Virus record (IMG/VR): IMGVR_UViG_3300033156_000215
Span: 6,723 to 70,722 of that record
Strand: one strand, 5' to 3'
Source of the DNA: a virus
Length of the DNA stretch: 64,000 nt
Numbering within the stretch: the stretch's first letter is position 1; every line of letters starts with the position of its first letter. A model generated the notes under the pieces. The model had not been told where the DNA came from. It was given only the letters and a program-made list of their open reading frames with translations, and did not search any database. A program made the position numbers and the translations under genes. This document shows, piece after piece, positions 1 to 64,000 of the stretch.

Positions 1-1681
1 TGGGTCTTTCTCTTGGAGTGATAGTATTAGCCATAACACTTTCCTGTTGATTCTTTGAATATAGCACTTGTTGCATCCTACTTCCATCTCGATATAAAGT
101 TAGTCCTTTACACTTCAAGTGATAAGCTAACAATATTGCTTTTTCTACATCTTCTTTACTCGCTTCATTCGGAAGATTAATAGTCTTACTCACAGCATTA
201 TCAGTAAACTCCTGGAAAGTTCCTTGCATCATTACATGCCACTTAGGTTCTATATCTTTCACAGATACAAAGTAATCACCAAACTGCTTAGGATCTACTT
301 CCTCTGTCAAATCTCCTGCTACTTCCTTCAGAACCTGATTTACTTCAAGATATTCTCCATCCAGAACTTTCCTAACCTGAAAATAAGAGAATATAGGTTC
401 TATACCGCTACTGCATCCAGCTATAAAGCTCAGAGATCCAGTAGGAGCTATCGTTGTAGTAGTAGCATTTCTAATCCCATGTTTCTGAATTCTTTTACTC
501 AGTCCTGTATGAGGCCACTTTGTTGGTAGTCTACCTTCAGCATAGATTGATTTCTCAAAAGCAGGGAAAGCTCCTTTCTCTTTAGCAAGTTCTATAGACT
601 CAAGCTTACTTACCACATTGATTATTCTCATCACTCTTCTAGCAACATGCGTAGCTTCCAGAGAATCATACTTGACTCCCAACTTCAACAACATGTCTGC
701 AAAACCCATCACACCGAGACCAATCTTTCTCGTCTCTTTAGTACGATTCTCAATATCAGAACTAATGTACTTATTCTTATCTATTACATTGTCTAAAGCT
801 CTAGTAGCAATCCTAACTACTTTCTTCAGCTTCAACCAGTCAATCTTACCATCCTTCACAAACTTACTAAGGTTTATACTACCTAAATTACAAGACTCGT
901 AAGGAAGAAGCGGTTGTTCTCCACAAGGATTAGTAGCTGTAATCATTCCTAATTCAGGAGTAGGGTTATATCTGTTTATCGTGTCAATAAACACTACTCC
1001 TGGCTCACCGTTTTCCCATGCTCCTTCTACAATCTTATCAAACAAATCTCTAGCTCTAACTGTCTTTACAACATTACCTTTATCATCAACCAAGTCAAAA
1101 TCATTGTCTGTCATTACCCTGTCTACAAACTCGTTAGTCAAAGCAACAGAGATGTTGAAGTTAGATAATTCTCCTTCTTGCTTCTTACAAGACAAAAAAT
1201 TCTCGATATCAGGATGATCAATCCTGAGAATTCCCATGTTTGCTCCACGTCTCTTACCACCTTGCTTGATAGCTCCAGTAGCAGCATCAAAAACCTTCAT
1301 GAAAGATACAGGGCCACTTGCTACTCCAGAAGTAGACTTTACCATAGAACCAGCAGGACGAAGATTCGAGAAGTCAAATCCAGTACCTCCTCCAGTTTTA
1401 TGCACAAGAGCAGCAAGTTTTACTGCTTCAAAAATGCTATCAATACTATCCTCTACAGGAAGAACAAAACAAGCACTCAACTGTCCTAGATCAGTACCAG
1501 CATTCATCAGAGTAGGAGAGTTAGGCAAGAACTCCAGATTGTACATACATTCATAAAGCTCTTTCTTATGCTTCTCGTTATCAGATAAAAAAGAAGCTAC
1601 TCTATCAAATAGCATCTCAACAGTTTCACCAGGGAGCAGATACCTACTCTCTAACAAAGTCATAGCATTATCAGAGAACAC
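1..1681 (-). CDS. nrdJ: Class II (adenosylcobalamin-dependent) ribonucleotide reductase, C-terminus beyond the window edge
   Basis: Not in the ORF track. Manual translation from GTG 1681 (RBS TAAGGAG) gives FLPNSPTLMNAG, QLSACFV, GGGTGFDFS, QGGKRRGANM, TNPCGEQ, CNLGSINL, RKIGLGVMG, RNATTTTIAPTG, SSGIEP, SKTINLP and KGLTLYRDGSR. The frame is open to position 1. Confidence 0.95.
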   Translation of the reverse strand, partial: MFSDNAMTLLESRYLLPGETVEMLFDRVASFLSDNEKHKKELYECMYNLEFLPNSPTLMNAGTDLGQLSACFVLPVEDSIDSIFEAVKLAALVHKTGGGTGFDFSNLRPAGSMVKSTSGVASGPVSFMKVFDAATGAIKQGGKRRGANMGILRIDHPDIENFLSCKKQEGELSNFNISVALTNEFVDRVMTDNDFDLVDDKGNVVKTVRARDLFDKIVEGAWENGEPGVVFIDTINRYNPTPELGMITATNPCGEQPLLPYESCNLGSINLSKFVKDGKIDWLKLKKVVRIATRALDNVIDKNKYISSDIENRTKETRKIGLGVMGFADMLLKLGVKYDSLEATHVARRVMRIINVVSKLESIELAKEKGAFPAFEKSIYAEGRLPTKWPHTGLSKRIQKHGIRNATTTTIAPTGSLSFIAGCSSGIEPIFSYFQVRKVLDGEYLEVNQVLKEVAGDLTEEVDPKQFGDYFVSVKDIEPKWHVMMQGTFQEFTDNAVSKTINLPNEASKEDVEKAILLAYHLKCKGLTLYRDGSRMQQVLYSKNQQESVMANTITPRERP

Positions 1682-1712
1682 TTCGATTACTCCTTAATCA
1701 GATATTAAATTT

Positions 1713-1835
1713 TTACCAACGTCTACGAAACGGATACCACTGGTAATACGGAGGGGGAGTCTTTCTTCTAGTGAGCCAATGAAAAGTAACCAGAATCAAG
1801 ATAATTATAGTTATTATCGAAGAGCAACAACCCAT
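1713..1835 (-). CDS. Small single-TM protein, 40 aa (MGCCSSIITIIILILVTFHWLTRRKTPPPYYQWYPFRRRW)
   Basis: Manual translation. It fills the gap between the resolvase stop and the nrdJ RBS; hydrophobic stretch followed by a basic tail. Confidence 0.5.
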   Translation of the reverse strand: MGCCSSIITIIILILVTFHWLTRRKTPPPYYQWYPFRRRW

Positions 1836-1836
1836 C

Positions 1837-2145
1837 TTACTTCTTTGATCTCCTATCTAGTTTGAGGAAGTCTTCCAACCTCATGACAACCAAATCGTTT
1901 AGATGCCTCTTGTTCAGCTCATGAAGAATCACAACAGGAAGCTTATTCTTGGTTTTAGCTTTCTCAGCTTGATCAATCGCATCCCAGATCCAGTTAGGGA
2001 GTTTCTTTCTCAGCTTTACTTCTACTGAATAACGATCATGATCTATGTCTGGAGTTTCTCCTCTAGTCCTTCCAGTTATCGGTATTCTCCTACCACCAAG
2101 AATCTCAGCTAAAGTTCTTTCAGTTCTTTTCCACGCTTTGTCCAT
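1837..2145 (-). CDS. PD-(D/E)xK nuclease, Holliday junction resolvase-like
   Basis: WKxxER...GxR...PDI...EVK motif; likely start MDKAWK at 2145. Confidence 0.7.
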   Translation of the reverse strand: MDKAWKRTERTLAEILGGRRIPITGRTRGETPDIDHDRYSVEVKLRKKLPNWIWDAIDQAEKAKTKNKLPVVILHELNKRHLNDLVVMRLEDFLKLDRRSKK

Positions 2146-2146
2146 T

Positions 2147-2566
2147 TTACCCTGCCTTATAAAGCCATTCATTCATTACTTTATTTTTTACAAACACACG
2201 ATCAACCAACTGAAATCTCAACATGCTCATCCAATAGTTAGTTTGAATTCCCTCACTACACCTGCATCGTATTTCACTCCTCTTTTGTTTTGCATATCTA
2301 TATACTACTCTGAAAAGTGCTTCAGCAGCTTTCTGGTCTATAGCTGCAAATACCCAAATCTTGACTATGTCTTTTTTCTTTAGTTTCCTGAATGCAATTA
2401 CACCTATTATATCTCTTTTTCTCTTAGCTACATATACTATTCCGTCTTTGAAGACGGATTTGTATAGGTAAGCCTCTTTATTACCGTCATTGGTGCGTAG
2501 CATGTTCAGAAAATAATTGATATCTGCGTGATGTCTTACGCTAGCTCTCTCTACATATACTGCCAT
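2147..2566 (-). CDS. GNAT-fold acetyltransferase-like protein
   Basis: IIGVIAF, KIWVFAA, AEALF, N.YW..LRF pattern typical of GNAT motifs A/B. Confidence 0.5.
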   Translation of the reverse strand: MAVYVERASVRHHADINYFLNMLRTNDGNKEAYLYKSVFKDGIVYVAKRKRDIIGVIAFRKLKKKDIVKIWVFAAIDQKAAEALFRVVYRYAKQKRSEIRCRCSEGIQTNYWMSMLRFQLVDRVFVKNKVMNEWLYKAG

Positions 2567-3108
2567 GTTTCTTCAGCTTTCTCCAACTCTTTCTTAGCAT
2601 TATTTGCCAATCTTACTACTTCTCTACCTCTTTCTAAAGCAGCACTGGAAATCCCTTTCAGGACTATCGCTGCCTCTCTCCAAGTTCCAGAATGTGGAGC
2701 ATATTCCAGAAAATCTTCTTGACAAGGAGAAAGATAGTAGTACTTCTTTGAAGCGAGGTGTACTTTCCGGATGTATTCCCAACCAGCAGGGATAATTCTT
2801 CCTCCTTGATATGCTCCATTGTAAGCAGCCAGAGCCATATCCAGACTATCGTATCTCTCGTATAAAGTACTCAGAATCTTACATCCCCAAAAGATATTCG
2901 TTTCTGGATCTTTCAATTCTTCTGCTGAAGGTCTATCGTCTAAGTCCGGTATGACTTGCATCAAACCTACTGCTCCAGCAGAGCTGATTGCTATAGGATT
3001 CCAAGAGCTTTCTACCTCGATTATACCAGCTACTATCGGAGAAGGCAACTGGAAAGACGAGGAATATTTTATGATCAGACTCACATAAGGTATTAACAAT
3101 ATGTCCAT
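2551..3108 (-). CDS. Lytic transglycosylase (SLT domain)
   Basis: IEVESSWNP.AISSAGAVGLMQV, DPETNI..G, ALAAYNG; likely start MDILL at 3108. Confidence 0.9.
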   Translation of the reverse strand: MDILLIPYVSLIIKYSSSFQLPSPIVAGIIEVESSWNPIAISSAGAVGLMQVIPDLDDRPSAEELKDPETNIFWGCKILSTLYERYDSLDMALAAYNGAYQGGRIIPAGWEYIRKVHLASKKYYYLSPCQEDFLEYAPHSGTWREAAIVLKGISSAALERGREVVRLANNAKKELEKAEETWQYM

Positions 3109-3118
3109 ATTTCTTCTC

Positions 3119-4561
3119 CTAATTTTTCCTTTCAAACCAACGTGCTTTAGCCCAGTCACCTACAGGAGCATAGATGATATACTGTTTATCTCGTCTTGAG
3201 GGGTGACGGTAAACTTGTGCTCTGTAAAGCTTACCGTCTACATTTACATCTACCTCTTTAGAAGCAGGCAAATATCCGAATTTGCTGGCTTGCTTCTCGA
3301 AGTAAGCTTCAGGATTCAAAGGAATCACATGTTTCTGTAACTCGTTTCCTATGATCCGCTCAGTTCTATTGAGGTCATAAGACGGAGTATCGTTGCTGGA
3401 AATTCCCAACAACTGCCCAATATTTCTTTCTTCTCCATAAGTCTGGATTGTTAGGAAGTATGAAGACTTTCCAGTAGTACCGATAACTTCTCCAGGGCTT
3501 ACCTCTTTTTGCAATGCAACCAAAGGAACAACGTTATCAAATTTCAGAGATCCCCATTTAGCGTTGATCCATACACTTTGCTCTTCGATTCGATATACAG
3601 TTCCTGCTACAGGGCTTTTCACCTTAGTACCGTTTCCAAGATAGATAATTGCTGTGTACGTGCTGACAATCTGAGGACTACCTTCTATTTCTACTTTGTT
3701 AGGAATTACTATAGTCTTAGGGCCTTCCCATGTAGCTTGTCTTATCTGATCAGCACAGTATCTGATATCGAAACTATCCCATTGATTATTCTCATAATCA
3801 AGCAAGAAAATAGCTGTACCTTTTACTCTTCTATCCAATTCTCTGTGATACTGGACAAGCTGTGCTACGTAATTCTCAGGAGAAGTAACTTTCCTCCAAC
3901 CATCATGAGGTTGTCCAGGAATAGTAGCTTGGTCAATACCACATTCAGATATCAGGATATCTTTGTCGTAAGGACATAGACAATGCCTACCGGCAAGCCA
4001 AGGCCAAGAAGCAAGAGGCCCGTTCGAATTCCAATACTCATGCAAGCCGATGAAATCTCCTGGCCTCATGAGATTTACTGCATCACGAAATTCAGGCCAC
4101 CAACTGTCATTATCTAACCAAGTATGAGGCCACCCTACAGAGAAGTTGAAGATACAACAGTTCAACCCTCTTGCATGAGCTTCTTCCAGAAAGTAACAAG
4201 TATACTCATTCAAAGCTTTGCGATATTGCCTACCATCCCAAATGGGAGGTTCGTTGAAAGTCATCGCTGCACCAAGATAACCCATCGATCTCCAGTAAGC
4301 ATATTTGGCAGCGTGACGTTGAGCCATAGCTCTCAAGTCAGCTCCAATTAGATTGAATTTCTCTCCACTATCCCCAACAGAACCGTCTACTTGAATCATT
4401 ATCGTATTGGGAGACAATCTAGCCCATTCCTTTACTTGCTCTGCTGAAGTAGAAGATACCCAATACTTTATAGCTGAAGGTTGTGTATCTCGAATCAAAT
4501 CTCTCACAAGACTCGGATCATGTCGAGGCAACGTGAAATAACCAGGTCTAACCATAATCAT
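3119..4561 (-). CDS. Putative endolysin: glycoside hydrolase (TIM-barrel) domain, degenerate M23-like barrel, C-terminal domain
   Basis: FNEP acid/base motif, GLHEYW, ISECGID nucleophile motif; GTKVKSPVAGTV...VSPGEVIGTTG (M23 fold lacking HxH); adjacent to the SLT gene. Confidence 0.65.
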   Translation of the reverse strand: MIMVRPGYFTLPRHDPSLVRDLIRDTQPSAIKYWVSSTSAEQVKEWARLSPNTIMIQVDGSVGDSGEKFNLIGADLRAMAQRHAAKYAYWRSMGYLGAAMTFNEPPIWDGRQYRKALNEYTCYFLEEAHARGLNCCIFNFSVGWPHTWLDNDSWWPEFRDAVNLMRPGDFIGLHEYWNSNGPLASWPWLAGRHCLCPYDKDILISECGIDQATIPGQPHDGWRKVTSPENYVAQLVQYHRELDRRVKGTAIFLLDYENNQWDSFDIRYCADQIRQATWEGPKTIVIPNKVEIEGSPQIVSTYTAIIYLGNGTKVKSPVAGTVYRIEEQSVWINAKWGSLKFDNVVPLVALQKEVSPGEVIGTTGKSSYFLTIQTYGEERNIGQLLGISSNDTPSYDLNRTERIIGNELQKHVIPLNPEAYFEKQASKFGYLPASKEVDVNVDGKLYRAQVYRHPSRRDKQYIIYAPVGDWAKARWFERKN

Positions 4562-4567
4562 TTTCTC

Positions 4568-4783
4568 CTAAAGAATGTAGAACAGATTTACTGAGGCTAC
4601 TAAAGCTATCATACTGCTAACAACTAAAGCTAGTATAAAAAAGGGGCCTTTTCCGAAGACTGGAGCTATTTGCATCTGGAGTTGAAGCCTTCTCCAAAGT
4701 AGCCAACTGAACAAGAAAAATACAAACGAACTCAATGTAAAGTCTAGAGCTATTATATCATAAACGAGATTGTTCGTACTCAT
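4568..4783 (-). CDS. Small two-TM membrane protein (possible holin/antiholin)
   Basis: Two hydrophobic helices, immediately upstream of the endolysin-like gene. Confidence 0.5.
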   Translation of the reverse strand: MSTNNLVYDIIALDFTLSSFVFFLFSWLLWRRLQLQMQIAPVFGKGPFFILALVVSSMIALVASVNLFYIL

Positions 4784-5363
4784 CTTTCAAATCCTGAAAC
4801 ACAGCAGGCGCTACTCCTGATAAACAATACAAAACTGCTTTCGCTACTTGCTTTATTTCCCATTGTGCTCCTGGTTCCAGTAATCTCAACTGGATAAAAT
4901 GTCTCCAACTCCTAAAATTCATTGTTACCACGATAGTAGTAGCTGTTGCATTGGGCAACACAAACCTGGCATCTTCCTTCTTGATTCCAAGCTCTCTCAA
5001 CTTAGCATAAGTCTGTCTGCAATGCTCTACACAATCCTCAAATACTTCAAGAGCCTCTTCGTTATCTTCTATATCAGGAGGAACCACGTATCTATAATTT
5101 GTTTCATCAACGTATCTCTGGCTCTGTTGAGAATAGCTAGCTATGCGATGCCTTACCAGTTGATGCGAACAAGCTCTAGAAATTCCTGATATCTTAATAG
5201 TAGCGCTAGCATGTTCTAAGATACTCTCGTGTCCTTCCTTGATCCTGTTTTTCACAAACTTAGCAGGATTCTTCTTTCTGCTGGTACTCAAATAGCAAGT
5301 CCTACCAGCAGTCTCAATCAACTTTTCCGGATCTGGAGTAACAGCTAGAAGTTCTACTTTCAT
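4758..5363 (-). CDS. thyX: FAD-dependent thymidylate synthase
   Basis: GHESILEH, SRACSHQLVRHRIASYSQQSQRY, EDARFVLP, AQWEI. Confidence 0.97.
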   Translation of the reverse strand: MKVELLAVTPDPEKLIETAGRTCYLSTSRKKNPAKFVKNRIKEGHESILEHASATIKISGISRACSHQLVRHRIASYSQQSQRYVDETNYRYVVPPDIEDNEEALEVFEDCVEHCRQTYAKLRELGIKKEDARFVLPNATATTIVVTMNFRSWRHFIQLRLLEPGAQWEIKQVAKAVLYCLSGVAPAVFQDLKDEYEQSRL

Positions 5364-5638
5364 TTTTCCTCCTTATCGGTAAATACGACCAAGTCAACAC
5401 CATCATTAGTACATATAATAGCTACATCATGACGAGCTGCGTGGCAAGCTGCACATCCGAAACTTTGAGCATCTTGGTAAGTAAGCTCAAATGGTACATC
5501 TCCAAGATAAGGTTCTAGTTGTCCACGAATCGCCTCAAGCTTGTTCTTGATTAGATTAGTTACTGTAGTATCAACTTCTATCTTCGCTCTTTCTCCACAA
5601 TTAGGACAAGGCGGTACATCTGGACTATGCATCTGCAT
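5360..5638 (-). CDS. Hypothetical Zn-binding protein
   Basis: CPNC and CAAC pairs; coupled to its neighbours. Confidence 0.6.
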   Translation of the reverse strand: MQMHSPDVPPCPNCGERAKIEVDTTVTNLIKNKLEAIRGQLEPYLGDVPFELTYQDAQSFGCAACHAARHDVAIICTNDGVDLVVFTDKEEK

Positions 5639-6297
5639 TATTCATTCTCCTCTTTAGTAATTCTTTCTATGCTTCTCTCAAATACAACTCTGTCTTGTTC
5701 CCTCGAAATCTTCCTAATTCTAGCTGCTACATCAAAAAGTACATCTTTCAAATCCTCCCTGATTTCAAAAATTGAAGTCTCAATGTCTTGTTCTAACGTT
5801 TCCTTCAAAGCCTTTGCATCATAGTTAGTATGTTTGAGCTGTTCCAAGAGAGCTTTGCTCCAGCTCTTCCTGCATATCTCTAGAATCTCTACTATCTCTT
5901 CTAGCCCAGGATTGTCTTTTATTCTCTCAGACAAATATTCAAAATCTTTCTCTTCCTGCTCAGTAAATTCTTCTCCAGATAACTTCTTAATATACAGCTT
6001 GGTATAAGTTTCGTCTAGAGCCTTAAGACATTCCACAAAACTGATATACACGACCGGATCTTCTGCTGAGATAGAGGTATTTAGTACTCTCGTAGTAAAA
6101 ATTTTAGTCTTCTCATCATAGTCTACTTTTATTGGAATCCCTTTCTCAATATACCATCGTTCAGACAACTCTCCAACTAGGTCTCTTTCTGTTTGTAAAT
6201 CTTCCATCCCTTCTTCTTGTCTCTTCTTTTGTTTTAGTAGATAAATTACTCCAAAAATAATTACTGCTAACAGCCCTAATCTTATAATCCAGATCAC
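5638..6297 (-). CDS. Hypothetical protein with N-terminal TM helix and central HicB-like fold
   Basis: IPIKVDYDE..IFTTRV..SISAED...ECLKALDETY resembles the HicB beta-beta-beta-alpha pattern. Confidence 0.5.
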   Translation of the reverse strand: MIWIIRLGLLAVIIFGVIYLLKQKKRQEEGMEDLQTERDLVGELSERWYIEKGIPIKVDYDEKTKIFTTRVLNTSISAEDPVVYISFVECLKALDETYTKLYIKKLSGEEFTEQEEKDFEYLSERIKDNPGLEEIVEILEICRKSWSKALLEQLKHTNYDAKALKETLEQDIETSIFEIREDLKDVLFDVAARIRKISREQDRVVFERSIERITKEENE

Positions 6298-6521
6298 TTC
6301 ACTTTGCTCCTTTCTTCAGTAAATAACGGTTTCTGACAATCTAAGACTTTTCCACAATTAGGACAAGTTGCTCTGTACCAGATGTACTTATTCCATTTCC
6401 TATAAATCTCCAGATTCATTTGGGTAGCACATTTGGGACAAAAGAACTTGATCATACCAAAACTCCTGGGGAGTAGAATTTGAGATTGAGGATTCTGATT
6501 CTGAATTGCATCTTGATTCAA
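6294..6521 (-). CDS. Zn-ribbon protein
   Basis: CPKC...CPNC. Confidence 0.55.
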   Translation of the reverse strand: MNQDAIQNQNPQSQILLPRSFGMIKFFCPKCATQMNLEIYRKWNKYIWYRATCPNCGKVLDCQKPLFTEERSKVK

Positions 6522-6549
6522 GATACTACCTCAAAACTAGCAGACAAGC

Positions 6550-6736
6550 AAATTTGAGATTAGGCTCAATTTCAATAATTTTATCTGAGGTTAGACCAAA
6601 CCTCTAGAATCAACGTAGTGCAAAGGAGAGGGCCCTCTCAGAGCACTTTTTAGATTTATAGTATAATTACCTAAAGCATAGAAATGCACGAGAAGCCCTC
6701 TCTCGTGCAATCTGTGAGCAGTTTGAGAAATGCTCC
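6550..6736. other. Structured intergenic region with several stem-loops
   Basis: TGCACGAGA/TCTCGTGCA (6685-6709), perfect palindrome GAGAGGGCCCTCTC (~6626-6639), GAGGTT/AACCTC, TTGAG/CTCAA, GAGCA/TGCTC. Confidence 0.45.
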
Positions 6737-6742
6737 AGAGAA

Positions 6743-6928
6743 TCAATCATCAAGAACCTCATTAATCGGCCAGCGTACAACTTCCCACATATCTTGTCCT
6801 CTCGCTTCTAGTTCAGCGACTCTCGCTTCTGCAAGCTCTTTAGTTGTCCAGATGCTTTCGACTTCTGCTGGATAATATCCATCATATTGAACTACCCATA
6901 CATGTGTAAGCTGCATCTCTTTCTCCAC
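6743..6928 (-). CDS. Small hypothetical phage protein
   Basis: VWVV..DG....VESIWTTKELAE pattern common in small phage proteins. Confidence 0.6.
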   Translation of the reverse strand: MEKEMQLTHVWVVQYDGYYPAEVESIWTTKELAEARVAELEARGQDMWEVVRWPINEVLDD

Positions 6929-6988
6929 TTGTCTTCAATAATTTTTAAAATTCTCTCTGCCTAGATTTCTAACTATTCACTCCAACGG

Positions 6989-7603
6989 TTATTCGACATC
7001 AATTAGTTTGTAATTAGGCGGTAGTTTACTTCCCCAAACATCGGTCATATCAGGATCGTCTGAAGCAATCAAGTAAAAGTCAAAAAGAATATCTTCGTAA
7101 CGCTTTTGCAAAGCAAAGAGAAAATCATAATATGGTATTGAAATCTCATCTCTTGGAAAATTTGAAATAACCCAGACAACTAAGTAAGGGCCATCTATTT
7201 CCCATCCTAAGCCTTGTATTCCTTTGATGATTGCAAATTCTTCTAGAAGTTCATCAATAATCTTAGGAATGTTTAGTTTAATTGGGTCTATGTCTGGAAA
7301 AAGGCTTCTGAAGACTTCTTTATCTGGTATCAGTCTCCCTTCAGCAGCTTCCTTACGAGCTTCCTCTATAGCTTGCATTTCTTCTTTTGTAAGAGGTTCA
7401 AAATCCAGAAAAGCGTCCTCTAAGCTTCTTAGTATAGAATCATTCTGCTCTTTTTGCCAAATAGAAATAATGTCCATCATCTCTCTGAGAAGTTGCTTCT
7501 TTTCTTGTATATTCTGATACTTCCATTTGCGAGGATGCTTACCGAATTCGATAGCTTTATCCAGAATTTTTTCTATTTCTAATTCGAGTTCTTGCTTAGT
7601 CAT
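6989..7603 (-). CDS. Antitoxin-like protein (addiction-module helix plus degenerate nucleotidyltransferase-like fold)
   Basis: EPLTKEEMQAIEEARKEAAEGRLIPDKEV; C-terminal LVVWVIS...LQKRYEDILFDFYLI. Confidence 0.45.
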   Translation of the reverse strand: MTKQELELEIEKILDKAIEFGKHPRKWKYQNIQEKKQLLREMMDIISIWQKEQNDSILRSLEDAFLDFEPLTKEEMQAIEEARKEAAEGRLIPDKEVFRSLFPDIDPIKLNIPKIIDELLEEFAIIKGIQGLGWEIDGPYLVVWVISNFPRDEISIPYYDFLFALQKRYEDILFDFYLIASDDPDMTDVWGSKLPPNYKLIDVE

Positions 7604-7604
7604 C

Positions 7605-7829
7605 CTACCATTCTACCTCAACACTTACTGGAACTGCACGATTGTGCGATACAGCTTTCATTTCCAAATCTGCTAACTTCCAGTAAACTTCGCGTGTATG
7701 TTCATCTAATTCAACATAGATAATTATACTTCCGTCGAGCTTTACAGTAGTGCGTATAGATGTGATGAATGGAGCTTCACTCGCTAGCTCATAAAATTTA
7801 TTCACTGCAAGAATCTGATCTACAGTCAT
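7605..7829 (-). CDS. Small protein, minimal nucleotidyltransferase-like fold
   Basis: DGSIIIYVEL...KLADLEMK...VPVSVEV. Confidence 0.4.
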   Translation of the reverse strand: MTVDQILAVNKFYELASEAPFITSIRTTVKLDGSIIIYVELDEHTREVYWKLADLEMKAVSHNRAVPVSVEVEW

Positions 7830-8424
7830 GCTTTACTTCTCCAAATCCAGTAATCTGTAAATGTTCCCAAAAGGGTTGAAGAGGTCTCTGAGATTCACAA
7901 GCAATAGCCAAAGCTAAGCTTAGCTCGTACGGAATCTTAGCTCTAAGAGCAGGATTTCTAATCTTCTCTTTCCAAGGTTTTATCTTGACATGACTGATAT
8001 CAGGAAAGAATCCCCACAAGTAGATAGGATTCGAAATCCAACGAGGTTGTCCTAGGACAGGCCGTAACCACTTGACTGCACCTTTGACATTCTCCACTAC
8101 CCAGTACGTAGGCTTAGTTTGAGTTATGATTCTTCTTACTGCAAAGATACAATCCAAGTTCGGAGGTTTAGTCTGCTTCACATTACGGAAAGGAAGAAAA
8201 GTCCTACTGAATTCTGTGCAAGGAGGAGAAGCCCAGACCAGTAAAGGTTGTCTGCCTGTCCAAGACCACTTGCGTACGTCTGCTACTATGTCGGGGGAAA
8301 ACTCGGGATTGTTATCAACTCGAATCACTTCCCACCCTCTGTCAACCATTGCTTGGGAAGCACCACCCAATCCGCTAAAGAGGTCAATCATGAGAGGCTT
8401 TTCTTCTGACATTTGTTTGTCCAT
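7798..8424 (-). CDS. Short C5 DNA cytosine methyltransferase
   Basis: Motif I DLFSGLGG, motif IV ASPPC, motif VI VENV, motif X-like RAKIP. Confidence 0.88.
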   Translation of the reverse strand: MDKQMSEEKPLMIDLFSGLGGASQAMVDRGWEVIRVDNNPEFSPDIVADVRKWSWTGRQPLLVWASPPCTEFSRTFLPFRNVKQTKPPNLDCIFAVRRIITQTKPTYWVVENVKGAVKWLRPVLGQPRWISNPIYLWGFFPDISHVKIKPWKEKIRNPALRAKIPYELSLALAIACESQRPLQPFWEHLQITGFGEVKHDCRSDSCSE

Positions 8425-8450
8425 TTACTCCCTTCGAATTCTTTTCTTTC

Positions 8451-8478
8451 AGTATACCAGAAAAACCAGAGAACGCAA
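8451..8478 (-). promoter_or_regulatory. Sigma70-type promoter upstream of the methyltransferase
   Basis: TTGCGT-16-TATACT with extended -10 TG. Confidence 0.55.
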
Positions 8479-8581
8479 AATTTGACTTTTAGCTCTTGAG
8501 CTGCTAACATCAACTCAGAAAGCTCCAAGAGGTAAGCTTTGAAACTCAAAATTACATAGAAAGGCTGTAGTACCATCAGCA

Positions 8582-8619
8582 AGACAAAACTGAAGGCCAC
8601 CGTCTTTCAGGTGGCCTTC
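8582..8619 (-). terminator. Intrinsic terminator
   Basis: 10-bp stem GAAGGCCACC/GGTGGCCTTC followed on the minus strand by AGTTTTGTCTT. Confidence 0.65.
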
Positions 8620-8676
8620 TAGCTTATATTGTATTAGTTAGGAGGTAACGATGGACGAAAAGACTATGTCCGATCA
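8582..8676 (-). ncRNA. Candidate ~95-nt small RNA with anti-Shine-Dalgarno segment
   Basis: Lies between a strong promoter (8683-8711) and a terminator (8592-8619); no plausible minus-strand ORF within the unit; contains CGTCCATCGTTACCTCCT. Confidence 0.5.
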
Positions 8677-8682
8677 ATTCTA

Positions 8683-8711
8683 ATTCTACCATACTGAAAC
8701 TCAAATGTCAA
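8683..8711 (-). promoter_or_regulatory. Strong sigma70-type promoter
   Basis: TTGACA-17-TAGAAT with extended TG; a second TGGTATAAT at 8722-8730. Confidence 0.75.
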
Positions 8712-8754
8712 ATCTTGATCTATTATACCACCTCCTGGACTTAGGTATTAGCGA

Positions 8755-8988
8755 TCATCCTCTTGAGTGAATTACAGCGGTAGCTATGAATACAGTAACA
8801 AAAAAGCTAGCCCAAACAACAGTCATCACAGCGTACCAGCGTTCCTCAGCGTCAACGCCAAACCTTTCTTGAATACGTTCTCCTACCCAATCAACCAACT
8901 TATTCACGACCCAGACGGCACCGAACAGCACTACTATAGCGAAGAACACTAACACCCAAATTTTCAGAAATTCTACAACAAAAACCAT
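8755..8988 (-). CDS. Small two-TM membrane protein
   Basis: RBS AGGAG; two hydrophobic helices; similar architecture to 10993..11220. Confidence 0.65.
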   Translation of the reverse strand: MVFVVEFLKIWVLVFFAIVVLFGAVWVVNKLVDWVGERIQERFGVDAEERWYAVMTVVWASFFVTVFIATAVIHSRG

Positions 8989-9006
8989 GTTATTGCTCCT
9001 TGTTTT

Positions 9007-9291
9007 TTAGAGGTCTACAAGTTCTTCGAGAAGTTCTTTTCTTTTCTCAATTATTTTGTCTCTTAGCTTGCTAAAGTCGTTTGGCTCTATTTCTAAAGCG
9101 CAAGGATATTCTACTTGGATTACTACCTGATCTGGATTTAGCTCTATCAAGCTGTTCTTATCTTGATTAGTAGTATTAGTCATCGCTTCCCATCCTGGAT
9201 ATGATAGCTCTTCTTGCTTTCTCAGCACGATCAAGTTTCTTACAAAACTCTTTATGCTTCTCGAAATCCTCTTCATCAAAGAGAGGTTCAC
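9007..9291 (-). CDS. Hypothetical protein
   Basis: ORF in operon orientation; start uncertain. Confidence 0.45.
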   Translation of the reverse strand: MNLSLMKRISRSIKSFVRNLIVLRKQEELSYPGWEAMTNTTNQDKNSLIELNPDQVVIQVEYPCALEIEPNDFSKLRDKIIEKRKELLEELVDL

Positions 9292-9362
9292 TGTATAATA
9301 TTTCTTTGAGAATAAGAGCTAACACAGCACCGGCAAACATATAAACAAAAGCCATTCGACAA

Positions 9363-9548
9363 TTATCCTCTTCTCTTTCGTGATTTGATTATACCTACAA
9401 AATCCACAACTAGCAAAATGGTAATACCGAGCAAGATTACTGTAAGGTTTTTCGGATTCATTATAGGGATAGGTGAAGTAACGCTTGCGTATAGAAGATA
9501 GGAAACGCTAACGAAGCTGATAAGCAGAAGTATCAGCATTGGTATCAT
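9363..9548 (-). CDS. Small two-TM membrane protein
   Basis: Start MIPMLILL at 9548 overlaps the upstream stop (ATGA); two TM helices and a basic tail. Confidence 0.55.
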   Translation of the reverse strand: MIPMLILLLISFVSVSYLLYASVTSPIPIMNPKNLTVILLGITILLVVDFVGIIKSRKRRG

Positions 9549-10009
9549 CTTAGTACCTCTGTGAAATAACAGATTGTCAATCCCCAAGCGCAGAGAGAAA
9601 GAAAAAGAGTTACTATGGATTCGTAGATTGGTTGAGTAGTCCATTCGACAACTACATCAATAGCACCATAATTCACAAAGTTATCTCTGGTAAATCTTTT
9701 CTTGTTCATCCAAGTTGGAACAATGTTGCAAGCAAAAACGTAGACAAGATGAATCGGTATCCAGAAATCTATAACTTTTATTTCAGCAACCTTAAGGAGA
9801 CAAGCTAACGATATCATTATGCCCATCTCGATAGAAGCTATAAACATACAATATCTTGCTTTTGGTTTTAGTTTCTTACCTCCAAAATATCTACGATCTA
9901 CATAACATAGAAGCCAGGCTGGGATGTAAAGAGTAGCGAAGACAATAAAAAAGGTAGGAAAGAAACGGAGGATGGCTGACCAATTCAAATGTTGTAATAA
10001 AAAGATCAT
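9545..10009 (-). CDS. Multi-pass membrane protein
   Basis: RBS AGGAG; about 4 hydrophobic segments. Confidence 0.65.
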   Translation of the reverse strand: MIFLLQHLNWSAILRFFPTFFIVFATLYIPAWLLCYVDRRYFGGKKLKPKARYCMFIASIEMGIMISLACLLKVAEIKVIDFWIPIHLVYVFACNIVPTWMNKKRFTRDNFVNYGAIDVVVEWTTQPIYESIVTLFLSLCAWGLTICYFTEVLR

Positions 10010-10034
10010 GTTCGTATTAACTCCTGAATAGTTA

Positions 10035-10122
10035 TGCTATAATATTAACGTCTTTTAGCCCCCGTACAGACCTTCGGGTGTGTATGTGAAAGGCCGCTAA
10101 CTTTGCGGCCTTTCTGTGTTTT
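10035..10122 (+). ncRNA. Candidate antisense small RNA (promoter plus two hairpins)
   Basis: TGCTATAAT at 10035-10043; C(TTCG)G tetraloop hairpin ~10064-10085; GAAAGGCCGC/GCGGCCTTTC stem 10088-10114 with T-rich tail. Confidence 0.45.
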
Positions 10123-10489
10123 CTGAGTGTAAAAGCTCACATATCTCAGCAGCTCTTTTCTTAGCTTTATCTAATTCTTCTTTAGTCCAAGGAGTTGTAA
10201 TTTTGTATATGATTCTAATGTCTAAACCTGTAGGTGTATGCACCATCTTGAAATAATGCATAAAAGTTGATCCTGGTTTTATGAGCTTCTGATCTTCTTC
10301 ATCAAAGTAGTGAGTGTAGAGTATTTTCCGGTAGACGGGTATCAGCTTTTTTGGTTTTGTGATATTTGCTAGAATGGTATCTCCTTGTACTTCTAGAATT
10401 CTTCCTTCCCACATCTCAAGTATGCAGAAAGTCTTTTCGTCATTCTCTTTCATAGTTCTACTTAATGTCTGGTGGAGGGAGTGGATCAT
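10097..10489 (-). CDS. Hypothetical protein
   Basis: WEGRILEV..D....., D.KLIKPG..F, PWTKEEL..AK..A pattern seen in bacterial hypothetical proteins. Confidence 0.6.
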   Translation of the reverse strand: MIHSLHQTLSRTMKENDEKTFCILEMWEGRILEVQGDTILANITKPKKLIPVYRKILYTHYFDEEDQKLIKPGSTFMHYFKMVHTPTGLDIRIIYKITTPWTKEELDKAKKRAAEICELLHSENTERPQS

Positions 10490-10700
10490 GATCTTTTACT
10501 TCTAGTACTAACCGACCACAACCAAGAATCAAACGGCGTATATTCCAGAGAGCTTCGGCAGGATCAATCTCGTCTAGATGTTCACGACACCAATCTGCGT
10601 ATTTTAAAGCATCTAAGATTTGAGCTTCACGCTCTTCATCTTTTTCTTGCAAAAGCTTCTTGTTCTTTTTGCTAGGCTTCTTGATGGTTTTCTTCTTCAT
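10458..10700 (-). CDS. Hypothetical protein
   Basis: ORF track; overlaps its neighbours. Confidence 0.5.
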   Translation of the reverse strand: MKKKTIKKPSKKNKKLLQEKDEEREAQILDALKYADWCREHLDEIDPAEALWNIRRLILGCGRLVLEVKDHDPLPPPDIK

Positions 10701-10944
10701 TTCCCTTTGACTCCATTTGGCTATATATTTCTGTGTTATTGTCAGTGAAGCAGAATGTTACCCTGCACTTCTCGTTATAAATTCTATCCCAGACTATTCC
10801 AGTTCCTCCGCAAGTACGGCACATTTCTGGCTTGGTTACCAAAGTAATCCTTAAATTATCTATGTCATAGAATCCTCCTGGCACTAAGCCACGTCCGTTG
10901 CAGACTGGACACACGTGAGGTCTTGATTCCTGTCTATACCACAT
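10672..10944 (-). CDS. DnaJ-type zinc-finger protein
   Basis: CPVCNGRG...CRTCGGTG; RBS AGGAGG. Confidence 0.7.
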   Translation of the reverse strand: MWYRQESRPHVCPVCNGRGLVPGGFYDIDNLRITLVTKPEMCRTCGGTGIVWDRIYNEKCRVTFCFTDNNTEIYSQMESKGNEEENHQEA

Positions 10945-10992
10945 TCTATCCTCCTTTATTACTTTTACAAGCGAACATATTATTGTGAGTTG

Positions 10993-11220
10993 TTATACGC
11001 CTTCGAAGAAAATGCTTACGGCTATCGTAATGAGGCTTGCAGCGAAGAGAGTAGGCATCAGAATATTAAATAGAAGGTTGACACGGCGAGACCATTCTTC
11101 TCCCCAACGGAACTCAACCAGTTCTACTATCCAATCCATTGAATCTGGCAATATGTCTACAAAGAAAACTACTGCGATACTGGCAATCCATGTTATTAGG
11201 AATGTTTTTAGTACTGTCAT
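10993..11220 (-). CDS. Small two-TM membrane protein
   Basis: RBS AGGAG; two TM helices. Confidence 0.6.
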   Translation of the reverse strand: MTVLKTFLITWIASIAVVFFVDILPDSMDWIVELVEFRWGEEWSRRVNLLFNILMPTLFAASLITIAVSIFFEGV

Positions 11221-11239
11221 TGTTACTCCTTTCTTTTAT

Positions 11240-11494
11240 TCACACTATTGATGTCTTAGAGTTTAGTTCAGTTATTTCTTCTATTTTAAGTGGTTTACAA
11301 TCCTCGGTTTCCTCTACTGGTTCATAAGTCTTACGGAATATCTCGTCTTTGCAAGGATATTGTTCTCCGTTGATTCCAGTTATAAGCCAGTCTCCTGGCT
11401 CTCCAACCATATCTCCCTCCAAGGTATGGATTGTTACTTTACGGGTTAGTCTGACTGCATCTACTACTACCGGTTTCTTCCTGTACTTGGCCAT
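11240..11494 (-). CDS. Conserved phage protein, PGDYG-like family
   Basis: YRKKPVVVDA...TLEGDM..EPGDWLITG..GEQYPCK.EIF.KTYE. Confidence 0.8.
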   Translation of the reverse strand: MAKYRKKPVVVDAVRLTRKVTIHTLEGDMVGEPGDWLITGINGEQYPCKDEIFRKTYEPVEETEDCKPLKIEEITELNSKTSIV

Positions 11495-11509
11495 TATTCT
11501 ATCCTCAAT

Positions 11510-11776
11510 TTACTCTTCTGGCAAATCTGGCATAGGCATCCAGTGAGTAATCCGTATCTTCTCGTCATAAGAGTCGAAATCATAAGGTCGTATGCCGTAT
11601 AAATCCCAAACTAGTTCCCAATCATTAGTGTAATAGTTATACCAGCCTATGTCTATTTCCCTCTCACCGTTGGGTAGCTGTAAGACTACCAATACGAAAT
11701 CAGATAGCCATGACAGCTCTCCGTCGATTATCTGGTCTTGTGGAGGTAATCTTTCTTCTACAAGAATCCACTTCAT
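11510..11776 (-). CDS. DUF551-like phage protein
   Basis: WI.V.ERLP ... ITHWMPMPDLP. Confidence 0.8.
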   Translation of the reverse strand: MKWILVEERLPPQDQIIDGELSWLSDFVLVVLQLPNGEREIDIGWYNYYTNDWELVWDLYGIRPYDFDSYDEKIRITHWMPMPDLPEE

Positions 11777-11778
11777 GT

Positions 11779-12129
11779 TTACTCTTCCTTTTCCTCTTCT
11801 TCGTCTTCGACTTTGATATCTAACTGTTCACAGAGATCAAGAACCTCCCTAGCAAAAGCCGCAGGCCAGTCTTGCTTGAGTTCTACTTTCTGCTTGAGGA
11901 AAGTAACCAAGTTTCGATCCTTGATTTCAATATTCCATTCCTTGCTAGTATCACGCCAAGTAAAGCCTGTGGAAGTAGATTGTAAACCTATTTCTTTACT
12001 CTCCTCATCTGACATTTCTAATAAATCAATTAGTTTTAGAGCTTTGTTAATAGTTCTCAAATCTCCTTGTACTTGATTCATAAGCATAAGTAGTTGTAAC
12101 CTTTGCCATGTAGTAAGATTCAATTTCAT
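11779..12129 (-). CDS. Hypothetical protein (possible tail-fibre-associated chaperone)
   Basis: Lies near the tail fibre gene; helical. Confidence 0.5.
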   Translation of the reverse strand: MKLNLTTWQRLQLLMLMNQVQGDLRTINKALKLIDLLEMSDEESKEIGLQSTSTGFTWRDTSKEWNIEIKDRNLVTFLKQKVELKQDWPAAFAREVLDLCEQLDIKVEDEEEEKEE

Positions 12130-12132
12130 GTT

Positions 12133-12336
12133 CTAATACTCCTCTTTTTCTGTAGGATATCCGTTTTCAGCGCACTCCCAGTATAACTCAATACCCAAAT
12201 CGTGCGCAAGTTTGTCGAAACAAGAGGGACAAAGAAGCCCGTTTTGTTTCTTACCGGTGATTCTAGTCCAGAGTCTATCCGGTGCTCTCCAAACAGTTGA
12301 GTAGAGTTTACCGTAGTTCTGACATTGCTCGCTCAT
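12133..12336 (-). CDS. Small Zn-finger-like protein
   Basis: CQNYG...W.AP..LW...LLCPSCF. Confidence 0.55.
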   Translation of the reverse strand: MSEQCQNYGKLYSTVWRAPDRLWTRITGKKQNGLLCPSCFDKLAHDLGIELYWECAENGYPTEKEEY

Positions 12337-12340
12337 TGGT

Positions 12341-12649
12341 CTAGTTTCTATTTTTTTCTTCGAACTTGTGGAACCCTACATCTCTCACTTCATCTTCTGT
12401 TACTTCATACGCTTTTCCTTTTACTTCCTGTATCTCAATGTAACGAGGCTTGCCTTCCCATTCCCAAGCGTTTCTCCTTATTCGGTTGAGAATAGCCTCA
12501 ATCGCTTCATTTGCGCTGTTAGCTCCTGAACCTGGTGACAAGAAACTTTCTATAGAGCCTATGACTCTTCCCTTATTATCTAGCTTGATGAATTCACAAC
12601 GCCAACGACCATTATTGTGTCTAAGGCACCTATTCACTACCAATCTCAT
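12341..12649 (-). CDS. Hypothetical protein
   Basis: Directly follows the tail fibre stop. Confidence 0.55.
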   Translation of the reverse strand: MRLVVNRCLRHNNGRWRCEFIKLDNKGRVIGSIESFLSPGSGANSANEAIEAILNRIRRNAWEWEGKPRYIEIQEVKGKAYEVTEDEVRDVGFHKFEEKNRN

Positions 12650-12651
12650 TT

Positions 12652-15600
12652 TTATAGCCCTCCCGTATATATCCCACCAGCGAAGTTCAAAGAAGCGGTT
12701 GATTTGTTCAAATCGCCTGCGTAAGTTCTGGTTGGATCTATCATCCAGTGATAGAGCCCTGTTCTGTCTATATCCAAATCAACCTCGGTGCTACTTACAT
12801 CTTCCACTAGGCTGGTATAAATCTGGCCCCAGCTTGTAGCCGAAAAACTTACATCAGTCACTATCCCTGCCGAACTTGATGCTCCTGTAGCAGTACCTAA
12901 ATCAAATCTAGTATCAGCTCGGATTACACCAGCTACGTGAAGATGTTGTTGAGGTTCTGTCCCAATACCAACAAGACCGCCAAAATAGTTAGGAGCATTA
13001 CCGTCTTGATAGATGCCATAATCTACGTTGCTCATCTCATTCAAGTAGATCATATACGTATTGCCAGTTACAGTACCATCAGCATCTACTTGTAGATATA
13101 ATCCGCGGATATCGCCATCTACGGTGTTAGCTGCCTCCTGATCCACCCAGCCGAACAAAGCTATTGCATTGTTGGAAACAGTACCGGCATCTAGATTGGC
13201 AAAAGCACGCAGAGCTTCGACGTTGGCTGTAACAGTACCACCTTCAACTTGAGCTATCGAGCGTATTCCGTGTAAGTTTCTTGTACCTGAAACAGCATTA
13301 CCGACACTACCGTTTTGAAGCCTTGCCCAAGCATCTACACCATAAGTATGGCCTACCTCGCCACCCGATTGGTTGATTATCAGATAGTGAAATGAGCCAC
13401 GCATGATATGGTTGTAGTTTGAAGCTCCTGCCGTCTTTGTTGCCTCAGCTCTAATGACACTATGACTTGTATCGGTATTTAGCGCGCTATTGTAAACATG
13501 CATTTTGGCATTAGTACTACTGGCACCGGAACCAACAAGCATGGCTCCCTCGATGGCAAGAGTGTCAGGAGAATACAGCACATTCGCAGCGCTGCGGTAC
13601 AATTGTGTATCACCACCAATAAGAATACCCGCAGAAGAACCTTCTGCTCGCAGTTCTAACTGACCTGTTGGCGCTAAGCGCATCCAATAATTACCCTGCA
13701 CCATGAAACGAATTCCGTTGAATTCGCCAGTACCAGGGCTCATATCTATTCCACACGACCCGTCTGCGTCGTAGGAATAAAGATGAATGTAAGCGTACCC
13801 GCCTTCGGTACCACCATTGCCGAGAGAAATACGAGAATAATATTGAATATCCCCTTGCCCTTTAGTTTCTAAGGTTAGGAATCCGAGCTCGTATTCTCTG
13901 TTGCGGTTTACGATCAGCGATAGTTCCGGCCCTCCTGAGCCATAAAACCCTCCAGCAATCCGTGCTACCTCATTGCCACCAGGTGGATCTACTTGAGAAC
14001 GCCAAGCAATGGAATTGTATGCGTCAATGGACTCAGCAGTACCATCGAATGTTAAGCCTGTGCTGTCCAGTACTCCTTGGCCTCCGCCAAACATTGCTCG
14101 GCCGTCGCTACTGCGAATGTAGAATTGCTTGGTCGTGGCATCGCTGTAACCGGCGATCTCATCGCTGTTTATTTCAATGCGGGCGTCGCTAGGCGTGCCT
14201 ATCAGGATGTGCCCTCCATCAATGAAGACTTCGCTAGCGCTGCAAGATCGCCAAGGAGACGCATAGGAGCCACGCTCCAGTTGGAAACAGTCAAACCTGA
14301 AATAACCGCTTGTGTCACGAATGTACACATCTACGACAACTTTATTACAGTTAGAATCGAGGGTTGCAGTCACACGAGCACGTTGATAATTGCCATTTCC
14401 TGTGTTCAGCTCAAGGGTAGCGCGAGTAGCCCTAAGCCAAGTAGTATCTTGGTACTCGACAAGTCGGAGCGAGTGCAGGGGATTCGTAGTTCCCTCACTG
14501 TTGCTCCAAGAGCAGTAATACACGCTGAGCGTATATGTTCTACCACCTTCTACTGGAAACTCTTGACGGATGTATTTAGTCGTTTCTAGCTCACCGCGTA
14601 TATAACCGCTTCGAGGCCCGTAGTAATGTTCCCCCCAAGTGGAGACAGTTACCTCGCTGCCACTAAGAATCCAATAATCATCTCCGAGTGAAAAGTCGCT
14701 ATTTGGTATTAAGTTACCGCTACCTTCGCGTACTTCGCCTCCAGTTACCGTGATAGAACCGACAACAGTAACATCTCCATCAGCGGTTACTGTAAAGTTC
14801 TCATTTCCTGCTCCCGCACCAAGCCAAAATAAGTAATCGCTACCAGATGCAGAAGGATCAATCCTTCCTCTTAGTGTTCCGCTAGAATCGTAAATATTGA
14901 AGTCTACTCCATGTAAAGTGAACTCAGTACTTCCATCAGAGACTTTACGATATGCTGTGAAGTATTTCTTACTTCCAGCGCTAAGATCACCTATAGCAAT
15001 ACCATAACGTTCGCTATTGTCACCAAGAATTCCTTGAAGATTACCAAATTGAGTTTGTGTAAGCCAATCTGATATTCCTGAACCGGTACGGCTGGTTACT
15101 CTTACATAAGGCCCTTCATCATCTGTACTTCCTCCAACAAGGAGTACCCAACCGCCTTCGTCGTCTCTTCCCCATTCTGTTACTGCGGTACCTTCTCCCC
15201 AAGCGCAAAGTGCACCGCCAGCATAAGTTGATACATTTCGAGTTACTTTGTATTGATATCCTTTGTATTCTTCATCCCAAGTTCCATTTACAGCATCGGA
15301 GATAACCTTCATCCATTCTACTTGAATCAAGAGAGGATCTTCTAGACTTACTAGTGTTTGCAAACGTAACCAAGAGCCTACAGCAAAGACAGGATCTTCC
15401 ACAATAATAATATTGTCGCCGGTGTTTGCTGTAAGGGCTTTCTTCAAAGGAGCTGCGTTTGTTACCATGAAATAACCGTTGAGTGCATTAACTTCTTTGT
15501 ATGTAAATGTAGTAGCATAGAGTGCACCACGGATAAATGCAGAGTTGAACTCAGCTCTTCCGTCCCAAGTAATCTGCCAGCCTTGTCCATCAATCCCTGA

Positions 15601-17052
15601 GACAAAGTTACTGGACATTAAATCGCCTTCGTTATTGGCTATAATGCGGGCATTGCCTTGATAATCTTCTAATCTCCAGAGGTGGTTGGTCTGATTCTGT
15701 AGTGCTCGAACTACTATACCTCTCTGGTCTGTCTGAGCCGGTCGTACGACAAGTCCTGCGTTATAACTGCTTAGATCAATTCCCGAATTGATACCAACTT
15801 GATCTGCTGAAGAATCAACGAATAATGTATCTGTATCTACAGCAAGATTTCCAGATATTGCACCAGAACCTTGAACATCCAGCTCTGTAGAAGGAGTTTT
15901 ACCGATACCTAGCTGAGTATCTACGACTAAAGTGTCAGGAGTTCTTAGAATATTAGCTGCGCTACGGTATAGCTCTACATCAGTTCCAAAAGCTATACCT
16001 CCAGCAGGAGTAGTATGTGTAGCAAGTTCTATCCTGTGATTAGAGTCGGTTGTACCTAAACTAAGATTACCATCTATTACAAAGCTGTCAGGTGTTCTTA
16101 TAGTATCAGTACTATCTCGATATAATTGAGTATCTCCACCAATAAATAAACCGTTGCTTAGACCTTGTCCAGTGATTGTGATGGAATTGCTTGCTACTAA
16201 GTCTGGTAGGTTTAGAGTACCAGTCATTGTATCGCCAGTTACGTTTACATATTGATCGTCGAAGAGGTTGATAATTCCAGAAGAAGGCAAGCTCAGAACT
16301 ACTCTTGAATCGTATGTCCCTTCCATATACAGAGTGAGAACTACGTCATTTCCTGCACCGGTAACATTGGCATAGATTTTTAGAACTATGCGATCTGTAG
16401 AATCTAGAGTAATATCTGATTGTTTGATTGCTGCGAGAATGTGTTGTACTGTATCAACAGTTATTTCATCGCTTTCATTACTGGTAATTAGCAAAGTTTC
16501 TGTACCAGATTCATCTCTCTTGAATAACTTCCAGTAAATGTTAGCTGTTTTGTTTCCAGTCTTCTTTAGGTAGCAAGTTAGAGCATAAGTTCCTGCTGAC
16601 ATTTTTTCTAGACCAGGATAACCTGGCTCAGTTACGAATGACCAGACTAGTTGATCGTTGCCTATTCCTAGAGCAGGAGAAACCAGAGTTGAAGTATCTT
16701 CTTCCGTATCTTGTGATGCTAGCTTGTAATAGCCTGAAACATCTGAACTAGAATCTGTGAGATAGAAATCCCAAGGAGTGACGCTAAGAAGTACAGCAGG
16801 ATCAACTTCTACTTTGTAAGTTTCATTGTCTCCTGCGTTTTGTATAGAAAAGTCAATACCAGGCCCTTCTTCAACCTTATCATTGAGAAATCCAGGATAA
16901 GCGTCTCCAGCACTTACCGCTACTTTCCTATCTGAGGAAACAACTGTGCTAGAACTTACAGCTCCTGAGCTTACTACTACGCTAGGCCCTGCTTGAGCTT
17001 TATTCAAATATTTTCTTAGATTTATGCGTCTAATAGCATCATTCTTAGGCAT
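12652..17052 (-). CDS. Large tail fibre / receptor-binding protein with carbohydrate-binding-like domain
   Basis: 1466 aa, G/S/T/D-rich; YVNVTGDTMTG.L, GIGKTP..ELDV, GIGTEP...LHVAG fibre motifs; NLIPNSDF...W CBM-like domain; end of the tail module. Confidence 0.85.
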   Translation of the reverse strand: MPKNDAIRRINLRKYLNKAQAGPSVVVSSGAVSSSTVVSSDRKVAVSAGDAYPGFLNDKVEEGPGIDFSIQNAGDNETYKVEVDPAVLLSVTPWDFYLTDSSSDVSGYYKLASQDTEEDTSTLVSPALGIGNDQLVWSFVTEPGYPGLEKMSAGTYALTCYLKKTGNKTANIYWKLFKRDESGTETLLITSNESDEITVDTVQHILAAIKQSDITLDSTDRIVLKIYANVTGAGNDVVLTLYMEGTYDSRVVLSLPSSGIINLFDDQYVNVTGDTMTGTLNLPDLVASNSITITGQGLSNGLFIGGDTQLYRDSTDTIRTPDSFVIDGNLSLGTTDSNHRIELATHTTPAGGIAFGTDVELYRSAANILRTPDTLVVDTQLGIGKTPSTELDVQGSGAISGNLAVDTDTLFVDSSADQVGINSGIDLSSYNAGLVVRPAQTDQRGIVVRALQNQTNHLWRLEDYQGNARIIANNEGDLMSSNFVSGIDGQGWQITWDGRAEFNSAFIRGALYATTFTYKEVNALNGYFMVTNAAPLKKALTANTGDNIIIVEDPVFAVGSWLRLQTLVSLEDPLLIQVEWMKVISDAVNGTWDEEYKGYQYKVTRNVSTYAGGALCAWGEGTAVTEWGRDDEGGWVLLVGGSTDDEGPYVRVTSRTGSGISDWLTQTQFGNLQGILGDNSERYGIAIGDLSAGSKKYFTAYRKVSDGSTEFTLHGVDFNIYDSSGTLRGRIDPSASGSDYLFWLGAGAGNENFTVTADGDVTVVGSITVTGGEVREGSGNLIPNSDFSLGDDYWILSGSEVTVSTWGEHYYGPRSGYIRGELETTKYIRQEFPVEGGRTYTLSVYYCSWSNSEGTTNPLHSLRLVEYQDTTWLRATRATLELNTGNGNYQRARVTATLDSNCNKVVVDVYIRDTSGYFRFDCFQLERGSYASPWRSCSASEVFIDGGHILIGTPSDARIEINSDEIAGYSDATTKQFYIRSSDGRAMFGGGQGVLDSTGLTFDGTAESIDAYNSIAWRSQVDPPGGNEVARIAGGFYGSGGPELSLIVNRNREYELGFLTLETKGQGDIQYYSRISLGNGGTEGGYAYIHLYSYDADGSCGIDMSPGTGEFNGIRFMVQGNYWMRLAPTGQLELRAEGSSAGILIGGDTQLYRSAANVLYSPDTLAIEGAMLVGSGASSTNAKMHVYNSALNTDTSHSVIRAEATKTAGASNYNHIMRGSFHYLIINQSGGEVGHTYGVDAWARLQNGSVGNAVSGTRNLHGIRSIAQVEGGTVTANVEALRAFANLDAGTVSNNAIALFGWVDQEAANTVDGDIRGLYLQVDADGTVTGNTYMIYLNEMSNVDYGIYQDGNAPNYFGGLVGIGTEPQQHLHVAGVIRADTRFDLGTATGASSSAGIVTDVSFSATSWGQIYTSLVEDVSSTEVDLDIDRTGLYHWMIDPTRTYAGDLNKSTASLNFAGGIYTGGL

Positions 17053-17058
17053 AACCTA

Positions 17059-18663
17059 TCACCCACATTCAGTCTCAGTCAATGCATAGTCCTCGAAGGC
17101 TACATAAGCACCAGTAACAAAGTATTCCATTCCGTAAGCTAACCAAGATATTGAGTCTAAATCCAAAGTTTGCAAAGCTGAAATCGTATTTCCTGATGAA
17201 TCATATTCTATCTTTGAATCACCTAAATCATATGAGAATAGAGGATCTTTCCATACTCCGTTTTCGTCTACAAGATCTGTAGTTCCATCTGCTCTTGTAA
17301 CTGACTCTATCCTACCTTGACCTATCCACCTTAACCATCTGTGTCTATGAAGTATTTTATACCTGTTCAAAGTAGTTTCAATTACGTACGCTCCTCCGAT
17401 TGTTCCACCATGATCTCTGGTTATTCCACCAGCATAATCTGCTTCAGAAAACATCCAAGTAGTAAGAGGATGCCAGGAATAAAGAATGTAATCTCCGTTA
17501 TTTAGATTATCTATGTCATCACAAATAAGATTTAGTTGTGCTGCTGTCGGTTGATCCAAATAGCTGAATCTAGGCATTGGAGATGTTCTACCGTCTCCAG
17601 AACTTCTGAGTTGTATAGACAGATCTGTTAGAGATATCTTAGGGTTATTGTCAGTTTCTGCATCGTTTTTGATTCCAATATAAACTTTATAAAGATTTCC
17701 AGGTGTCATGCCTATAGTGGTTAGATCAAAAGTCTCTGAGTATGGATAAGGAGTCAAACCGTTAGTTATTGAAGAATCTATAGTACGGAGAGTATAGTTG
17801 AAATCTCCTCCTCCGGAAAAAGTGGTAGTGTTATCTTGATCGAACGAAGTTATCTGAATATTAATACTGGCATCAGTACTAGTAGTAGCAGTAATACCTT
17901 CTACTAAACCTTCTACAGTTAGTTCTCCCATACCTAGATACCTGAACACTCCGTGATACATTCCTAAATAGCCATCTGCTTGGTGATGCTCTAATTTCTG
18001 TAAGTAAGCAGAATCAAAAGGTTTATCCGCTCTGTACTTTAGTTTTTCCTGGTTACTTAGTATTGTGTTGAAATCAGTTGCAGTCGGTATTATTCCATCA
18101 TCAAAAGTAGGATTAGTGTCTAGGCTTTGTTCCCCGCCAGACAAAGCAGCATAGAATACCCAGATACGATAGGTTTCTGTATTTGGATCATCTATACCTG
18201 TTACATAAAACCTAGCTCTGAAGCTTTCGTCTTGCATCTCATAACTTGAAATATCATAAGTATTCCATTGGGTATTATTGAAGAAAGCATTATCTGTAGT
18301 TCCTGCTGCTACAGAAAAAGTCCAGGAATCCAAGGTTTGCCAACCATAATTCTCAGTACCAGGAGTTTTAGCCCAGATTTGTAGAGAAACAGTTACACCT
18401 TGAGTAGATGAACCGCTATTTTCTAGCCTTACTCCTGCTGAGAAATGGAACTGTGTATGCTCTGATCTGTAGGTAGTGACTCCAGTCCATCCCCAACCAG
18501 GAGTACCAATGTTATGTCCTTCCCAAGTCTTTTGTTTGAAGAGATAAGTCTTAGCAGTTGCTACTCCGTAGAGATAATTATTTCTATCTACAAGCGGATT
18601 CATAAACGAATCAGCACCAAGAACTTGTCCGGTTTGTACTGTGCTTAGATATCTCCACTCCAT
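17059..18663 (-). CDS. Tail tip / baseplate protein
   Basis: Repeated P(T)A.(D/Q)(F/L)N...N motifs typical of tail-tip N-termini; position in the tail module. Confidence 0.65.
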   Translation of the reverse strand: MEWRYLSTVQTGQVLGADSFMNPLVDRNNYLYGVATAKTYLFKQKTWEGHNIGTPGWGWTGVTTYRSEHTQFHFSAGVRLENSGSSTQGVTVSLQIWAKTPGTENYGWQTLDSWTFSVAAGTTDNAFFNNTQWNTYDISSYEMQDESFRARFYVTGIDDPNTETYRIWVFYAALSGGEQSLDTNPTFDDGIIPTATDFNTILSNQEKLKYRADKPFDSAYLQKLEHHQADGYLGMYHGVFRYLGMGELTVEGLVEGITATTSTDASINIQITSFDQDNTTTFSGGGDFNYTLRTIDSSITNGLTPYPYSETFDLTTIGMTPGNLYKVYIGIKNDAETDNNPKISLTDLSIQLRSSGDGRTSPMPRFSYLDQPTAAQLNLICDDIDNLNNGDYILYSWHPLTTWMFSEADYAGGITRDHGGTIGGAYVIETTLNRYKILHRHRWLRWIGQGRIESVTRADGTTDLVDENGVWKDPLFSYDLGDSKIEYDSSGNTISALQTLDLDSISWLAYGMEYFVTGAYVAFEDYALTETECG

Positions 18664-18676
18664 TTACTTCTTACTC

Positions 18677-20149
18677 CTAGTAAGCTAATTTACCATCTTC
18701 GTTGTTCAAATGGGATGTACCGACTACAAAGTAGTTTGAAGTATCGAACATATTGGATGCTATTATGCCACCTACTTGCATTTCCATGTTAGGTAAGGAA
18801 TATCTGATTTCTGTTACATAGAAGTCTGCATCTAGTCCTAGATGACTAGATTGCACAGTAATCAAATCTCCTAGTTCTAACAAAGGATTAGGCTTGAGCC
18901 CTGTTATCTGTACCGTTGCTAAAGGAGTAGTGATGTATCTGTTCTTGGACATATTAGCCAAAGCTTTAGCATGTTCTTCAGTTTGTACGTAGAAGTTTGT
19001 TTGTAGCCTATACACTCTGTCTACTTGAGCTGTATCTGTTTTATACTCTGAATCTGCTGCTCCTATTACAGGTATTCCATCAATGTCAAACTGGGTTAGG
19101 TAAATAGTCTCATTCTCGTTTGTATTTTCTATTGTCATATCCCAATGTTCTGCGTATCTATATCCATCGTCTATGTCTGGAGTACTGCTGTTATTGAATT
19201 GGATGTAATCACTCATATCCCTTCCGTCTGCACTCAAAGCCATAAAAGTAACTTGAGTAATATGGCATACTGGTTGATCAAATCTGAAAGTAGTTTCTAC
19301 TTGACCGTTTATCCCGTTGTATTTATTAGGTATTATTAGAGTCCTGTCTAGAGAAAATACATTATCTACTTTTCCTAGATATCTGGGTTGGAACGGTACG
19401 TAGACCTCGTCGTATTGATTGATTCTGCTGGATGTCACTAAGATGTTGGTACACATGTCTTCAGTAACAGTCCATTGAGAACTTTGATGTTCTGAATCTA
19501 TCGCCAGGTAGAAAGGTGGCCAGTAGTGAATCTTACCGTCTTCTCCTGCATAAACTATTCCACCTTCACTAGCTGCTGCTTCTATTGCTTGTTCCAGTAC
19601 CGCTTCGTCATCTAGCCAGAGAAATGGAATTGTAAAGAGTCCATATCCATGCTTTTCAAAATCCATCCCTGCTACAGTACTGATCACGTATTCCAGCCAT
19701 TCATCTATCCTCATATAAGTCTTTAGAGGAGTAGAAATACGCCTCTGTTGTAAATCTGTACCACCTATATCTCTGCACATTATATGCAATGTTTTAGTCG
19801 AGTCTTGTTCTGTAATATTGGTTATTTTCCCTAGGAAAACTAATACTCTAGATGTACCGTAGAAACCTATTTCTAGCTTGACTTGTTTGTCGTACAAGTT
19901 ATAGTTCTCTTTGAATCTACCGTAAGTTGCATCATTGTCTAATAAGTCAAAAGTTAGTTCTGTGCTTGTCTCATTACCTAAGGTCATAACTGAAGCGTTG
20001 TTATTCTTTAGTTTTGCTGCATAAGATACATTTGCTGCTGGAACCTCTACGAAGTTACTAGTACCTGTAAGATCTATATAAAGCTTAGATATTACTCTAA
20101 AATGAGTACCATTGACTATATTCTGAATTCCACCAGGGTCAGCCCTCAT
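18677..20149 (-). CDS. Tail hub (Tal/gp27-like) protein
   Basis: EAAASEGG.VY..EDG.IHY; NPLLELGDLITV C-terminal motif. Confidence 0.75.
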   Translation of the reverse strand: MRADPGGIQNIVNGTHFRVISKLYIDLTGTSNFVEVPAANVSYAAKLKNNNASVMTLGNETSTELTFDLLDNDATYGRFKENYNLYDKQVKLEIGFYGTSRVLVFLGKITNITEQDSTKTLHIMCRDIGGTDLQQRRISTPLKTYMRIDEWLEYVISTVAGMDFEKHGYGLFTIPFLWLDDEAVLEQAIEAAASEGGIVYAGEDGKIHYWPPFYLAIDSEHQSSQWTVTEDMCTNILVTSSRINQYDEVYVPFQPRYLGKVDNVFSLDRTLIIPNKYNGINGQVETTFRFDQPVCHITQVTFMALSADGRDMSDYIQFNNSSTPDIDDGYRYAEHWDMTIENTNENETIYLTQFDIDGIPVIGAADSEYKTDTAQVDRVYRLQTNFYVQTEEHAKALANMSKNRYITTPLATVQITGLKPNPLLELGDLITVQSSHLGLDADFYVTEIRYSLPNMEMQVGGIIASNMFDTSNYFVVGTSHLNNEDGKLAY

Positions 20150-20171
20150 ATAACGATCCTCAATTCCATAT

Positions 20172-20537
20172 TCATGTTAGTTTCCCAGTACTTATTTTAG
20201 CAACAACTTTGTATCTTGGTGGCATATCTCTAAGTGTTGTTATCTTTAGATCTATAACGTATCCGTTATAAGTAGTTCCTTCAGCGTTGCTACCAAATTC
20301 TATAGTTACAGGCATAGTCTGATTATAAGCCTGCTCGAACAGAGTTCTCTGAGAATCAGATAATATATCCCAAGTATATGTATAGATTTTTCTGTAGCTG
20401 CTTCTGGCAGTAATTGTTCTTAGATTATTAGCCTCAGTAAATTCGTTTACAGTACCTTCAATTCTCTCTTCGATATTAGAAGGCAAAGGCAACTCTACTG
20501 AACCTATAGCCATATTATTAGCACCAACAGCCATCAC
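20172..20537 (-). CDS. Distal tail protein-like
   Basis: VELPLPS...YTYTWDILS; follows the tape measure gene; resembles the next gene. Confidence 0.6.
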   Translation of the reverse strand: MMAVGANNMAIGSVELPLPSNIEERIEGTVNEFTEANNLRTITARSSYRKIYTYTWDILSDSQRTLFEQAYNQTMPVTIEFGSNAEGTTYNGYVIDLKITTLRDMPPRYKVVAKISTGKLT

Positions 20538-20543
20538 TCACTC

Positions 20544-20903
20544 CTAAGTAGTTGTATCTACAGCTACAATGTCGAAAGATACTGAGTAGTAATAAGTATC
20601 TGAACCTCTTGTCAAGTAGCTACATCTCCAATTCTGAGTATAAGCGTAATAAGGCCCAGTACCTTCAAGAGGTTGAAATTCTACTAACTGGAATCTAGCA
20701 TTTAGATATTGTGTTTCCAGAGTGCTCTTGTCTGAAGCATTTATAGGTTCCCATTCGTAATGGTATGTCCTTAGCTTCAAAGGACTCTCGTAGATTAAAG
20801 GAGCATTGGTAATAGTATCAACTACAGAGCGATTTGATATTTGTAACACTGGTGTTTCTCTCTTAGGAGCAGGTAAGGTTACTCCATTCAGTAATACGCT
20901 CAT
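20544..20903 (-). CDS. Distal tail protein-like
   Basis: LNGVTLPAP...YHYEW; directly after the tape measure gene. Confidence 0.6.
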   Translation of the reverse strand: MSVLLNGVTLPAPKRETPVLQISNRSVVDTITNAPLIYESPLKLRTYHYEWEPINASDKSTLETQYLNARFQLVEFQPLEGTGPYYAYTQNWRCSYLTRGSDTYYYSVSFDIVAVDTTT

Positions 20904-20910
20904 CTACTTT

Positions 20911-23900
20911 TTACTCCGGAATATTTCCAGGAATTCCTTCCTCTCCAGGAAGATTTCCTCCCTCTCCACCACCACCTTCTTCAGGCGGTTTAGCAGCGTT
21001 TCTAAGAGCATCCAACAGAGCTGAAATAATTCTAAAGTCACCGCTTATTATTGCATCTGTAACATAACCTATAAAACCAGCAGCGAAGAAATCAGCAGCT
21101 TTTTGAACTTGGGTTATATTATTCTCCACATCAGAGAACAAAGAATCAGCTAATACTCCCATGTAGCTAGCTTGTTCTAAATCTGTTTTTATAGTAGACG
21201 TAATCATATCAGAAGTCTGCAAGATAGCTTGAGCTTGTGGGCTAAGCTTTACACCTAGAGCTTGTTGTACCATAGCTGAAGTTACATCTAGACCAGCTTC
21301 TTTTGCTTTCTTCTTAGCAGTTTCGATAATTGCTGCCCAGTTGGCTTTGCTTGCAACTATTTCCTCTAGCCTGGCAAGGAATCCTTCCCAGTTTATAAGC
21401 TCAGGATGCATGCCCATGTCAAACTCATGAACTAACTGTGCAGCCCAAGCTCTAACTGCATCATTTCCTCTAGCAATTACTTCCGGAGGAGGTTGATACA
21501 TAGCAGCCCAAGGAGATTCCATACCACTTTTGACTATGGTTAGAATTCTTCTCTTTGCTTCATCCCAGACATCACGTCTACCGAATCCTGTCTCTTGTGC
21601 AAAGTTTCTTCCCATCTTGTCATACGCAGTAGTCATTTCATCCATCCACTGCGTAAAGTCAAACGTCATTGTAGGTTCTAAGGCTTCCTTTATTAAACCT
21701 TCCCAACTCTTGATAAGATTTTCTATCTCTTTCTTGGCATTGCCAGCTTTCTTAGGCAAATATCCTAATTGCTGGTTCACTCCTTCTACAGCATCATCTA
21801 ATTTCTTTGCACCTTCAGCAGACTCTTCAACTTTAGGTATATTTACAGTTAAAGCATCGGTACTCTCTTTTAAAGTTTCAACAAACTGACGTTGAGTCTC
21901 CATAGCTTTTCGTCTAGCTTCGTTTGCCTCTTCTTCAGCCTTTGTCCTTCTTGCTAGCTCTTCCTCAGAACGAGTCATGCCTTTCCTTATTTCGCTGATA
22001 TTGTGTCTAACTTTATTGAAATTATCTATTGCTTCCGATACATCTGGAAGGTGACCAGGGAAAGAATCAAAAACTTTATATAGCCCCCACAACCTGTCTT
22101 CGAAGGATTTGGTAGAATCGGTTACTTCTCCCCATCCTTCCTTGAATTGGCCAAAATCAAAAGCTAAGCCAAGATTGGTCATCATCTCATGAAGGGTTCT
22201 CACCATATCGAATATGTTGTTAATTATGCTCACAAGCTTTTTGAAATCTTCTATTGCAGAGGCTACAAAGTTCCTAATCTTGACTAACCAATAAGCAGTC
22301 TCACCAGCTACTTTTACTGAGATTTCGCCAAATGATTGTTTTCCTTCAACTTCAACTGAATCCAAGTTATCTATGACATTTCCTAGAATCATCGAAGCTA
22401 CTGTTGAGATTCCGTTGAATACTCCAGTAACATAAGCAAGTATTCGCTCAAATACGTTTACAGCTACTCTTCGAACTTTCTCCCAATCTATGTTTTCTAG
22501 TTTCTCAGAGATGGTATTAGTAATAGTTGTAACAACTGCAAGAATTCTAGGAGCTATATCTGAGAAAACACCAGTAATAGCTTCTCCCAAACCAGACATA
22601 CTATTAACTAAGTTAAGTAGACTATCAGTAACTACTTCAAAATCAATCCCTGCTAAAGCTCGTTTGAATCCTTCGGCTAGCGAAAGAATTTTTTCAGCTA
22701 GCACACCTAAAACTGGAGTAATAGCTCTAGCCAACGGTTCGAATATTTCGCTGCTAAGGGCTTGATACGCAGATTTGACAGCATTAGCTCCAGCTGTTAA
22801 ACTTTTCTCATAGATTTCTACCGAATTAGCACTAGCTTCAAGAATTGCATTATTCGCAAGCTGAATAGCATTAGCCCTCGTAATCTCATCGCTAACCTTA
22901 CCAATAGCAATGCCATACTCTCTCAACGAAGCAAGGTTCTGATTTCTTGTTCCTATAGCTGAGGTGTAGATTTTAGCTGCCTCAGCTTCTGTTATATTCA
23001 GCTTTGCTGCTAGAGCATTTACTACTTCTAAGTTATCAGACGTAAGCAAAGAGGATTTAGCCAGAGTATACATTGCTTCGCTTACATCGTCAACAGGTCT
23101 ACTGAACTTGGTAGCATAAGCTATAGCACTTTCCCAGATTTGATTACCTTTTTCTAAATCTCCAACAAAAGTTAGTAGTGAAGTTTTAGCTTCATCTACA
23201 GCAGCTCCTGTTTCGAGAAGCTTGGAAACTAATGCTCCTAATCTTTCTCCTAAAGATCCTAATACTGACAAAACACTTTGAACTACATTTCCTAGTAAAC
23301 CGATTGCGCTAGTTACTAATCCTATTACTCCCTTGACAGCAGCAAATGCAGCACCAAGCGCTAGGCCAGCGCCTACAAATCCTAGTGATGAGGTAGTAGC
23401 AAAGAGAACGCTCATAGCCATCCCAAGGATAGAGCCTTGTGCAGCAGAGCTAAAAGCCATGATCCCTTGCATCACGTGACCTAGTCTGCTATATATCATC
23501 ATCTGACCACGCTGTGCTTGTTGTTGCTCTCTTATTGCTTGTTGTTGTGCTCTTTCTGCTGTTGATACTTCTCTCATTGATTGTGCAGCTTCAGCTGCTT
23601 CTTGTTGCAACTTGTTGAATTGCTCTGCTTGTGCTTCGAGAACGCTATACATCTCCTCAGCTACTTTTCTGTAGTTTCCAGTCTGTTGCATGAGATTCTC
23701 TAGTTCTTCGGCAGCTTCTGGAGGTACTTCGTAGTCTCGATAAATCTTGGCAATATCCTTTCCGCTTTTGACTAGAGCTTCTTGTATTTTCTGAATCCTG
23801 CGCATGTTAGTTTCGAGATTTCTAGGCGTGATTCTGGTGAAGTTCTTCCCCATCTGAATTATGGCATCTTCCAATTGTTTGACAGGTTGTACAGCTTTCT

Positions 23901-24111
23901 TCAGTTCTTTGGACAGTCCAACATCTTCCAAGTCCTTTGCCATCTCTTTGATGGAGGAAGAGAAATCTTTTATTTCAGGAGCTTTGACAGCCCATTGCTG
24001 ACTAGCAATCTTCTTGGTTTCGAGAATACGTCTTTGTATGGCATTTAGATCTTCTTTTACTTTCTGAGCATTGCTTTTGAAATTAAAGCTAACAGTATAA
24101 TTAGTAGCCAT
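20911..24111 (-). CDS. Tape measure protein
   Basis: 1066 aa, helical Ala/Gly-rich, hydrophobic central segment, L+EYGI.I motif; follows the tail chaperones. Confidence 0.88.
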   Translation of the reverse strand: MATNYTVSFNFKSNAQKVKEDLNAIQRRILETKKIASQQWAVKAPEIKDFSSSIKEMAKDLEDVGLSKELKKAVQPVKQLEDAIIQMGKNFTRITPRNLETNMRRIQKIQEALVKSGKDIAKIYRDYEVPPEAAEELENLMQQTGNYRKVAEEMYSVLEAQAEQFNKLQQEAAEAAQSMREVSTAERAQQQAIREQQQAQRGQMMIYSRLGHVMQGIMAFSSAAQGSILGMAMSVLFATTSSLGFVGAGLALGAAFAAVKGVIGLVTSAIGLLGNVVQSVLSVLGSLGERLGALVSKLLETGAAVDEAKTSLLTFVGDLEKGNQIWESAIAYATKFSRPVDDVSEAMYTLAKSSLLTSDNLEVVNALAAKLNITEAEAAKIYTSAIGTRNQNLASLREYGIAIGKVSDEITRANAIQLANNAILEASANSVEIYEKSLTAGANAVKSAYQALSSEIFEPLARAITPVLGVLAEKILSLAEGFKRALAGIDFEVVTDSLLNLVNSMSGLGEAITGVFSDIAPRILAVVTTITNTISEKLENIDWEKVRRVAVNVFERILAYVTGVFNGISTVASMILGNVIDNLDSVEVEGKQSFGEISVKVAGETAYWLVKIRNFVASAIEDFKKLVSIINNIFDMVRTLHEMMTNLGLAFDFGQFKEGWGEVTDSTKSFEDRLWGLYKVFDSFPGHLPDVSEAIDNFNKVRHNISEIRKGMTRSEEELARRTKAEEEANEARRKAMETQRQFVETLKESTDALTVNIPKVEESAEGAKKLDDAVEGVNQQLGYLPKKAGNAKKEIENLIKSWEGLIKEALEPTMTFDFTQWMDEMTTAYDKMGRNFAQETGFGRRDVWDEAKRRILTIVKSGMESPWAAMYQPPPEVIARGNDAVRAWAAQLVHEFDMGMHPELINWEGFLARLEEIVASKANWAAIIETAKKKAKEAGLDVTSAMVQQALGVKLSPQAQAILQTSDMITSTIKTDLEQASYMGVLADSLFSDVENNITQVQKAADFFAAGFIGYVTDAIISGDFRIISALLDALRNAAKPPEEGGGGEGGNLPGEEGIPGNIPE

Positions 24112-24117
24112 AAAACA

Positions 24118-24594
24118 CTACCTGATAAACATAGTAGGATTGAGATTTCGAAGAGTCTTGTTTACGACATATTCTACATCATCTTCAGTTAGTCTTTGAG
24201 ATGCAGGTTTACCTTTGATTCCCTTCCTGCGTATTGTTTTGATAATAGCTTCAGGGGGAAGACCTCTGTACTCAGCCCATTGCCTTACTCGTTCTTGAGC
24301 CTCTCTACCAAGTAGTATTGCACCTGTTCCTTCTTCAATTACAGGAACATACACTTCCAGAGGTCTCCCTTGTCCCCCTCTGCCAGGTTTAGGCCCAATC
24401 GTGAGATTACCATTACCTTCTGGTGTGATGTTTTTGTTTAGAGTAGAAATACTTCTGTACAAGGCACCAGTAAACCTGAAAGGGTAGACCATATCCTTGA
24501 TATGTTTTATGGTCTCCCTCTCTAAATTATCTATTGCTTTTGTAAGATCAATAATAGGCAACTTGCCAGATATTTCTACATCTACTTCAATCAT
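24118..24594 (-). CDS. HK97 gp10-like neck/tail completion protein
   Basis: P..TG.L.RSI, Y...IEEGT, I.R.GIK..P. Confidence 0.7.
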   Translation of the reverse strand: MIEVDVEISGKLPIIDLTKAIDNLERETIKHIKDMVYPFRFTGALYRSISTLNKNITPEGNGNLTIGPKPGRGGQGRPLEVYVPVIEEGTGAILLGREAQERVRQWAEYRGLPPEAIIKTIRRKGIKGKPASQRLTEDDVEYVVNKTLRNLNPTMFIR

Positions 24595-24846
24595 CTAAAG
24601 AGTCCTCTTTCTATGCTTCTGCTTTTGTCTTTCCCTCTTGATTAATCTCTTATCAGCTTCTGCTCTTACTTCTGAATAGGTAAGAACACATTGAATGGCG
24701 TAGCTAGGAGTTCTCATGACTTCTTCAAAAGTCCAGCCTAGCTCCTTCATCAGCATTCCCTCTATAAGCCAGGGTTCAGGAGCCAGGTCAGGCATATCTC
24801 CACAGAGCCATCTTATCGCTTTGTTTTTGTCTTTAGCTTTTTTTGG
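24595..24846 (-). CDS. Tail assembly chaperone C-terminal extension (gpT-like), probably reached by frameshift
   Basis: L.KELGWTFEEV..TP motif; this frame is open from just upstream of the CCC AAA AAA A site. Confidence 0.65.
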   Translation of the reverse strand, partial: PKKAKDKNKAIRWLCGDMPDLAPEPWLIEGMLMKELGWTFEEVMRTPSYAIQCVLTYSEVRAEADKRLIKRERQKQKHRKRTL

Positions 24847-25159
24847 GCACTACCTCTTGGTTGCTAAGCTTATCTGTTATGTGATTTACCAGAATAGCAG
24901 GTAGTTTCAGAATCGAATTCTCATCTTCTTTAGGTATTGGTAACTTCTCTCCTGTTTCTGGATCCTCTAGGTTCCAGTCGATGATAGTCTGCTTCAACAA
25001 GTCGAGGAATGAAGAATCGTCCTCAGGATTATCAGGAAGACTTCTGATAGTAGCATACGGAAGAGCTTGGACAGGAAGAGCTTCTACCCACTTTCCCTTT
25101 AGACCAAACTCATCCAGTTCGATCCTGAACTTCATTCTCTCGACAAATTGCTTCCACAT
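24833..25159 (-). CDS. Tail assembly chaperone (gpG-like)
   Basis: IIDWNLED...GE.LP....I.KLP; ends in PKKS with a poly-A slippery run. Confidence 0.8.
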   Translation of the reverse strand: MWKQFVERMKFRIELDEFGLKGKWVEALPVQALPYATIRSLPDNPEDDSSFLDLLKQTIIDWNLEDPETGEKLPIPKEDENSILKLPAILVNHITDKLSNQEVVPKKS

Positions 25160-25412
25160 ATTCTCTACTCCTCTTTGGAATAAGTATTTGGGTTAATTCA
25201 TCCTTATGCTTCTTTAGCAAAATATCAACCTGCTTTAGCTGATGAATGAGCAAGATGTCATTTAGCGTTCCAGCAGGATAATAAACTTCTTGACCTATCC
25301 TTGAAGGTTTAGGTATAAGATTCTTTTCAGCCCAGTAGCGTAACTGTCTTTCAGTTACTTGTACTCCTAATTCTCTAAGTATGCCTAACAGTTCTTGTCT
25401 AGACAATGACAT
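25110..25412 (-). CDS. MerR-family HTH DNA-binding protein
   Basis: VTERQLRYWAEKNLIPKP.R....YY. Confidence 0.75.
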   Translation of the reverse strand: MSLSRQELLGILRELGVQVTERQLRYWAEKNLIPKPSRIGQEVYYPAGTLNDILLIHQLKQVDILLKKHKDELTQILIPKRSREYVEAICRENEVQDRTG

Positions 25413-25435
25413 TTTTTGTCAGTTCCTGTTCAAAG

Positions 25436-25462
25436 GTAAAGCCACTATTTTGTGGCTCTACC
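25436..25462 (-). terminator. Possible terminator/stem-loop after the tail tube gene
   Basis: GGTAaAGCCAC/GTGGCTcTACC inverted repeat. Confidence 0.4.
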
Positions 25463-25470
25463 TCTTAGTA

Positions 25471-26394
25471 CTAGTAGCTTGAAGTATTATTTGCAAGTAT
25501 TACTCTACAAGGGCCAGAGTCTGTAGTATTAGATATACATCGCCAATTTAGCGTCAGTCTCAAGTCAACTTCATCCCTGCTAATCTCAGCAGGTTCAGAG
25601 CTAAACGATACGTTGCCAGATGTGAAAGTAAACGTATTAGTACCACTTGTGAATGTCACGTCCATCGTAGCTGTAGTGTTATTCAAATAACGGTTGAGAT
25701 CGTCTGCACTATCAAAGATAATTACCATGTTTCCAGCAGCTTCCATAGGCCCAGCATAGATGCTATAAGGAGCTTGAGTATTAGAAGCTGTGTAAACAAT
25801 GCTTGCTTCCCTGGTAAGGGTAGCTTCGAAAGTAATGACTTTGGCAAAGGAAGAGCTATCAAGTTCGATAGAAGCTTGCCAACCGATGTACGGATCATCT
25901 GTCGAAGCTGCCTCAACAGATAGCGTAGACGTGGTGTAATCCTTACCGACTAGACTAGCAGACCAGTTTAGAAAGTCTTCAGCAGCATTGAACGTGATGC
26001 CAAACTCTGACACTCTTAGTCCTCGCATCATCAGAGTCTGCACACCATTTTCATCCAAGATTGCTAGCGATGTCGGATCTTGAGCCATAGTGAAAGTGTG
26101 CGTGTAAGGAGTCTCAGTTCCAGACGTAGTTACACTACCAAACAAGCCAAGCAAGACGTAACCGATCTCATCAGGATAGACATGACCTTCTACATCAAAT
26201 TCTACCCTGAAGACACCTTGGTAGATACCAAAGTCAGCACCAAACTCTCCACGCAAACTCTGGTCTCTGAGAAGTTCATAAGTTATAGGACTGTAGGAAA
26301 AAGGTTCGATGGGAAGGTTTATGAATGTAGTTGCTCCACCGCCCCATGAACTCTCTTTATTTATTCCCAATTTAGACAAAGCTGAAAGTACCAT
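25471..26394 (-). CDS. Major tail tube protein
   Basis: LGI.KES.WG, G..L.GLFG, YTHTFT; 307 aa. Confidence 0.85.
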   Translation of the reverse strand: MVLSALSKLGINKESSWGGGATTFINLPIEPFSYSPITYELLRDQSLRGEFGADFGIYQGVFRVEFDVEGHVYPDEIGYVLLGLFGSVTTSGTETPYTHTFTMAQDPTSLAILDENGVQTLMMRGLRVSEFGITFNAAEDFLNWSASLVGKDYTTSTLSVEAASTDDPYIGWQASIELDSSSFAKVITFEATLTREASIVYTASNTQAPYSIYAGPMEAAGNMVIIFDSADDLNRYLNNTTATMDVTFTSGTNTFTFTSGNVSFSSEPAEISRDEVDLRLTLNWRCISNTTDSGPCRVILANNTSSY

Positions 26395-26408
26395 TTAAAC
26401 CTCCAAGG

Positions 26409-26858
26409 TTACACGTAAGAGATAGTCTTTATCTCTCTTACAGTAAATGTTATAGTTACATGATAACACAACCTATCCGCTAATGCTGCAAGTTCTGTTT
26501 CAGCACTTGGTGGCATCAGAATATAATTTCCACCAGAAAGTAGAGATATATTCTTAGCCAATTCAAACAAAACGTTGTCTACAAGCGTATCAAAAGCTGA
26601 AGCAGTAGACATTGAAACAAAACCATCTATAGCTACTGTGTTATCAAAGAACACTCTTTGTGAAGCAGCTCCTTCTCTGATTATTTCAGCTCTACGCCTA
26701 CTTATAAACCAAACATTGATACGGTTATTTGAATCGAGTGCGTAATTGGTTATGAATTGATCAAGAGTTGGCGTAGGAACTGGATCTGTAACTACGTTTT
26801 CTACGTCAGATACGTTTCCTAGTATTGTCGCTACATTAGTAATAATTTCATCAATCAT
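26409..26858 (-). CDS. Tail terminator-like protein
   Basis: Position before the tube gene; FD.LVD.V, C.H..I...V.E. Confidence 0.65.
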   Translation of the reverse strand: MIDEIITNVATILGNVSDVENVVTDPVPTPTLDQFITNYALDSNNRINVWFISRRRAEIIREGAASQRVFFDNTVAIDGFVSMSTASAFDTLVDNVLFELAKNISLLSGGNYILMPPSAETELAALADRLCYHVTITFTVREIKTISYV

Positions 26859-27517
26859 TCATCAATACTCCAATCAGTTATGCCGTAGACTGCATTATAG
26901 TCTGTAAGCTTAGGCATTGTTTTTTGCTGATATAGAGCAGCAGGAGCAGCTCGTCCACTAGCAATATCTATTCCAGTTCTAATTGTAAATGTGCTCATGA
27001 AATTCTTTCTAGCGTTTGTATATTCGCTAGATTTAGTTCTCCACACTCCAGACAGAGTGCTAACAACATCATCTATTGAACCTGCGTATTTAGCTGCTAG
27101 CTGGTCACAAACTAAAGCAGCAGCCAATATAGCTACTGACTCAGCATCGTAATCCGATAGAGTATCCTCAGTCCACAATGCAGTATAAGAGAGATTGAAG
27201 TCATCCTCTATCGCATACTTGAACTTAAGTTTCTTTCCTGTAGGTGTGTAGTAGATATTATAGTAATCTGTTGATAGGATTTCAGGTGGATGCTGATTCA
27301 GAGGATATTCGATTTGAAGTATCTTACTAAATTGGTCTACCCAATTATCCGGCAAGTCAAAATCATAGGTAGATGAACTTACGGTGTACTTTTCGGTTAT
27401 TACTCTGGGACTATATCTTGAAAACACGGCAATAGCGGAAGTAACATAAGAAGCAACTGTTACTCCCTCAGTAGCAGCTTGTGGTAATAGCTCGTTCACA
27501 CGATCTGCAATAGCCAA
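26855..27517 (-). CDS. Head-tail adaptor/connector protein
   Basis: A+..FSRY.P, IEYP....PP, LAAA..C..LA..YA; follows the capsid genes. Confidence 0.7.
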   Translation of the reverse strand: MAIADRVNELLPQAATEGVTVASYVTSAIAVFSRYSPRVITEKYTVSSSTYDFDLPDNWVDQFSKILQIEYPLNQHPPEILSTDYYNIYYTPTGKKLKFKYAIEDDFNLSYTALWTEDTLSDYDAESVAILAAALVCDQLAAKYAGSIDDVVSTLSGVWRTKSSEYTNARKNFMSTFTIRTGIDIASGRAAPAALYQQKTMPKLTDYNAVYGITDWSIDE

Positions 27518-27616
27518 AGTCTAATCCTCGCTCTAGATATAAAAAGAGAGTAAACTTGTTCACGTTATACGTGTGTAGTTCTCTGTCTCAGTAAAAATTT
27601 TTCTTGATTATTTAGT

Positions 27617-28006
27617 CTAACGAGGTTGATAATCAAAAATCAATGAAAGATTGGTCAAACCTACACCACTACCTTCTTGAGCAATGACCAGCTTCAAGAC
27701 TTCACCTTCGTCAATATCGGTAGCAGACACAAGGCTGGTAACTGTGTTAGCTGCCAGAGCTGTAGTATTGGTACCAAACGAACCAAACGAAGTCGTGCCA
27801 GTACCAGTAGTGCCTCCGTTCGTAAACGTCAGCGTTGCGTAGTCTGAAGAGTTAGAGGCAGCAGTAGCTGACACAACACCCTTGATTGCAACTTTAGCAT
27901 CGTAAGGGGCCTTGAACACGAAACCTGTAAAAGACCCACCAGCAGTAACACTACCAATATATTGCACTTGACTAAGCGTGCCAGGAATATCATGTATCCT
28001 AGACAT
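27617..28006 (-). CDS. Capsid decoration/cement protein
   Basis: Small beta-rich S/T/G/A-rich protein directly after the major capsid gene, strong RBS GGAGG. Confidence 0.7.
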   Translation of the reverse strand: MSRIHDIPGTLSQVQYIGSVTAGGSFTGFVFKAPYDAKVAIKGVVSATAASNSSDYATLTFTNGGTTGTGTTSFGSFGTNTTALAANTVTSLVSATDIDEGEVLKLVIAQEGSGVGLTNLSLIFDYQPR

Positions 28007-28082
28007 TTATTAATCCTCCAATTCGAAATCTACCCACCTAATCCCACCCTCTCATCGCTGAGCACTCAACCCATCATCGGGT

Positions 28083-30386
28083 TTATCCGACGTAACCGTA
28101 GAAGCCTCGGTGATCCTCGATGGCCACAGCAAACACAAGGCGAACTTTGAAGTAAACCTTGTCAGCCGTGAGGTTACTACCAGTATTAGGAACCTCGGTT
28201 AGAATCTCAGGTTCCTCTCTACCATCAAGGAATCCGACAGCGAGCATCGGAACCATGTTCTTATCCGCTGCCAAGAACCAGTAAGTAGTATTAGTTGTCC
28301 AGTAAGGAACAACTATAATCTCGAACTGTTCCTTGACAGGGTTAGCATAGTAAGTTGAGCTGTCTACATAGAAACTACCAGATTGAATCTGAACTGCTGT
28401 AGCTCTCAAAGCAGGTGGCACAATCAAGTACTTCGGCACAACACCGATGGCGAGTGCTGAAGAACTAGGAGCTGCTTGAGACATCATAGCAGCAAAACCG
28501 TCTGCTACAGCCGAAACTCCAAGAGTTTGAGTAGACTGGTTAGAGTGGCCAGCGCTGTCTATAAGAGCAGTGCTGTCGTAACCGCAAGTAGCGTTCGAAT
28601 CAAGAACATCGAACACTGCCTTGTAAACAGTCCACTTCCCAGCCAAGCTCAACCTACGAGGAATCTTGGCCAAAGCGTTGAGGTCATCATTGAGAGCATC
28701 CTCCCAAGTATAACTCTCAAGCTGACCATACTTACCAGGAGTAAGCGTAGCAGCTTCATCGCCAGGGCTGGTAGGCTCAGTATACGTACCGCCAGACGAG
28801 ACGCTAGGCAGCGTATTGTAATAACCAACCCTAACGAGGTTATGATCACGCATATCTTGTAGCGAAACGACATCGCTAACAAGCTCACGCCACTCATTGA
28901 GATATTCAGCCTCGTAGTCCTTCATCAGTGCCCTGTGCATTGAAGTACCAAAGGCATCAGACCAACTAATTGCCTCTTGAGCAAAGGTATTCTCAGCAAA
29001 CTTGGCATTTCCGATGTCTCGGATAATCATATGGGCAAGATCGCTCTTCGAAACCGAGAACGGATCTATTCCATTGATTCGGCAATAAGATTCGTGCAAG
29101 CTGCGGAAAGGCTGCACACCCTCGACCATCTTACCGGTCAGCATACCTTCCATAGCCAGCACGTACTTATCCTGCTCAGACAAGCCAGGCTGCACAACCG
29201 TGCTCTGTCGAGTCTCCTCGATGAGGCTGGCAGTTAGATTCTTCAAAAGCTCTATCTCCTTATCCAGCTCTTCCTCCGTGACAATCTTGCCATCAAACTT
29301 TGCACGCAAGACGTTCACAACAGCAGGCGGAAGTCCCTGGGTTTTCTGCTCGAACAACTTCTCACTCTTGAGTCGAGCAAGCTCTTCCTTCAGTTCGTTG
29401 AGTTCCGGCATAACCTTATCCTCAACAGCTATCTGAGCTATATCAGGAGCTTCAGTATCAGGAATCTCTGGAGCATCCTCCCTACGGATTATCTCCTCCT
29501 GAACTGACTCTTGATCCTCGCTCATCTCTTCACGCTGCTCTTCCGCAGCAACAACTTCCTCTTCCATTTCATTTTCCTCCTCAAATTCTAGCTCTACAGG
29601 GTCAAAAGGTATCTGTACTGATTCATACAAACCTAGCAGCTTTCCTCCAGCAGCAGGTTCAGTAACTACATCAACTGAAATAACCTCCTCGATAGATTCC
29701 ACATAGAATACTTTCCTTCCTTCCATAACCTTAGGCTTAATGTCTACTGCTGCACAGATAGACAAACCTACCAGATCAGGTTTATTTCGATCGAAAGCTT
29801 CTTGCAGAATTCCAACGATAGGAGATTGAGACAAAGCTACAAACGTAGCTTCAATAGCTTGAGCTTCCTCGTTCCAGTAAGGATCCTCAAACCAACCAAC
29901 CAAATCTCTAACGCTTCTCGTTATTCCACCATTCTTGAACTCGTGGTCTACATAGCACTTAATGTTAGCAAACTTGTCAACACAGTTCTTTAGAACTTCT
30001 GCTGGATAGAAACGATTATTCTGAGAAAGACCAGCTTGGATAAGTCTTGCTTTCCAGACTAGACCGTTTCCACCTTCCTTGGCTTCAACAAGCTCCGCTT
30101 CGTCTGTAGTAGACTTTGTGTAATACCTTAGATCAGAATCAGCTTTGTATCCTGGAGCATAGGACATCTGTTTCTTGACCTTGGTTGCTAACTTCTCGAT
30201 AGCTTCAAGCAAACTCTTATTGTCTTCAAGCTTCTCAGCAGCTTTTCGAAGTTTATCAAGCTCACTTAGAACGTCTCTCAGAAACTGAGTTCCAGCTCTT
30301 CCGTAGTAGCCTTGACCTACAGCTTCTACAGAATCCTCAAGTTTCTGCAAGACCTCCTGTATTTTCATTTCTTCCTCCATATACAC
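28083..30386 (-). CDS. Prohead protease-scaffold-major capsid fusion (Mu gpI/gpT-like)
   Basis: Protease: G.S.N.R.YP, DH, GLSI, SVDVVTEPAAGG; acidic scaffold; capsid: NDDL.A...P, PKYLIVPP.L, GFLDG.EEP, D.RG.Y. Confidence 0.9.
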   Translation of the reverse strand: MYMEEEMKIQEVLQKLEDSVEAVGQGYYGRAGTQFLRDVLSELDKLRKAAEKLEDNKSLLEAIEKLATKVKKQMSYAPGYKADSDLRYYTKSTTDEAELVEAKEGGNGLVWKARLIQAGLSQNNRFYPAEVLKNCVDKFANIKCYVDHEFKNGGITRSVRDLVGWFEDPYWNEEAQAIEATFVALSQSPIVGILQEAFDRNKPDLVGLSICAAVDIKPKVMEGRKVFYVESIEEVISVDVVTEPAAGGKLLGLYESVQIPFDPVELEFEEENEMEEEVVAAEEQREEMSEDQESVQEEIIRREDAPEIPDTEAPDIAQIAVEDKVMPELNELKEELARLKSEKLFEQKTQGLPPAVVNVLRAKFDGKIVTEEELDKEIELLKNLTASLIEETRQSTVVQPGLSEQDKYVLAMEGMLTGKMVEGVQPFRSLHESYCRINGIDPFSVSKSDLAHMIIRDIGNAKFAENTFAQEAISWSDAFGTSMHRALMKDYEAEYLNEWRELVSDVVSLQDMRDHNLVRVGYYNTLPSVSSGGTYTEPTSPGDEAATLTPGKYGQLESYTWEDALNDDLNALAKIPRRLSLAGKWTVYKAVFDVLDSNATCGYDSTALIDSAGHSNQSTQTLGVSAVADGFAAMMSQAAPSSSALAIGVVPKYLIVPPALRATAVQIQSGSFYVDSSTYYANPVKEQFEIIVVPYWTTNTTYWFLAADKNMVPMLAVGFLDGREEPEILTEVPNTGSNLTADKVYFKVRLVFAVAIEDHRGFYGYVG

Positions 30387-31690
30387 TCTCCGACCTTTTC
30401 CATTCCAAGAGGCACTAAGAACTTTTCCATATTGTGGGTGTAGTGGAATGGATGTGTAGGATCAGGCCCTGGAGTATGTTCAACTAAGATTCCACCTTTC
30501 ACAAGCTTTGGTATCAAAGTTCTCAAAACCTTGGAAAGTGATTTTGGACTAATGTGCTCAAACACATCTAACGCTATTATACCACATATTTCGTCAAGAT
30601 CTTTCAAATCATTAAGTATTTTGATGTTTGCTTCTTCAATTTTATAAATCTCTGAAGCCATCTTTCTACAAAGAGAAGATTTGTCGTAGTAATAAACTTG
30701 TTCTACTCCGTGTCTATGGATAAAGAGTGCGTCTACACCAAGTCCACTACCGAAACACAATACTGGCTTGTTCATCTCTATAAAAGAGGGCACTACGCTG
30801 TAAACCACTTTCAATAGATTAGAAAAACTTACGCTACAGTTCCAGGCTATCAGATCGTAGACGCCTGCTTCTGTCTCGAATATTTCTTTTCCTTCTCGTT
30901 CAGCTTGCAAAGCCAGTTTAGGGCCTAGTGGAACTTGCTTAACTATATCTTCTACGGATTTATTTAGAACTTCAGTAGCAGCTTTTATAAGAACGTTAGC
31001 TAATTTCAGACGGAATTCAACTTCGTCTTGAGGATTAGCTCGCAAGTAATCGGCTGTATTGACTGGTCTTATAGCTAAGTGGTCGGGAAGGATACTCATG
31101 TCTGCATAAATCTTGTATCCGTGCTCAACTGCTTTCAGACAGAAGTAGTAATCCTCTGAACAATTGCGTTCGAAGCTAAACCAGGGTTCAGGAACATTCT
31201 CGAAAACTTCTCTGTGAACCAGCAAACATCCCGCACCACAACCTCCAATCTCTATCAAAGCATCGTGGTCTGGTGCTGGAGTATACAAAGGTTGAAATGG
31301 ATGCTTCTTGAAGAAAGCAAGTGTTTCGTCTATCAGAGGTAGGAAATGTGTTCCAGAATGGTGCTTAGCTATAAGCGGAGTTGGGTCTCCTGGTTCCTTT
31401 GAATAATACAAACCGGTTAGAATCTTTATATTGTTTTTCTTGGCTCTGTTGACCATCAGATTTACTAGTTCTGGATGGAATATCATGTCCGAATCTAGAA
31501 ATAGTGCGTACACGTTATTAGTAGCCAGAAAATCTTTTACTAGCCTGTTTCTCAAATCAGCTAGAAGAGTTCCTTCCTCAAACTTTATGTCGTTGACTTT
31601 ACCTCTTAGAGCTACTTGATAAATACTATCAAGAGCACGTGGTATGATAAAGTAAGGAAGTCTTGGTACAAGTATTGAGACTTTAGGCAT
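30365..31690 (-). CDS. Glycosyltransferase family 2 fused to SAM-dependent methyltransferase
   Basis: LFLDSDM (DxD), GAGCLLVHREVF, PWF, SEDYYFC; VLCFGSGLG, DVFEH; likely start MPKVS at 31690. Confidence 0.85.
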   Translation of the reverse strand: MPKVSILVPRLPYFIIPRALDSIYQVALRGKVNDIKFEEGTLLADLRNRLVKDFLATNNVYALFLDSDMIFHPELVNLMVNRAKKNNIKILTGLYYSKEPGDPTPLIAKHHSGTHFLPLIDETLAFFKKHPFQPLYTPAPDHDALIEIGGCGAGCLLVHREVFENVPEPWFSFERNCSEDYYFCLKAVEHGYKIYADMSILPDHLAIRPVNTADYLRANPQDEVEFRLKLANVLIKAATEVLNKSVEDIVKQVPLGPKLALQAEREGKEIFETEAGVYDLIAWNCSVSFSNLLKVVYSVVPSFIEMNKPVLCFGSGLGVDALFIHRHGVEQVYYYDKSSLCRKMASEIYKIEEANIKILNDLKDLDEICGIIALDVFEHISPKSLSKVLRTLIPKLVKGGILVEHTPGPDPTHPFHYTHNMEKFLVPLGMEKVGECIWRKK

Positions 31691-31695
31691 TGAAT

Positions 31696-34374
31696 TTACT
31701 CCTTGTAATTGATTATTTCCAGAAGGTTCTCGTTCCAAAGGACATTTTCGCCTTCTTTTTTATGTGTTGCTATATATGGTACGTTATTCTTAGGAAATCC
31801 GCAAAACCAATTTCTTTGTCTCTCAGGTTTCTTGAAATCTATTCTTCTCCAATTTTTTATAAGCTTAGTTAGCTCAGGCATAGCTGTCTTATTACTCTTG
31901 ATAAAGTACTCGAAAAAGTATGATTTACACACACCTGCTGCTACATCTACAAAAGCTAACCAAGCAAATATTGCTCCAGTTTTTGCAGTAGCTCCAACTC
32001 CACCAGGAGGAGCTTCAAACGTAGGATGTTGAGGAGTGACAATCGTAAGCCATTCCTCAGGCTGAGGTGGTTTCTTCTCGGTTATTGTCATACTTCCTAC
32101 GTTGTTGACTATTCCAATTCCTAGCGGATAAATTAGGTCTCCAGTACCGACGTTCTGTAGAACTATCTTAGGTTGGTCAATAGTCCAGCCTATAAGATAA
32201 TCTTTTTCCGGATGTTTGAATCTAAAATCTATGTGAGCATTACCTTTGTTCCAAACATTGGATAAGTCTGTAATAGGTCTGGTAGAGATGTGCCTATTGA
32301 TAGCTGCTACTACGTCTCCTCCAGACTTCTCCGTAGCTCTAGCATCTTTTAGCAAAGCATTAAGAGACTTTATCCAGAACAGATTTTCTTTCTTCCAGAT
32401 AGCTTCTAAATCGTCTGCTTTGCTTAGACGCTCTATTAGGATTTCTCTGGATTTAGTATCATAGATTCCTCGGCTATGAATCTGCATTACTCCTCTGGTT
32501 GGTTTATCAGTAGTAATATAATATATCTTAGAAGATATTTCTTCTTTCGGTTTGGGTTCTGAGTAGTCCAGAGCTTCTAGCGCTACTGTAACTTTGTCTG
32601 GCTCTGTTCTTTCAGGGTCTAGTTCTTCTAGAATAGGATTCTCCCAAGAGTAACCTACACTTCCATCGTCTTTTACAAATCTTGTTATTCTATGCAATCT
32701 GACTGTAGCTATGTCTCCAAGTTCTGGTTCTACTGGTAATTTCTTGGCATAAGTAGAACCATAAGCGTACTCACCAACGTCTCTATGTCCGAAGGCAGAA
32801 TCCATCTTCCAGAGTTCTGGACATTCTAGTCCCTTCCAGTCTTTTCCTGTCCACTCTGGAGTTAGGTCTGATTCTGTTAGCTTTTTCTGAGTTTCTATTG
32901 GTACTAACTTGCTTTCAGGATCATAGATAGCACATCTTAGCATATATGTGGTAGAATCTTCTGCTAATTCTTTGTATAGTTTTATAGCTGCTTCTCCTTT
33001 TACAGGACTATGAGAAGTAGCTGGTTTTATCGCTTTCTTGAATATTCCGATAACTTTTACTTTGATTTCTTTGAAAAGCTTCATCTTAGCCCAGCCGGTT
33101 GACCTACCGTCTACATCGTAGGTGCTATCTGCTTTCTTAGCCATGAAACCTTCTGACTCTGGATATTCGATACACTTCTTCGAATATTTGTCAAAATCAG
33201 ATTTATTTGTTATTCTATAGCTTGGAAGCAAACGAATTGATTTTAGATTAGATTCCTGTTGTACTACTGTCCGTAAAATTTTCTGTCTATCTTCCAGGGG
33301 ATGATCTGTAAGATCTTCCCCGTCTTTGTATATTAAGTCGAAGACGTAATACACTATACCTTCGACTGGAGTATTAGAGCTGGTAATGGCAATCATATCA
33401 GCTCTATCTTTTCCAGGAAGAACTGCTTCTCCGTCTAGGATTACTGAATCACAATTTAGAGACCTTAGATCTTCTACTAGCTCTGGGAGATAATCAGCAC
33501 GGTCTCGTTTTCTGTCTTCTGTGAAGATTGCTATCTTGCCTCCACGCTTGTGAGCCATAAGACGTACACCGTTTATCTTGGGTTCGATATAGAAAGGTAG
33601 GTTGGGTTCTCCCCAATGTTCCCAGAAACTCTTAGGATCGTAGAAAGTATATTCACCATATCCTGTTTGAGACTTGAGAGGTTGAATCGGTCTTAGGGGA
33701 GAAACTTCAAGAGCTTGGATTTTCTCATCTCTCGGTTTGAAAGCAATCCAGTATAAAGGTTCTGCATTCTTAGGTGTTCTATTTTCTTCCACTTCAGCTC
33801 CGTAGAGACGAGCAAGCTTGACTTGTAGTCCTGGAGTAAGCATCTTGCAGTACAGCTTTTTCTTGTCCGTGAAAACAAAAGGAGAGAATATCTCTATATT
33901 CGGATAGTTTATATGACGCGTCTCTTCGGGGAATGGATAAAGAACTAAGTCTCCTAGAATCTTGTAATTCCTGTCAGGGCCTAAAGGCTCATAGAGAAAG
34001 TGAATCGGGAGTCCGTCATATAACTTATCCGTAGATAAGAGCTTGGTGATTATCTTCTCTAGCCCTGGGAGCTTGTTGGGACTGCGTATTAATATATCTA
34101 TATCATTAATATTCTTAATACTGGAATCGCTGACTGAAGAACCTACCTGAATCACCGCATCTCGTATAAATGTCATAGGCTCTAGAACCTTGAGAACTGA
34201 TGGTGACATCCCTCTTCGTAGCATCTCTTGGAAGTAATCTCTAGCGAGTAGTGCATACTCCAGCTTTGTTTCTGGAGATATTGCCTCTTTTTTGAGATGC
34301 ATAGTAAGATATCTCCAGTCATTCAGAAGTTCCTTGTCAGATTTTTCCTGCAAGTCTCCCCTAATCATTACCAA
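31696..34374 (-). CDS. ATP-dependent DNA ligase with N-terminal nucleotidyltransferase-like and C-terminal LigD phosphoesterase-like domains
   Basis: Ligase motifs I EPKING, III LDGE, IIIa VFDL, IV EGFMAK, V WAKMK; N-terminal VGS...DIDIL; C-terminal QIH.RG...HIDFR...LIGW. Confidence 0.85.
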   Translation of the reverse strand: MVMIRGDLQEKSDKELLNDWRYLTMHLKKEAISPETKLEYALLARDYFQEMLRRGMSPSVLKVLEPMTFIRDAVIQVGSSVSDSSIKNINDIDILIRSPNKLPGLEKIITKLLSTDKLYDGLPIHFLYEPLGPDRNYKILGDLVLYPFPEETRHINYPNIEIFSPFVFTDKKKLYCKMLTPGLQVKLARLYGAEVEENRTPKNAEPLYWIAFKPRDEKIQALEVSPLRPIQPLKSQTGYGEYTFYDPKSFWEHWGEPNLPFYIEPKINGVRLMAHKRGGKIAIFTEDRKRDRADYLPELVEDLRSLNCDSVILDGEAVLPGKDRADMIAITSSNTPVEGIVYYVFDLIYKDGEDLTDHPLEDRQKILRTVVQQESNLKSIRLLPSYRITNKSDFDKYSKKCIEYPESEGFMAKKADSTYDVDGRSTGWAKMKLFKEIKVKVIGIFKKAIKPATSHSPVKGEAAIKLYKELAEDSTTYMLRCAIYDPESKLVPIETQKKLTESDLTPEWTGKDWKGLECPELWKMDSAFGHRDVGEYAYGSTYAKKLPVEPELGDIATVRLHRITRFVKDDGSVGYSWENPILEELDPERTEPDKVTVALEALDYSEPKPKEEISSKIYYITTDKPTRGVMQIHSRGIYDTKSREILIERLSKADDLEAIWKKENLFWIKSLNALLKDARATEKSGGDVVAAINRHISTRPITDLSNVWNKGNAHIDFRFKHPEKDYLIGWTIDQPKIVLQNVGTGDLIYPLGIGIVNNVGSMTITEKKPPQPEEWLTIVTPQHPTFEAPPGGVGATAKTGAIFAWLAFVDVAAGVCKSYFFEYFIKSNKTAMPELTKLIKNWRRIDFKKPERQRNWFCGFPKNNVPYIATHKKEGENVLWNENLLEIINYKE
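33901..34031. repeat. Inverted pair of 18-bp motif inside the ligase gene
   Basis: CGGATAGTTTATATGACG 33901-33918 and CGTCATATAACTTATCCG 34014-34031; identical to the copies at 48080 and 48183. Confidence 0.85.
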
Positions 34375-35572
34375 CCTCTATACCAATAAAGTCAAATACC
34401 TTAGCAATTATTCTTCTAGCCTCATCATCTGTAAGCTGGCCATTCTCTTTCGCTGCAAGAGTAGCATTTATCAGACGAAGGATAGAACCGCTAAGCCTCT
34501 GCACATCTTTCGTGACCATTTGGCCAGGAACACATTCAACATCCATATCACCAGTAACCATCTTCACTACAGTAGAGAAATCAGAAGCTAATCTCTTCTG
34601 AATGCTGATTATCTCTTGCAATCCAGAGAAAGTAGAAAGATTATTTGGAATATCTCCGTTGAACAGGAACGAGGGAATCTCGGTGCTGTTTATCAAAAGG
34701 TCAAGCAAGAACTGAGCTTGCTGGTCTGCATTGGAAGTAACTTTAGGATCAAGCAAATCCCACTCTACTCTATCGTTTGAAGTGATGATGGAATTAGGAG
34801 CAGGAGGATATTTTCCTCGTGCTCTTTCTAAATCTTGTAATTGCTCTACCGTAGCACCAGCATATACCACCTTGAACCAGATTGAATTCCTAAACGCTGA
34901 GCCTCGCAGATAGGCATAGGCATATGTCTGGAATTCATTTAGCAAGTCAAGAATAGCAATGAACGGTGGCACTCCTCTTACTTGATCTCCGAAGTTACCA
35001 TAGGTGAAGAGGAATGCATTACCTTCTATCGAGTTGGTTGTTGGTCTATAAGTCAACATTTTGAAGGTTTTCTCTTCATCTCCTGAATTGACTGTAATCT
35101 TGTCTATTAATCTAGGATCTGCTGTACTGGATTCTACTTTTGTGATCTGGGTAGGAGAAACAGTTTGTACGTAAACTTTGTTATTTATTCTGTTTCTCTG
35201 AAATACCCAAAACATCTCTCCGTGAATAAGATACTCGATAAGCCAAGTTCTGAGATTGTTGTCTATTCGGTTTGGATATTTAAACCAGAATTCCTCAACC
35301 ATCTCCTTTGATTCTGGATCTGCTTGAAACTCGAATCCAGTCATTAGGATCGTATCTACTATCAGATTTATCAGCTTGTGATAGAGGAAGTTTGAGTAGT
35401 AGCTGTTTCGAGAGATGCGTCTTGCTCTGTCTAAAATAGTTTCTGTGAGATTGGTTGCTTTGCTGTAGTTTACCCAAACAGATTGGACTGAAGCCTCTGT
35501 AGCCAAATCTGTTGCTTCCCACAACGTATCCTGGGAACTTCTCTCTTTATTCTGATCTAGAGTTATAATCAT
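34361..35572 (-). CDS. Portal protein
   Basis: Follows TerL; R..SR..Y..N, FW...N, L+.GE.F, RG.P; 403 aa. Confidence 0.8.
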   Translation of the reverse strand: MIITLDQNKERSSQDTLWEATDLATEASVQSVWVNYSKATNLTETILDRARRISRNSYYSNFLYHKLINLIVDTILMTGFEFQADPESKEMVEEFWFKYPNRIDNNLRTWLIEYLIHGEMFWVFQRNRINNKVYVQTVSPTQITKVESSTADPRLIDKITVNSGDEEKTFKMLTYRPTTNSIEGNAFLFTYGNFGDQVRGVPPFIAILDLLNEFQTYAYAYLRGSAFRNSIWFKVVYAGATVEQLQDLERARGKYPPAPNSIITSNDRVEWDLLDPKVTSNADQQAQFLLDLLINSTEIPSFLFNGDIPNNLSTFSGLQEIISIQKRLASDFSTVVKMVTGDMDVECVPGQMVTKDVQRLSGSILRLINATLAAKENGQLTDDEARRIIAKVFDFIGIEVGND

Positions 35573-35865
35573 ACGTCAGCCACCTTTTTCCAAAACCAAA
35601 GAATCTTTTTATACACTTGAACTGGAACGTTACGATATGGGCCTGTCTGATGGGTTAGCTTAACGCTCAAGTCTTTAGCGAAGGGCAAGTGCATTACACT
35701 TATCAGGTCTACATCCTGATGCAAAGTAAACGAAGTTAGTCGTTTGTTTCCATAATATAATACCACAATAATTGAGTTTTCAGGTGAAAGGTTAGATGTA
35801 TCAAATACTATAAAGTATTCTCCCTTCCCCTTTAGTTCTAGTCTATCATTTGGCCTGGGCTCCAT
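35569..35865 (-). CDS. Hypothetical beta-rich protein between TerL and portal
   Basis: ORF coupled to both neighbours. Confidence 0.6.
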   Translation of the reverse strand: MEPRPNDRLELKGKGEYFIVFDTSNLSPENSIIVVLYYGNKRLTSFTLHQDVDLISVMHLPFAKDLSVKLTHQTGPYRNVPVQVYKKILWFWKKVADV

Positions 35866-37292
35866 ATTCTTTCAAATCCTCCTATAGAATTTATATTTTG
35901 ATATCCTGAGTTACCCTCTGTAGCTTGTTCTGATAACGGAGAGAAAGTCATGGCAGGTTCTGCTCCTTCTCTCCACGCTTCGAATGCGTTATAGACTGCA
36001 TCTAGCAAATCATCATGTGAGCTTGTAGCACCGAAGCTTCTCCACTCTTCAATAAATAGCTTTGTGATTTCTGCTGGAGTCTCAGAAGTTAGCATTGGCA
36101 GAGTGATTCTTTCGTTCCTGAACTCCTCGGCAAGTCTTTGGATTCTTATTGTTTTTGGAATGTTGAATCTCAAAGTTCTGATGTTGAAATTTGCATCTTT
36201 CATCAGAGGATTCAAAGCTCCTCTGTCCTCGATAGCTATTGTGATGGGATGATAACGATTAGCAAACCAGAGAATTTCTTTTACTTGTTCCACTACGTCT
36301 ATCTGCTTCTTGGTTCCATCGAGTATGAACATGTTTCCCATCTGGTCTACTCCTAAGACTGCAAGAGCAAAGTAGTCAACTCCATCCGCTTTATCGCAAG
36401 GGTCAACTCCTATAAAGACTGCTAGTTCTTCTGGAGTAGAATAATGGAACCTAAGCCAGCCAGGATCAAGAGCTGCTTTCTCTCGAATCGGTGTTTGCAT
36501 GTACTGAGCACGAAAGAATAGCGGATTAGATCTGTACTTTTGTTCTAGCCATTCTTTATCAAACTTCTCTGGCCACAGAGGATTATCTGGAGAAGTCTTT
36601 AGTACATGTACTCTCCAGTCATCCTTCTGTTTCATAATCTCATCGTATAAATCTCCCTCATAGAATCTAGACCCTGTAACAATAACTTGACCGTCTGGTT
36701 CAAGGCGCGGGTATAAGGCTCCCCAGAACCAACTAGAAATTTTCTCTCTCATTACAGGAGTCATAGAGTTAGTCTGGCTTATCACGTCATCAGCTATTAT
36801 CAAGTCTACTCTGAATCCAATAGTTCCTGAACCTACACCAAGAGCAACAAGGTTCGGGTCTTTTATGTATGTGTCATTGAATAACCAGCGTTGAGTCTTA
36901 GTCCATCCTTTTGTCTGTCTCTCAGGATTATCCGGTATTACCTTGCCTACTAGGGAAATAGAAGAAGGTGAAGCAAGGATATCGCATATCTGAGTAAGAA
37001 TAACCGATGAATAAGATACTGTATGCGTTGCTATAGCAATACGCTTACGCCTTCCTGTAGCCAGACACCATGCAGCATACCCAACCATAGTTGTAGTTTT
37101 TCTATGGCCAGGCGGAAGGAGAATTAGGATTCTCTGGTTATCTGGTATTGAAGCTACTATAGGTTGCCAGAACTTGGGAATACGCATATCGAATGCGTAG
37201 TTCATGTAATCGTAAAAGCTAATGTTTTTGTCTTTTGATGTAAGCTGTTGTTTTATATTTTCCAGTTCTTGCAAGAACGGATTAGAAATCAT
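35838..37292 (-). CDS. terL: Terminase large subunit
   Basis: PPGHRKTT Walker A variant, G.R.DLIIADD Walker B, GSRF...D, LWPE.F, AQYMQ.P, GVDP...DY, HDDLLDA. Confidence 0.93.
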   Translation of the reverse strand: MISNPFLQELENIKQQLTSKDKNISFYDYMNYAFDMRIPKFWQPIVASIPDNQRILILLPPGHRKTTTMVGYAAWCLATGRRKRIAIATHTVSYSSVILTQICDILASPSSISLVGKVIPDNPERQTKGWTKTQRWLFNDTYIKDPNLVALGVGSGTIGFRVDLIIADDVISQTNSMTPVMREKISSWFWGALYPRLEPDGQVIVTGSRFYEGDLYDEIMKQKDDWRVHVLKTSPDNPLWPEKFDKEWLEQKYRSNPLFFRAQYMQTPIREKAALDPGWLRFHYSTPEELAVFIGVDPCDKADGVDYFALAVLGVDQMGNMFILDGTKKQIDVVEQVKEILWFANRYHPITIAIEDRGALNPLMKDANFNIRTLRFNIPKTIRIQRLAEEFRNERITLPMLTSETPAEITKLFIEEWRSFGATSSHDDLLDAVYNAFEAWREGAEPAMTFSPLSEQATEGNSGYQNINSIGGFERIWSPGQMID

Positions 37293-37551
37293 TTGTCACC
37301 TCTGGAAATTTGATGTCTATTGAATCTTCTACCACTAAGTAGTTAGGGTTAGCGTAGTGCCAGTCTTCCGCTTCACTTTCTTTTATGATAGTCTTAGGAA
37401 TGCCTACTGGCCTGTTACCCTCTACTAAGTAATAGAGATAACAATACAGCAACTCGAACACAGTAGTATGGTATGCACCAGCTACTTGTTCGAATGCAGA
37501 TATAATCTCCTCGAAAGTCATTTCAAAGTCAACGTGCTTACTTTCCTTCAT
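37282..37551 (-). CDS. Hypothetical protein
   Basis: Coupled between polA and terL. Confidence 0.55.
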   Translation of the reverse strand: MKESKHVDFEMTFEEIISAFEQVAGAYHTTVFELLYCYLYYLVEGNRPVGIPKTIIKESEAEDWHYANPNYLVVEDSIDIKFPEVTNDF

Positions 37552-39205
37552 ACCAGTTATTCACCTCTGCTGCATTTGCTACCAAAGGTACTTTCAGAGA
37601 CGTAGCTGTTTCCATTGTTTCTTTTAGCTTTTTGAGTCCTTCAGGGTCTTTTGTTTCTGCTACAACTTCATCATGTACTTGAATTAGTTGATAGATATCA
37701 GGATGTTCTTCGTATAATTTTATTTGTGCTAATTTCATTATATACGCTGCTGTTGATTGTATGACAGCATTCGTTGCTTCAGTCTCCACGCTATCGTTTT
37801 CTCTGAATCTTCTCCTGTATCCAAAGATGTTTTCTACGTACTTGTTGTATGTACCTTCCTCGATGAAATAGTCCTGGATTTGCTTTATCTCTGGGAAAGT
37901 ACGCATGTATCTGTGATATAAGTTCACAGCTTCGTCATATTCGATGTTCAACCTTTTAGCCAGTCCGTGAGGACGCATTCCATAGATAACACCAAATGTT
38001 ATTGTTTTGGCATATCTTCTCTCTTCTTTTGAAATCTTAGTCTTGTTCAGGAATTGAGATGCCATTACCGTGTGTGCATCTTCTCCAGCTTCGATGGCTT
38101 GTACTAAGACGCTTGGTTTCTTGGTGATGCACTTTATCAAATGTGCTAAGACTCTCAGCTCCAGCGAGCTGTAGTCAGCTACCAGCATTCTATATCCTGG
38201 TCTAGGAATAAATATCTTTCTCAGCTCGTTAGCTGGAATATTCTGTAGGTTTGGATTTCTCGAAGCCAGTCTTGAGGTCACGGTTCCAGTTTGCAAGAAG
38301 TCGCAATAAATAACTTCTTGACCAGAACGTAGAAACGGTAGGATGAAACTGGATAGAAGCTTGAATGTCTTTCTGTATTCCAAGACTGCTTTAGCTAGTG
38401 GATTGTCAAGCTCTTCCAGTACTGCTTTCCCTACGCTTTGTTGTTTATGAGTTTTAGGAAAAAGAAGTTGGGATAATTGCTTGTTTGAGTTGATATTGAA
38501 ATGAGTGCCAGCAAGCTCGTAACATTTGTACATCTGTTTAGGCAAGATGTTTCTTTCAATGTCCTTAGACATCTGCCTCAAGAGTTCTACATCTATCATG
38601 ATTCCTCTTGATTCCATCGCAGTAAGGACTTTGAGGAAAGGCATCTCTACTTCATAGAAAAGAGTTTTCAGTCTTGGAGTCTTTTCTAATTTGTTTTTGT
38701 AATAGAGGTAAATCAAGTAAGAGTAGTAAGCATCAGAACGACAGTAAGCTTCAACTGAATCGAACAGAGCAAGTTGAGAGATATTAGCTCTGTCCATAGC
38801 TAAGGGATTTACTCCTAGTATTTCTCTGACAAGAGGCTTTAGTCCTTTGTTTCTTCCACTCTCACTAAGTAGCCAGTAAGCTACCATAGAATCGAAAGGA
38901 TTGTAGTTCTCGAATCTCAATCCTTCTTTGATTAGGAATTTCAAGTCGAACTTGAGGTTGAATCCGACAAGAGTCTCAAAGCCTCTTTCCAGTAGTTGTT
39001 TCGCTTGACTGAATTGCTGCGGAAAATTGAAGCTAACTGTCTCCTGTCCTGTGCTGAAGGCAGCCACAATGACTCTGTCTTTCGCAAGAGAGAGCCCTGT
39101 TGTTTCAGTGTCGAGACTAAGAGTTCTTTCTGTAGTTTTGTTAGGGTTGGAAAGGACTTGCTCCACCTTTTCGCTTTCATTCTTTGAAAATAGTTCTTTC
39201 TGCAT
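37538..39205 (-). CDS. polA: Family A DNA polymerase with 3'-5' exonuclease, no 5'-3' exonuclease
   Basis: LDTETTGL, GFNLKFD, YC..DA; T.T.RL.S.NPNLQNIP, ADYSSLELR, RRYAKTITFGVIYG, QVHDE. Confidence 0.95.
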   Translation of the reverse strand: MQKELFSKNESEKVEQVLSNPNKTTERTLSLDTETTGLSLAKDRVIVAAFSTGQETVSFNFPQQFSQAKQLLERGFETLVGFNLKFDLKFLIKEGLRFENYNPFDSMVAYWLLSESGRNKGLKPLVREILGVNPLAMDRANISQLALFDSVEAYCRSDAYYSYLIYLYYKNKLEKTPRLKTLFYEVEMPFLKVLTAMESRGIMIDVELLRQMSKDIERNILPKQMYKCYELAGTHFNINSNKQLSQLLFPKTHKQQSVGKAVLEELDNPLAKAVLEYRKTFKLLSSFILPFLRSGQEVIYCDFLQTGTVTSRLASRNPNLQNIPANELRKIFIPRPGYRMLVADYSSLELRVLAHLIKCITKKPSVLVQAIEAGEDAHTVMASQFLNKTKISKEERRYAKTITFGVIYGMRPHGLAKRLNIEYDEAVNLYHRYMRTFPEIKQIQDYFIEEGTYNKYVENIFGYRRRFRENDSVETEATNAVIQSTAAYIMKLAQIKLYEEHPDIYQLIQVHDEVVAETKDPEGLKKLKETMETATSLKVPLVANAAEVNNWYEGK

Positions 39206-39852
39206 TTGTCCGAATATCCTATTACTGGGTCTGTGTTTTTCCTGTTTTTTACCAAGTTAGATATAGCAAAGATAGAAGCTTGAGTAGGCTCTATCTTATT
39301 CAGAGTGAAGTATTTGAATCTGCATACAGGGCAAACGGCCTTAGTGGAAGTAGTGTATACTCCACAGAAGATACAAGGAACCAACGAGTCTTGCACGTAC
39401 TTCGATCTATATGCATGTGTGAATCCGTATTCGAATCCTGGGTTAAGTTCGTCAGCGTAGATATATTGTCTAACTCTCTCTAAGATTTCAGGGAAAAATC
39501 GGATCTTGTATAGCTCGTTGTATGGTAAGTCCATTATCTCTGAATCTCTTATCTTCATCAGGACTTTTGCTTTCTGCTCTTTGATTCCGAACTCTCTAGT
39601 TAAATCTTTATATGTAGCTTTTGGATTTCTTTTTAGATATTGAACTATTTTAGTCTGGTATATGAAATAAGTCTCTAGTCTAGAATAGTTCCTGTTTATT
39701 CTCAGAGCTTCACCCTCAAAGAATAGCGGTATGAAACCGTCTAGTGTTAAGCAGCAGGTTCTAAAATAAATTTCAGCTTTAATTTCACGATCCAGGGATC
39801 TGCGTCGTAGAATTGACTCTCTCCATAGATCCACGCTTTGTACTTTGTACAT
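38941..39852 (-). CDS. HTH plus Zn-ribbon protein; last 88 codons overlap polA
   Basis: IVQYLKRNPKATYKDLTREFGI (HTH); CIFC...CPVC. Confidence 0.6.
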   Translation of the reverse strand: MYKVQSVDLWRESILRRRSLDREIKAEIYFRTCCLTLDGFIPLFFEGEALRINRNYSRLETYFIYQTKIVQYLKRNPKATYKDLTREFGIKEQKAKVLMKIRDSEIMDLPYNELYKIRFFPEILERVRQYIYADELNPGFEYGFTHAYRSKYVQDSLVPCIFCGVYTTSTKAVCPVCRFKYFTLNKIEPTQASIFAISNLVKNRKNTDPVIGYSDKCRKNYFQRMKAKRWSKSFPTLTKLQKELLVSTLKQQGSLLRKTESLWLPSAQDRRQLASIFRSNSVKRNNYWKEALRLLSDSTSSST

Positions 39853-41120
39853 AAGTCAACTACAGCCTTTGCCCATTCTTCGTCTGTAAAGTATGATAGG
39901 TCAGCCGAATCTACATCTTTCCCAAGGTTGGGGAAATGATAGTACTTGGTGAACTCAGCCCAAACTTGATGAATATCAGCATCAATAATAAACGTACCGA
40001 ATTTCGAATACTTGTCTTGCTGTTCTTTGGCAGCAGCAGTCCTTTTCCCACGCAAGGACTTTCCTAACTTGTCCTGCTCCAGTTCGTGGAGTGGGAAGTT
40101 TTTGGAAAAACGAATCCGCCTTTTCTCTGGAGTCATTATCAAGTGTTCCATCAGCTCAGGCAGCATTTGATAAGGAACCAGCTTAGGATTCAGTTCTTCC
40201 AACTGATCTTTGAGTGCTAAGAGTCCTGGAGTAAGGAAAAGGACGTAGTCACCTTCTTCAATCGGAAAGACTACGTAAGGTACTCCAGCTTCTCTGAGTC
40301 TTCGAGTTACTTTTGCATGGTCTTCTACTAGCACAGAATAGAAGCTCTGCATAGATAGAAGAACTGCATTAGCTACCTTCTTGAGATAGGTCTTTACTCT
40401 CCAGTTCCTGCACCGAGGGCAATTTCTAAAATCGTTGCAGAAAAGACGATATGCTCTAGTTCTGGTAACTATTGTCCTTGCTCCACACTTTCTGGGTACT
40501 CCAGCAGATTCCAGAAGCTTATTCATCTTCTCGTGAGGATGCTGAATATACCACTCGTTAGTGTTCTCGTGGTATTCTTTATCTGGATGGTAGTCGCTAT
40601 CTTTGAAATCTGTCTCTGGAATCGGAGTAGCTGTCTCAAGATATTCAGAAACAGAAAAAGGCCCAGAGATTTTGAATCCTTCGGGAAGAGCATATTTCAA
40701 GAAAGTATCAGGATCAATGCTTTCGTAGTTACGATATAGCTCCATGAAGTGAGCTACAAAGTTTGCATGGACTTCTTCACGCCAGTTCTGGCTAGGACTA
40801 ATAGGTTCAATATAAAAGATAGAACCATTGAAATCAACTGTCCAAGCGAATCCAGCATCTACGCCTAACGTCAACCAGTCGCTGAGCTTTGTGACTTTGT
40901 TAGCTGGAACTGGATCATCTTGATTCTTGTCTTTGAATTTTCTGTAGGAGCAGATATTAGGATAAGCAGCGAGTACAGTCTTAACGCCTTTTTCGATGTA
41001 CATCGAGTCCTGGAAACTCAATGATGTTGGAGGCTTGTTTTTGCTTCTCTCGTAGAAATCTTTCCGCGCCTTCTGCCACAGCTCGTCTGAAATCTTGATC
41101 TGGTGTATTATCTCCGGCAT
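39747..41120 (-). CDS. Hypothetical protein, possible replication initiator with Cys cluster
   Basis: CG....C...RNCPRC resembles Zn sites of Rep-type proteins; in the replication module; likely start MPEII at 41120. Confidence 0.5.
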   Translation of the reverse strand: MPEIIHQIKISDELWQKARKDFYERSKNKPPTSLSFQDSMYIEKGVKTVLAAYPNICSYRKFKDKNQDDPVPANKVTKLSDWLTLGVDAGFAWTVDFNGSIFYIEPISPSQNWREEVHANFVAHFMELYRNYESIDPDTFLKYALPEGFKISGPFSVSEYLETATPIPETDFKDSDYHPDKEYHENTNEWYIQHPHEKMNKLLESAGVPRKCGARTIVTRTRAYRLFCNDFRNCPRCRNWRVKTYLKKVANAVLLSMQSFYSVLVEDHAKVTRRLREAGVPYVVFPIEEGDYVLFLTPGLLALKDQLEELNPKLVPYQMLPELMEHLIMTPEKRRIRFSKNFPLHELEQDKLGKSLRGKRTAAAKEQQDKYSKFGTFIIDADIHQVWAEFTKYYHFPNLGKDVDSADLSYFTDEEWAKAVVDLCTKYKAWIYGESQFYDADPWIVKLKLKFILEPAA

Positions 41121-41286
41121 AATCTTTCCGCTCCTCAAAAGCTATATTTTCATCATCAGTAATTGGGGCTACTACACCCAAAGTAAACTCATCTAGTAGA
41201 ACTGTATAGTTTACTCTAACTCTTTCAGTAGGTTTCTTACTAAATGGGTCATGTGACTCTCTTTCAACTTCCCAATATTCATCCAT
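40981..41286 (-). CDS. Hypothetical protein
   Basis: ATG with GAGG upstream; long 3' overlap with the next gene. Confidence 0.4.
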   Translation of the reverse strand: MDEYWEVERESHDPFSKKPTERVRVNYTVLLDEFTLGVVAPITDDENIAFEERKDYAGDNTPDQDFRRAVAEGAERFLREKQKQASNIIEFPGLDVHRKRR

Positions 41287-41483
41287 ACTTTAAATCCCTC
41301 TGAATTGATAAATTCTCTTGCTTCTTTTCGGATGGTGGGGCTAACAGAGCTAAGGTCAACTAAGGCCGTTAGTACAACGGCCATAGCTAAAGCTCTATAG
41401 GGATCGTCAGGAAACTCTTCGTTGATAATATCAACTAGGGTTTCCCGCTTTTTGCTGCTCGTGCCAATTTCTGAGTAATTCAC
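41211..41483 (-). CDS. Conserved small phage protein
   Basis: DPYRALA.AV+..A..D....EAR.F..S pattern. Confidence 0.6.
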   Translation of the reverse strand: MNYSEIGTSSKKRETLVDIINEEFPDDPYRALAMAVVLTALVDLSSVSPTIRKEAREFINSEGFKVWMNIGKLKESHMTHLVRNLLKELE

Positions 41484-41892
41484 GTAACCACTCTGGAACT
41501 ACTACGCCACAAAGCGCAGCGTTTTCTACAATACTCAAAGCTTCGGCACCTGCAAAGAAGAAGATAGCGCCTTGCTTGATGTAGTCTAATTTTAGCATAA
41601 AGTCTACTTGTGCCGCAACTACGACAACAAGCCAAATCAGGACTTTCTTCGCTATCCCGTTCTTTAGTTCTTGACTGCTCAAATCTTTAGTATAGCCAGC
41701 TCTGATGAATCCGGCTAATACGTCAACAGTCTGCAAAATTAGAAGTGTCAACATAGATTCTTCGAGTCCTCTAAAGATGTAAGAAAGAAACCAAATTAAA
41801 CCACCAAGAGCTGACTTTACCAAAAACTGTACTCCTCTAGTCTCTATCGAGACTAACCAATCTGTAGCTAAGTTCTGCGTTATTCTGTACAT
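41431..41892 (-). CDS. Phage holin (Phage_holin_4 / toxin-secretion-like family)
   Basis: D...G...A.....SS....G..KK, E..SI.EN...G...P..L. Confidence 0.88.
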   Translation of the reverse strand: MYRITQNLATDWLVSIETRGVQFLVKSALGGLIWFLSYIFRGLEESMLTLLILQTVDVLAGFIRAGYTKDLSSQELKNGIAKKVLIWLVVVVAAQVDFMLKLDYIKQGAIFFFAGAEALSIVENAALCGVVVPEWLRELLRNWHEQQKAGNPS

Positions 41893-42580
41893 CTATTCTC
41901 CACCATCCTGGTAATGATACGTAACCGAACCTTCTCAAAGCCCAGACATCATCACTAACAGCAGTACCGTTAGTCATCAATGTTAGATTGCCTATCTCTA
42001 TTATACCCGAAGTATGAAAATGTCCTATCACTACATGTGTCAAATCTCTGTATGAAGCTTTCCAGCGTGTTGCCCTGTTGATATAAGCAAACCAAGGAAC
42101 TGAACCAGAATAAGCAGTAAACTCTCCACCGTGAGATATTAGAAAGGATTTACCTGCTATATCTACCTTTCTTATGAGGAACTCGTCTTCACAGTCGCTC
42201 AGGAGTTTAGTGTTGGCCTCTTTCTCGACGTATCTGTAAAAGACAATATCCCAGTTATCTCGTTCTGATAGGGACTGGCTTCTCCCGTGGTTTCCTGCCA
42301 CAGCGTAGCATTTTACTCTTCTCTGCTTGATCAGATTGGAGAAATACAAAGCAACTTCTTGAGCTTGTCTTTCTGCGGAGACTACCTCTTGATGGGCAGC
42401 TTGGGTTTTGTAAATATTCGACCCATCTATTATATCACCTAATAGGAGAATTGTTGAGGGATTGCGTTTGGGGAGAGTTTCTACTGCTCTGGTCAATCTA
42501 GATAAAGCTACCGTAGTATCAAACGTTGATGTTTTCTTGCCGTAGTGCAAATCCGAAATAATTAGTATTGAATGTGACAC
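41837..42580 (-). CDS. Calcineurin-like metallophosphoesterase
   Basis: SDLHYG, GDIIDG, GNHG, HG, GHFH. Confidence 0.9.
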   Translation of the reverse strand: MSHSILIISDLHYGKKTSTFDTTVALSRLTRAVETLPKRNPSTILLLGDIIDGSNIYKTQAAHQEVVSAERQAQEVALYFSNLIKQRRVKCYAVAGNHGRSQSLSERDNWDIVFYRYVEKEANTKLLSDCEDEFLIRKVDIAGKSFLISHGGEFTAYSGSVPWFAYINRATRWKASYRDLTHVVIGHFHTSGIIEIGNLTLMTNGTAVSDDVWALRRFGYVSLPGWWRIDVQNNAELSYRLVSLDRD

Positions 42581-42600
42581 CTTGCTTTTACTCCTTATAG

Positions 42601-42645
42601 TAAAACAACCCGCCTCTAGAACTTTTTGTCTGGAAGCGGGTTGTT
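42601..42645 (-). terminator. Stem-loop / intrinsic terminator
   Basis: AACAACCCGC (42604-42613) pairs with GCGGGTTGTT (42636-42645); T run follows on the minus strand. Confidence 0.5.
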
Positions 42646-42668
42646 CCGATGTGGTGAAACTGGACAGA

Positions 42669-43091
42669 CTACACCTTATTATAATACTTCTTTATTAGAT
42701 GCTTTATTGCGTAGCGTCTCGCTGCATTCTCACAATGTAACGGTTCCCAGCCTTTCTCTCTGTACCTTCTTAGCGATTCTTCAATAATTTCTTCGAATTC
42801 AAGAGGTCTATTCTCGAAGAGAGAATTTGCTGCTAGATTCATGATTTGTCTACCGTGCTTATCTGGAGCAACTTTGCTGCTAGCTAGATAACCTAAATCT
42901 GCGAAAACTGAACCAAGAGTCCAGTTTCTTTTCATTTCTAACACAGCTATAACTGCTGCTGCCAGAGCGTCATCGTCTAGATAAGTTCTCATCAGCTCAA
43001 ACTTTTCTGGATAAGCTTCAGAGACTCGGCTTACCAATTCCTCTCCTGCGTTCTCGTTTCTGTGTAGCCATTTTACTGCTAACTTTCTCAT
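42669..43091 (-). CDS. Hypothetical protein
   Basis: RBS AGGAG; helical. Confidence 0.7.
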   Translation of the reverse strand: MRKLAVKWLHRNENAGEELVSRVSEAYPEKFELMRTYLDDDALAAAVIAVLEMKRNWTLGSVFADLGYLASSKVAPDKHGRQIMNLAANSLFENRPLEFEEIIEESLRRYREKGWEPLHCENAARRYAIKHLIKKYYNKV

Positions 43092-43117
43092 GTTGATTCT
43101 CCTTTGTTCCTGAGATG

Positions 43118-43639
43118 CTAACGAATGTAGATTATATTCTTCATTGGCACTATTTGACCATTAGCAAGTTGTATGGCCTTTCTTCCTAGCTTCTGGAGGA
43201 TTCCTACAAGAATTACTCCACCTTGAATCTTGACATTATAAGCTGCTCCAGGAATCAAGAACTGGCTTCCAGTTCCTACCGATTCTTTTCCTAGCACTTG
43301 GCAGCAAGCGATAGAATCACGTCCGACAACGAAACCACCACTAGCAAATCGAGTAGGCTTCAGCCAGACAGCTTCATCTGTAACATAGGTTACGATTCCA
43401 TCAAAAGTCTCGTTGGAAACAGTAACTATCTTCAAAGCTTGACCAAGCTCGAAATTCATTTCAAACGTTTCATCTAGCTCTACTTCTTGAGGCTTGGTCT
43501 CCTCCACTGGTTGAGATTCTGGAATAACTGTAGATTGAGTTAGATCTCCGACCATCGGATTTGGCATCTCTGTAACATTAGCATTGGCTTCCGTGGTCTT
43601 GACATCAGTTTCAGTTTTCTTCCTTCTTGGCATAATCAC
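43118..43639 (-). CDS. Protein with two Sm/Hfq-like (or SH3-like) beta-barrel domains
   Basis: GQALKIVT.SNETFDGIV....DEAVWL...V.RDSI and G..YNVKI.GG..L.G.L.......I.L.....VP..NI. Confidence 0.5.
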   Translation of the reverse strand: MIMPRRKKTETDVKTTEANANVTEMPNPMVGDLTQSTVIPESQPVEETKPQEVELDETFEMNFELGQALKIVTVSNETFDGIVTYVTDEAVWLKPTRFASGGFVVGRDSIACCQVLGKESVGTGSQFLIPGAAYNVKIQGGVILVGILQKLGRKAIQLANGQIVPMKNIIYIR

Positions 43640-44402
43640 TCCTTATCTTGTCCCATGCTGTAGTATAGTCATCTTGATAATCCTTGAATGGATTATCAGT
43701 ATCTAGTATATCACAAATTTCTTGAATTGAATAATCAAGCTTAGAACGAGCAGCTATCATGACACTAGCTATTGAGTCAGGTTCAAATGTGTCTACGTCA
43801 AAGTTTTCTAGAGGATCTATGACTTCTACTTTCTTAGCTTGCTCGAATCTCTGCTCTTCCAACACATCCTCAACAGGACGAAATGGGAAGGCAATAGCGT
43901 TGACTAGACATCGTCGTATTGCTTTTGTCTCTGCTAGCATTATGAGGTCTTCATCTGTGAAGTTTTCTCTTCCTGCCTTTACGCTACTAGCTGCTCCATA
44001 AGCTGTGTAAGTAGAACCGTCTAGAAATTCCGCTTGTGCTTTTACTACTGCTACTCTCTCTTGATCTTGGTCTGAAGAATCCCAAGGGAATTTTACTATC
44101 TCAGTCTTTATTCCTTTTGCTTGCCTCGGATCAATTCTGAATGCCCAGCGGAATCCGTCAGCAGTAACATAAGGCTGGACTCCATTCTTAGTGGGAATCA
44201 TTGCCAAGGCACGAAGAGGAAGATTGTAAGCTTCAGCCATCTGTATAGCTTCTCTAACTGAAGCTTCGTTCAGCATGACTGAGCCTGCTACTCGAAGTAG
44301 CTTTCTTGCTTCCTTCCAATCAAGCTTCCATTCTTTCTCGATTTGTTCTAGAGCTTTGTTGAATGAAAAGCCTACTGGTACTAATTCGTTTGAATTCGAC
44401 AT
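43611..44402 (-). CDS. Single-strand annealing recombinase (RecT/Rad52-like)
   Basis: PYVTADG, A.V.A....DG....YG.A, MLAETKAIRR; adjacent to the exonuclease. Confidence 0.75.
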   Translation of the reverse strand: MSNSNELVPVGFSFNKALEQIEKEWKLDWKEARKLLRVAGSVMLNEASVREAIQMAEAYNLPLRALAMIPTKNGVQPYVTADGFRWAFRIDPRQAKGIKTEIVKFPWDSSDQDQERVAVVKAQAEFLDGSTYTAYGAASSVKAGRENFTDEDLIMLAETKAIRRCLVNAIAFPFRPVEDVLEEQRFEQAKKVEVIDPLENFDVDTFEPDSIASVMIAARSKLDYSIQEICDILDTDNPFKDYQDDYTTAWDKIRSDYAKKEEN

Positions 44403-45151
44403 GCCATATTCTCCTTTACGCACATGTTGTAAAATGTACAGAATTTAGGTGAGCAAATCCAAGACGTGAAGTTTGGATAGAAGACACCATTGTTTATGCT
44501 AGCTGCTAGTTCTGGTAGAAAGTTTTCTTCAAACCACTTCACTTGATTGGGTGTTGGATTTACTCTGACTATTTGTATGAAAGGCTCTTTTGATTTTACT
44601 AACACATGATACTGAAATGCAAATGAACCTGTGAGCGATGCGTAGACTAGTGACTGAACGTCTACTTTGTACTGTCTTCTCGGTCTATTCGAAACTTTGT
44701 AGTCTACGATATTTCCATCAGAATCTACTCTGTCAACTGTTCCTACTAGTAAGACATCTCCTACTTCTTTTTTGATTTCTTGTTCTACTGCGATGTAATC
44801 TAGAGAATGCAAAGAAACGTATTTCTCTACTAGATAAGCTGCTGTTTCTAATTCAGCTTCTTTATGTGGAAGCTCGGGGAGAGGTTTATCCTCTCCCCTC
44901 TTCCAGCTTTCTCCAGTCTCTACTTCAAATACCAGATATTCTCTCGCCTCCTTTGGACTCATTTTTTGTTTAGCTGCTTCAGCAAGCGTTGCATGAACAC
45001 AGCTACCGATGTACATCGCTTCGGATACCTGATACGGTACTTGAGCTACGTATCTGAAATAGTAGAGCTTAGGACAATAGATGTAATCATTTATTGATGA
45101 TTGATGCAACTCTAGTTTAGAATGGCTTTGCGAGTTCAAGATTGTCTCCAT
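44381..45151 (-). CDS. PD-(D/E)xK exonuclease, Cas4/AddB-like with Cys cluster
   Basis: SSI..Y..CP, GS.VH, G.VDR...IVDYK, Q...Y, C....C.F...C. Confidence 0.88.
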   Translation of the reverse strand: METILNSQSHSKLELHQSSINDYIYCPKLYYFRYVAQVPYQVSEAMYIGSCVHATLAEAAKQKMSPKEAREYLVFEVETGESWKRGEDKPLPELPHKEAELETAAYLVEKYVSLHSLDYIAVEQEIKKEVGDVLLVGTVDRVDSDGNIVDYKVSNRPRRQYKVDVQSLVYASLTGSFAFQYHVLVKSKEPFIQIVRVNPTPNQVKWFEENFLPELAASINNGVFYPNFTSWICSPKFCTFYNMCVKENMACRIQTN

Positions 45152-45734
45152 CCACGCGAACTAGGTTAGCACTAGCGAGAGCTTCATAATCCAGCAAAGC
45201 TCTCATCAAATCTGCGTCTTCAGCAAAGAGCTTTACTACCCTGAGATTGTAAACCTCTTGGGTAAGAGGTTCCTCTTCCTCGAAAATCTTTATCAAAGCA
45301 GACGGAATATCCATCTTGCTTGAAGATTCCTGTGAGCTTTCGTCAGCTTCCTCTGCAAGCTCTTCATCAGTAACCATTGCAGTAGGAATCCAGACTCTAG
45401 TCTGATAACGACCAGATCCGATAGTCTGTTGCTCAAACTGGAAAGTCTTTCCAACTAGCCACTGTTCATCATCTTCTTCTGGATCGAAACCAAGCTTCTC
45501 AAGAGCCTTGCAGAAAGTACGCCAAGGCGAGATCGGAGCACGGCTAAGATTGAGACGGAATGAAGGTAGAGCTTTGCCAGTATTAGGATTCTCCATCCCG
45601 AAGTAAACCCTGGTCAAAACTACCTCTTGACCATCATCCCTGGTAAAGCTCTCTTCACGCACGTCTACATCGAACACTCTAGCAACCATTCTCCTTGGTT
45701 CATCCTTGAAATACTCTTTCGGTACCAAACCCAT
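45117..45734 (-). CDS. Putative single-stranded DNA-binding protein
   Basis: OB-like beta pattern, L.KLG......LVGK.F, acidic linker; next to the exonuclease and annealase; RBS GGAGG. Confidence 0.5.
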   Translation of the reverse strand: MGLVPKEYFKDEPRRMVARVFDVDVREESFTRDDGQEVVLTRVYFGMENPNTGKALPSFRLNLSRAPISPWRTFCKALEKLGFDPEEDDEQWLVGKTFQFEQQTIGSGRYQTRVWIPTAMVTDEELAEEADESSQESSSKMDIPSALIKIFEEEEPLTQEVYNLRVVKLFAEDADLMRALLDYEALASANLVRVDGDNLELAKPF

Positions 45735-45760
45735 TTTGAAAATTCCTCCATTTGTAATAA

Positions 45761-46876
45761 TTAGTTTTTAGTTCTTAGTGCTTGATGAAACCATGTTGGG
45801 AACTTCTCGTAATTCTGTCTGTAGAACCACTCAAAGTTCGAATCAATTATATACGTTACGCTATAGTCTGTCAAGTCACGAGAACACCTCCCTGAACCTT
45901 GCACAAGTGATGATATTGTTTTCCAAGAATACCATTCATTCCAGTCAACTCCTTTTGGTGCTATAGAGTCTAGCTTAGGGAAGGGCATCTTGGCAAATAT
46001 GATAAACCTTCCTAAATCGTGCGGAAGATCTAATCCACGGATAACGGATGGAGAGACTAGAATTCTACCATAACCTGAGCGGAATCTTTCAATTAGAGAA
46101 GTACGAGAAACAGACCTCGATTGATAGAGAATCGAGTCTTGAGGTAAATTAGCAGTTAGATATTTTCCAATCTCTTCCGTTAGGTACATGTTCACCGAGT
46201 GTACTATTCCACGCCAGTTGTTTAGCTTCGTGCATAATTCTAGCACAGCCGGTAGCAGCTTGTCAAGATTTGGATTTGAAAGCGAAACGTGTGCTTTCGG
46301 CTGATAGACAATCGGTCTTATCTCTGGCTTGATGTATAAATCATTGACCGAGATAAATGAGTAATTGTCCATAAAAGCAGATAGGTTCTTATCTGCAAGA
46401 AACAGCTCAGAATTCAGAATTGTTGCCGACATCACAACTAGAACATTAGCATACGGAATCAGAGAAGACAAATCTTTGATCTCGTCTGCTTCATCGATCA
46501 CAACAACATCAGCGGGGGACTTGCTAAGAGAAGCAGTAAGCTTATAGTTTAGCACTTGAATCTCGCTATCTTTTATTTTCTTGTCCAATAAATCCTCCAG
46601 AGGTAGAAGGTTTGTTAGGACTTTCTCTCTGCTACCTACATGCATTCCTAAGCCATAGAAACCACTGGCATCGAGATATTGTTCTTGGAGTTGTTTCGTA
46701 GCTGTGAAGATTACAGTTCTTCTCGATTTAAAGACAAAATGAACTGCTGCTCCAAGATAACTCTTTCCAGAACCTGTCGGAGCTTCGATCAAGATAACAC
46801 GTTTCGAAGTGTCCAGATTGTCTAGGACGTATTTCTGTATTTCTCTGGGTACAACTTGCGAATAGATATCTGTCAT
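45761..46876 (-). CDS. Compact SF2 helicase, DinG/Rad3-like
   Basis: APTGSGKS, T.TK.LQ.Q, DEAD, SAT, GLDLP, K.PFP, QGSGRCSR...DY. Confidence 0.88.
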   Translation of the reverse strand: MTDIYSQVVPREIQKYVLDNLDTSKRVILIEAPTGSGKSYLGAAVHFVFKSRRTVIFTATKQLQEQYLDASGFYGLGMHVGSREKVLTNLLPLEDLLDKKIKDSEIQVLNYKLTASLSKSPADVVVIDEADEIKDLSSLIPYANVLVVMSATILNSELFLADKNLSAFMDNYSFISVNDLYIKPEIRPIVYQPKAHVSLSNPNLDKLLPAVLELCTKLNNWRGIVHSVNMYLTEEIGKYLTANLPQDSILYQSRSVSRTSLIERFRSGYGRILVSPSVIRGLDLPHDLGRFIIFAKMPFPKLDSIAPKGVDWNEWYSWKTISSLVQGSGRCSRDLTDYSVTYIIDSNFEWFYRQNYEKFPTWFHQALRTKN

Positions 46877-47079
46877 TCTTCTTCGTTGTCTTCACCCTCG
46901 ATCTTAGCAGCAAGATTTACTCCAGTCAAAACATGCTCATATCCGTGAGGGATATTACCATCTGTGAGATATTTAATATATTCGGATACGAGAGTGCTAA
47001 CTGTAGTACCGTAGTAAGTGCAGATGTAGATTAACTTCTTAGCTTCTTCTTCCGAAACAGTAACAACTACTCTTGGCAT
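46873..47079 (-). CDS. Ribbon-helix-helix (CopG-like) regulator
   Basis: MPRVVVTVSEEE...L...C...GTTVS.LV.EYI; first gene after the leftward promoter. Confidence 0.7.
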   Translation of the reverse strand: MPRVVVTVSEEEAKKLIYICTYYGTTVSTLVSEYIKYLTDGNIPHGYEHVLTGVNLAAKIEGEDNEEE

Positions 47080-47103
47080 TTTTATATACCTACCTTGTGT
47101 GTT

Positions 47104-47133
47104 ATTATAGTAAAGACAACATACCCGTTCCAA
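47104..47133 (-). promoter_or_regulatory. Leftward promoter for the replication arm
   Basis: TTGGAA-18-TATAAT, about 25 nt upstream of ATG 47079. Confidence 0.55.
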
Positions 47134-47157
47134 AAAATTAAGGAGTAGACTGATACC

Positions 47158-47610
47158 ATGCAAAGTGAGAACATTGGCAAAGAATACTTGACCTCAATAC
47201 TGAATAATAGAGACAGAGATAAGGCCAAAAAACTGCTCAACGATCCTAAAGAATTATATTCGCTAAAAGAGACAATAGTGAATCTGAAAATCCTGGAAGC
47301 TAAGGTGACTGCTTACCTGTCGCAGCAGGAAGAGCTTGACCCTGAGCTTCTGAAACAATTATTGTCCATCGAAACCACGCTTGTCAAATCGGTTAGTTCT
47401 GCAATTGAAACTGAGACTAAGCTAGGCAAGCTTGTAAGCATCGAGGAGTTATCCAGCTACACAGAGATATTCGTGCAGTATCTTATCAAGTATATCGAGG
47501 ACGAAGCTGAGCGTAGACGATTGCTCGCTGAGTTAGAATATAAAGTCAGTAACATGGGGCAAGAAGATTCTGAGACCGTTGACTCTGAGTTTAGACTGTT
47601 AGAGTCTTAA
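47158..47610 (+). CDS. Helical protein, possible terminase small subunit
   Basis: RBS AAGGAG; DP..L.SL.E.I..L...coiled coil...VSIEE...I.D...R..L pattern reminiscent of TerS oligomerisation domains. Confidence 0.5.
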   Translation: MQSENIGKEYLTSILNNRDRDKAKKLLNDPKELYSLKETIVNLKILEAKVTAYLSQQEELDPELLKQLLSIETTLVKSVSSAIETETKLGKLVSIEELSSYTEIFVQYLIKYIEDEAERRRLLAELEYKVSNMGQEDSETVDSEFRLLES

Positions 47611-47700
47611 TAAATATTAATATTAATTCTTAATACCAGGTGTCTGTAGTTTTTCCAAGTCTCAAAAAAATTCTTATTCCGGAGAAATTATATGACGAAG

Positions 47701-47728
47701 AAAGGGCCGCTCTTGGCGGCCCCTTTTT
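47701..47728 (+). terminator. Intrinsic terminator (possibly bidirectional)
   Basis: AAAGGGCCGC-TCTTG-GCGGCCCCTTTTT. Confidence 0.75.
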
Positions 47729-47927
47729 AATATATAGGAATTTAATTGGTTGTGTACTAAGCTATGTTTCCTAACCTTGACCGTTTACTACAGTTACCTC
47801 CTAGCTGAAAATCTGTGCGTCTAGTCATTTTTTCATCCTATGTCTCGGCGTCATATAACCTATCCGTAGTATTTATATCACAATTGGCCTGGACTGGCAA
47901 ATTCTGTATGCGTTATCTAGTTGCAAC

Positions 47928-48019
47928 TAAAAGGGAATGCGAGCGGATCTCTCCACTCGCATAGGGTGCTTGGAGCCACACCTTTCTCCGAACTTCTTTG
48001 GATTGTTCTCATTATACCA
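47928..48019 (-). ncRNA. Candidate small RNA (promoter plus GNRA-capped hairpin)
   Basis: TGGTATAAT 48019-48011; 11-bp stem 47937-47962 with GAGA loop on the minus strand, followed by TCCCTTTT. Confidence 0.4.
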
Positions 48020-48267
48020 TGAAGCATTAAGAATCGTTCTGTAGTCTTTATACCACGAGTTACTCGGATACGCAAATAACGGATAGTTTATATGACGAAA
48101 GAGTGATCTGGACTTGAGCTTGCTAGCAACTACTTTCGTGTTAGGAATGAGAAAGCCATCTCAATTTTGCTGTTTCACAGAACGTCATATAACTTATCCG
48201 TATCTTGGGTTAACCCGCCCAGCTAAGTCCGACCAACTGGCGGGCTATTTCGGAAATAGGTCGAAAC

Positions 48268-48296
48268 TTGACAACGGCACCGCTATATGGTATAAT
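48268..48296 (+). promoter_or_regulatory. Consensus sigma70 promoter driving the right arm
   Basis: TTGACA-17-TATAAT with extended -10 TG. Confidence 0.9.
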
Positions 48297-48364
48297 CAAG
48301 GCAGAATGGACAGATTGAGAATGTCCAAAGTTAAACGAAGAATAAACCAAAAATACTGGAAAAA

Positions 48365-48415
48365 TAAAGGCCAGGTCAGGGAAACTTTTGTTTCTTTTGG
48401 CCTGGCTTTTGTTTT
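48365..48415 (+). terminator. Terminator-like hairpin in the 5' leader
   Basis: GCCAGGTCAGGGAAAC-TTTT-GTTTCTTTTGGCCTGGC followed by TTTTGTTTT, before the first RBS. Confidence 0.55.
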
Positions 48416-48433
48416 AACTAAAAGGAGAGAAAA

Positions 48434-48817
48434 ATGAGAGATAAACTTATCCGAAGAAAAGAAAACTACTTGTGCTTTGTGTCTAATAACAAGATCTATT
48501 TTATACATGCACGGTTAGGTGCATGGGAAATAGATATGCCTAGAAAGACAAGCAAGAATCCTAGGTACTGGATTCTTGATACTAAAGAATTCGATACTCG
48601 TGATCTATATGAAGCTGTTCCCATAAAAGACGAGAATAAGTACTATTGTTCCCTTGTTTTCCCTACGTTCAAAAATAACGTAGGAACACAAGGGATTTAT
48701 TTTCAGCGTGCAGGGTCAATATGGGAAATAAAACCCAACCTTGACTTTACGCCAGAGGATCGTTTAGAATTAATAACAGTACATTCTTCTCTTACTAGGC
48801 AATTATCGTTTGCCTAG
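48434..48817 (+). CDS. Hypothetical early protein
   Basis: RBS AAGGAG; first ORF after the strong promoter. Confidence 0.7.
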   Translation: MRDKLIRRKENYLCFVSNNKIYFIHARLGAWEIDMPRKTSKNPRYWILDTKEFDTRDLYEAVPIKDENKYYCSLVFPTFKNNVGTQGIYFQRAGSIWEIKPNLDFTPEDRLELITVHSSLTRQLSFA

Positions 48818-48843
48818 TTAGATAAAATAAACTTAGGCTATTC

Positions 48844-48900
48844 TAGGTTTACTGCGGCAACTAAAATGAAGGTTGCCGTGGTAAGCCTATTCCCTTTTTT
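48844..48900 (+). terminator. 19-bp stem-loop (terminator or RNase III-type processing site)
   Basis: TAGGTTTACTGCGGCAACT pairs with GGTTGCCGTGGTAAGCCTA (with G-U pairs), then TTCCCTTTTTT. Confidence 0.6.
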
Positions 48901-48956
48901 ATGAGGGAAATAAAGATAGCAAAAAACCAAACCAAACCAATTTAAGGAGTAAAGAG

Positions 48957-49997
48957 ATGAGACCGAAGGACGTGAAAAACCTGCTGAAGAGTCTTTATCC
49001 AGACGGGCCGTGTGTTTTCTTAATCGGGGCATCGGGTGTTGGTAAGTCAGAAATTGTGAAACAAGTAGCTGATGAACTAGGTGTAGGATTTTGTGTTCTT
49101 GACATGATTCTCCAAGACGAGGTAGTGATGCATGGTATTCCAGATCTTAACCAAGATTGGTTAGAATGGAAACCATCAAAGGAGATTCCTTTCGAAGGAA
49201 ATGATGCGTTCCCTGAAAATGGTATTTTGTTCCTCGACGAGTTTAATTGTGCTCGTAGAGGATTACAAACTCTCGGCTACCAGCTTGCACTTGAAAGAAG
49301 AATAGGCAGCCATCGTCTGAAGAAAGGTTGGTATCCTGTTTTTGCAGGGAATAGGGTACAGGATCAAGGAGAAATTTTTGATGTTCCTGGCCCCCTGAAG
49401 AACAGGGTTCTTAAAGTTGACTTCACGGTCAACTTGCAAGACTGGCTGCAATATGCGATTAGCCACGATGTATCCGATGAGATTATTGGATACATCATGT
49501 GGTCAGCTCAGGGCATCGAAGAAGGTGTTGATGTCTTGGGCAATCTTATCAATCTGGAGTTGGCTGATAAAGATTGGAATTGGCCAACTCCGAGAGCTTG
49601 GGCAAGAAATGTTGATTTCTTGCTCAAGAAAGGTATTCGTAGTTTGGAGGCAATTGCTGGCTGCATTGGACAAGTTGCAGCCAGTGAATTTCTAGGTTAC
49701 TTAGAAGTTGTTTCTAAGTTACCTAAAGTTGAGGATTTCTTGGCAGGTAAGGCTGAATTCCCAGCCGAACCACATCTGCAATATGCTCTGATTGCTAGCA
49801 TGATTAAATATGCTAGTAATCAAGAACGTATTGACAAGGTTCTTTTGCGTGTCACTCAAGGTGATATCCCTGAAGAGTATGCTGCTATGTTAATTCAGCA
49901 GATATGTTCTACGCATACTGCTGAATTCTTCGCCTCGCCTTACCAGATGGATGCTCTGGCTAAGGCGGGAGAAATCTTCATCGAGGAGGAAGACTAG
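48957..49997 (+). CDS. MoxR-like AAA+ ATPase
   Basis: GASGVGKS, GILFLDEFN, AGN, L.NR, PTPRAW. Confidence 0.92.
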   Translation: MRPKDVKNLLKSLYPDGPCVFLIGASGVGKSEIVKQVADELGVGFCVLDMILQDEVVMHGIPDLNQDWLEWKPSKEIPFEGNDAFPENGILFLDEFNCARRGLQTLGYQLALERRIGSHRLKKGWYPVFAGNRVQDQGEIFDVPGPLKNRVLKVDFTVNLQDWLQYAISHDVSDEIIGYIMWSAQGIEEGVDVLGNLINLELADKDWNWPTPRAWARNVDFLLKKGIRSLEAIAGCIGQVAASEFLGYLEVVSKLPKVEDFLAGKAEFPAEPHLQYALIASMIKYASNQERIDKVLLRVTQGDIPEEYAAMLIQQICSTHTAEFFASPYQMDALAKAGEIFIEEED

Positions 49998-49998
49998 G

Positions 49999-51177
49999 AT
50001 GGACGAACAAAAGCTTTTTCGTAAGTTTCGCTCAGTAAGAGCGGAACTTATGTTGGAGAATCAGATGTTTGGGGCCGTAGTTATGCAGCTACGGCCCCAA
50101 CTAGAACTAACCGATGAAGAATTTGTAGCATCGGTTAGTGGGGATGGAAAGTTGTCGTTAGGCAAGAGATTCTTTGAGTTTACAAAAGAGGAACAAAAAG
50201 GAATCCTTGCCCATGAAGTTCTTCATGTTGCTCTTTCTCACCTTGATAGGATGGGAAAAAGCAATATGGAGTTGTGGAACATTGCAGCGGATCTTGTAGT
50301 TAATGATTTGCTGTTGAGTTCCAATTTCCAACTCCCAAAAGAAGGACTTTTTGATAGAGATTTATCAAGAAGTCCTGAAGGGAAGTTATTAAGCGTAGAA
50401 AAAGTTTACAAGACCTTGACTGATAAAGTAAAACAGTTTCAGCAAGGTCAAGGTAACAGTAATCAACAGCAAAATTCTGATGGTTCATCTGGTGATGGTT
50501 TTGACCAGATGAGTCAAAAAAGGTTCGATAAGCATATCCCTGGAAAAGGGGAATCTTCCTCTTTTTCAGAAACAATCAAGAGGATTGTATCGGGCTTTTC
50601 TAGTATGCCTGGCACAATGCCAGGTGAAATGCAAGAGTATCTGAAGGAAAGTCTTGCGCCAAAGCTAGATTGGCGTGAGCTTCTCCGACGTTATCTTCAG
50701 AAAGTAACTGAGGATAACGTAAACTGGAGAAAGAGAAAAGAGTTCCTTAGAAACTTTGGTTATTTCCCGACACTAGAAACAGAGGATAAAGTAAATGTTA
50801 TCTTCTGTATAGACGTATCGGGAAGCATATCTCCAGAGGATTTACAGAAGTTCTATTCTGAAATCCTCGGAGTTATCAGAGCTGTACAATTGTCCAAAGT
50901 TACAGTTGTACAGTTTGATACTGAAATAACAAACGTAGAAGAAATTAGTTCTAGTTCTTCCCTGCAAGAAATAAAAATTGTAGGGAGAGGTGGAACTGAC
51001 TTTGCTTGTCTGGAAAATATTTCAGACAAGATTAGCAAGAAAGCGGACGTGGTTATTCTCATGTCCGATTTCTACGCTAATAGTCTTGATACTTACATCG
51101 CTGACGAAATGATCTATTTAGTAGTAGATAATGATGATTTCGATAGCGGTGTGTACAAGACAATACATTTAGATTAA
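49999..51177 (+). CDS. HExxH metallopeptidase-like plus vWA domain protein (DUF2201-like)
   Basis: LAHEVLH...H..R, WNIAADLVVN, LDWRELL, IDVSGSI (MIDAS), GRGGTDF, SD. Confidence 0.92.
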   Translation: MDEQKLFRKFRSVRAELMLENQMFGAVVMQLRPQLELTDEEFVASVSGDGKLSLGKRFFEFTKEEQKGILAHEVLHVALSHLDRMGKSNMELWNIAADLVVNDLLLSSNFQLPKEGLFDRDLSRSPEGKLLSVEKVYKTLTDKVKQFQQGQGNSNQQQNSDGSSGDGFDQMSQKRFDKHIPGKGESSSFSETIKRIVSGFSSMPGTMPGEMQEYLKESLAPKLDWRELLRRYLQKVTEDNVNWRKRKEFLRNFGYFPTLETEDKVNVIFCIDVSGSISPEDLQKFYSEILGVIRAVQLSKVTVVQFDTEITNVEEISSSSSLQEIKIVGRGGTDFACLENISDKISKKADVVILMSDFYANSLDTYIADEMIYLVVDNDDFDSGVYKTIHLD

Positions 51178-52012
51178 TCTGAAGGAAGGTGATACATGTC
51201 GATTGAACCAATCTTGACGGTGAAGAACAAGAGAATAATCATTATCCATCCAAAAGAGTCGCTGAGAGTAGACATATTAGAAGAATTCCAAGATAAAGCT
51301 GCTTCTTATCTTGGTAAACTTAGAGAATGCACTGCTATTAAGGTACCTTACTTGTCTGACTTGTCAGATGTTGTTCTCGTAGATGATAGTATTGCCTATT
51401 TCGAAAAAGTAGGTAATACTATCGTAGATAAGCAAGGAAACATAGCAGGCTTGCTCGTTAATCAAACTCGTGAAGTAGTTTCTACTATAGACAATGACGA
51501 TGCAGCCGATCAGCTGTTTGACATTGTTTACGAGTTTAAGTATACATTACGTAATATTGATAATGCTCCAAAAGATATGAAGTTGGAGCAAGTATTGGGA
51601 TGTACAAAGACGAATCCTGTCGTACAGACTAATTTAGGTCTGTACGTAAATTACATGCTGTTTGACAATTCTCTGAAGAACTTGATTCTTTCTCCTTTTT
51701 TCAAGAAGCTCGATTTCTACCTTTTCCCTGTATTTGCATTAGGAAAAGAAGTAGAAATTTCTGAAGAGGAAGATGCCCTCTTTAATTGCAACAAAGTGAT
51801 GTTCAAAGAAATTCACACTTTGTTGCAAGCTTTGGAAGAGAAAAGAGAGGTAATAGTCAAAGTTTACAACAAAGCAGGAGTTTTAATAAACAGAGAATTA
51901 ATCTATACAAGGATAAGACCCAGTAGGGTTATTCATCCTACTTTTCTCTCTAGCTTTGGCCCTACATGGGTTCACTATCTAATTAGATGAACAAGACGAT
52001 ACATTTAGATTA
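51155..52012 (+). repeat. 22-bp direct repeat flanking the first array gene
   Basis: ACAAGACAATACATTTAGATTA 51155-51176 and ACAAGACGATACATTTAGATTA 51991-52012. Confidence 0.8.
51196..51990 (+). CDS. Paralog array member 1 (subgroup A)
   Basis: L.DL.D.VL.D...EKVGN.I, T..GLY.N..F, LSP.F.K..FYLFPVFALG, LIYT.I.P. Confidence 0.85.
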   Translation: MSIEPILTVKNKRIIIIHPKESLRVDILEEFQDKAASYLGKLRECTAIKVPYLSDLSDVVLVDDSIAYFEKVGNTIVDKQGNIAGLLVNQTREVVSTIDNDDAADQLFDIVYEFKYTLRNIDNAPKDMKLEQVLGCTKTNPVVQTNLGLYVNYMLFDNSLKNLILSPFFKKLDFYLFPVFALGKEVEISEEEDALFNCNKVMFKEIHTLLQALEEKREVIVKVYNKAGVLINRELIYTRIRPSRVIHPTFLSSFGPTWVHYLIR

Positions 52013-52022
52013 GGAGGAAACA

Positions 52023-52823
52023 ATGAGAGATCTGGTAATTCAGAACGGACGTATTCTTGTTAAAGGTAAAAATAACTATATAGATCTCTTCGAATCCTAT
52101 GGGGAGCATGCTTGGCAAAAGTTAAGACTTGTAAAGCATACTTCTGGAGAAAGTTTGCCAAGGCTTAATGATATCAAAGATCTGGTATTGGTAGACTACG
52201 ATGACGTCTTCTACGAAAAAGTAGGAAACAAGATAATGAATAAGTACGGTGAAACTGTAGGCATTATTCAGGATAACCGTGCTTTTGTTTTTCTCTTTGA
52301 CAGACCAGAGGAAAGGCATATTTCAGATGCATTAGCTTTCTTCAAAGTTGATGCAATCACTATAGGAGTAACGAAAAAGGTACATCCTATAGAAATAGTG
52401 GGAATGCAGAAAGATCTAAGCAGGCCGATAATAAGGACAGACTACGGCTTGTATATAAATAAAATGTTCTTTGATGAAAAGTGGGAGAGTACTCTATGCT
52501 CTCCCATTTTCCAGAGGTTTGAATTTTATCTCTTTCCTGTAATTGCTTTAGGTGAAGAGGTTGATATCTCTGACAATGAGGAACGACTTTTTTATAACGC
52601 TAGGTTGAGATTGAGCGTGCTGGAATCCTTGATTAAAGCTTTTGAAAATGGAAAAGAAGTTATTGGTAGGTTGCACTGGAAGAGCTATGATCCTTTAGTT
52701 CTTGATGAGCATTATCGAAAACTGATTTACACGAAAATAAAACCTAGGCTTGAAGTCGAAGTTCTTTACGAAGGTATTGTGTCTACGTGGTATTTAGAAT
52801 ACTATATAAAAGATGAATTCTAG
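52023..52823 (+). CDS. Paralog array member 2 (subgroup A)
   Basis: Same motifs as member 1. Confidence 0.85.
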   Translation: MRDLVIQNGRILVKGKNNYIDLFESYGEHAWQKLRLVKHTSGESLPRLNDIKDLVLVDYDDVFYEKVGNKIMNKYGETVGIIQDNRAFVFLFDRPEERHISDALAFFKVDAITIGVTKKVHPIEIVGMQKDLSRPIIRTDYGLYINKMFFDEKWESTLCSPIFQRFEFYLFPVIALGEEVDISDNEERLFYNARLRLSVLESLIKAFENGKEVIGRLHWKSYDPLVLDEHYRKLIYTKIKPRLEVEVLYEGIVSTWYLEYYIKDEF

Positions 52824-52917
52824 TCAAATTGGCCCCGCTCCTTTGCTTTATCTAATCAAAGAGTATAAGTTGTCTAATAAGACAGCAGAAAAAGACGAGA
52901 AGGAGACAGATTAAACA

Positions 52918-53697
52918 ATGGCTATGTGGGAAGTAATAAACGAAAGGTTGTATGTCAAGGATCCAGAAACTGGACACAAGTCTGATGAAGCTAAAAAAGA
53001 TAAGCCTTTCGACGATCTCAATTTCTGGCTTCCTGTCTACGGATATGAGAAAATAACTTATGATTCCCTGCCAGAAAAGGTTGTCCTGTTAGATCGTGAT
53101 GGACAGTTCTTTAAGAAAAACGGAGAGTATATTGAGAATCGAGAAGGAAAGAAGATTGCTTGTCGTATCGGTGATTTACATTTTAGCTTTCTAACTGATG
53201 ATTGGGACGAAATAAGGTTAGGCTCAATCCTAAGAAGATTGAAGGGCTTGCTATATAACATCAGAAATGCACCTGAAGATCTTGAGATTTATAGACTAGT
53301 TGGAAAAGAACGGTCGTACAAATTAATAGAGACCAACAAGGGAATCTTTGTAAACCGTTATCTCGTTGATTCTGAACATCTAAAGTTGCTACAGTCTCCG
53401 ATATTAGATAAGGTTGAGTTTTTTGAATTTCCTTTGTTTGTTAGCACAAGCGAAGGAAAGGTTTTCGAAGATCCACCAAAAGAATTGCAGCAATCTCATA
53501 ACTTTATCAAGACAGTTTATGAATTTATAGACGCTTTAGAAAGTGGTCACAAGGTATATGTTTATTTAGGCTCAAGAAAGAAAAAACCTTTGGTATTGCG
53601 AAGGATAACATATACTGGAATAAAGTTGAACGGAACGATACCTGATATGTCGAAAAAAGTTATTGATCCTGTATATTTCGTTTATCTTATTGAGTAG
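52918..53697 (+). CDS. Paralog array member 3 (subgroup A)
   Basis: LP..V.L.D..G.F.K.G..I, T.KGIF.N, SPIL.K..F..FP, YTGIK. Confidence 0.85.
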   Translation: MAMWEVINERLYVKDPETGHKSDEAKKDKPFDDLNFWLPVYGYEKITYDSLPEKVVLLDRDGQFFKKNGEYIENREGKKIACRIGDLHFSFLTDDWDEIRLGSILRRLKGLLYNIRNAPEDLEIYRLVGKERSYKLIETNKGIFVNRYLVDSEHLKLLQSPILDKVEFFEFPLFVSTSEGKVFEDPPKELQQSHNFIKTVYEFIDALESGHKVYVYLGSRKKKPLVLRRITYTGIKLNGTIPDMSKKVIDPVYFVYLIE

Positions 53698-53717
53698 TAA
53701 AGAAGGGGAATATCCGA

Positions 53718-54521
53718 ATGAACAATTCAAGATATTTTGTGGAGGATGGAAGACTTAAAAGCGTAAATCCCTGGGACGGAAAGATTGTAGATGTGCTGAG
53801 ACATAGTAACAGAAAACCTTACATATATTTCGCATCCGTCTCAAACAGAACAGGCGAAGATCCACCTTACTTTTTCGATTTACCTGACTTTGTTATCTAT
53901 GAAGACGGAGTCAGAATTTTTAAGAAGATGGGAAACAATATTGTAGATAGGAAAGAGAATGTGATAGCACTAGGCGATCGTGATCTAGGCGCTGCCTATT
54001 GCATAGTAGAAACTAAAATCGGAACCACAATCCTCGACGATACTTTGTCTGCACTTGGAGTTGATCTTAATTGCTTGTACTCAGTAGAGAAAATAAAGCT
54101 GGAGAAGATTTTGGGTTACTATGGAAGATACTTTCCAATACTCCAGACAGATCATGGGATTTTTGCAGATCAATTGTTCTTCGACAACTCTCTAAAAGAG
54201 ATAATCTGTTCTCCAATGCTGAACAAGACAGACTTTGTGATTTTCCCTGTCTTTGCTTTAGGAAAAGAGTATTCGTTAACAAAAGAAGAAGAAAAGAAGC
54301 TTACTTGTCAGAGAGTGACAGGTAAATTTATTTACAGTCTAATTGAGTTTTGTAAGCAGAACGATTCAAAGATTTTGGTACAAAGATGGAATACCTTGCA
54401 GATGGACTGTATATATCGAGAATTGGTTTTTACTGGAATTGAACCAAAAGCTGAGTTACTCGATGCAGTCTTCAGTTCGTCTCCGAACGGCTATATTACT
54501 TTTGTAGTCGTAGACAGATAA
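53718..54521 (+). CDS. Paralog array member 4 (subgroup A)
   Basis: DLPD.V..D..F.K.GN.I.D, T..GIF...FD, SP.L.K..F.IFPVFALG, FTGIEP. Confidence 0.85.
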   Translation: MNNSRYFVEDGRLKSVNPWDGKIVDVLRHSNRKPYIYFASVSNRTGEDPPYFFDLPDFVIYEDGVRIFKKMGNNIVDRKENVIALGDRDLGAAYCIVETKIGTTILDDTLSALGVDLNCLYSVEKIKLEKILGYYGRYFPILQTDHGIFADQLFFDNSLKEIICSPMLNKTDFVIFPVFALGKEYSLTKEEEKKLTCQRVTGKFIYSLIEFCKQNDSKILVQRWNTLQMDCIYRELVFTGIEPKAELLDAVFSSSPNGYITFVVVDR

Positions 54522-54533
54522 TTAGGAGTAACG

Positions 54534-55625
54534 ATGAGATCAATACCATCTAGCGATAACAAGATGTATACGCTGCGTAGCTCAATGCTAGATATTATGG
54601 AACGAAAAGGAAACAGAATAAATCTAACTACGGTCATGCTTAACTATGGAAAAGTTGATAGCTATGGAAGAGTACTTTTCCCAGTCTTCAGCATAGATGT
54701 TGCTGAAGTAACTGAAGAAGAGAACAGAAGAATAATAACCTTTCTATCAGAACTATCTCCAGATATCCAGTCAGAACTATATGATTTCTTACGTATAGGA
54801 TTTTTTGAAGAAGTAAGGTATGGTTTAGAAATAGGAAATGTAAACCACGCAGCCTTGAAATCTAAATATAAGCCATTGCCAGATATAAGCTCTGTTGCAG
54901 ATAGTCATTTATTGCTGATTCTCAACGCTTGCCGTATAGAAAACAAAAACTTAGAAAAGATGGTTTTTGAGGAAAAACCTTTTACTGGAATAAATAAAAA
55001 TATATTAGTTTTGAGAGATGTCTTAGTAGGCATAATCTCAAAAGAAAGGTGTGTTTTCGATAATCACGCTACTCTTATCTACGATAAGATATGCGCTTGT
55101 CCTTTTATCTGGCATCTGACAGATTATTGTTCGAGCATTAGAGTTACACCCTTTCCTTATGAGATTCATGAAATAACATATGATAAGCCTCCTTCGATTT
55201 TGGATAAAGCGTATCTTACTTTTGATACAGCTGTACATTACGTTGACTCGGATTCAGACTTTGCTATAGATTTTGGTGATGTTGTCTTCACATCGAACTT
55301 CAGTTATTCAGGCAACGAGAGAAAGAAACTTGCCAATCCAGTGTTTATAAATTTACTAGCAAACCAAAAAACGTTTCTAGGGCCTTCGTTCATTCTGAAA
55401 GAGACGGATAAGAGTGCAAAAGAATTTAGTTGGAAAAGTGCAGACATTAGAAATTATAAATCTGGAATCAAGGCAGGTATAAATTATGCCTTGGCTGAGA
55501 AAGATGGAAAGATGTATTATTTTTCTGGAGGTGTAGTATATGAAATAATTCCGACTGGAGTTCAACCAAACAAAATAGAATTCAAGTTCGCAGAAGATTG
55601 TTATTACGTTATAGAGTGTGGCTAA
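54534..55625 (+). CDS. Paralog array member 5 (subgroup B)
   Basis: KPFTG, LANPVF..LL..Q.TFLGPSF.LK, YEIIPTGV. Confidence 0.85.
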   Translation: MRSIPSSDNKMYTLRSSMLDIMERKGNRINLTTVMLNYGKVDSYGRVLFPVFSIDVAEVTEEENRRIITFLSELSPDIQSELYDFLRIGFFEEVRYGLEIGNVNHAALKSKYKPLPDISSVADSHLLLILNACRIENKNLEKMVFEEKPFTGINKNILVLRDVLVGIISKERCVFDNHATLIYDKICACPFIWHLTDYCSSIRVTPFPYEIHEITYDKPPSILDKAYLTFDTAVHYVDSDSDFAIDFGDVVFTSNFSYSGNERKKLANPVFINLLANQKTFLGPSFILKETDKSAKEFSWKSADIRNYKSGIKAGINYALAEKDGKMYYFSGGVVYEIIPTGVQPNKIEFKFAEDCYYVIECG

Positions 55626-55648
55626 GAATAAAGATAAGAGGATAAAAC

Positions 55649-56731
55649 ATGGAGCTAATGCAACGAAACGGAAAACATCATTACTTGACCGATTCTTACT
55701 ACATGATTTACTTTACTGAAGGAAATCTGGTCAAAAGAATATCTTATGATTTGACGGAACCACACATGGACAATGAAGGTTTTATGCGGTTTCCTGCCGA
55801 AAGTCGTGTACTGGCTAAAACAAGCAGAGTAAATTATGGAAGAAAGATTCTAATGCCTCCGTGTAATTACGGAGATAAAGCAACGCAAAGACATTTAGCT
55901 CAAGTACTGAAATTATCTCCGTATGAATCGTTTGTACGGACTGAAAAATACGAGGATCTTTTTACACGTGAAGTAAGCAACGAAAAACTGAATCTAAAGA
56001 ATTTGAGTCTAGAAAAAACAGCCAAGGTATTAGTATCTATACGCTTGGATCGTATTACAGATCAGAAAAGGACTATTGTCTGCAAGAAGCCTTTTACTGG
56101 CGTTTACAATAACGTACTTATGATTGCTGATAAAATAATTGGAATTCTATATGGTAATTCTTTCTTTCTAGCTTATGGCATTTATCCGAAAGTAAAACTA
56201 GCAACAGAAGACGATCTATATCGTAGTTTTGTAAAAAGTGGGTACTACTGCAAAAAGATAATGCTGGCTGAATCGTTGATGGAGAACTATGAAAAGAGAA
56301 AACCGGTTCTAATAAACAAAAATTACTTAGGTACACGTATATACGGTAAGTCTCACTATAATCTTGATTACATGATTGAACTTAGTGACAAGATATACAC
56401 AGCTTTATTTAGCTATCCGAAATACGTAAAAGAAAGATTCAGCAATCCTTTGTTTGCCAAGCTACTTCAGAAACAAAAAGTTTTCCTTGGGCCTTCCTTT
56501 GTTCTCAAAGAAGTAGATCGGCCTTCAAAATTAAAATGGAAATATATAAAGCTTATAACGTTTGGATACGAATCCGCTATTTATGAAAGGTGTGGATCCC
56601 TAGCTAGAGATGGAGAAAAACTTTATTATGATAATGATACGGGTACTTATGAAGTGATAGCGACTGGAATAGAACCAAGGATATTTAAGATTCACGAAAA
56701 TGATTTTTGTTTTAGAGTCTATACTGGGTAA
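55649..56731 (+). CDS. Paralog array member 6 (subgroup B)
   Basis: KPFTG, SNPLFAKLL..Q..FLGPSF.LK, YEVIATGI. Confidence 0.85.
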   Translation: MELMQRNGKHHYLTDSYYMIYFTEGNLVKRISYDLTEPHMDNEGFMRFPAESRVLAKTSRVNYGRKILMPPCNYGDKATQRHLAQVLKLSPYESFVRTEKYEDLFTREVSNEKLNLKNLSLEKTAKVLVSIRLDRITDQKRTIVCKKPFTGVYNNVLMIADKIIGILYGNSFFLAYGIYPKVKLATEDDLYRSFVKSGYYCKKIMLAESLMENYEKRKPVLINKNYLGTRIYGKSHYNLDYMIELSDKIYTALFSYPKYVKERFSNPLFAKLLQKQKVFLGPSFVLKEVDRPSKLKWKYIKLITFGYESAIYERCGSLARDGEKLYYDNDTGTYEVIATGIEPRIFKIHENDFCFRVYTG

Positions 56732-56776
56732 GTCAGATCAAAACGTTAAGAATTTTAGAGTTGGAGAATAGTTAGG

Positions 56777-57883
56777 GTGGCAAGAATCGAAGTCATAACC
56801 GAGAACAAGAATATTTACAGATTGTATAACGAGAAGGTGGAGAAATATGAACTGAAAGAAGATGGAATATTCAGGACTAAATATTTTCTGGACGATGTCT
56901 TGGTTGACAAAGGTAAAGTTTATGTCAAAGCTGAGATGCAGAAAGTAATAGAACAAAGTTCTGAATGTATTACGGTAGAAAGCAGTCTACCTAAAACAGT
57001 TGCTGAGAAATGCTTAGGTACTTATTATCCAGAATATATTTGTTCTGGAGCTGATTTATTAGTAGTCAGATACGCAGTAGAAGGAACAAACAGGATAGAA
57101 CAAAAGAAATTTGCAAAAGTTGAGGATTATGTCGAACCTAGCATAATAACAGAGTTGTGTTTTGATCTAGCTACCAAGTCTGTTATACATATTCTAGAGA
57201 ATAGTCCGTTTAGAACAGGGCTGAACGAACTAATAATAAACGAAGATCCGTTTACTGGAGTGAAGGGTAATTCTGGAATAATACACGGAACAAGGATATT
57301 TTATAGTGATTCCAAGTATATTATGCTAGATCCCTTTATACCCAAAATGTATTATATGTCCGAAGCTACCTTCAGTAATCTAATGTCTATGGCATATTGC
57401 ACAAACAGAAGAGTAGTATATTGTTTGGGTTCTGTAACTTCATTTCCTACTCAAGAGCCTTTAAAGAACTTATCTGACTTTTTTATGGAGTTGGATTACA
57501 CAAATTTGGATGGTACTCGTGGTGATTATCTAGTAGAATACAAAGGTAAACTCTATACTAAATTCTTTAGTTATAGTATTGACTGTAAGCGTAAACTATT
57601 AAATCCTTTGTTTCAGAAATTGCTGGAGAACCAGCAGCTGTTCTTTGGCCCTTCATTCTATCTAAAGAAACTAAATTTGGATTATGACTTTGAGTTTGTA
57701 AAAGTAGTAAGATTGATAGGGCCAAGACTAAGCACAACTTTCCTCGGAAATATCGTAGATAATAAAGTATTCGTCATCGGAAAGAAAGATAACGAACTTT
57801 ATCAAGTAATCTCTACTGGAGTAAAACCTCTCGGATTTGATCTAGTCAGCTCACCAAACGAGCTGAAAATAATAACAAAATAA
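56777..57883 (+). CDS. Paralog array member 7 (subgroup B)
   Basis: DPFTG, LLNPLFQKLL..Q..FFGPSF.LK, YQVISTGV. Confidence 0.85.
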   Translation: MARIEVITENKNIYRLYNEKVEKYELKEDGIFRTKYFLDDVLVDKGKVYVKAEMQKVIEQSSECITVESSLPKTVAEKCLGTYYPEYICSGADLLVVRYAVEGTNRIEQKKFAKVEDYVEPSIITELCFDLATKSVIHILENSPFRTGLNELIINEDPFTGVKGNSGIIHGTRIFYSDSKYIMLDPFIPKMYYMSEATFSNLMSMAYCTNRRVVYCLGSVTSFPTQEPLKNLSDFFMELDYTNLDGTRGDYLVEYKGKLYTKFFSYSIDCKRKLLNPLFQKLLENQQLFFGPSFYLKKLNLDYDFEFVKVVRLIGPRLSTTFLGNIVDNKVFVIGKKDNELYQVISTGVKPLGFDLVSSPNELKIITK

Positions 57884-57894
57884 GGAGAAACAAG

Positions 57895-59037
57895 ATGGAA
57901 GAATACTATCACGAGTATCTAGGTAATGTTCCTGGTCTGTGTGTTGTTTACACAGAAGACAGACAAGTTGGGAATAACTTTGTGACTGACGTGTACTTAA
58001 GCATCCATGATTTTCGTGATGCAATCATTGACGGAAACTGGATTCAGTTCAAAAACATCTTCTACTTGTTCGCAATTGATCACGAAGGTTACCTGGAGCT
58101 AAACTTGCAAAAGAACGAATATGTAGAAGATCCAGTAGCCTTTGCAAATGTTCTTCTTCCTCAGTACATGGAAAAACCGATGATATATGGTTTTAAAGAT
58201 GAGCCTGAAGAATCTTACGTTCCTCTTCCAGATACTCACGCAGAGGAATTCTTTGAATACGGAGAAGAGCAGTATTTACCGAACATAATTGATCTGAGAC
58301 AGTTGGATGATCTGTCTTTGACTGACTATATAGGTTGGTACGAGAAAAAACTGTATTACTTTGATACTGTCACAGCAGCAGTAGTAGGAAGAAATATTCT
58401 CATCTTCGACGTAGGTACCTACCAAGAAGATTGCATGATATCCGCTTTAATATATCATGCTGCGTCTTGCCTCGATTTAGGAACAGTACATTTCTACTTC
58501 CAGAAATGCCCCACTGATGTTGAAGTAATCGCTCCTGAATATCTGGATACGTCTACCTTGCCTTTAGATAGCAAGACGGCAAGTGATTATTACTTCGCTC
58601 CTGAGTGTCTCTTTAAGCTAGACGACGTGTATGCTACACGCTATCTGTATTTCGATTATGAAGAAGGTAAAAAACTGGAAAACAAGCTGCTACCGAAAAT
58701 GCTGAAAGATAATCTTACCTTCCTCGGCCCTATCTACATCATGAAACCTACGGATCTTTTTACTGAAGAAGACATGGACTTGTCAATAGAGATAAGATTC
58801 GAAGGGTTCTTCTCGTTTTCTGGTGACCGTACTAGACAACCAGATATTTATATGGGCAAAGAAGTAGATGGCAAGCTGTATATTCTTGCTCCAGATTATT
58901 ACTACCAAGGAAACCATTACCTTCTGCCAGTAAGAGTTTACGAGTTGATTCCAACTGGAATCAAGGCAAACAATGTTCAGATGAAGAGAAGTAAGGATGA
59001 GATCGTATTTTATCTTACATGCCCAAGAAGTTACTAA
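57895..59037 (+). CDS. Paralog array member 8 (subgroup C)
   Basis: VE.IAPEYL..T.PLD, YATRYL, TFLGPIY..KP, LIPTGIKA. Confidence 0.85.
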   Translation: MEEYYHEYLGNVPGLCVVYTEDRQVGNNFVTDVYLSIHDFRDAIIDGNWIQFKNIFYLFAIDHEGYLELNLQKNEYVEDPVAFANVLLPQYMEKPMIYGFKDEPEESYVPLPDTHAEEFFEYGEEQYLPNIIDLRQLDDLSLTDYIGWYEKKLYYFDTVTAAVVGRNILIFDVGTYQEDCMISALIYHAASCLDLGTVHFYFQKCPTDVEVIAPEYLDTSTLPLDSKTASDYYFAPECLFKLDDVYATRYLYFDYEEGKKLENKLLPKMLKDNLTFLGPIYIMKPTDLFTEEDMDLSIEIRFEGFFSFSGDRTRQPDIYMGKEVDGKLYILAPDYYYQGNHYLLPVRVYELIPTGIKANNVQMKRSKDEIVFYLTCPRSY

Positions 59038-59053
59038 AACAAAGGAGAGATCA

Positions 59054-60193
59054 GTGCCTATAACAAAACTGATAAGAACGATCAATGGAGAATACTTACT
59101 GGTTCTTGATTGGGTAGAGGAGAGAGGTGGAGATATTGTTACTTATTACATGAAAGCCTACGATCTCAACATGCATAAAATTGAGAACAATAAATTATTG
59201 TTCCGATCTTTTCGCTACAAGTTTGCAGTAGAAACAGACAGAAGAGTATATGTGAATACTTTCTGTCCTGGCTTTCTTGCTTCGTTACACGTCAACACAG
59301 AACTAGAATCTGAACTTTTCTATGGAAAGACAAGAGAATACAAAGAATTGGAGAGGGTGAACGAAAGCTACACTTTATTGCCGTTCATGAAAGAAATAGC
59401 CAACGGCGACTACCATACTGGATATGCGGTTATTGGCGCTTTAATAAAGCACGACAAGATTAACAACCTATCAGATTTAAGAGTAGCTGAGAATTCGTAT
59501 TGGAAAAACTTTGTCTATTATGTAGATGGCTATGCCCGTTTAGCCATAGCCAACAACCACATCTTAACTTTTGGGTATATTGAGTTTTCCAGGACAGATC
59601 AAGCTGTCTTTGCTTACAGATTATCAAATATGTTTTACCTTGGCATGGATAATTATTACTATGCCATAGGATTGCCTAAGAGTGTAGAAATAATTGCTCC
59701 TGAGTATCTGAATAGTTACACAATGCCATTGGATGTTTTTAGTGCTGGAAGGTTAGGCTGTTTTGATTGCTTGATGAAGATAAATGGAACTTACGCTACT
59801 AGGTACTTAACGTATACAGAAGAAGAAGCAAAGAAACTTAAGAATAGGTTGTTTATAAAGGCTGTTGAAAATGAGATGACTTTTCTTGGCCCTATATATT
59901 TAGCAAAACCAAGACCAGACATGGACACTTCAGACTTTGATCTAAACGTAAAAATTTCTATTGAGGATATAGATACATCTTTCCATTGGGCTAATGGAGT
60001 AAAAGGGAAAATGGAAGATGGGAAACTCTATATCCACACTTTCAATCCTAAATACGGAGGATATACGTACTATGATGTAGTTCACCAGTTGATACCTACT
60101 GGAGTAAAGGCAGACAATCTGGAAATTAGGAAGGATGGAAACGAAGTAACCTTTCGTCTCAATAACAATATTCCAAGGAGTAGAATACAATGA
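59054..60193 (+). CDS. Paralog array member 9 (subgroup C)
   Basis: Likely GTG start at 59054 after AAGGAG; VEIIAPEYL..TMPLD, YATRYL, TFLGPIY, LIPTGVKA. Confidence 0.85.
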   Translation: MPITKLIRTINGEYLLVLDWVEERGGDIVTYYMKAYDLNMHKIENNKLLFRSFRYKFAVETDRRVYVNTFCPGFLASLHVNTELESELFYGKTREYKELERVNESYTLLPFMKEIANGDYHTGYAVIGALIKHDKINNLSDLRVAENSYWKNFVYYVDGYARLAIANNHILTFGYIEFSRTDQAVFAYRLSNMFYLGMDNYYYAIGLPKSVEIIAPEYLNSYTMPLDVFSAGRLGCFDCLMKINGTYATRYLTYTEEEAKKLKNRLFIKAVENEMTFLGPIYLAKPRPDMDTSDFDLNVKISIEDIDTSFHWANGVKGKMEDGKLYIHTFNPKYGGYTYYDVVHQLIPTGVKADNLEIRKDGNEVTFRLNNNIPRSRIQ

Positions 60194-62025
60194 TAGAGTG
60201 TGAAGCTAGTACTGGATACAGATATCCTTATTTCTACCACGTGTATAAACTCTATCCGCATGAACTAGAGAATTTTGATCCTGAAAAAGAAGAAGGTTTA
60301 ACTGAAGCATGGTACATGGATGTTTTCGATCTAGAAACGGCTGAGTTTGAAGATGGCTTTCTTGTAGCAGAACATCGATGGACTAGATTTTGTAATGTCT
60401 ATTATGACCAAGAGATTATTATTCGTTCCAATTTGCCAGAAGACATTAAAGGTACCATCTTGCCTGATATAGAACAAAAGATATTTTTAGGTGAGGATTT
60501 GCTTATCTACGAAGATGAGATAAACGAGCCTATAACTAAAGAGAAACAAGTGCTGTCAAAAACAAGGCCAGGTAAATTAGCATCAGCAGCAATTACTGAA
60601 GCCCTTAAAACAGCTCTTGCAAAACTTGATGGAATAACTTTTCAAGATTTGCTGGAAAAATATCCCAGGCTTGTTTTAGGAGAAGATTTCTATATCAAGG
60701 ACAGAAAGATATATGCTGACAGAGTGCAGATAGGCTGGATAGGGAAGAAATACTTATTCCACTATCATTATGGCACTTACGTGCACGAAGAACTAACTGA
60801 ATACATAGCTAGTCTATTAAATCTACAATTCTACTCAGGGTTAGTGTCAGCACAAGACTATCCTGAGGTAGATGCAATTTCAGAAACATATCTAGGCATA
60901 AGACTAATCAATGTTGATAAGCATACAAGCAAACATACTCCTGTCTTTTCTGACGCTTTAATTAAATCTGGAGATTTATGGTACAACGAGTATTTAACTT
61001 TTACGGATGATCAAATTGAGAAATTGTCTAACCCTATCTTAGCCAAGTCATTCAAGAATCTTACAACTTTCCTTGGCCCATGTTTTGTTCTTGTTCCTGC
61101 CGAACCAACCGCATTCTGTGATCTATTTAACTCAAGCCTGGTATTTAAATCCGATCCGAACGATAAAACTTATGAAGAATATCCAATGTTTGTTGATGAT
61201 GTCAATGAAGCTGTTTACATTAAGATTAATGAATTTGGTTACAAGCTGGTTAGTACAGGTATCTATCCGCATAACCTAGAATTTCGTATGGATGGAGATA
61301 ACGTTATTTTAACTCAGCATTCTAAAAAGACGTATCCAGATCTATATCCGATTATCATAGAGGACAATATAGTCAAACGGGTAGATACTTGTTCTGGTAA
61401 AGCTACAGTGGAGGGAATATTCGTTGGAGATGAATTAATAACTATCGGTGATAATGATGACTGGATCAGAACCTTAAGTTGTCTTTTCAACAAACGTCTT
61501 AGTTCTCTTGACCTATTCGTAGGAAACAACGAGTATAAAGGAAAAATAAGAGAGCTTGATTCTGATTATAGAAAAAAGATAAAAACGGTTTTTTCTTTCT
61601 ACTGGCCTAGGAAAAAGTATAGCAAAGGAGAGATTTTGTTAGAAGGAGAGGATAAGATCTATACACACTATCTGGTAATTAGTAAGAAATATAAAGAACA
61701 GCTTACTAACCCGATATTTAAGAAACTGGCTGAAGACAATATATTTTTTATTGGGCCTAAGTTTATCTTGAAAGAAAGTAAAGATTTTCAAGTTCTAGAG
61801 AAAGAAAATGAAGCAAAGAGGTTGCAAGTCAAAATCATAAATGTTGGACACGGTTTCAGTACTATGAGAGGATATAGGCTGAAAGAGAAGTTGTTTGTCC
61901 GACTAACTGATGCAATTACTGGCGAATTCAAATATGCAGAACTTGTAGATACTGGAATAGAAGCAGAAAATCTGAAAATAACCGAAACTGAAGATCGTAT
62001 TACTTTCTATTTGTACAGATACTAA
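60190..62025 (+). CDS. Paralog array member 10 (double module, 611 aa)
   Basis: Two copies of the module: LSNPILAK...TFLGPCF...STGIYP and LTNPIFKK...FIGPKF...DTGIEA. Confidence 0.85.
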   Translation: MIECEASTGYRYPYFYHVYKLYPHELENFDPEKEEGLTEAWYMDVFDLETAEFEDGFLVAEHRWTRFCNVYYDQEIIIRSNLPEDIKGTILPDIEQKIFLGEDLLIYEDEINEPITKEKQVLSKTRPGKLASAAITEALKTALAKLDGITFQDLLEKYPRLVLGEDFYIKDRKIYADRVQIGWIGKKYLFHYHYGTYVHEELTEYIASLLNLQFYSGLVSAQDYPEVDAISETYLGIRLINVDKHTSKHTPVFSDALIKSGDLWYNEYLTFTDDQIEKLSNPILAKSFKNLTTFLGPCFVLVPAEPTAFCDLFNSSLVFKSDPNDKTYEEYPMFVDDVNEAVYIKINEFGYKLVSTGIYPHNLEFRMDGDNVILTQHSKKTYPDLYPIIIEDNIVKRVDTCSGKATVEGIFVGDELITIGDNDDWIRTLSCLFNKRLSSLDLFVGNNEYKGKIRELDSDYRKKIKTVFSFYWPRKKYSKGEILLEGEDKIYTHYLVISKKYKEQLTNPIFKKLAEDNIFFIGPKFILKESKDFQVLEKENEAKRLQVKIINVGHGFSTMRGYRLKEKLFVRLTDAITGEFKYAELVDTGIEAENLKITETEDRITFYLYRY

Positions 62026-62047
62026 TAACAAACAAAGGAGAGATAAA

Positions 62048-63028
62048 ATGGCAAAAGTAACACTCAAGAAAATCAAGAGTAATAACGTGAATTTCCTTGG
62101 CCCTTGGTTTGAATTGGTACCAGAAAATACTTCGTACGAAAGGATTGACTACTATTCCAAGCTTGTTCTTATCAATGATAAAACAAAAGAATACGTTTCG
62201 TTTCCAGCAGCTAGAGACGAGTTTGGTTATTTTATGCACCTCTTAGTTGATGGAGCACCCTACCAATTGAAAAGTACTGGAATTTATCCAGATAAAACTG
62301 AGCTTTACGTTGATGGCAATTTCTACTTGATAAAGTTTGATCCTGAAGTTCCCAAAGATGGAATTAGAACTATTATCGAGGGAAATGCTGTTAGGGAATA
62401 TTGGGATCACGGAACGAAAGCCAGATTGGTCGGCTTGTTTTCTGAGGATATTTGCTTTGACTTTGATGATGAATATGAAGAATTTGAAGAGGCTGTAGAA
62501 ATATTTGGGAAAGACCCAGAATCATATTTTGACTACGTTGGGTTAGAGAATAGCTATGGTCAAGCTATGGAACTGGAACCTAAATACAGAAAGAATGTAA
62601 GAACAGTTGTTCTAAATAACGGTTTAACTAGAAATACCTTTGTACCAGATATGCTCATTCGTGATGGAAATAAAATCTGCTCCAGATACCTAGTTTTTGA
62701 TCGCAAGTACGAAGAAAGACTAACCAATCCGGTATTTGTGAAAACACTTGAAACTCAAGGATGTTTCCTTGGCCCTAAGTTTATTTTAGGAGAACGTAAA
62801 GAAGAAGTAGATGGTGAGTCATGTCGTATTGTTGTAGAAAACAGCAGAACAGCAATTAATGGTAACGGAAAGAAAGTAGGAAATAAACTTTACATACGCA
62901 TGACTGATCCTATGAACTTTAAGATATCTGGAGAATATATAGAAGTTATTGATACTGGAATAGAAGCTGATAACTTAGAAATAAAGGATGAAGAGCTAGT
63001 CATAAGATTCAAAATAAGAAAGGGTTAG
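62048..63028 (+). CDS. Paralog array member 11 (subgroup D)
   Basis: Starts mid-module at NFLGPWF...STGIYP; second module LTNPVF.K...CFLGPKF...DTGIEA. Confidence 0.85.
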   Translation: MAKVTLKKIKSNNVNFLGPWFELVPENTSYERIDYYSKLVLINDKTKEYVSFPAARDEFGYFMHLLVDGAPYQLKSTGIYPDKTELYVDGNFYLIKFDPEVPKDGIRTIIEGNAVREYWDHGTKARLVGLFSEDICFDFDDEYEEFEEAVEIFGKDPESYFDYVGLENSYGQAMELEPKYRKNVRTVVLNNGLTRNTFVPDMLIRDGNKICSRYLVFDRKYEERLTNPVFVKTLETQGCFLGPKFILGERKEEVDGESCRIVVENSRTAINGNGKKVGNKLYIRMTDPMNFKISGEYIEVIDTGIEADNLEIKDEELVIRFKIRKG

Positions 63029-63038
63029 GAGAAACAAA

Positions 63039-64000
63039 ATGAGAAAAAGGTTTATCGGATATAAGAGAGTAAGAAAAGATAAGATAAATGTACTAGGGCC
63101 TATATTCAAACTTATTCCAACTGACATCGAACGAGAGAAAGCTGAATATTACTCAAAGCTTATCTTGGTTAACAAGGTGACAAGACAGTATGCAGAGATT
63201 CCTGCTATCGGATTTCACTATCCAGCAGAGTTACACTTAAATATCAACAACAAGAACTACATACTAGCTAGTTCTGAATTTTATCCTGAGAATGTTGAAA
63301 TTAAGTTTGAGAAGTATGTTTATCTAATCAAGCATAAAAAGGATTATGTCTGTGAACCAGGAGCTTATTTCATTGATGGTAAAGCTGTTAGACTTGTAAG
63401 AGGCTCATCTAGGAAAATCATTTTAGCTGGTATTTTTGCTGACGATACTTTAGTTAAATTGGGTAATCATTATCTAGGTTTCAATGGTATCTGTGCTGTA
63501 TTCAGGAAAAACTATGAATTGTATGGAGACTATGTTGGTCTAGAATCAAGCACAGGTGATGTAGAAGAATTACAACCGATATATAGAACTGAAGTAAGAA
63601 CAGCTAGACTTAGTAATAACCTAGTTGCCCTGCCTTCAGTACCAGATATCTTAATTCAAGATAGTAACAAGATTTGTTCTCGTTATTTGGTTTTTGATAT
63701 GAAATACAAAAATAAATTAGCTAGTCCATTATTTGCAAAGATGCTAGCTGATAGAGGATGTTTTCTTGGCCCAAGCTTTGTCTTAGGTGAACGTAAGGAT
63801 AACTTAGATGGAAAAGATTGTGTAGTACGGATCATGGGTGATGGCTTTGGTACTAAAGCAACTGAAGTCAACGACAAACTTTACGTAAGAATGCGCGATC
63901 CTTTTGAGCCTGAATGCATAAAGTATATCGAGATAATCAGTACTGGAATCAAGGCTGAGAACTTAAAGATTATTAAGCACGGCAGGTACGTAAATTTTGG
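63039..64000 (+). CDS. Paralog array member 12 (subgroup D), runs off the right edge
   Basis: Not in the ORF track. Manual translation from ATG 63039 (RBS AGGAG): NVLGPIF, YYSKLILVN, DYVGLE, KICSRYLVFD, LASPLFAK...CFLGPSFVLGERK, STGIKAENL; closest to member 11. Confidence 0.85.
   Translation, partial: MRKRFIGYKRVRKDKINVLGPIFKLIPTDIEREKAEYYSKLILVNKVTRQYAEIPAIGFHYPAELHLNINNKNYILASSEFYPENVEIKFEKYVYLIKHKKDYVCEPGAYFIDGKAVRLVRGSSRKIILAGIFADDTLVKLGNHYLGFNGICAVFRKNYELYGDYVGLESSTGDVEELQPIYRTEVRTARLSNNLVALPSVPDILIQDSNKICSRYLVFDMKYKNKLASPLFAKMLADRGCFLGPSFVLGERKDNLDGKDCVVRIMGDGFGTKATEVNDKLYVRMRDPFEPECIKYIEIISTGIKAENLKIIKHGRYVNF

Follow-up and report, generated by a model that had tools for sequence, protein, structure and literature searches.

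What an 18-bp word, repeated as inverted pairs, does in the genome of an uncultured marine phage, where one exact pair lies inside a ligase-like gene 14 kb from another, is the question raised by the DNA stretch analyzed here (64,000 nucleotides of a 70,722-bp virus record, hereafter the window). The preliminary description listed six sites in the window, and all six were found where it had placed them, with 95, 85, and 151 bp between the arms. As a total, six was an undercount, because eight further sites sit just outside the window, at positions 2589-3219 of the same record; a motif scan of the full genome revealed 14 copies, seven in each orientation. With up to three mismatches allowed, the window contains six matches versus 0.03 expected, and six were reached in none of 100 shuffles. 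A reversed control pattern had no sites in the whole virus record, versus 14 for the motif. Counts of 10- or 11-letter words of the genome revealed no further repeated family. The 18-bp word is strongly non-random, and no other word of the genome is strongly repeated.

The site is asymmetric, 18-19 bp long, and built of two parts: (T)A-CGGATA is followed by two variable bases and by TTATATGACG. At every one of positions 1-6 and 9-18, 13 or all 14 of the sites agree, while positions 7-8 vary, being mostly GT in left sites and mostly AG in right sites. The left word, CGGATAGTTTATATGACG, occurs exactly at window positions 33901 and 48080, and the right word, CGTCATATAACTTATCCG, at 34014 and 48183; the remaining two sites of the window are variants (Table 1). 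The two conserved blocks are about one helical turn apart, as expected for a site that would be contacted in two successive major grooves. The left/right difference at positions 7-8 is not accounted for by a contact-free spacer, which counts against a protein-binding site; a stem with a conserved mismatch would fit it, as would pairs that were copied as units.

Table 1. Sites of the 18-bp word and associated features in the window
Feature	Position	Strand	Remarks
Ligase-like gene, 892 aa	31696..34374	-	ATP-dependent DNA ligase domain PF01068, E 1e-27
Left-type site, exact, in ligase-like gene	33901..33918	+	minus-strand coding: RHINYP, variable loop
Stretch of 95 bp between ligase arms	33919..34013	-	native coding, core HFLYEPLGPDR.Y..LGDL.LYPF
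Right-type site, exact, in ligase-like gene	34014..34031	-	encodes (T)DKLYD; in 5-residue insertion relative to relatives
Ribbon-helix-helix-like protein, 68 aa from internal ATG	46873..47079	-	first gene of leftward block; candidate binder
All-helical protein, 150 aa	47158..47610	+	adjoins hub 2; candidate binder
AT-rich palindromic box	47604..47636		related box inside the 2884/3020 pair of hub 1
Degenerate left-type site, 3 mismatches	47680..47697	+	between stop codon of 150-aa gene and its terminator
Intrinsic-terminator-like hairpin and T run	47704..47730	+	separates arms of 47680/47849 pair
Right-type variant, 1 mismatch, GG at positions 7-8	47849..47866	-	exact complement of left site at record position 2589
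Putative leftward unit, RNA of ~75 nt	47928..48019	-	extended -10 and terminator 47962-47937
Left-type site, exact	48080..48097	+	motif search
Right-type site, exact	48183..48200	-	ends 68 bp upstream of -35 of strong plus-strand promoter
σ70-type promoter, TTGACA-17-TATAAT with TG extension	48268..48296	+	12/12 consensus positions; heads rightward gene block

The sites are arranged as facing pairs, with their GACG ends inward and 22-151 bp between the arms. There are six such pairs, and two odd sites that also have facing partners. The six nearest-partner spacers (22, 85, 95, 117, 118, and 151 bp) gave a Rayleigh R of 0.78 at 10.5 bp (p 0.021). The maximum was 0.88 (p 0.008) at 10.7 bp, and no other period scored better when 5-20 bp were scanned. 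When the two odd sites (97 and 148 bp to their nearest facing partners) were added, R was 0.845 at 10.65 bp (p 0.013). The spacers are whole helical turns, with a best period of 10.7 bp and a p of about 0.01-0.02, in a test picked after the data were seen and applied to six to eight spacers, some of which share sites. The preliminary description's remark on helical turns, made for two spacings, holds across all pairs. The same can be said of its observation that the enclosed sequences are unrelated: a p of 0.05 or less was reached in 1 of 30 orientation-aware comparisons of the DNA between the arms. Changes in the arms are not compensatory, with no double-sided change in eight arm pairings and with the variants at positions 5, 7, 8, and 18 uncompensated.

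Eight of the sites, in both orientations, lie within 630 bp of a 912-bp non-coding gap beyond the window (hub 1); four are found in non-coding DNA at window positions 47680-48200, where two gene blocks diverge beside replication genes (hub 2), and two in the ligase-like gene. The hubs, with 12 sites between them, lie in the two largest non-coding regions, and the minimum of cumulative GC skew coincides with hub 2. An AT-rich palindrome is present in hub 1 at record positions 2932-2961, inside the 2884/3020 pair, and is similar to that of hub 2 (16 of 17 positions matching, record positions 2942-2958 versus 54329-54345). Such AT-rich palindromes accompany the sites at two of the three loci, as would be expected of an SPP1-type origin, which has an AT-rich unwinding element beside its boxes.

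In hub 2, the strong promoter previously placed downstream of the 48080/48183 pair was indeed found. The pair appears to lie between divergent promoters, one of which was detected by the promoter scan; the other, unlisted in the scan, was read by eye as an extended -10 element (TGGTATAAT, 48019-48011). The putative leftward RNA has a fold z of -3.0, and no family was matched in an Rfam search. Since the 48080/48183 pair is located upstream of both the plus-strand promoter and the minus-strand extended -10, it is probably not transcribed. In general, the predicted promoters and terminator make it unlikely that both arms of the 48080/48183 or the 47680/47849 pair are carried on one transcript, while a shared transcript is likely in the case of the ligase pair and of hub 1. 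No site overlaps any -35 or -10 element, which was counted against a protein-binding site.

The ligase-like gene is flanked by a portal gene on one side, and by glycosyltransferase-like and protease-capsid genes on the other. The claim that the 33901/34014 pair is inside a ligase coding sequence was borne out by the minus-strand open reading frame and its domain match (Table 1). A 24-residue core enclosed by the arms is kept in all four relatives of the protein, with 52-60% identity, and both arms are in loops that contain five and two extra residues compared with the same four proteins. In two relatives (L009 and L010), a 13/18 look-alike is present at the place homologous to the left site. 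Since the arms occupy variable loops absent from all four relatives and the core is native, the pair is not an inserted element. The pair is probably tolerated in two variable protein loops. The earlier proposal that the DNA itself is under selection within this coding sequence is plausible.

The preliminary description considered that the duplicated motif might be an assembly artefact. This is unlikely, because the word is only 18-19 bp long and because two hub 1 copies are exact in short contigs of a related strain, which come from an independent run. In this strain, 6 of the 13 enclosed bases adjoining the two hub 1 sites differ while the sites themselves are kept, which was counted in favor of a protein-binding site. 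No near relative was found, as a synonymous-site comparison would need. Likewise, the word was nowhere else found in multiple copies: there were nine single matches in the viral collection and four single matches in the species genome collection, and all matches were single among the 80 of 118 stretches listed for the metagenome collection. The matches listed for the three public collections are at chance level.

From the sites, their pairing and phasing, the native enclosed sequence, and the absence of multi-copy occurrence elsewhere, we infer protein binding, bridging, and a role for the resulting complex. Specifically, we see about an even chance that a DNA-bridging or DNA-wrapping protein docks at these phased sites and that they act as origin, operator, or roadblock hubs. 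The word would be the asymmetric two-part recognition site of a sequence-specific DNA-binding protein, probably phage-encoded. Because the spacers are whole helical turns, a pair of bound units, or a single oligomer, would be oriented alike at both arms and able to bridge, loop, or wrap the intervening 22-151 bp. Twelve sites would build two multi-site hubs, with a satellite pair in the head-module ligase-like gene. The bridged binding sites proposed in the preliminary description are the best-supported reading, given the phasing, the two-block site, and the lack of compensation. The 22-bp spacer, which cannot loop, was counted against bridging, and a protein-binding site also leaves unexplained why native coding DNA has exact arms on both sides.

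Several phage proteins were considered as candidate binders. A model of the 68-aa protein has a strand-helix-helix fold (pLDDT 76), with ParG and CopG as the best fold matches, albeit at E>1, and there was no Pfam or PHROG match; a weak paralogue of this protein is a further candidate. The 150-aa protein was tried as a small terminase, and this lead fell below the bar, being unsupported by profile or fold searches. Since the ribbon-helix-helix fold is only consistent with binding and the TerS-like lead failed, no binding protein was pinned down. No initiator gene was recognized among the 69 of 90 open reading frames scanned with Pfam.

Paired sites phased on one helix face are familiar from the gal OE/OI and lac O1/O3 loops, where operators separated by ~90-115 bp must share a face of the helix in order to act. 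The gal and lac operators are two-fold symmetric and serve one promoter each, whereas the sites described here are asymmetric and multi-copy, with one pair intragenic. Among possible roles, we favor an origin or initiator-type complex, followed by an operator or transcription roadblock and, third, packaging recognition. The favored complex would be similar to that at oriL/oriR of phage SPP1, and the intragenic pair would be a roadblock or a secondary site. As described in the passages of PMC6316719 on these origins, boxes bound by the origin-binding protein gp38 are repeated at two places ~13 kb apart, of which one is within a coding sequence and the other is non-coding, and each place has an AT-rich unwinding element; the bound distal site has been proposed to stall forks (same passages; PMC3485210). 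Similarly, in our phage, 14 kb separate the exact sites of a coding sequence from those of a non-coding hub, and AT-rich palindromes are present at both hubs. In contrast, the SPP1 boxes are direct repeats and oriL is located in the initiator's own gene, while here facing inverted pairs are found at three loci, the gene hosting one of them is ligase-like, and no initiator is recognized.

Packaging recognition brings to mind cosB of phage lambda, where, according to the part of PMC4856287 dealing with this site, R3 and R2, on either side of the I1 bend that IHF sharpens, are bound by the small terminase subunit; the bend sets two site copies face to face for a dimeric DNA-binding domain. The paired copies of a repeated site are a shared feature. 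Unlike the 14 sites at three loci described here, cosB is a single locus beside cosN and the terminase genes; no site adjoins the large terminase gene of our phage (window 35838-37292). Repeats of mycobacteriophages offer another comparison. In Cluster O, 17-bp repeats are present in more than 30 copies, about one-third of which are within coding regions, as stated in the section of PMC4351075 on these repeats. The Cluster O repeats and the extended start-associated sequences of Cluster K are 13-17 bp long and, like our word, phage-specific, multi-copy, and partly intragenic; the function of such families is unknown or is repressor binding. The Cluster K spacers are 4-13 bp long and tied to start codons, whereas ours are 22-151 bp, phased, and have no link to start codons, and each Cluster O site is two-fold symmetric, whereas ours is asymmetric. 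The stoperators of Cluster A, a further multi-copy repeat family of mycobacteriophages, are oriented with transcription.

An alternative to docking sites is that the arms anneal into an 18-19 bp stem of RNA or single-stranded DNA with a conserved two-base mismatch, which is read by a protein or nuclease, for example as an RNase III-type processing site, a terminator, or a hairpin for a single-strand-specific enzyme. No site is more than 151 nt from a facing partner, and the arm helix closes all six pairs in plus-strand folds. The 2589/2629 pair, which has a 22-nt loop, folds at -29.5 kcal/mol and ends in six consecutive T directly after a stop codon, and thus resembles an intrinsic terminator. 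The mismatch at positions 7-8, seen in seven of eight arm pairings, would suit structure-specific recognition and would explain the left/right difference. We nevertheless consider a stem unlikely. Hairpins do not need spacers phased at 10.7 bp, none of the arm variants is compensated, and one sequence is kept in all pairs, beyond what complementarity alone demands. The best pair is probably untranscribed and another is divided by a terminator. In absolute orientation, the ligase pair does not differ from the others, so that its mRNA would contain a different mismatch, A-C and G-A rather than G-U and U-C. Finally, a T run is present in one of six pairs only, no HUH enzyme family was found, and Rfam offered no match.

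Less likely still, the sites could be asymmetric crossover points of a shufflon or inverton, with enclosed segments, including the hub 2 terminator and a stretch recoded within the ligase-like gene, flipped by a host invertase or an unrecognized phage one. Precedents exist in the asymmetric sfx sites of the invertase Rci and in intragenic recoding invertons of bacteria (PMC11852207 and PMC10028968, respectively). Our sites are likewise asymmetric, ~19 bp long, and present in both orientations around short segments, some within a gene, and hub 1 looks much like a shufflon; phasing would help two sites meet across very short DNA. When the ligase segment was inverted in a script, the frame stayed open, compared with 743 of 14,765 (5.0%) same-phase 131-nt segments of this genome's genes. 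Yet segments of 85-151 bp are very short for inversion, much shorter than in the known systems, and the 22-bp spacer cannot invert. Most crossover sites are two-fold symmetric, unlike ours, and a flip would destroy the most conserved stretch of the ligase-like protein's N-terminal domain. A six-frame search of the whole record gave no match to serine, tyrosine, or IS110-type recombinases (PF00239, PF00589, and PF01548), and no recombinase was present among the 69 of 90 Pfam-scanned reading frames, though the enzyme could be encoded by the host. Contigs alone say little about orientation; in the Logan contigs of two runs, no joints and no flipped form were seen, and the loose ends at 34014 and 47868 are hub 1 copies of the related strain.

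It is very improbable that the words are outward-firing promoters of phage-directed transcription, with a -10-like TATAAC or TATAAA in each word and each pair divergent. The motif would be suitable, in that no other conserved word is multi-copy in the genome and most of its copies are in the non-coding hubs; the 48080/48183 pair is exactly where leftward and rightward transcription diverge, and the left site of the ligase-like gene points toward the capsid and tail genes. Against this, half of the sites would fire antisense into genes, and in hub 1 three small genes would be served by four rightward promoters. A conserved -35 element is missing, as the enclosed DNA is unrelated. A search that had no positive control found no phage RNA polymerase, the phasing is unaccounted for, and a consensus host-type promoter already serves the rightward block. 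The weakest explanation, highly improbable and close to refuted, is that a miniature inverted-repeat transposable element left the pairs behind, with the arms as its terminal inverted repeats. The arms are inverted repeats of 18-19 bp with slightly different left and right ends, as in transposon ends, and the 58-187 bp spanned by a pair, arms included, would be usual for such an element. However, the ligase pair encloses native conserved coding sequence, the enclosed DNAs are unrelated, reading of the flanks revealed no target-site duplication at any of the six pairs, transposase families PF01797, PF01548, and PF00665 are absent, and no multi-copy occurrence was seen in viral, species, or listed metagenome matches.

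While phased docking sites are the preferred reading, the most far-reaching one is that the 14 sites serve for crossover in a shufflon-like system of multiple inversions, carried by a marine tailed phage that looks lytic; we hold this to be decidedly unlikely. If true, the phage would flip regulatory segments in two hubs and recode a 32-codon stretch of its head-module ligase-like protein. This would be an intragenic recoding inverton in a virus, operated by an unrecognized recombinase or by one of the host.

The preliminary description placed six copies of an 18-bp word in the window, and all six were recovered at the positions it had assigned to them. The left word, CGGATAGTTTATATGACG, and the right word, CGTCATATAACTTATCCG, each occur in exact form once within a gene for a ligase-like protein and once more in a cluster of four sites, referred to here as hub 2, while the other two sites of hub 2 are variants with three (left) and one (right) mismatches. 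When up to three mismatches were allowed, the window yielded six matches (versus 0.03 expected), a number reached by none of 100 shuffled sequences. A motif scan of the full 70,722-bp record, the ends of which overlap by 114 bp, revealed 14 sites, seven per strand, with no matches to a reversed control pattern; the eight sites beyond the window form a second cluster, hub 1. Word counts disclosed no other repeated family of comparable strength in the genome. The sites are unlikely to be an assembly artefact, because the word is shorter than an assembler's word length, and because two hub-1 copies recur without change in a related strain from a separate, independent run. In an alignment of the 14 sites in one orientation, positions 1-6 (CGGATA) and 9-18 (TTATATGACG) were each invariant in at least 13 sites, and the two conserved blocks are about one helical turn apart. 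Positions 7-8 are variable: left-type sites have GT, GG, TT or AA, and right-type sites have AG in six cases and GG in one. On its outer side, the site is bordered by A/T-rich sequence that mostly ends in TA. The site lacks internal two-fold symmetry, and half-sites are not enriched.

Coordinates of the repeated sites (L, left-type; R, right-type) and of associated features
Feature	Window	Record	Strand	Remarks
Hub 1 sites		L2589, R2629, R2704, L2884, R3020, L3036, L3067, R3202		outside window
Ligase-like gene sites	33901, 34014	L40623, R40736		both exact
Hub 2 sites	47680, 47849, 48080, 48183	L54402, R54571, L54802, R54905		first two variant, last two exact
AT-rich palindromic box, hub 1		2932-2961		shared part 2942-2958
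AT-rich palindromic box, hub 2	47604-47636			shared part, record 54329-54345
Terminator tail, both hubs	47718-47731	3278-3291
Putative extended -10	48019-48011		minus
Possible small RNA gene	47928-48019		minus
68-aa protein	46873-47079		minus
150-aa protein	47158-47610
89-aa ORF	37282-37551		minus
Ligase-like gene	31696-34374		minus	892 aa
Protease-capsid fusion	28083-30386		minus	767 aa
Array of 12 paralogues	51196-63028	151-1131		record part outside window
Locus among methyltransferase / ribonucleotide reductase / ThyX set		5543-6310
Rightward block		ca. 53880, through record end, to 4680
Leftward block		53885 down to 4628		RHH-like protein, helicase, PD-(D/E)XK nuclease; metallophosphatase, holin-family protein; family A DNA polymerase, large terminase subunit, portal-like protein; 892-aa ligase-like protein, glycosyltransferase-like protein; protease-major-capsid fusion, then tail genes incl. 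tape-measure protein

All 14 sites face a partner, their GACG ends directed inward. The six pairs have nearest-partner spacers of 22, 118, 117, 95, 151, and 85 bp. For the two sites left over, R2704 and L3036, the facing partner is 97 and 148 bp away, respectively; L3036 also abuts R3020 back to back to form a 34-bp near-palindrome. The enclosed sequences are unrelated, as had been claimed (only one of 30 comparisons gave p ≤ 0.05). The earlier remark that two of the spacings differ by about one helical turn extends to all pairs. In a Rayleigh test of the six spacers, which are a small sample and for which the test was picked after the data had been seen, R was 0.78 at 10.5 bp (p 0.021) and at most 0.88, at 10.7 bp (p 0.008, maximum over 10.3-10.7 bp); 10.7 bp was also the best period in a scan from 5 to 20 bp, and inclusion of the two extra partners gave an R of 0.845 at 10.65 bp (p 0.013). 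Such helical phasing is a prediction of protein bridging on duplex DNA. In the best-supported reading, which we hold with a confidence that is about evenly balanced, the sites are phased, facing candidate docking sites at which a protein would bridge or wrap DNA, arranged as two hubs and one intragenic satellite pair.

A greedy map of the record contains 90 ORFs in two blocks. Hub 2 fills a ca. 0.8-kb non-coding stretch at the point where the blocks diverge, which coincides with the minimum of cumulative GC skew, and hub 1 fills a gap of 912 bp within the rightward block. Common to both hubs are an AT-rich palindrome (16 of 17 bases match) and a terminator tail, CCCTTTTTAATATA, whose 14 bp are the same in each. 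The 48080/48183 pair does lie upstream of a strong promoter, as described previously: it ends 68 bp before the -35 element of a promoter matching the consensus at 12 of 12 positions. It also starts 61 bp upstream of what we read as a putative minus-strand extended -10 element, TGGTATAAT, which is followed by a minus-strand terminator. A search of phage DNA with hub 2 as a query produced no match, and Rfam returned nothing relevant. The two pairs of hub 2 flank a possible small RNA gene, with a predicted RNA of ca. 75 nt (fold z -3.0) that matches no Rfam family.

It is unlikely that the facing arms act instead as a stem, read in RNA or in single-stranded DNA. The consistent left/right difference at positions 7-8, which would place the same mismatch in seven of eight potential stems, fits such a function and counts against a DNA-level one, as does the terminator-like appearance of the 2589/2629 pair (a loop of 22 nt, and six T in succession). 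However, there are no compensated variants in eight arm pairings, and hairpins have no need of phased spacers. The perfect 48080/48183 pair is probably not transcribed, since it is upstream of both the plus-strand promoter and the putative minus-strand -10 element, and the arms of the 47680/47849 pair are split by the terminator of the gene for the 150-aa protein. Moreover, the ligase pair, although located in the leftward block, has the same absolute left/right order as pairs of the rightward block, so that RNA stems would differ between the ligase pair and the others.

The protein encoded by the ligase-like gene (PF01068, E 1e-27) was compared with four relatives (52-60% identity). The best-conserved stretch of the N-terminal domain, HFLYEPLGPDR.Y..LGDL.LYPF, corresponds to the 95 bp enclosed by the arms, and the arms themselves fall in two variable loops on either side of it. 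The gene's own coding sequence thus makes up the enclosed DNA, which is not cargo brought in by an inserted element. At the arm loops, there are five and two extra residues relative to three relatives; the fourth relative, P0005, has three of the five at the first loop. DNA of relatives contains, at the homologous place, a look-alike of the downstream arm (13 of 18 bases; 3421-3438 in loci L009/L010) and none of the upstream arm. An inverted partner (14 of 18 bases; 3552-3569) is located 113 nt further downstream and may be due to chance; our rough expectation is ca. 0.07 matches of this sort per locus. An AT-rich word in the vicinity of the ligase pair was set aside, being accounted for, in our reading, by codons for DILI. 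The gene itself is situated in the head module, between genes for the portal-like protein and the protease-capsid fusion. An N-terminal GSS...DIDILI motif resembles, as we read it, a nucleotidyltransferase, and ligase motif I is KING in place of the K(I/V)DG of all four relatives, so the activity of the protein may be altered.

Outside this genome, the word occurs only as single, chance-level matches in the viral collection, the species genomes, and the metagenome matches listed. The exact right word gave one single match in the viral collection and four in the species genomes; with two bases left free, there were nine single matches in the viral collection and at least 118 stretches in metagenomes (all single among the 80 listed). 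Motif scans of these collections (for metagenomes, of the matches listed) thus found neither a host repeat family nor a near relative, and only three ligase relatives among the 130 loci listed (L009 onward) resemble this genome. The ligase query retrieved three loci (57-60% identity), a profile query 13 loci, and an N-terminal protein search only two relatives (52-54% identity); ATPase and polymerase queries retrieved none. In L144 and L145, the two closest loci, both a long non-coding gap and a repeated word family are missing, and inverted pairs of this kind are absent among the commonest repeated words of all 13 profile loci. In two distant ligase relatives, L149 and L156, four tandem copies of a 10-bp unit (4889-4925), with a fifth ca. 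420 bp away, look like an iteron array.

A shufflon-like inversion system, in which the segments between arms would flip, is quite unlikely (compare shufflon-type inversion in PMC11852207, and invertons in PMC10028968). Inversion of the 131-bp ligase unit in a script left the reading frame open, against a background of 743 out of 14,765 same-phase segments of this genome's genes (5.0%). However, a six-frame search of the record matched none of five families (resolvase, phage integrase, Y1 transposase, IS110 transposase, and rve integrase), and no recombinase, transposase, or recognisable initiator emerged from Pfam on 69 of the 90 ORFs or from PHROGs on seven more. CheckV completeness of the record is 64% despite the terminal overlap, so a gene may be missing from it. 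Neutral with regard to inversion are the contigs of the two sequencing runs that carry parts of the phage: they show no joints, and their loose ends, at 34014 and 47868, come from hub-1 copies of the related strain and are not junctions. Outward-firing promoters are a very improbable explanation. That the sites are transposon remnants is hardly credible, given that the flanks contain no target-site duplication and that the enclosed sequences are native or unrelated.

Among candidate binders suggested previously, the ribbon-helix-helix class held up to the extent of a consistent fold, and the TerS-like class did not. The leftward block opens with a gene for a 68-aa protein, counted from an internal ATG, that is modelled as strand-helix-helix (pLDDT 76); the model is consistent with a ribbon-helix-helix fold, its best matches being ParG and CopG, though at E>1. 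A sequence search against solved structures returned designed helical repeats only. The 68-aa protein has a weak paralogue in an 89-aa ORF, immediately upstream of the gene for the large terminase, with which it shares Y.TTV..L...Y..YL..GN.P.G (12 of 24 residues identical, E 0.17). The 150-aa protein encoded beside hub 2 was considered as a small terminase and rejected as unsupported: Atlas scores (0.78-0.83) were under the bar, neither a profile search against solved structures nor Pfam scans of family members gave anything relevant, and the poor model (pLDDT 64) matched generic coiled coils only. It has eight homologues; four of seven aligned have, at the N terminus, an additional Cys/His-rich stretch that resembles a zinc ribbon and is absent from the phage copy. 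Other small orphan proteins are encoded near the hubs, one of 127 aa and, beside hub 1, four of 93, 130, 85, and 174 aa.

Elsewhere in the genome, a tandem array of 12 paralogous genes spans ca. 13 kb of the rightward block; its products (four of ca. 260 aa, eight of 326-611 aa) are 22-40% identical pairwise, with no Pfam hit. Prohead protease and major capsid protein form a single fused product. Other enzymes of the phage are two DNA methyltransferases (one N6/N4 type, one C5 type), a ribonucleotide reductase that has a TSCPD domain, and ThyX.

Words that are specific to a phage and present in many copies usually serve as handles for replication, gene-expression timing, or packaging. The nearest precedent for the proposed bridging sites is phage SPP1 (PMC6316719), where gp38 boxes occur inside a gene and again at a distance of ca. 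13 kb, next to AT-rich unwinding elements, and the bound distal site may stall forks. As here, sites are found in a gene and elsewhere, together with AT-rich elements, but the site geometry differs; it is likewise unlike that of lambda cosB R3/R2 (PMC4856287) and of mycobacteriophage repeat families (PMC3203893, PMC4351075). The layout, which combines asymmetric sites, facing helically phased pairs, two hubs, and one pair in protein loops around a conserved core, is unusual, and belongs to an uncultured marine phage lineage without a cultured relative. If the segments invert instead, intragenic recoding inversions would be extended to viruses. If a bridging protein is confirmed, the phage would provide a compact natural case of short-range DNA looping or wrapping, and would show how a gene can accommodate a binding site with no harm to the protein.

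What the first reader, a model, noticed from the sequence alone, without database searches (positions are those of the whole stretch)
48957..64000. MoxR/vWA-metallopeptidase pair heading a tandem array of at least 12 diverged paralogs of an unrecognised family
Seen: downstream of a perfect sigma70 promoter lie a MoxR AAA+ ATPase, an HExxH/vWA protein and at least 12 consecutive genes (about 12.8 kb, continuing past the edge). They share a C-terminal module, L-x-[NS]P-x-F-x-K-x(5-7)-F-[LIF]-G-P-x-F-x-L ... [IV]-x-T-G-[IV] (FxxFP in members 1-4), while their N-termini differ. Subgroups A (1-4), B (5-7), C (8-9) and D (10-12) are contiguous, as expected from serial tandem duplication. I saw no catalytic motifs, signal peptides or TM helices. 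Known: MoxR plus vWA pairs act as ATP-driven remodelling machines, with the vWA protein as adaptor. Inference: an early-expressed system in which one AAA/vWA engine works with a diversified repertoire of clients or adaptors (constant docking module, variable target-binding part), for example for host takeover or anti-defence. Using about a fifth of this window on one family is very unusual for a siphovirus.
Basis: partly seen in the sequence, partly recalled or inferred. Interest (0 to 1): 0.88.

Follow-up and report, generated by a model that had tools for sequence, protein, structure and literature searches.

The report
Orphan 14-gene paralog array in phage
An uncultured marine phage spends about a fifth of its genome on fourteen neighbouring sister genes that share a protein module found nowhere else, placed right after a common phage ATPase/protease-adaptor gene pair; what they do is still unknown.

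Summary
The window is bases 6723-70722 of a 70,722-bp IMG/VR phage record with a 114-bp terminal repeat. The array runs through that repeat and has 14 members: 14.9 kb, 21% of the genome. m5-m14 share a ~125-aa C-terminal module beyond doubt. m1-m4 are linked to it more weakly (hhalign 73%, E 3e-5). N-terminal parts of different subgroups show no detectable homology.

The family has no Pfam match (14 of 14 members), no PHROG match (11 of 14 tested), and no relatives among 1.84 billion protein representatives except this phage's own copies. A confident AlphaFold model (pLDDT 92) matches no solved fold.

The upstream pair is the known N4 gp24/gp25-type MoxR ATPase plus metallopeptidase-vWA cassette. 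It occurs in 744 phage records without this array. The "perfect promoter" lies 660 bp upstream, behind another ORF and a strong terminator-like hairpin.

Functional coupling to the pair is untested. My enrichment test for paralog arrays beside such pairs was not significant (4/59 vs 1/80 loci, p 0.16).

Earlier reports of this scan describe unrelated paralog arrays beside the same pair in other genomes.

Best reading: a lineage-specific accessory host-interaction repertoire, mechanism unknown.

The parts
48268..48296 (+). Consensus sigma-70-type promoter-like site (12 of 12 hexamer matches, 17-nt spacer, TG before -10), 660 bp upstream of the ATPase gene
48434..48817 (+). 127-aa ORFan between the promoter and the hairpin
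   Evidence: no Pfam or PHROG match
48844..48889 (+). Terminator-like hairpin (19-bp stem, then a T-run) directly upstream of the ATPase gene
   Evidence: dG -30.2 kcal/mol, z -5.72, 0 of 200 shuffles fold as well
48957..49997 (+). MoxR-like AAA+ ATPase, N4 gp24 type (346 aa)
49951..51177 (+). Zincin metallopeptidase (HEVLH) fused to a vWA domain (DVSGS MIDAS), N4 gp25 type; likely true start at 49999
51152..51176 (+). Last 25 nt of the vWA gene; repeated 23/25 at 51988-52012, just after m1 (duplication scar)
   Evidence: family D15
51196..51990 (+). m1, subgroup A (264 aa)
52023..52823 (+). m2, subgroup A (266 aa)
52918..53697 (+). m3, subgroup A (259 aa)
53718..54521 (+). m4, subgroup A (267 aa)
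54534..55625 (+). m5, subgroup B (363 aa); module at residues 237-362
55649..56731 (+). m6, subgroup B (360 aa); another assembly holds a variant with an in-frame 28-aa deletion
56777..57883 (+). m7, subgroup B (368 aa, GTG start)
57895..59037 (+). m8, subgroup C (380 aa, pI 4.4)
59054..60193 (+). m9, subgroup C (379 aa from GTG 59054, which has an SD; the ORF opens at 58997)
60190..62025 (+). m10, subgroup D (611 aa): own N-terminal part plus two modules (254-373 and 477-610)
62048..63028 (+). m11, subgroup D (326 aa): truncated first module, middle part, full second module
63039..64000 (+). m12, subgroup D (325 aa); runs off the window and ends in the 114-bp terminal repeat. m13 (record 151-1131) and m14 (record 1094-2251) follow outside the window

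Best explanation
Shown: this is a real, lineage-restricted family of 14 tandemly duplicated soluble proteins. Each combines a conserved C-terminal module of about 125 aa with one of at least five mutually unrelated N-terminal parts. The module is beta-rich and apparently non-enzymatic. The genes are packed head to tail on the same strand behind an N4 gp24/gp25-type MoxR ATPase / metallopeptidase-vWA pair. They lie in a 22-kb arm that otherwise holds only ORFans, and they evolve under purifying selection.

Inferred: the array is an accessory host-interaction repertoire, used for host takeover or counter-defence. It was built by repeated segmental amplification, followed by divergence and replacement of the N-terminal part. 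The constant module would bind one common partner or self-assemble. The variable part would engage different targets. The common partner could be the neighbouring vWA/MoxR machine, but nothing tested here requires that.
For: Real genes.
- All frames are intact and every start has an SD.
- Of the 32 shown differences from a related marine strain that fall in array members, 24 are synonymous and 8 non-synonymous.
- Copies occur on four other short contigs.

Family and module. Invariant module residues are F43, G45 and T106 only, so no catalytic set is conserved. The module model has pLDDT 92 and pTM 0.83.

Variable N-terminal parts. Serial duplication: plus the 23/25 scar.

Soluble: pI 4.4-9.4 and no TM segment.

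Accessory character.
- No Pfam, PHROG or PADLOC family.
- No relatives in 1.84e9 representatives beyond this phage's own copies.
- None in the 5.8e9-protein index.
- GC is 35.6% against 40.8% for the rest of the genome.

Segmental amplification of counter-defence genes is documented in T4 and T6 (PMC9391042, PMC13096335; search listing and abstract starts only).
Against: - There is no functional evidence of any kind: no homolog of known function, no fold match, and no RNA data.
- Only one lineage carries the family, so comparative tests are impossible.
- The members are large (259-611 aa), unlike most known small anti-defence proteins.
- The link of m1-m4 to the module rests on a 73% hhalign probability. 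In the m1 model, a helix (203-214) sits where the module has strands.
- The hairpin upstream argues against simple early expression.
- The join across the record's ends rests on a 114-bp repeat that lies inside a module. CheckV rates the record 64% complete.
Confidence: 0.4

Rival explanations
1. First reader's model. The 14 proteins are interchangeable adaptors or clients of the adjacent machine. The constant C-terminal module docks on the vWA domain (MIDAS) or the MoxR ring. The variable N-terminal part selects host targets, which are then remodelled or cut by the zincin peptidase.
For: - Only 18 nt separate the vWA stop from the m1 start. The genes share a strand, and no terminator-like site was found between the pair and m1.
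- The last 25 nt of the vWA gene recur 23/25 after m1, so the array was already next to the vWA gene when it duplicated.
- The MIDAS (DVSGS) and HExxH motifs are intact.
- Earlier reports of this scan describe unrelated paralog arrays beside the same pair in other genomes. These are leads, not evidence.
- My sample shows a trend in the same direction: loci with clusters of >=4 paralogs, 3/59 against 0/80.
Against: - The pair occurs in 744 phage records. It has no such array in LUZ7 or S-TIM54, and the family is absent from 59 other loci carrying the pair.
- The enrichment of paralog arrays is not significant (p 0.16 for >=3 members, 0.07 for >=4), and the loci were not dereplicated.
- The module has no invariant acidic residue of the kind a MIDAS ligand would supply.
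- No complex prediction could be run.
Confidence: 0.2
2. Virion-related proteins. The members are packaged or ejected internal proteins, decoration proteins or assembly factors. They would be matured by the MoxR/vWA-peptidase acting as an assembly chaperone and processing enzyme.
For: - Iyer et al. 2021 propose a virion-assembly and processing role for the MoxR + metallopeptidase-vWA pair of jumbo phages. They cite a MoxR-vWA system needed for tail assembly in the Acidianus two-tailed virus (PMC7824862, passage read).
- In roseophage RPP1, four virion proteins are encoded near the gp24/25 homologs, forming a 'second structural module' (PMC4193335, passage read).
- In S-TIM54 the pair is flanked by annotated virion proteins and Hsp20.
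Against: - The array lies on the opposite strand from, and far from, the capsid, portal, terminase and tail genes.
- No member matches any structural PHROG.
- The members show no repeats or fibre-like features.
- Fourteen diverged copies with unrelated N-terminal parts are hard to fit into a fixed virion architecture.
Confidence: 0.15
3. Independent accessory proteins with no shared partner. The module is only a stable folding or oligomerisation scaffold inherited by duplication. Adjacency to the pair is an accident of where variable genes accumulate.
For: - The whole + strand arm apart from the pair consists of ORFans.
- Tandem ORFan paralog arrays are described as common in variable regions of phage genomes in an earlier report of this scan (e1-3438590; unchecked).
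- The conserved module residues are mostly hydrophobic or structural.
Against: The module has been retained through very long divergence: tree branches of 0.3-3 changes per site. It is duplicated within single proteins, giving two modules in m10-m13. Both points suggest it has a function of its own.
Confidence: 0.2
4. Artefact or decaying DNA: an assembly error across repeats, or non-functional duplicates.
For: The record's 114-bp terminal repeat lies inside a module, and CheckV completeness is 64%. One ENA protein (P0011) is a chimera that contains a module fragment.
Against: - Fourteen intact frames of 259-611 codons, each with an SD.
- A 24:8 excess of synonymous changes.
- Paralogs are only 19-49% identical, too diverged to mislead an assembler.
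- An independent marine run holds related contigs in 29 of 30 bins.
Confidence: 0.03

Closest known systems
N4 gp24/gp25-type phage cassette: MoxR-like AAA+ ATPase plus metallopeptidase-vWA protein (PHROG 1297 and 1314; Pfam DUF2201_N + DUF2201). Described for jumbo phages by Iyer et al. 2021 (PMC7824862). Listed as function-unknown core genes of N4-like phages (PMC2784036, PMC4193335).
   Same: The two upstream genes are members. The ATPase is homologous over its full length to LUZ7 gp24-like. The vWA protein hits Pfam above cut-off. 744 phage records hold the gp25 type. The ATPase has a homolog in 46 of 59 IMG/VR loci that carry the vWA gene.
   Different: Nothing unusual in the pair itself. 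What differs is what follows it: here a 14.9-kb ORFan paralog array; in LUZ7 a helicase and DNA polymerase; in S-TIM54 a virion protein.
Tandem arrays of lineage-specific paralogs beside the phage MoxR/vWA-peptidase pair, as described in earlier reports of this scan (e1-3411659, e1-5867671, e1-3442465, e1-249926)
   Same: Same cassette, same-strand tight packing, and ORFan paralogs restricted to one phage group.
   Different: Those arrays have 4-10 small proteins (about 65-150 aa) of other families. Here there are 14 proteins of 259-611 aa with a shared module and swapped N-terminal parts. In my own sample the association was not significant.
Segmental amplification ('accordion') of counter-defence genes in T4 and T6 (PMC9391042; PMC13096335; search listing and abstract starts only)
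   Same: Tandem duplication of accessory genes in a phage, as a route to new host-interaction capacity.
   Different: Those are recent, near-identical copies seen in experiments. Here the copies are anciently diverged (19-49% identity) and no defence target is known.
Poxvirus ankyrin-repeat/PRANC (F-box-like) multigene families (recalled from general knowledge, not from any call)
   Same: A working analogy only: many paralogs, a variable N-terminal target-binding part, and a constant C-terminal module that docks on one machine.
   Different: No sequence or fold relation was tested or implied. The docking partner here is unknown, and the host is a bacterium.

Membership tests
MoxR-like AAA+ ATPase, phage N4 gp24 type (PHROG 1297) | Significant full-length match to the family profile or to a named member | tested here: met
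   PHROG 1297 at E 4.8e-62 over residues 1-341. 26% identity over 345 aa to the LUZ7 'N4 gp24-like protein', E 4e-22.
MoxR-like AAA+ ATPase, phage N4 gp24 type (PHROG 1297) | Pfam AAA_5 / bpMoxR domain above the curated cut-off | tested here: inconclusive
   AAA_5 scores 17.8 bits against a cut-off of 22; bpMoxR scores 12.4 against 27. Walker A (GASGVGKS) and Walker B (LFLDEF) can be read in the translation. No PDB sequence match.
Metallopeptidase-vWA protein, N4 gp25 type (Pfam PF13203 DUF2201_N + PF09967 DUF2201; PHROG 1314) | Both Pfam domains above gathering score, in N-to-C order | tested here: met
   PF13203 scores 111.7 bits (cut-off 23.2) at residues 30-261. PF09967 scores 64.3 bits (cut-off 26.4) at residues 283-399. 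PHROG 1314 at E 3.9e-74.
Metallopeptidase-vWA protein, N4 gp25 type (Pfam PF13203 DUF2201_N + PF09967 DUF2201; PHROG 1314) | HExxH zinc motif and DxSxS MIDAS motif intact | tested here: met
   H88, E89, H92 and D288, S290, G291, S292 are invariant in the alignment with the LUZ7 and S-TIM54 proteins.
Any described protein family for the 14 array members (Pfam, PHROGs, PADLOC, PDB sequences) | A profile match at or near the family threshold | tested here: not met
   Pfam: 14 of 14 members have no match; the best sub-threshold E is 0.047. PHROGs: 11 of 14 tested, none matched; m4, m9 and m14 were not tested. PADLOC: 6 members tested, none matched. PDB profile search: best E 0.96.
Any solved or predicted viral fold for the shared module | A structural match that covers most of the domain and stands above background | tested here: inconclusive
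One family comprising all 14 members (shared C-terminal module) | Significant homology of every member to the module profile | tested here: met
   m5-m14 are beyond doubt. m1, m2 and m4 score 1e-5 to 1.6e-4 against the module HMM; m3 scores 0.017 but joins through m1, m2 and m4. hhalign: 73%, E 3e-5. The link of subgroup A is therefore probable, not certain. The m1 model shares the bbb-aa-bb start but differs after it.
Functional MoxR/vWA client or adaptor set | Co-occurrence of the family with the pair across lineages, or a physical interaction | not testable with these tools
   The family occurs in one lineage only. No multimer prediction tool was on hand.

The most novel reading that the evidence does not exclude
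The array is a programmable targeting repertoire for a phage-encoded AAA+/vWA-zincin machine. Each member would dock through its constant module, which has a previously unseen fold, onto the vWA-metallopeptidase/MoxR complex. Its unique N-terminal domain would deliver a different host protein (for example defence-system components) for ATP-driven remodelling or cleavage. That would be a bacterial-virus counterpart of the F-box/PRANC substrate-adaptor families of large eukaryotic viruses. It would also give a function to the widespread but uncharacterised N4 gp24/gp25 cassette.
Probability: 0.12. Interest if true: 0.9.

Novelty: new variant of a known kind. Interest (0 to 1): 0.58.

Why it matters
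Phage genomes are tightly packed, so spending 21% of a 70.6-kb genome on one diverged family implies strong and varied selection, most plausibly from the host. The family is unknown to every library searched, and its confident model matches no solved fold, so it is a clean target for structural work and for anti-defence or host-takeover screens.

The N4 gp24/gp25-type ATPase/vWA-peptidase pair is found in hundreds of phages and still has no known function. If the array proved to work with that pair, it would supply the first candidate partners for the cassette.

If the two prove unlinked, the array is still one of the larger ORFan paralog expansions in a mid-sized phage, and an example of domain swapping around a constant module.

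Tried and rejected
Relatives of the family. None was found beyond this phage's own copies.
- Profile search of 1.84e9 representatives: 11 hits.
  - I read P0004, P0006, P0009, P0010 and P0011.
  - P0007 and P0008 were confirmed as own proteins, and P0002.
  - P0003 and P0005 are assigned by length only.
  - P0010 is an unrelated repeat protein that matches only the last hairpin of the profile.
- Word-index searches with m11, with A2 and with A3: own proteins and variants only. The 'longer' and 'shorter' length options were not run.
- Metagenome scans with A6 and A3: none.
- Genome-contig scan with A6: none.
- IMG/VR scan with the single vWA protein: none.
- Megablast of the 15-kb stretch against phage records: no match.
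- ESM Atlas for m11 and m8: nothing usable, and the Atlas's own models are poor (pLDDT 0.39 and 0.31).

Other blanks.
- Rfam: no match in 46800-64000.
- No tRNA gene in the window.
- Expression: no RNA holder was listed for the stretch. This says nothing about expression.
- Habitat rests on one marine-metagenome run holding a small share (0.20) of the sampled words. I laid it.
- One bin (60041-60607) had no cover in that run.

Enrichment test. It used my own crude ORF caller and within-locus BLASTP at E <= 1e-4. The 59 and 80 loci were not dereplicated and have unequal lengths (938 kb against 1169 kb). All loci were kept. Small or fast-diverging paralogs below BLAST sensitivity would be missed.

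Paper supplements were closed and not consulted. They could hold gene-essentiality or proteome tables for N4 gp24/gp25.

Literature. I searched 'DUF2201 + phage', N4-like gp24/gp25 terms, MoxR/vWA/bacteriophage/paralogs, and tandem array/paralogous genes. None described this family or an array of this kind next to the pair.

Full report
WHERE THE WINDOW LIES. The window is bases 6723-70722 of a 70,722-bp IMG/VR virus record classed as having direct terminal repeats, with CheckV completeness 64%. The first and last 114 bases are identical. Treated as circular, the genome is 70,608 bp.
- It is a tailed phage. It has terminase, a capsid-protease fusion, a tape-measure-like protein and PolA, all on the minus strand.
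- One coded marine-metagenome run holds related contigs: 58 pieces, identity classes 8/23/20/7 at >=99, 95-99, 90-95 and <90%, with cover in 29 of 30 bins of 47000-64000.
- No tRNA gene was found in the window.

THE OBSERVATION. The array does not stop at the window's edge.
- m12 reads through the terminal repeat (325 aa).
- m13 (record 151-1131, 326 aa) and m14 (record 1094-2251, 385 aa) follow, making 14 members.
- Together they span 14,942 bp, 21.2% of the genome, at 35.6% GC against 40.8% for the rest.
- Every member has a Shine-Dalgarno sequence before its start.
- m9 most likely starts at GTG 59054, which is ATG in the related strain. The vWA gene most likely starts at 49999, directly after the ATPase stop.

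HOMOLOGY.
- BLASTP: m1-m4 form one group (6 of 6 pairs at E <= 7e-11). m5-m12 form another (26 of 28 pairs at E <= 1e-4, one at 3e-3, one without a hit). Links between the two groups are weak (best 7e-5 among 32 pairs).
- An HMM of the C-terminal 135 residues of m5-m14 finds m2, m4 and m1 at 1e-5 to 1.6e-4, and m3 at 0.017. It does not find the ATPase or the vWA protein.
- A profile-profile comparison of the module (A1) with m1-m4 (A2) gives probability 73%, E 3e-5, over 102 columns. The FLGPxF strand aligns with FxxFP, and TGI with T[GRK]I.
- In a six-frame scan of the whole record, only array frames reach E < 0.01.
- m10 carries two full modules. m11-m13 carry a truncated first module, a middle part and a full second module.
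- A maximum-likelihood tree of 18 module copies recovers A, B (m5-7), C (m8-9), the first modules of D and the second modules of D as groups that are also contiguous on the DNA. That is the pattern expected from serial tandem duplication. Branches are long, 0.3-3 changes per column.
- The last 25 nt of the vWA gene recur 23/25 just after m1. This confirms the duplication scar noted in e1-6180903.

THE VARIABLE PARTS. N-terminal parts are alignable only within subgroups. All 15 hhalign comparisons between A-N, B-N, C-N, m10-N, m14-N and the D middle part give probability <= 2.1%. So a constant C-terminus joined to unrelated N-termini is confirmed.
- The proteins are soluble: the highest 19-residue hydropathy mean is 1.53, and pI ranges from 4.4 to 9.4.
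- Invariant module residues are F43, G45 and T106; near-invariant ones are L28, P46 and G107. No catalytic-type set is conserved.

ARE THEY REAL GENES? The frames are intact and each has an SD. Of the 40 differences from the marine strain that were shown (out of 286), 32 fall in m1, m6, m8 or m9. Of these, 24 are synonymous and 8 are not, which indicates purifying selection. Variants exist in other assemblies:
- m6 with an in-frame 28-aa deletion, otherwise identical;
- an m3-like protein of 243 aa;
- a fragment of m14.
Each cluster has one or two members. They lie on the 70,722-bp record or on contigs of 3571, 4973, 2368 and 1877 bp.

IS THE FAMILY KNOWN? No.
- Pfam: 14 of 14 members without a match.
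- PHROGs: 11 of 14 tested, none matched.
- PADLOC: 6 tested, none matched.
- PDB sequences: none.
- The module profile finds 11 proteins among 1.84 billion representatives. Ten are this phage's own proteins or near-identical variants or fragments. One is an unrelated repeat protein that matches only the last hairpin.
- Word-index searches, two metagenome scans and one genome scan add nothing.
- The AlphaFold2 model of the module, built from 11 paralog sequences, is confident: pLDDT 92.0, pTM 0.83. It has three short strands, two helices, then seven strands.
- A missing match is not proof of a new fold, but none can be named.

THE PAIR. The ATPase is PHROG 1297. It is homologous along its whole length to the 'N4 gp24-like protein' of Pseudomonas phage LUZ7. 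The second protein carries DUF2201_N (zincin) and DUF2201 (vWA) above Pfam's cut-offs, with HExxH and DxSxS intact.
- tblastn finds the gp25 type in 744 phage records, 289 of them with >= 80% cover, all below 60% identity.
- In LUZ7 the pair is followed by helicase and DNA polymerase. In cyanophage S-TIM54 it sits between Hsp20 and a virion protein.
- N4 gp24 and gp25 are listed as function unknown (PMC2784036, table passage) and as middle transcripts (PMC4193335, passage).
- Iyer et al. describe the MoxR plus metallopeptidase-vWA pair in jumbo phages and propose a virion-assembly and processing role (PMC7824862, passage).
The pair is therefore already known, and it is independent of this array.

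IS THE ARRAY TIED TO THE PAIR?
- For: same strand, an 18-nt gap, no terminator-like site between them, and the duplication scar.
- The consensus promoter (48268-48296) is not at the head of the operon. A 127-aa ORFan and a strong hairpin with a U-run (48844-48889, dG -30.2 kcal/mol, z -5.7) lie between it and the ATPase gene.
- Earlier reports of this scan describe unrelated paralog arrays next to the same pair in four other genomes, so I tested the generalisation.
- I compared 59 IMG/VR loci holding a gp25-type gene with 80 control loci centred on PolA relatives.
- I used the same ORF caller and within-locus BLASTP for both sets.
- Loci with a paralog cluster of >= 3 members: 4/59 against 1/80 (p 0.16). 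With >= 4 members: 3/59 against 0/80 (p 0.07). With >= 2 members: 16/59 against 17/80 (p 0.43).
- This is a trend at most. The loci were not dereplicated, and the earlier reports are a selected sample.
- None of the 3360 ORFs in these 139 loci matches the module profile or the subgroup-A profile (best E 0.12).
- The ATPase has a homolog in 46 of the 59 vWA loci.

INTERPRETATION.
- Shown: a real, selected, lineage-restricted 14-member family with a constant, apparently non-enzymatic module and swapped N-terminal parts, placed directly behind a known cassette.
- Inferred: an accessory host-interaction repertoire built by amplification and divergence, in which the module binds a common partner or self-assembles.

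VERDICT. The pair is already known. The array is a new protein family, and an unusually large, modular variant of the ORFan paralog arrays seen in phage accessory regions. Interest 0.58.

Noticed in passing
outside the window: record G000 3501-5500 (L150:1300-3300): A segment of about 2 kb at ~50% GC, between the end of the array arm (34-36% GC) and the methyltransferase gene. It carries ORFans with no PHROG match. It may be a recent foreign insertion.
   Followed up: partly
window 51152-51176 and 51988-52012: The last 25 nt of the vWA gene recur 23/25 directly after m1, although m1 and m2 are only 30% identical as proteins. This is either a duplication scar kept by selection or a conserved element for translational coupling.
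   Followed up: partly
window 48844-48889: A very stable hairpin (19-bp stem, dG -30.2 kcal/mol) followed by a U-run, between a 127-aa ORFan and the ATPase gene. Transcripts from the consensus promoter would need read-through or antitermination to reach the operon.
   Followed up: partly
window 47680-48205: Repeated copies, in both orientations, of a motif of about 18-20 nt in the non-coding stretch upstream of the consensus promoter, seen while reading. They are possible operator sites.
   Followed up: no
window 55649-56731 (m6) and protein P0006: Another assembly encodes m6 with an in-frame deletion of residues 216-243, at the junction of the N-terminal part and the module. The protein is otherwise identical. 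This is either a population variant or an assembly artefact.
   Followed up: partly
protein P0010 (993 aa, ENA): A repeat protein with eight copies of a unit of about 120 aa matches only the last beta-hairpin of the module profile, in 8 stretches (E 1.3e-11). This is probably a summed short-motif resemblance, not homology.
   Followed up: no
protein P0011 (196 aa, ENA, 1877-bp contig): About 40 residues that closely match the start of the second module of m10 (one difference, by eye) are flanked by unrelated sequence. This is probably a chimeric assembly.
   Followed up: no
L054:8703-14317 (-) and L052:31-4554 (+): Two other IMG/VR contigs with a gp25-type gene carry paralog clusters nearby. 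L054 has four large tandem paralogs (331-604 aa) about 2 kb from the gene. L052 has two interleaved sets of 7 and 6 small ORFs about 4 kb away. Neither matches the family studied here.
   Followed up: partly
window 59054: The GTG at 59054 has a strong SD and is ATG in the related marine strain. It is therefore the likely true start of m9, rather than the ATG at 58997 that overlaps m8.
   Followed up: yes
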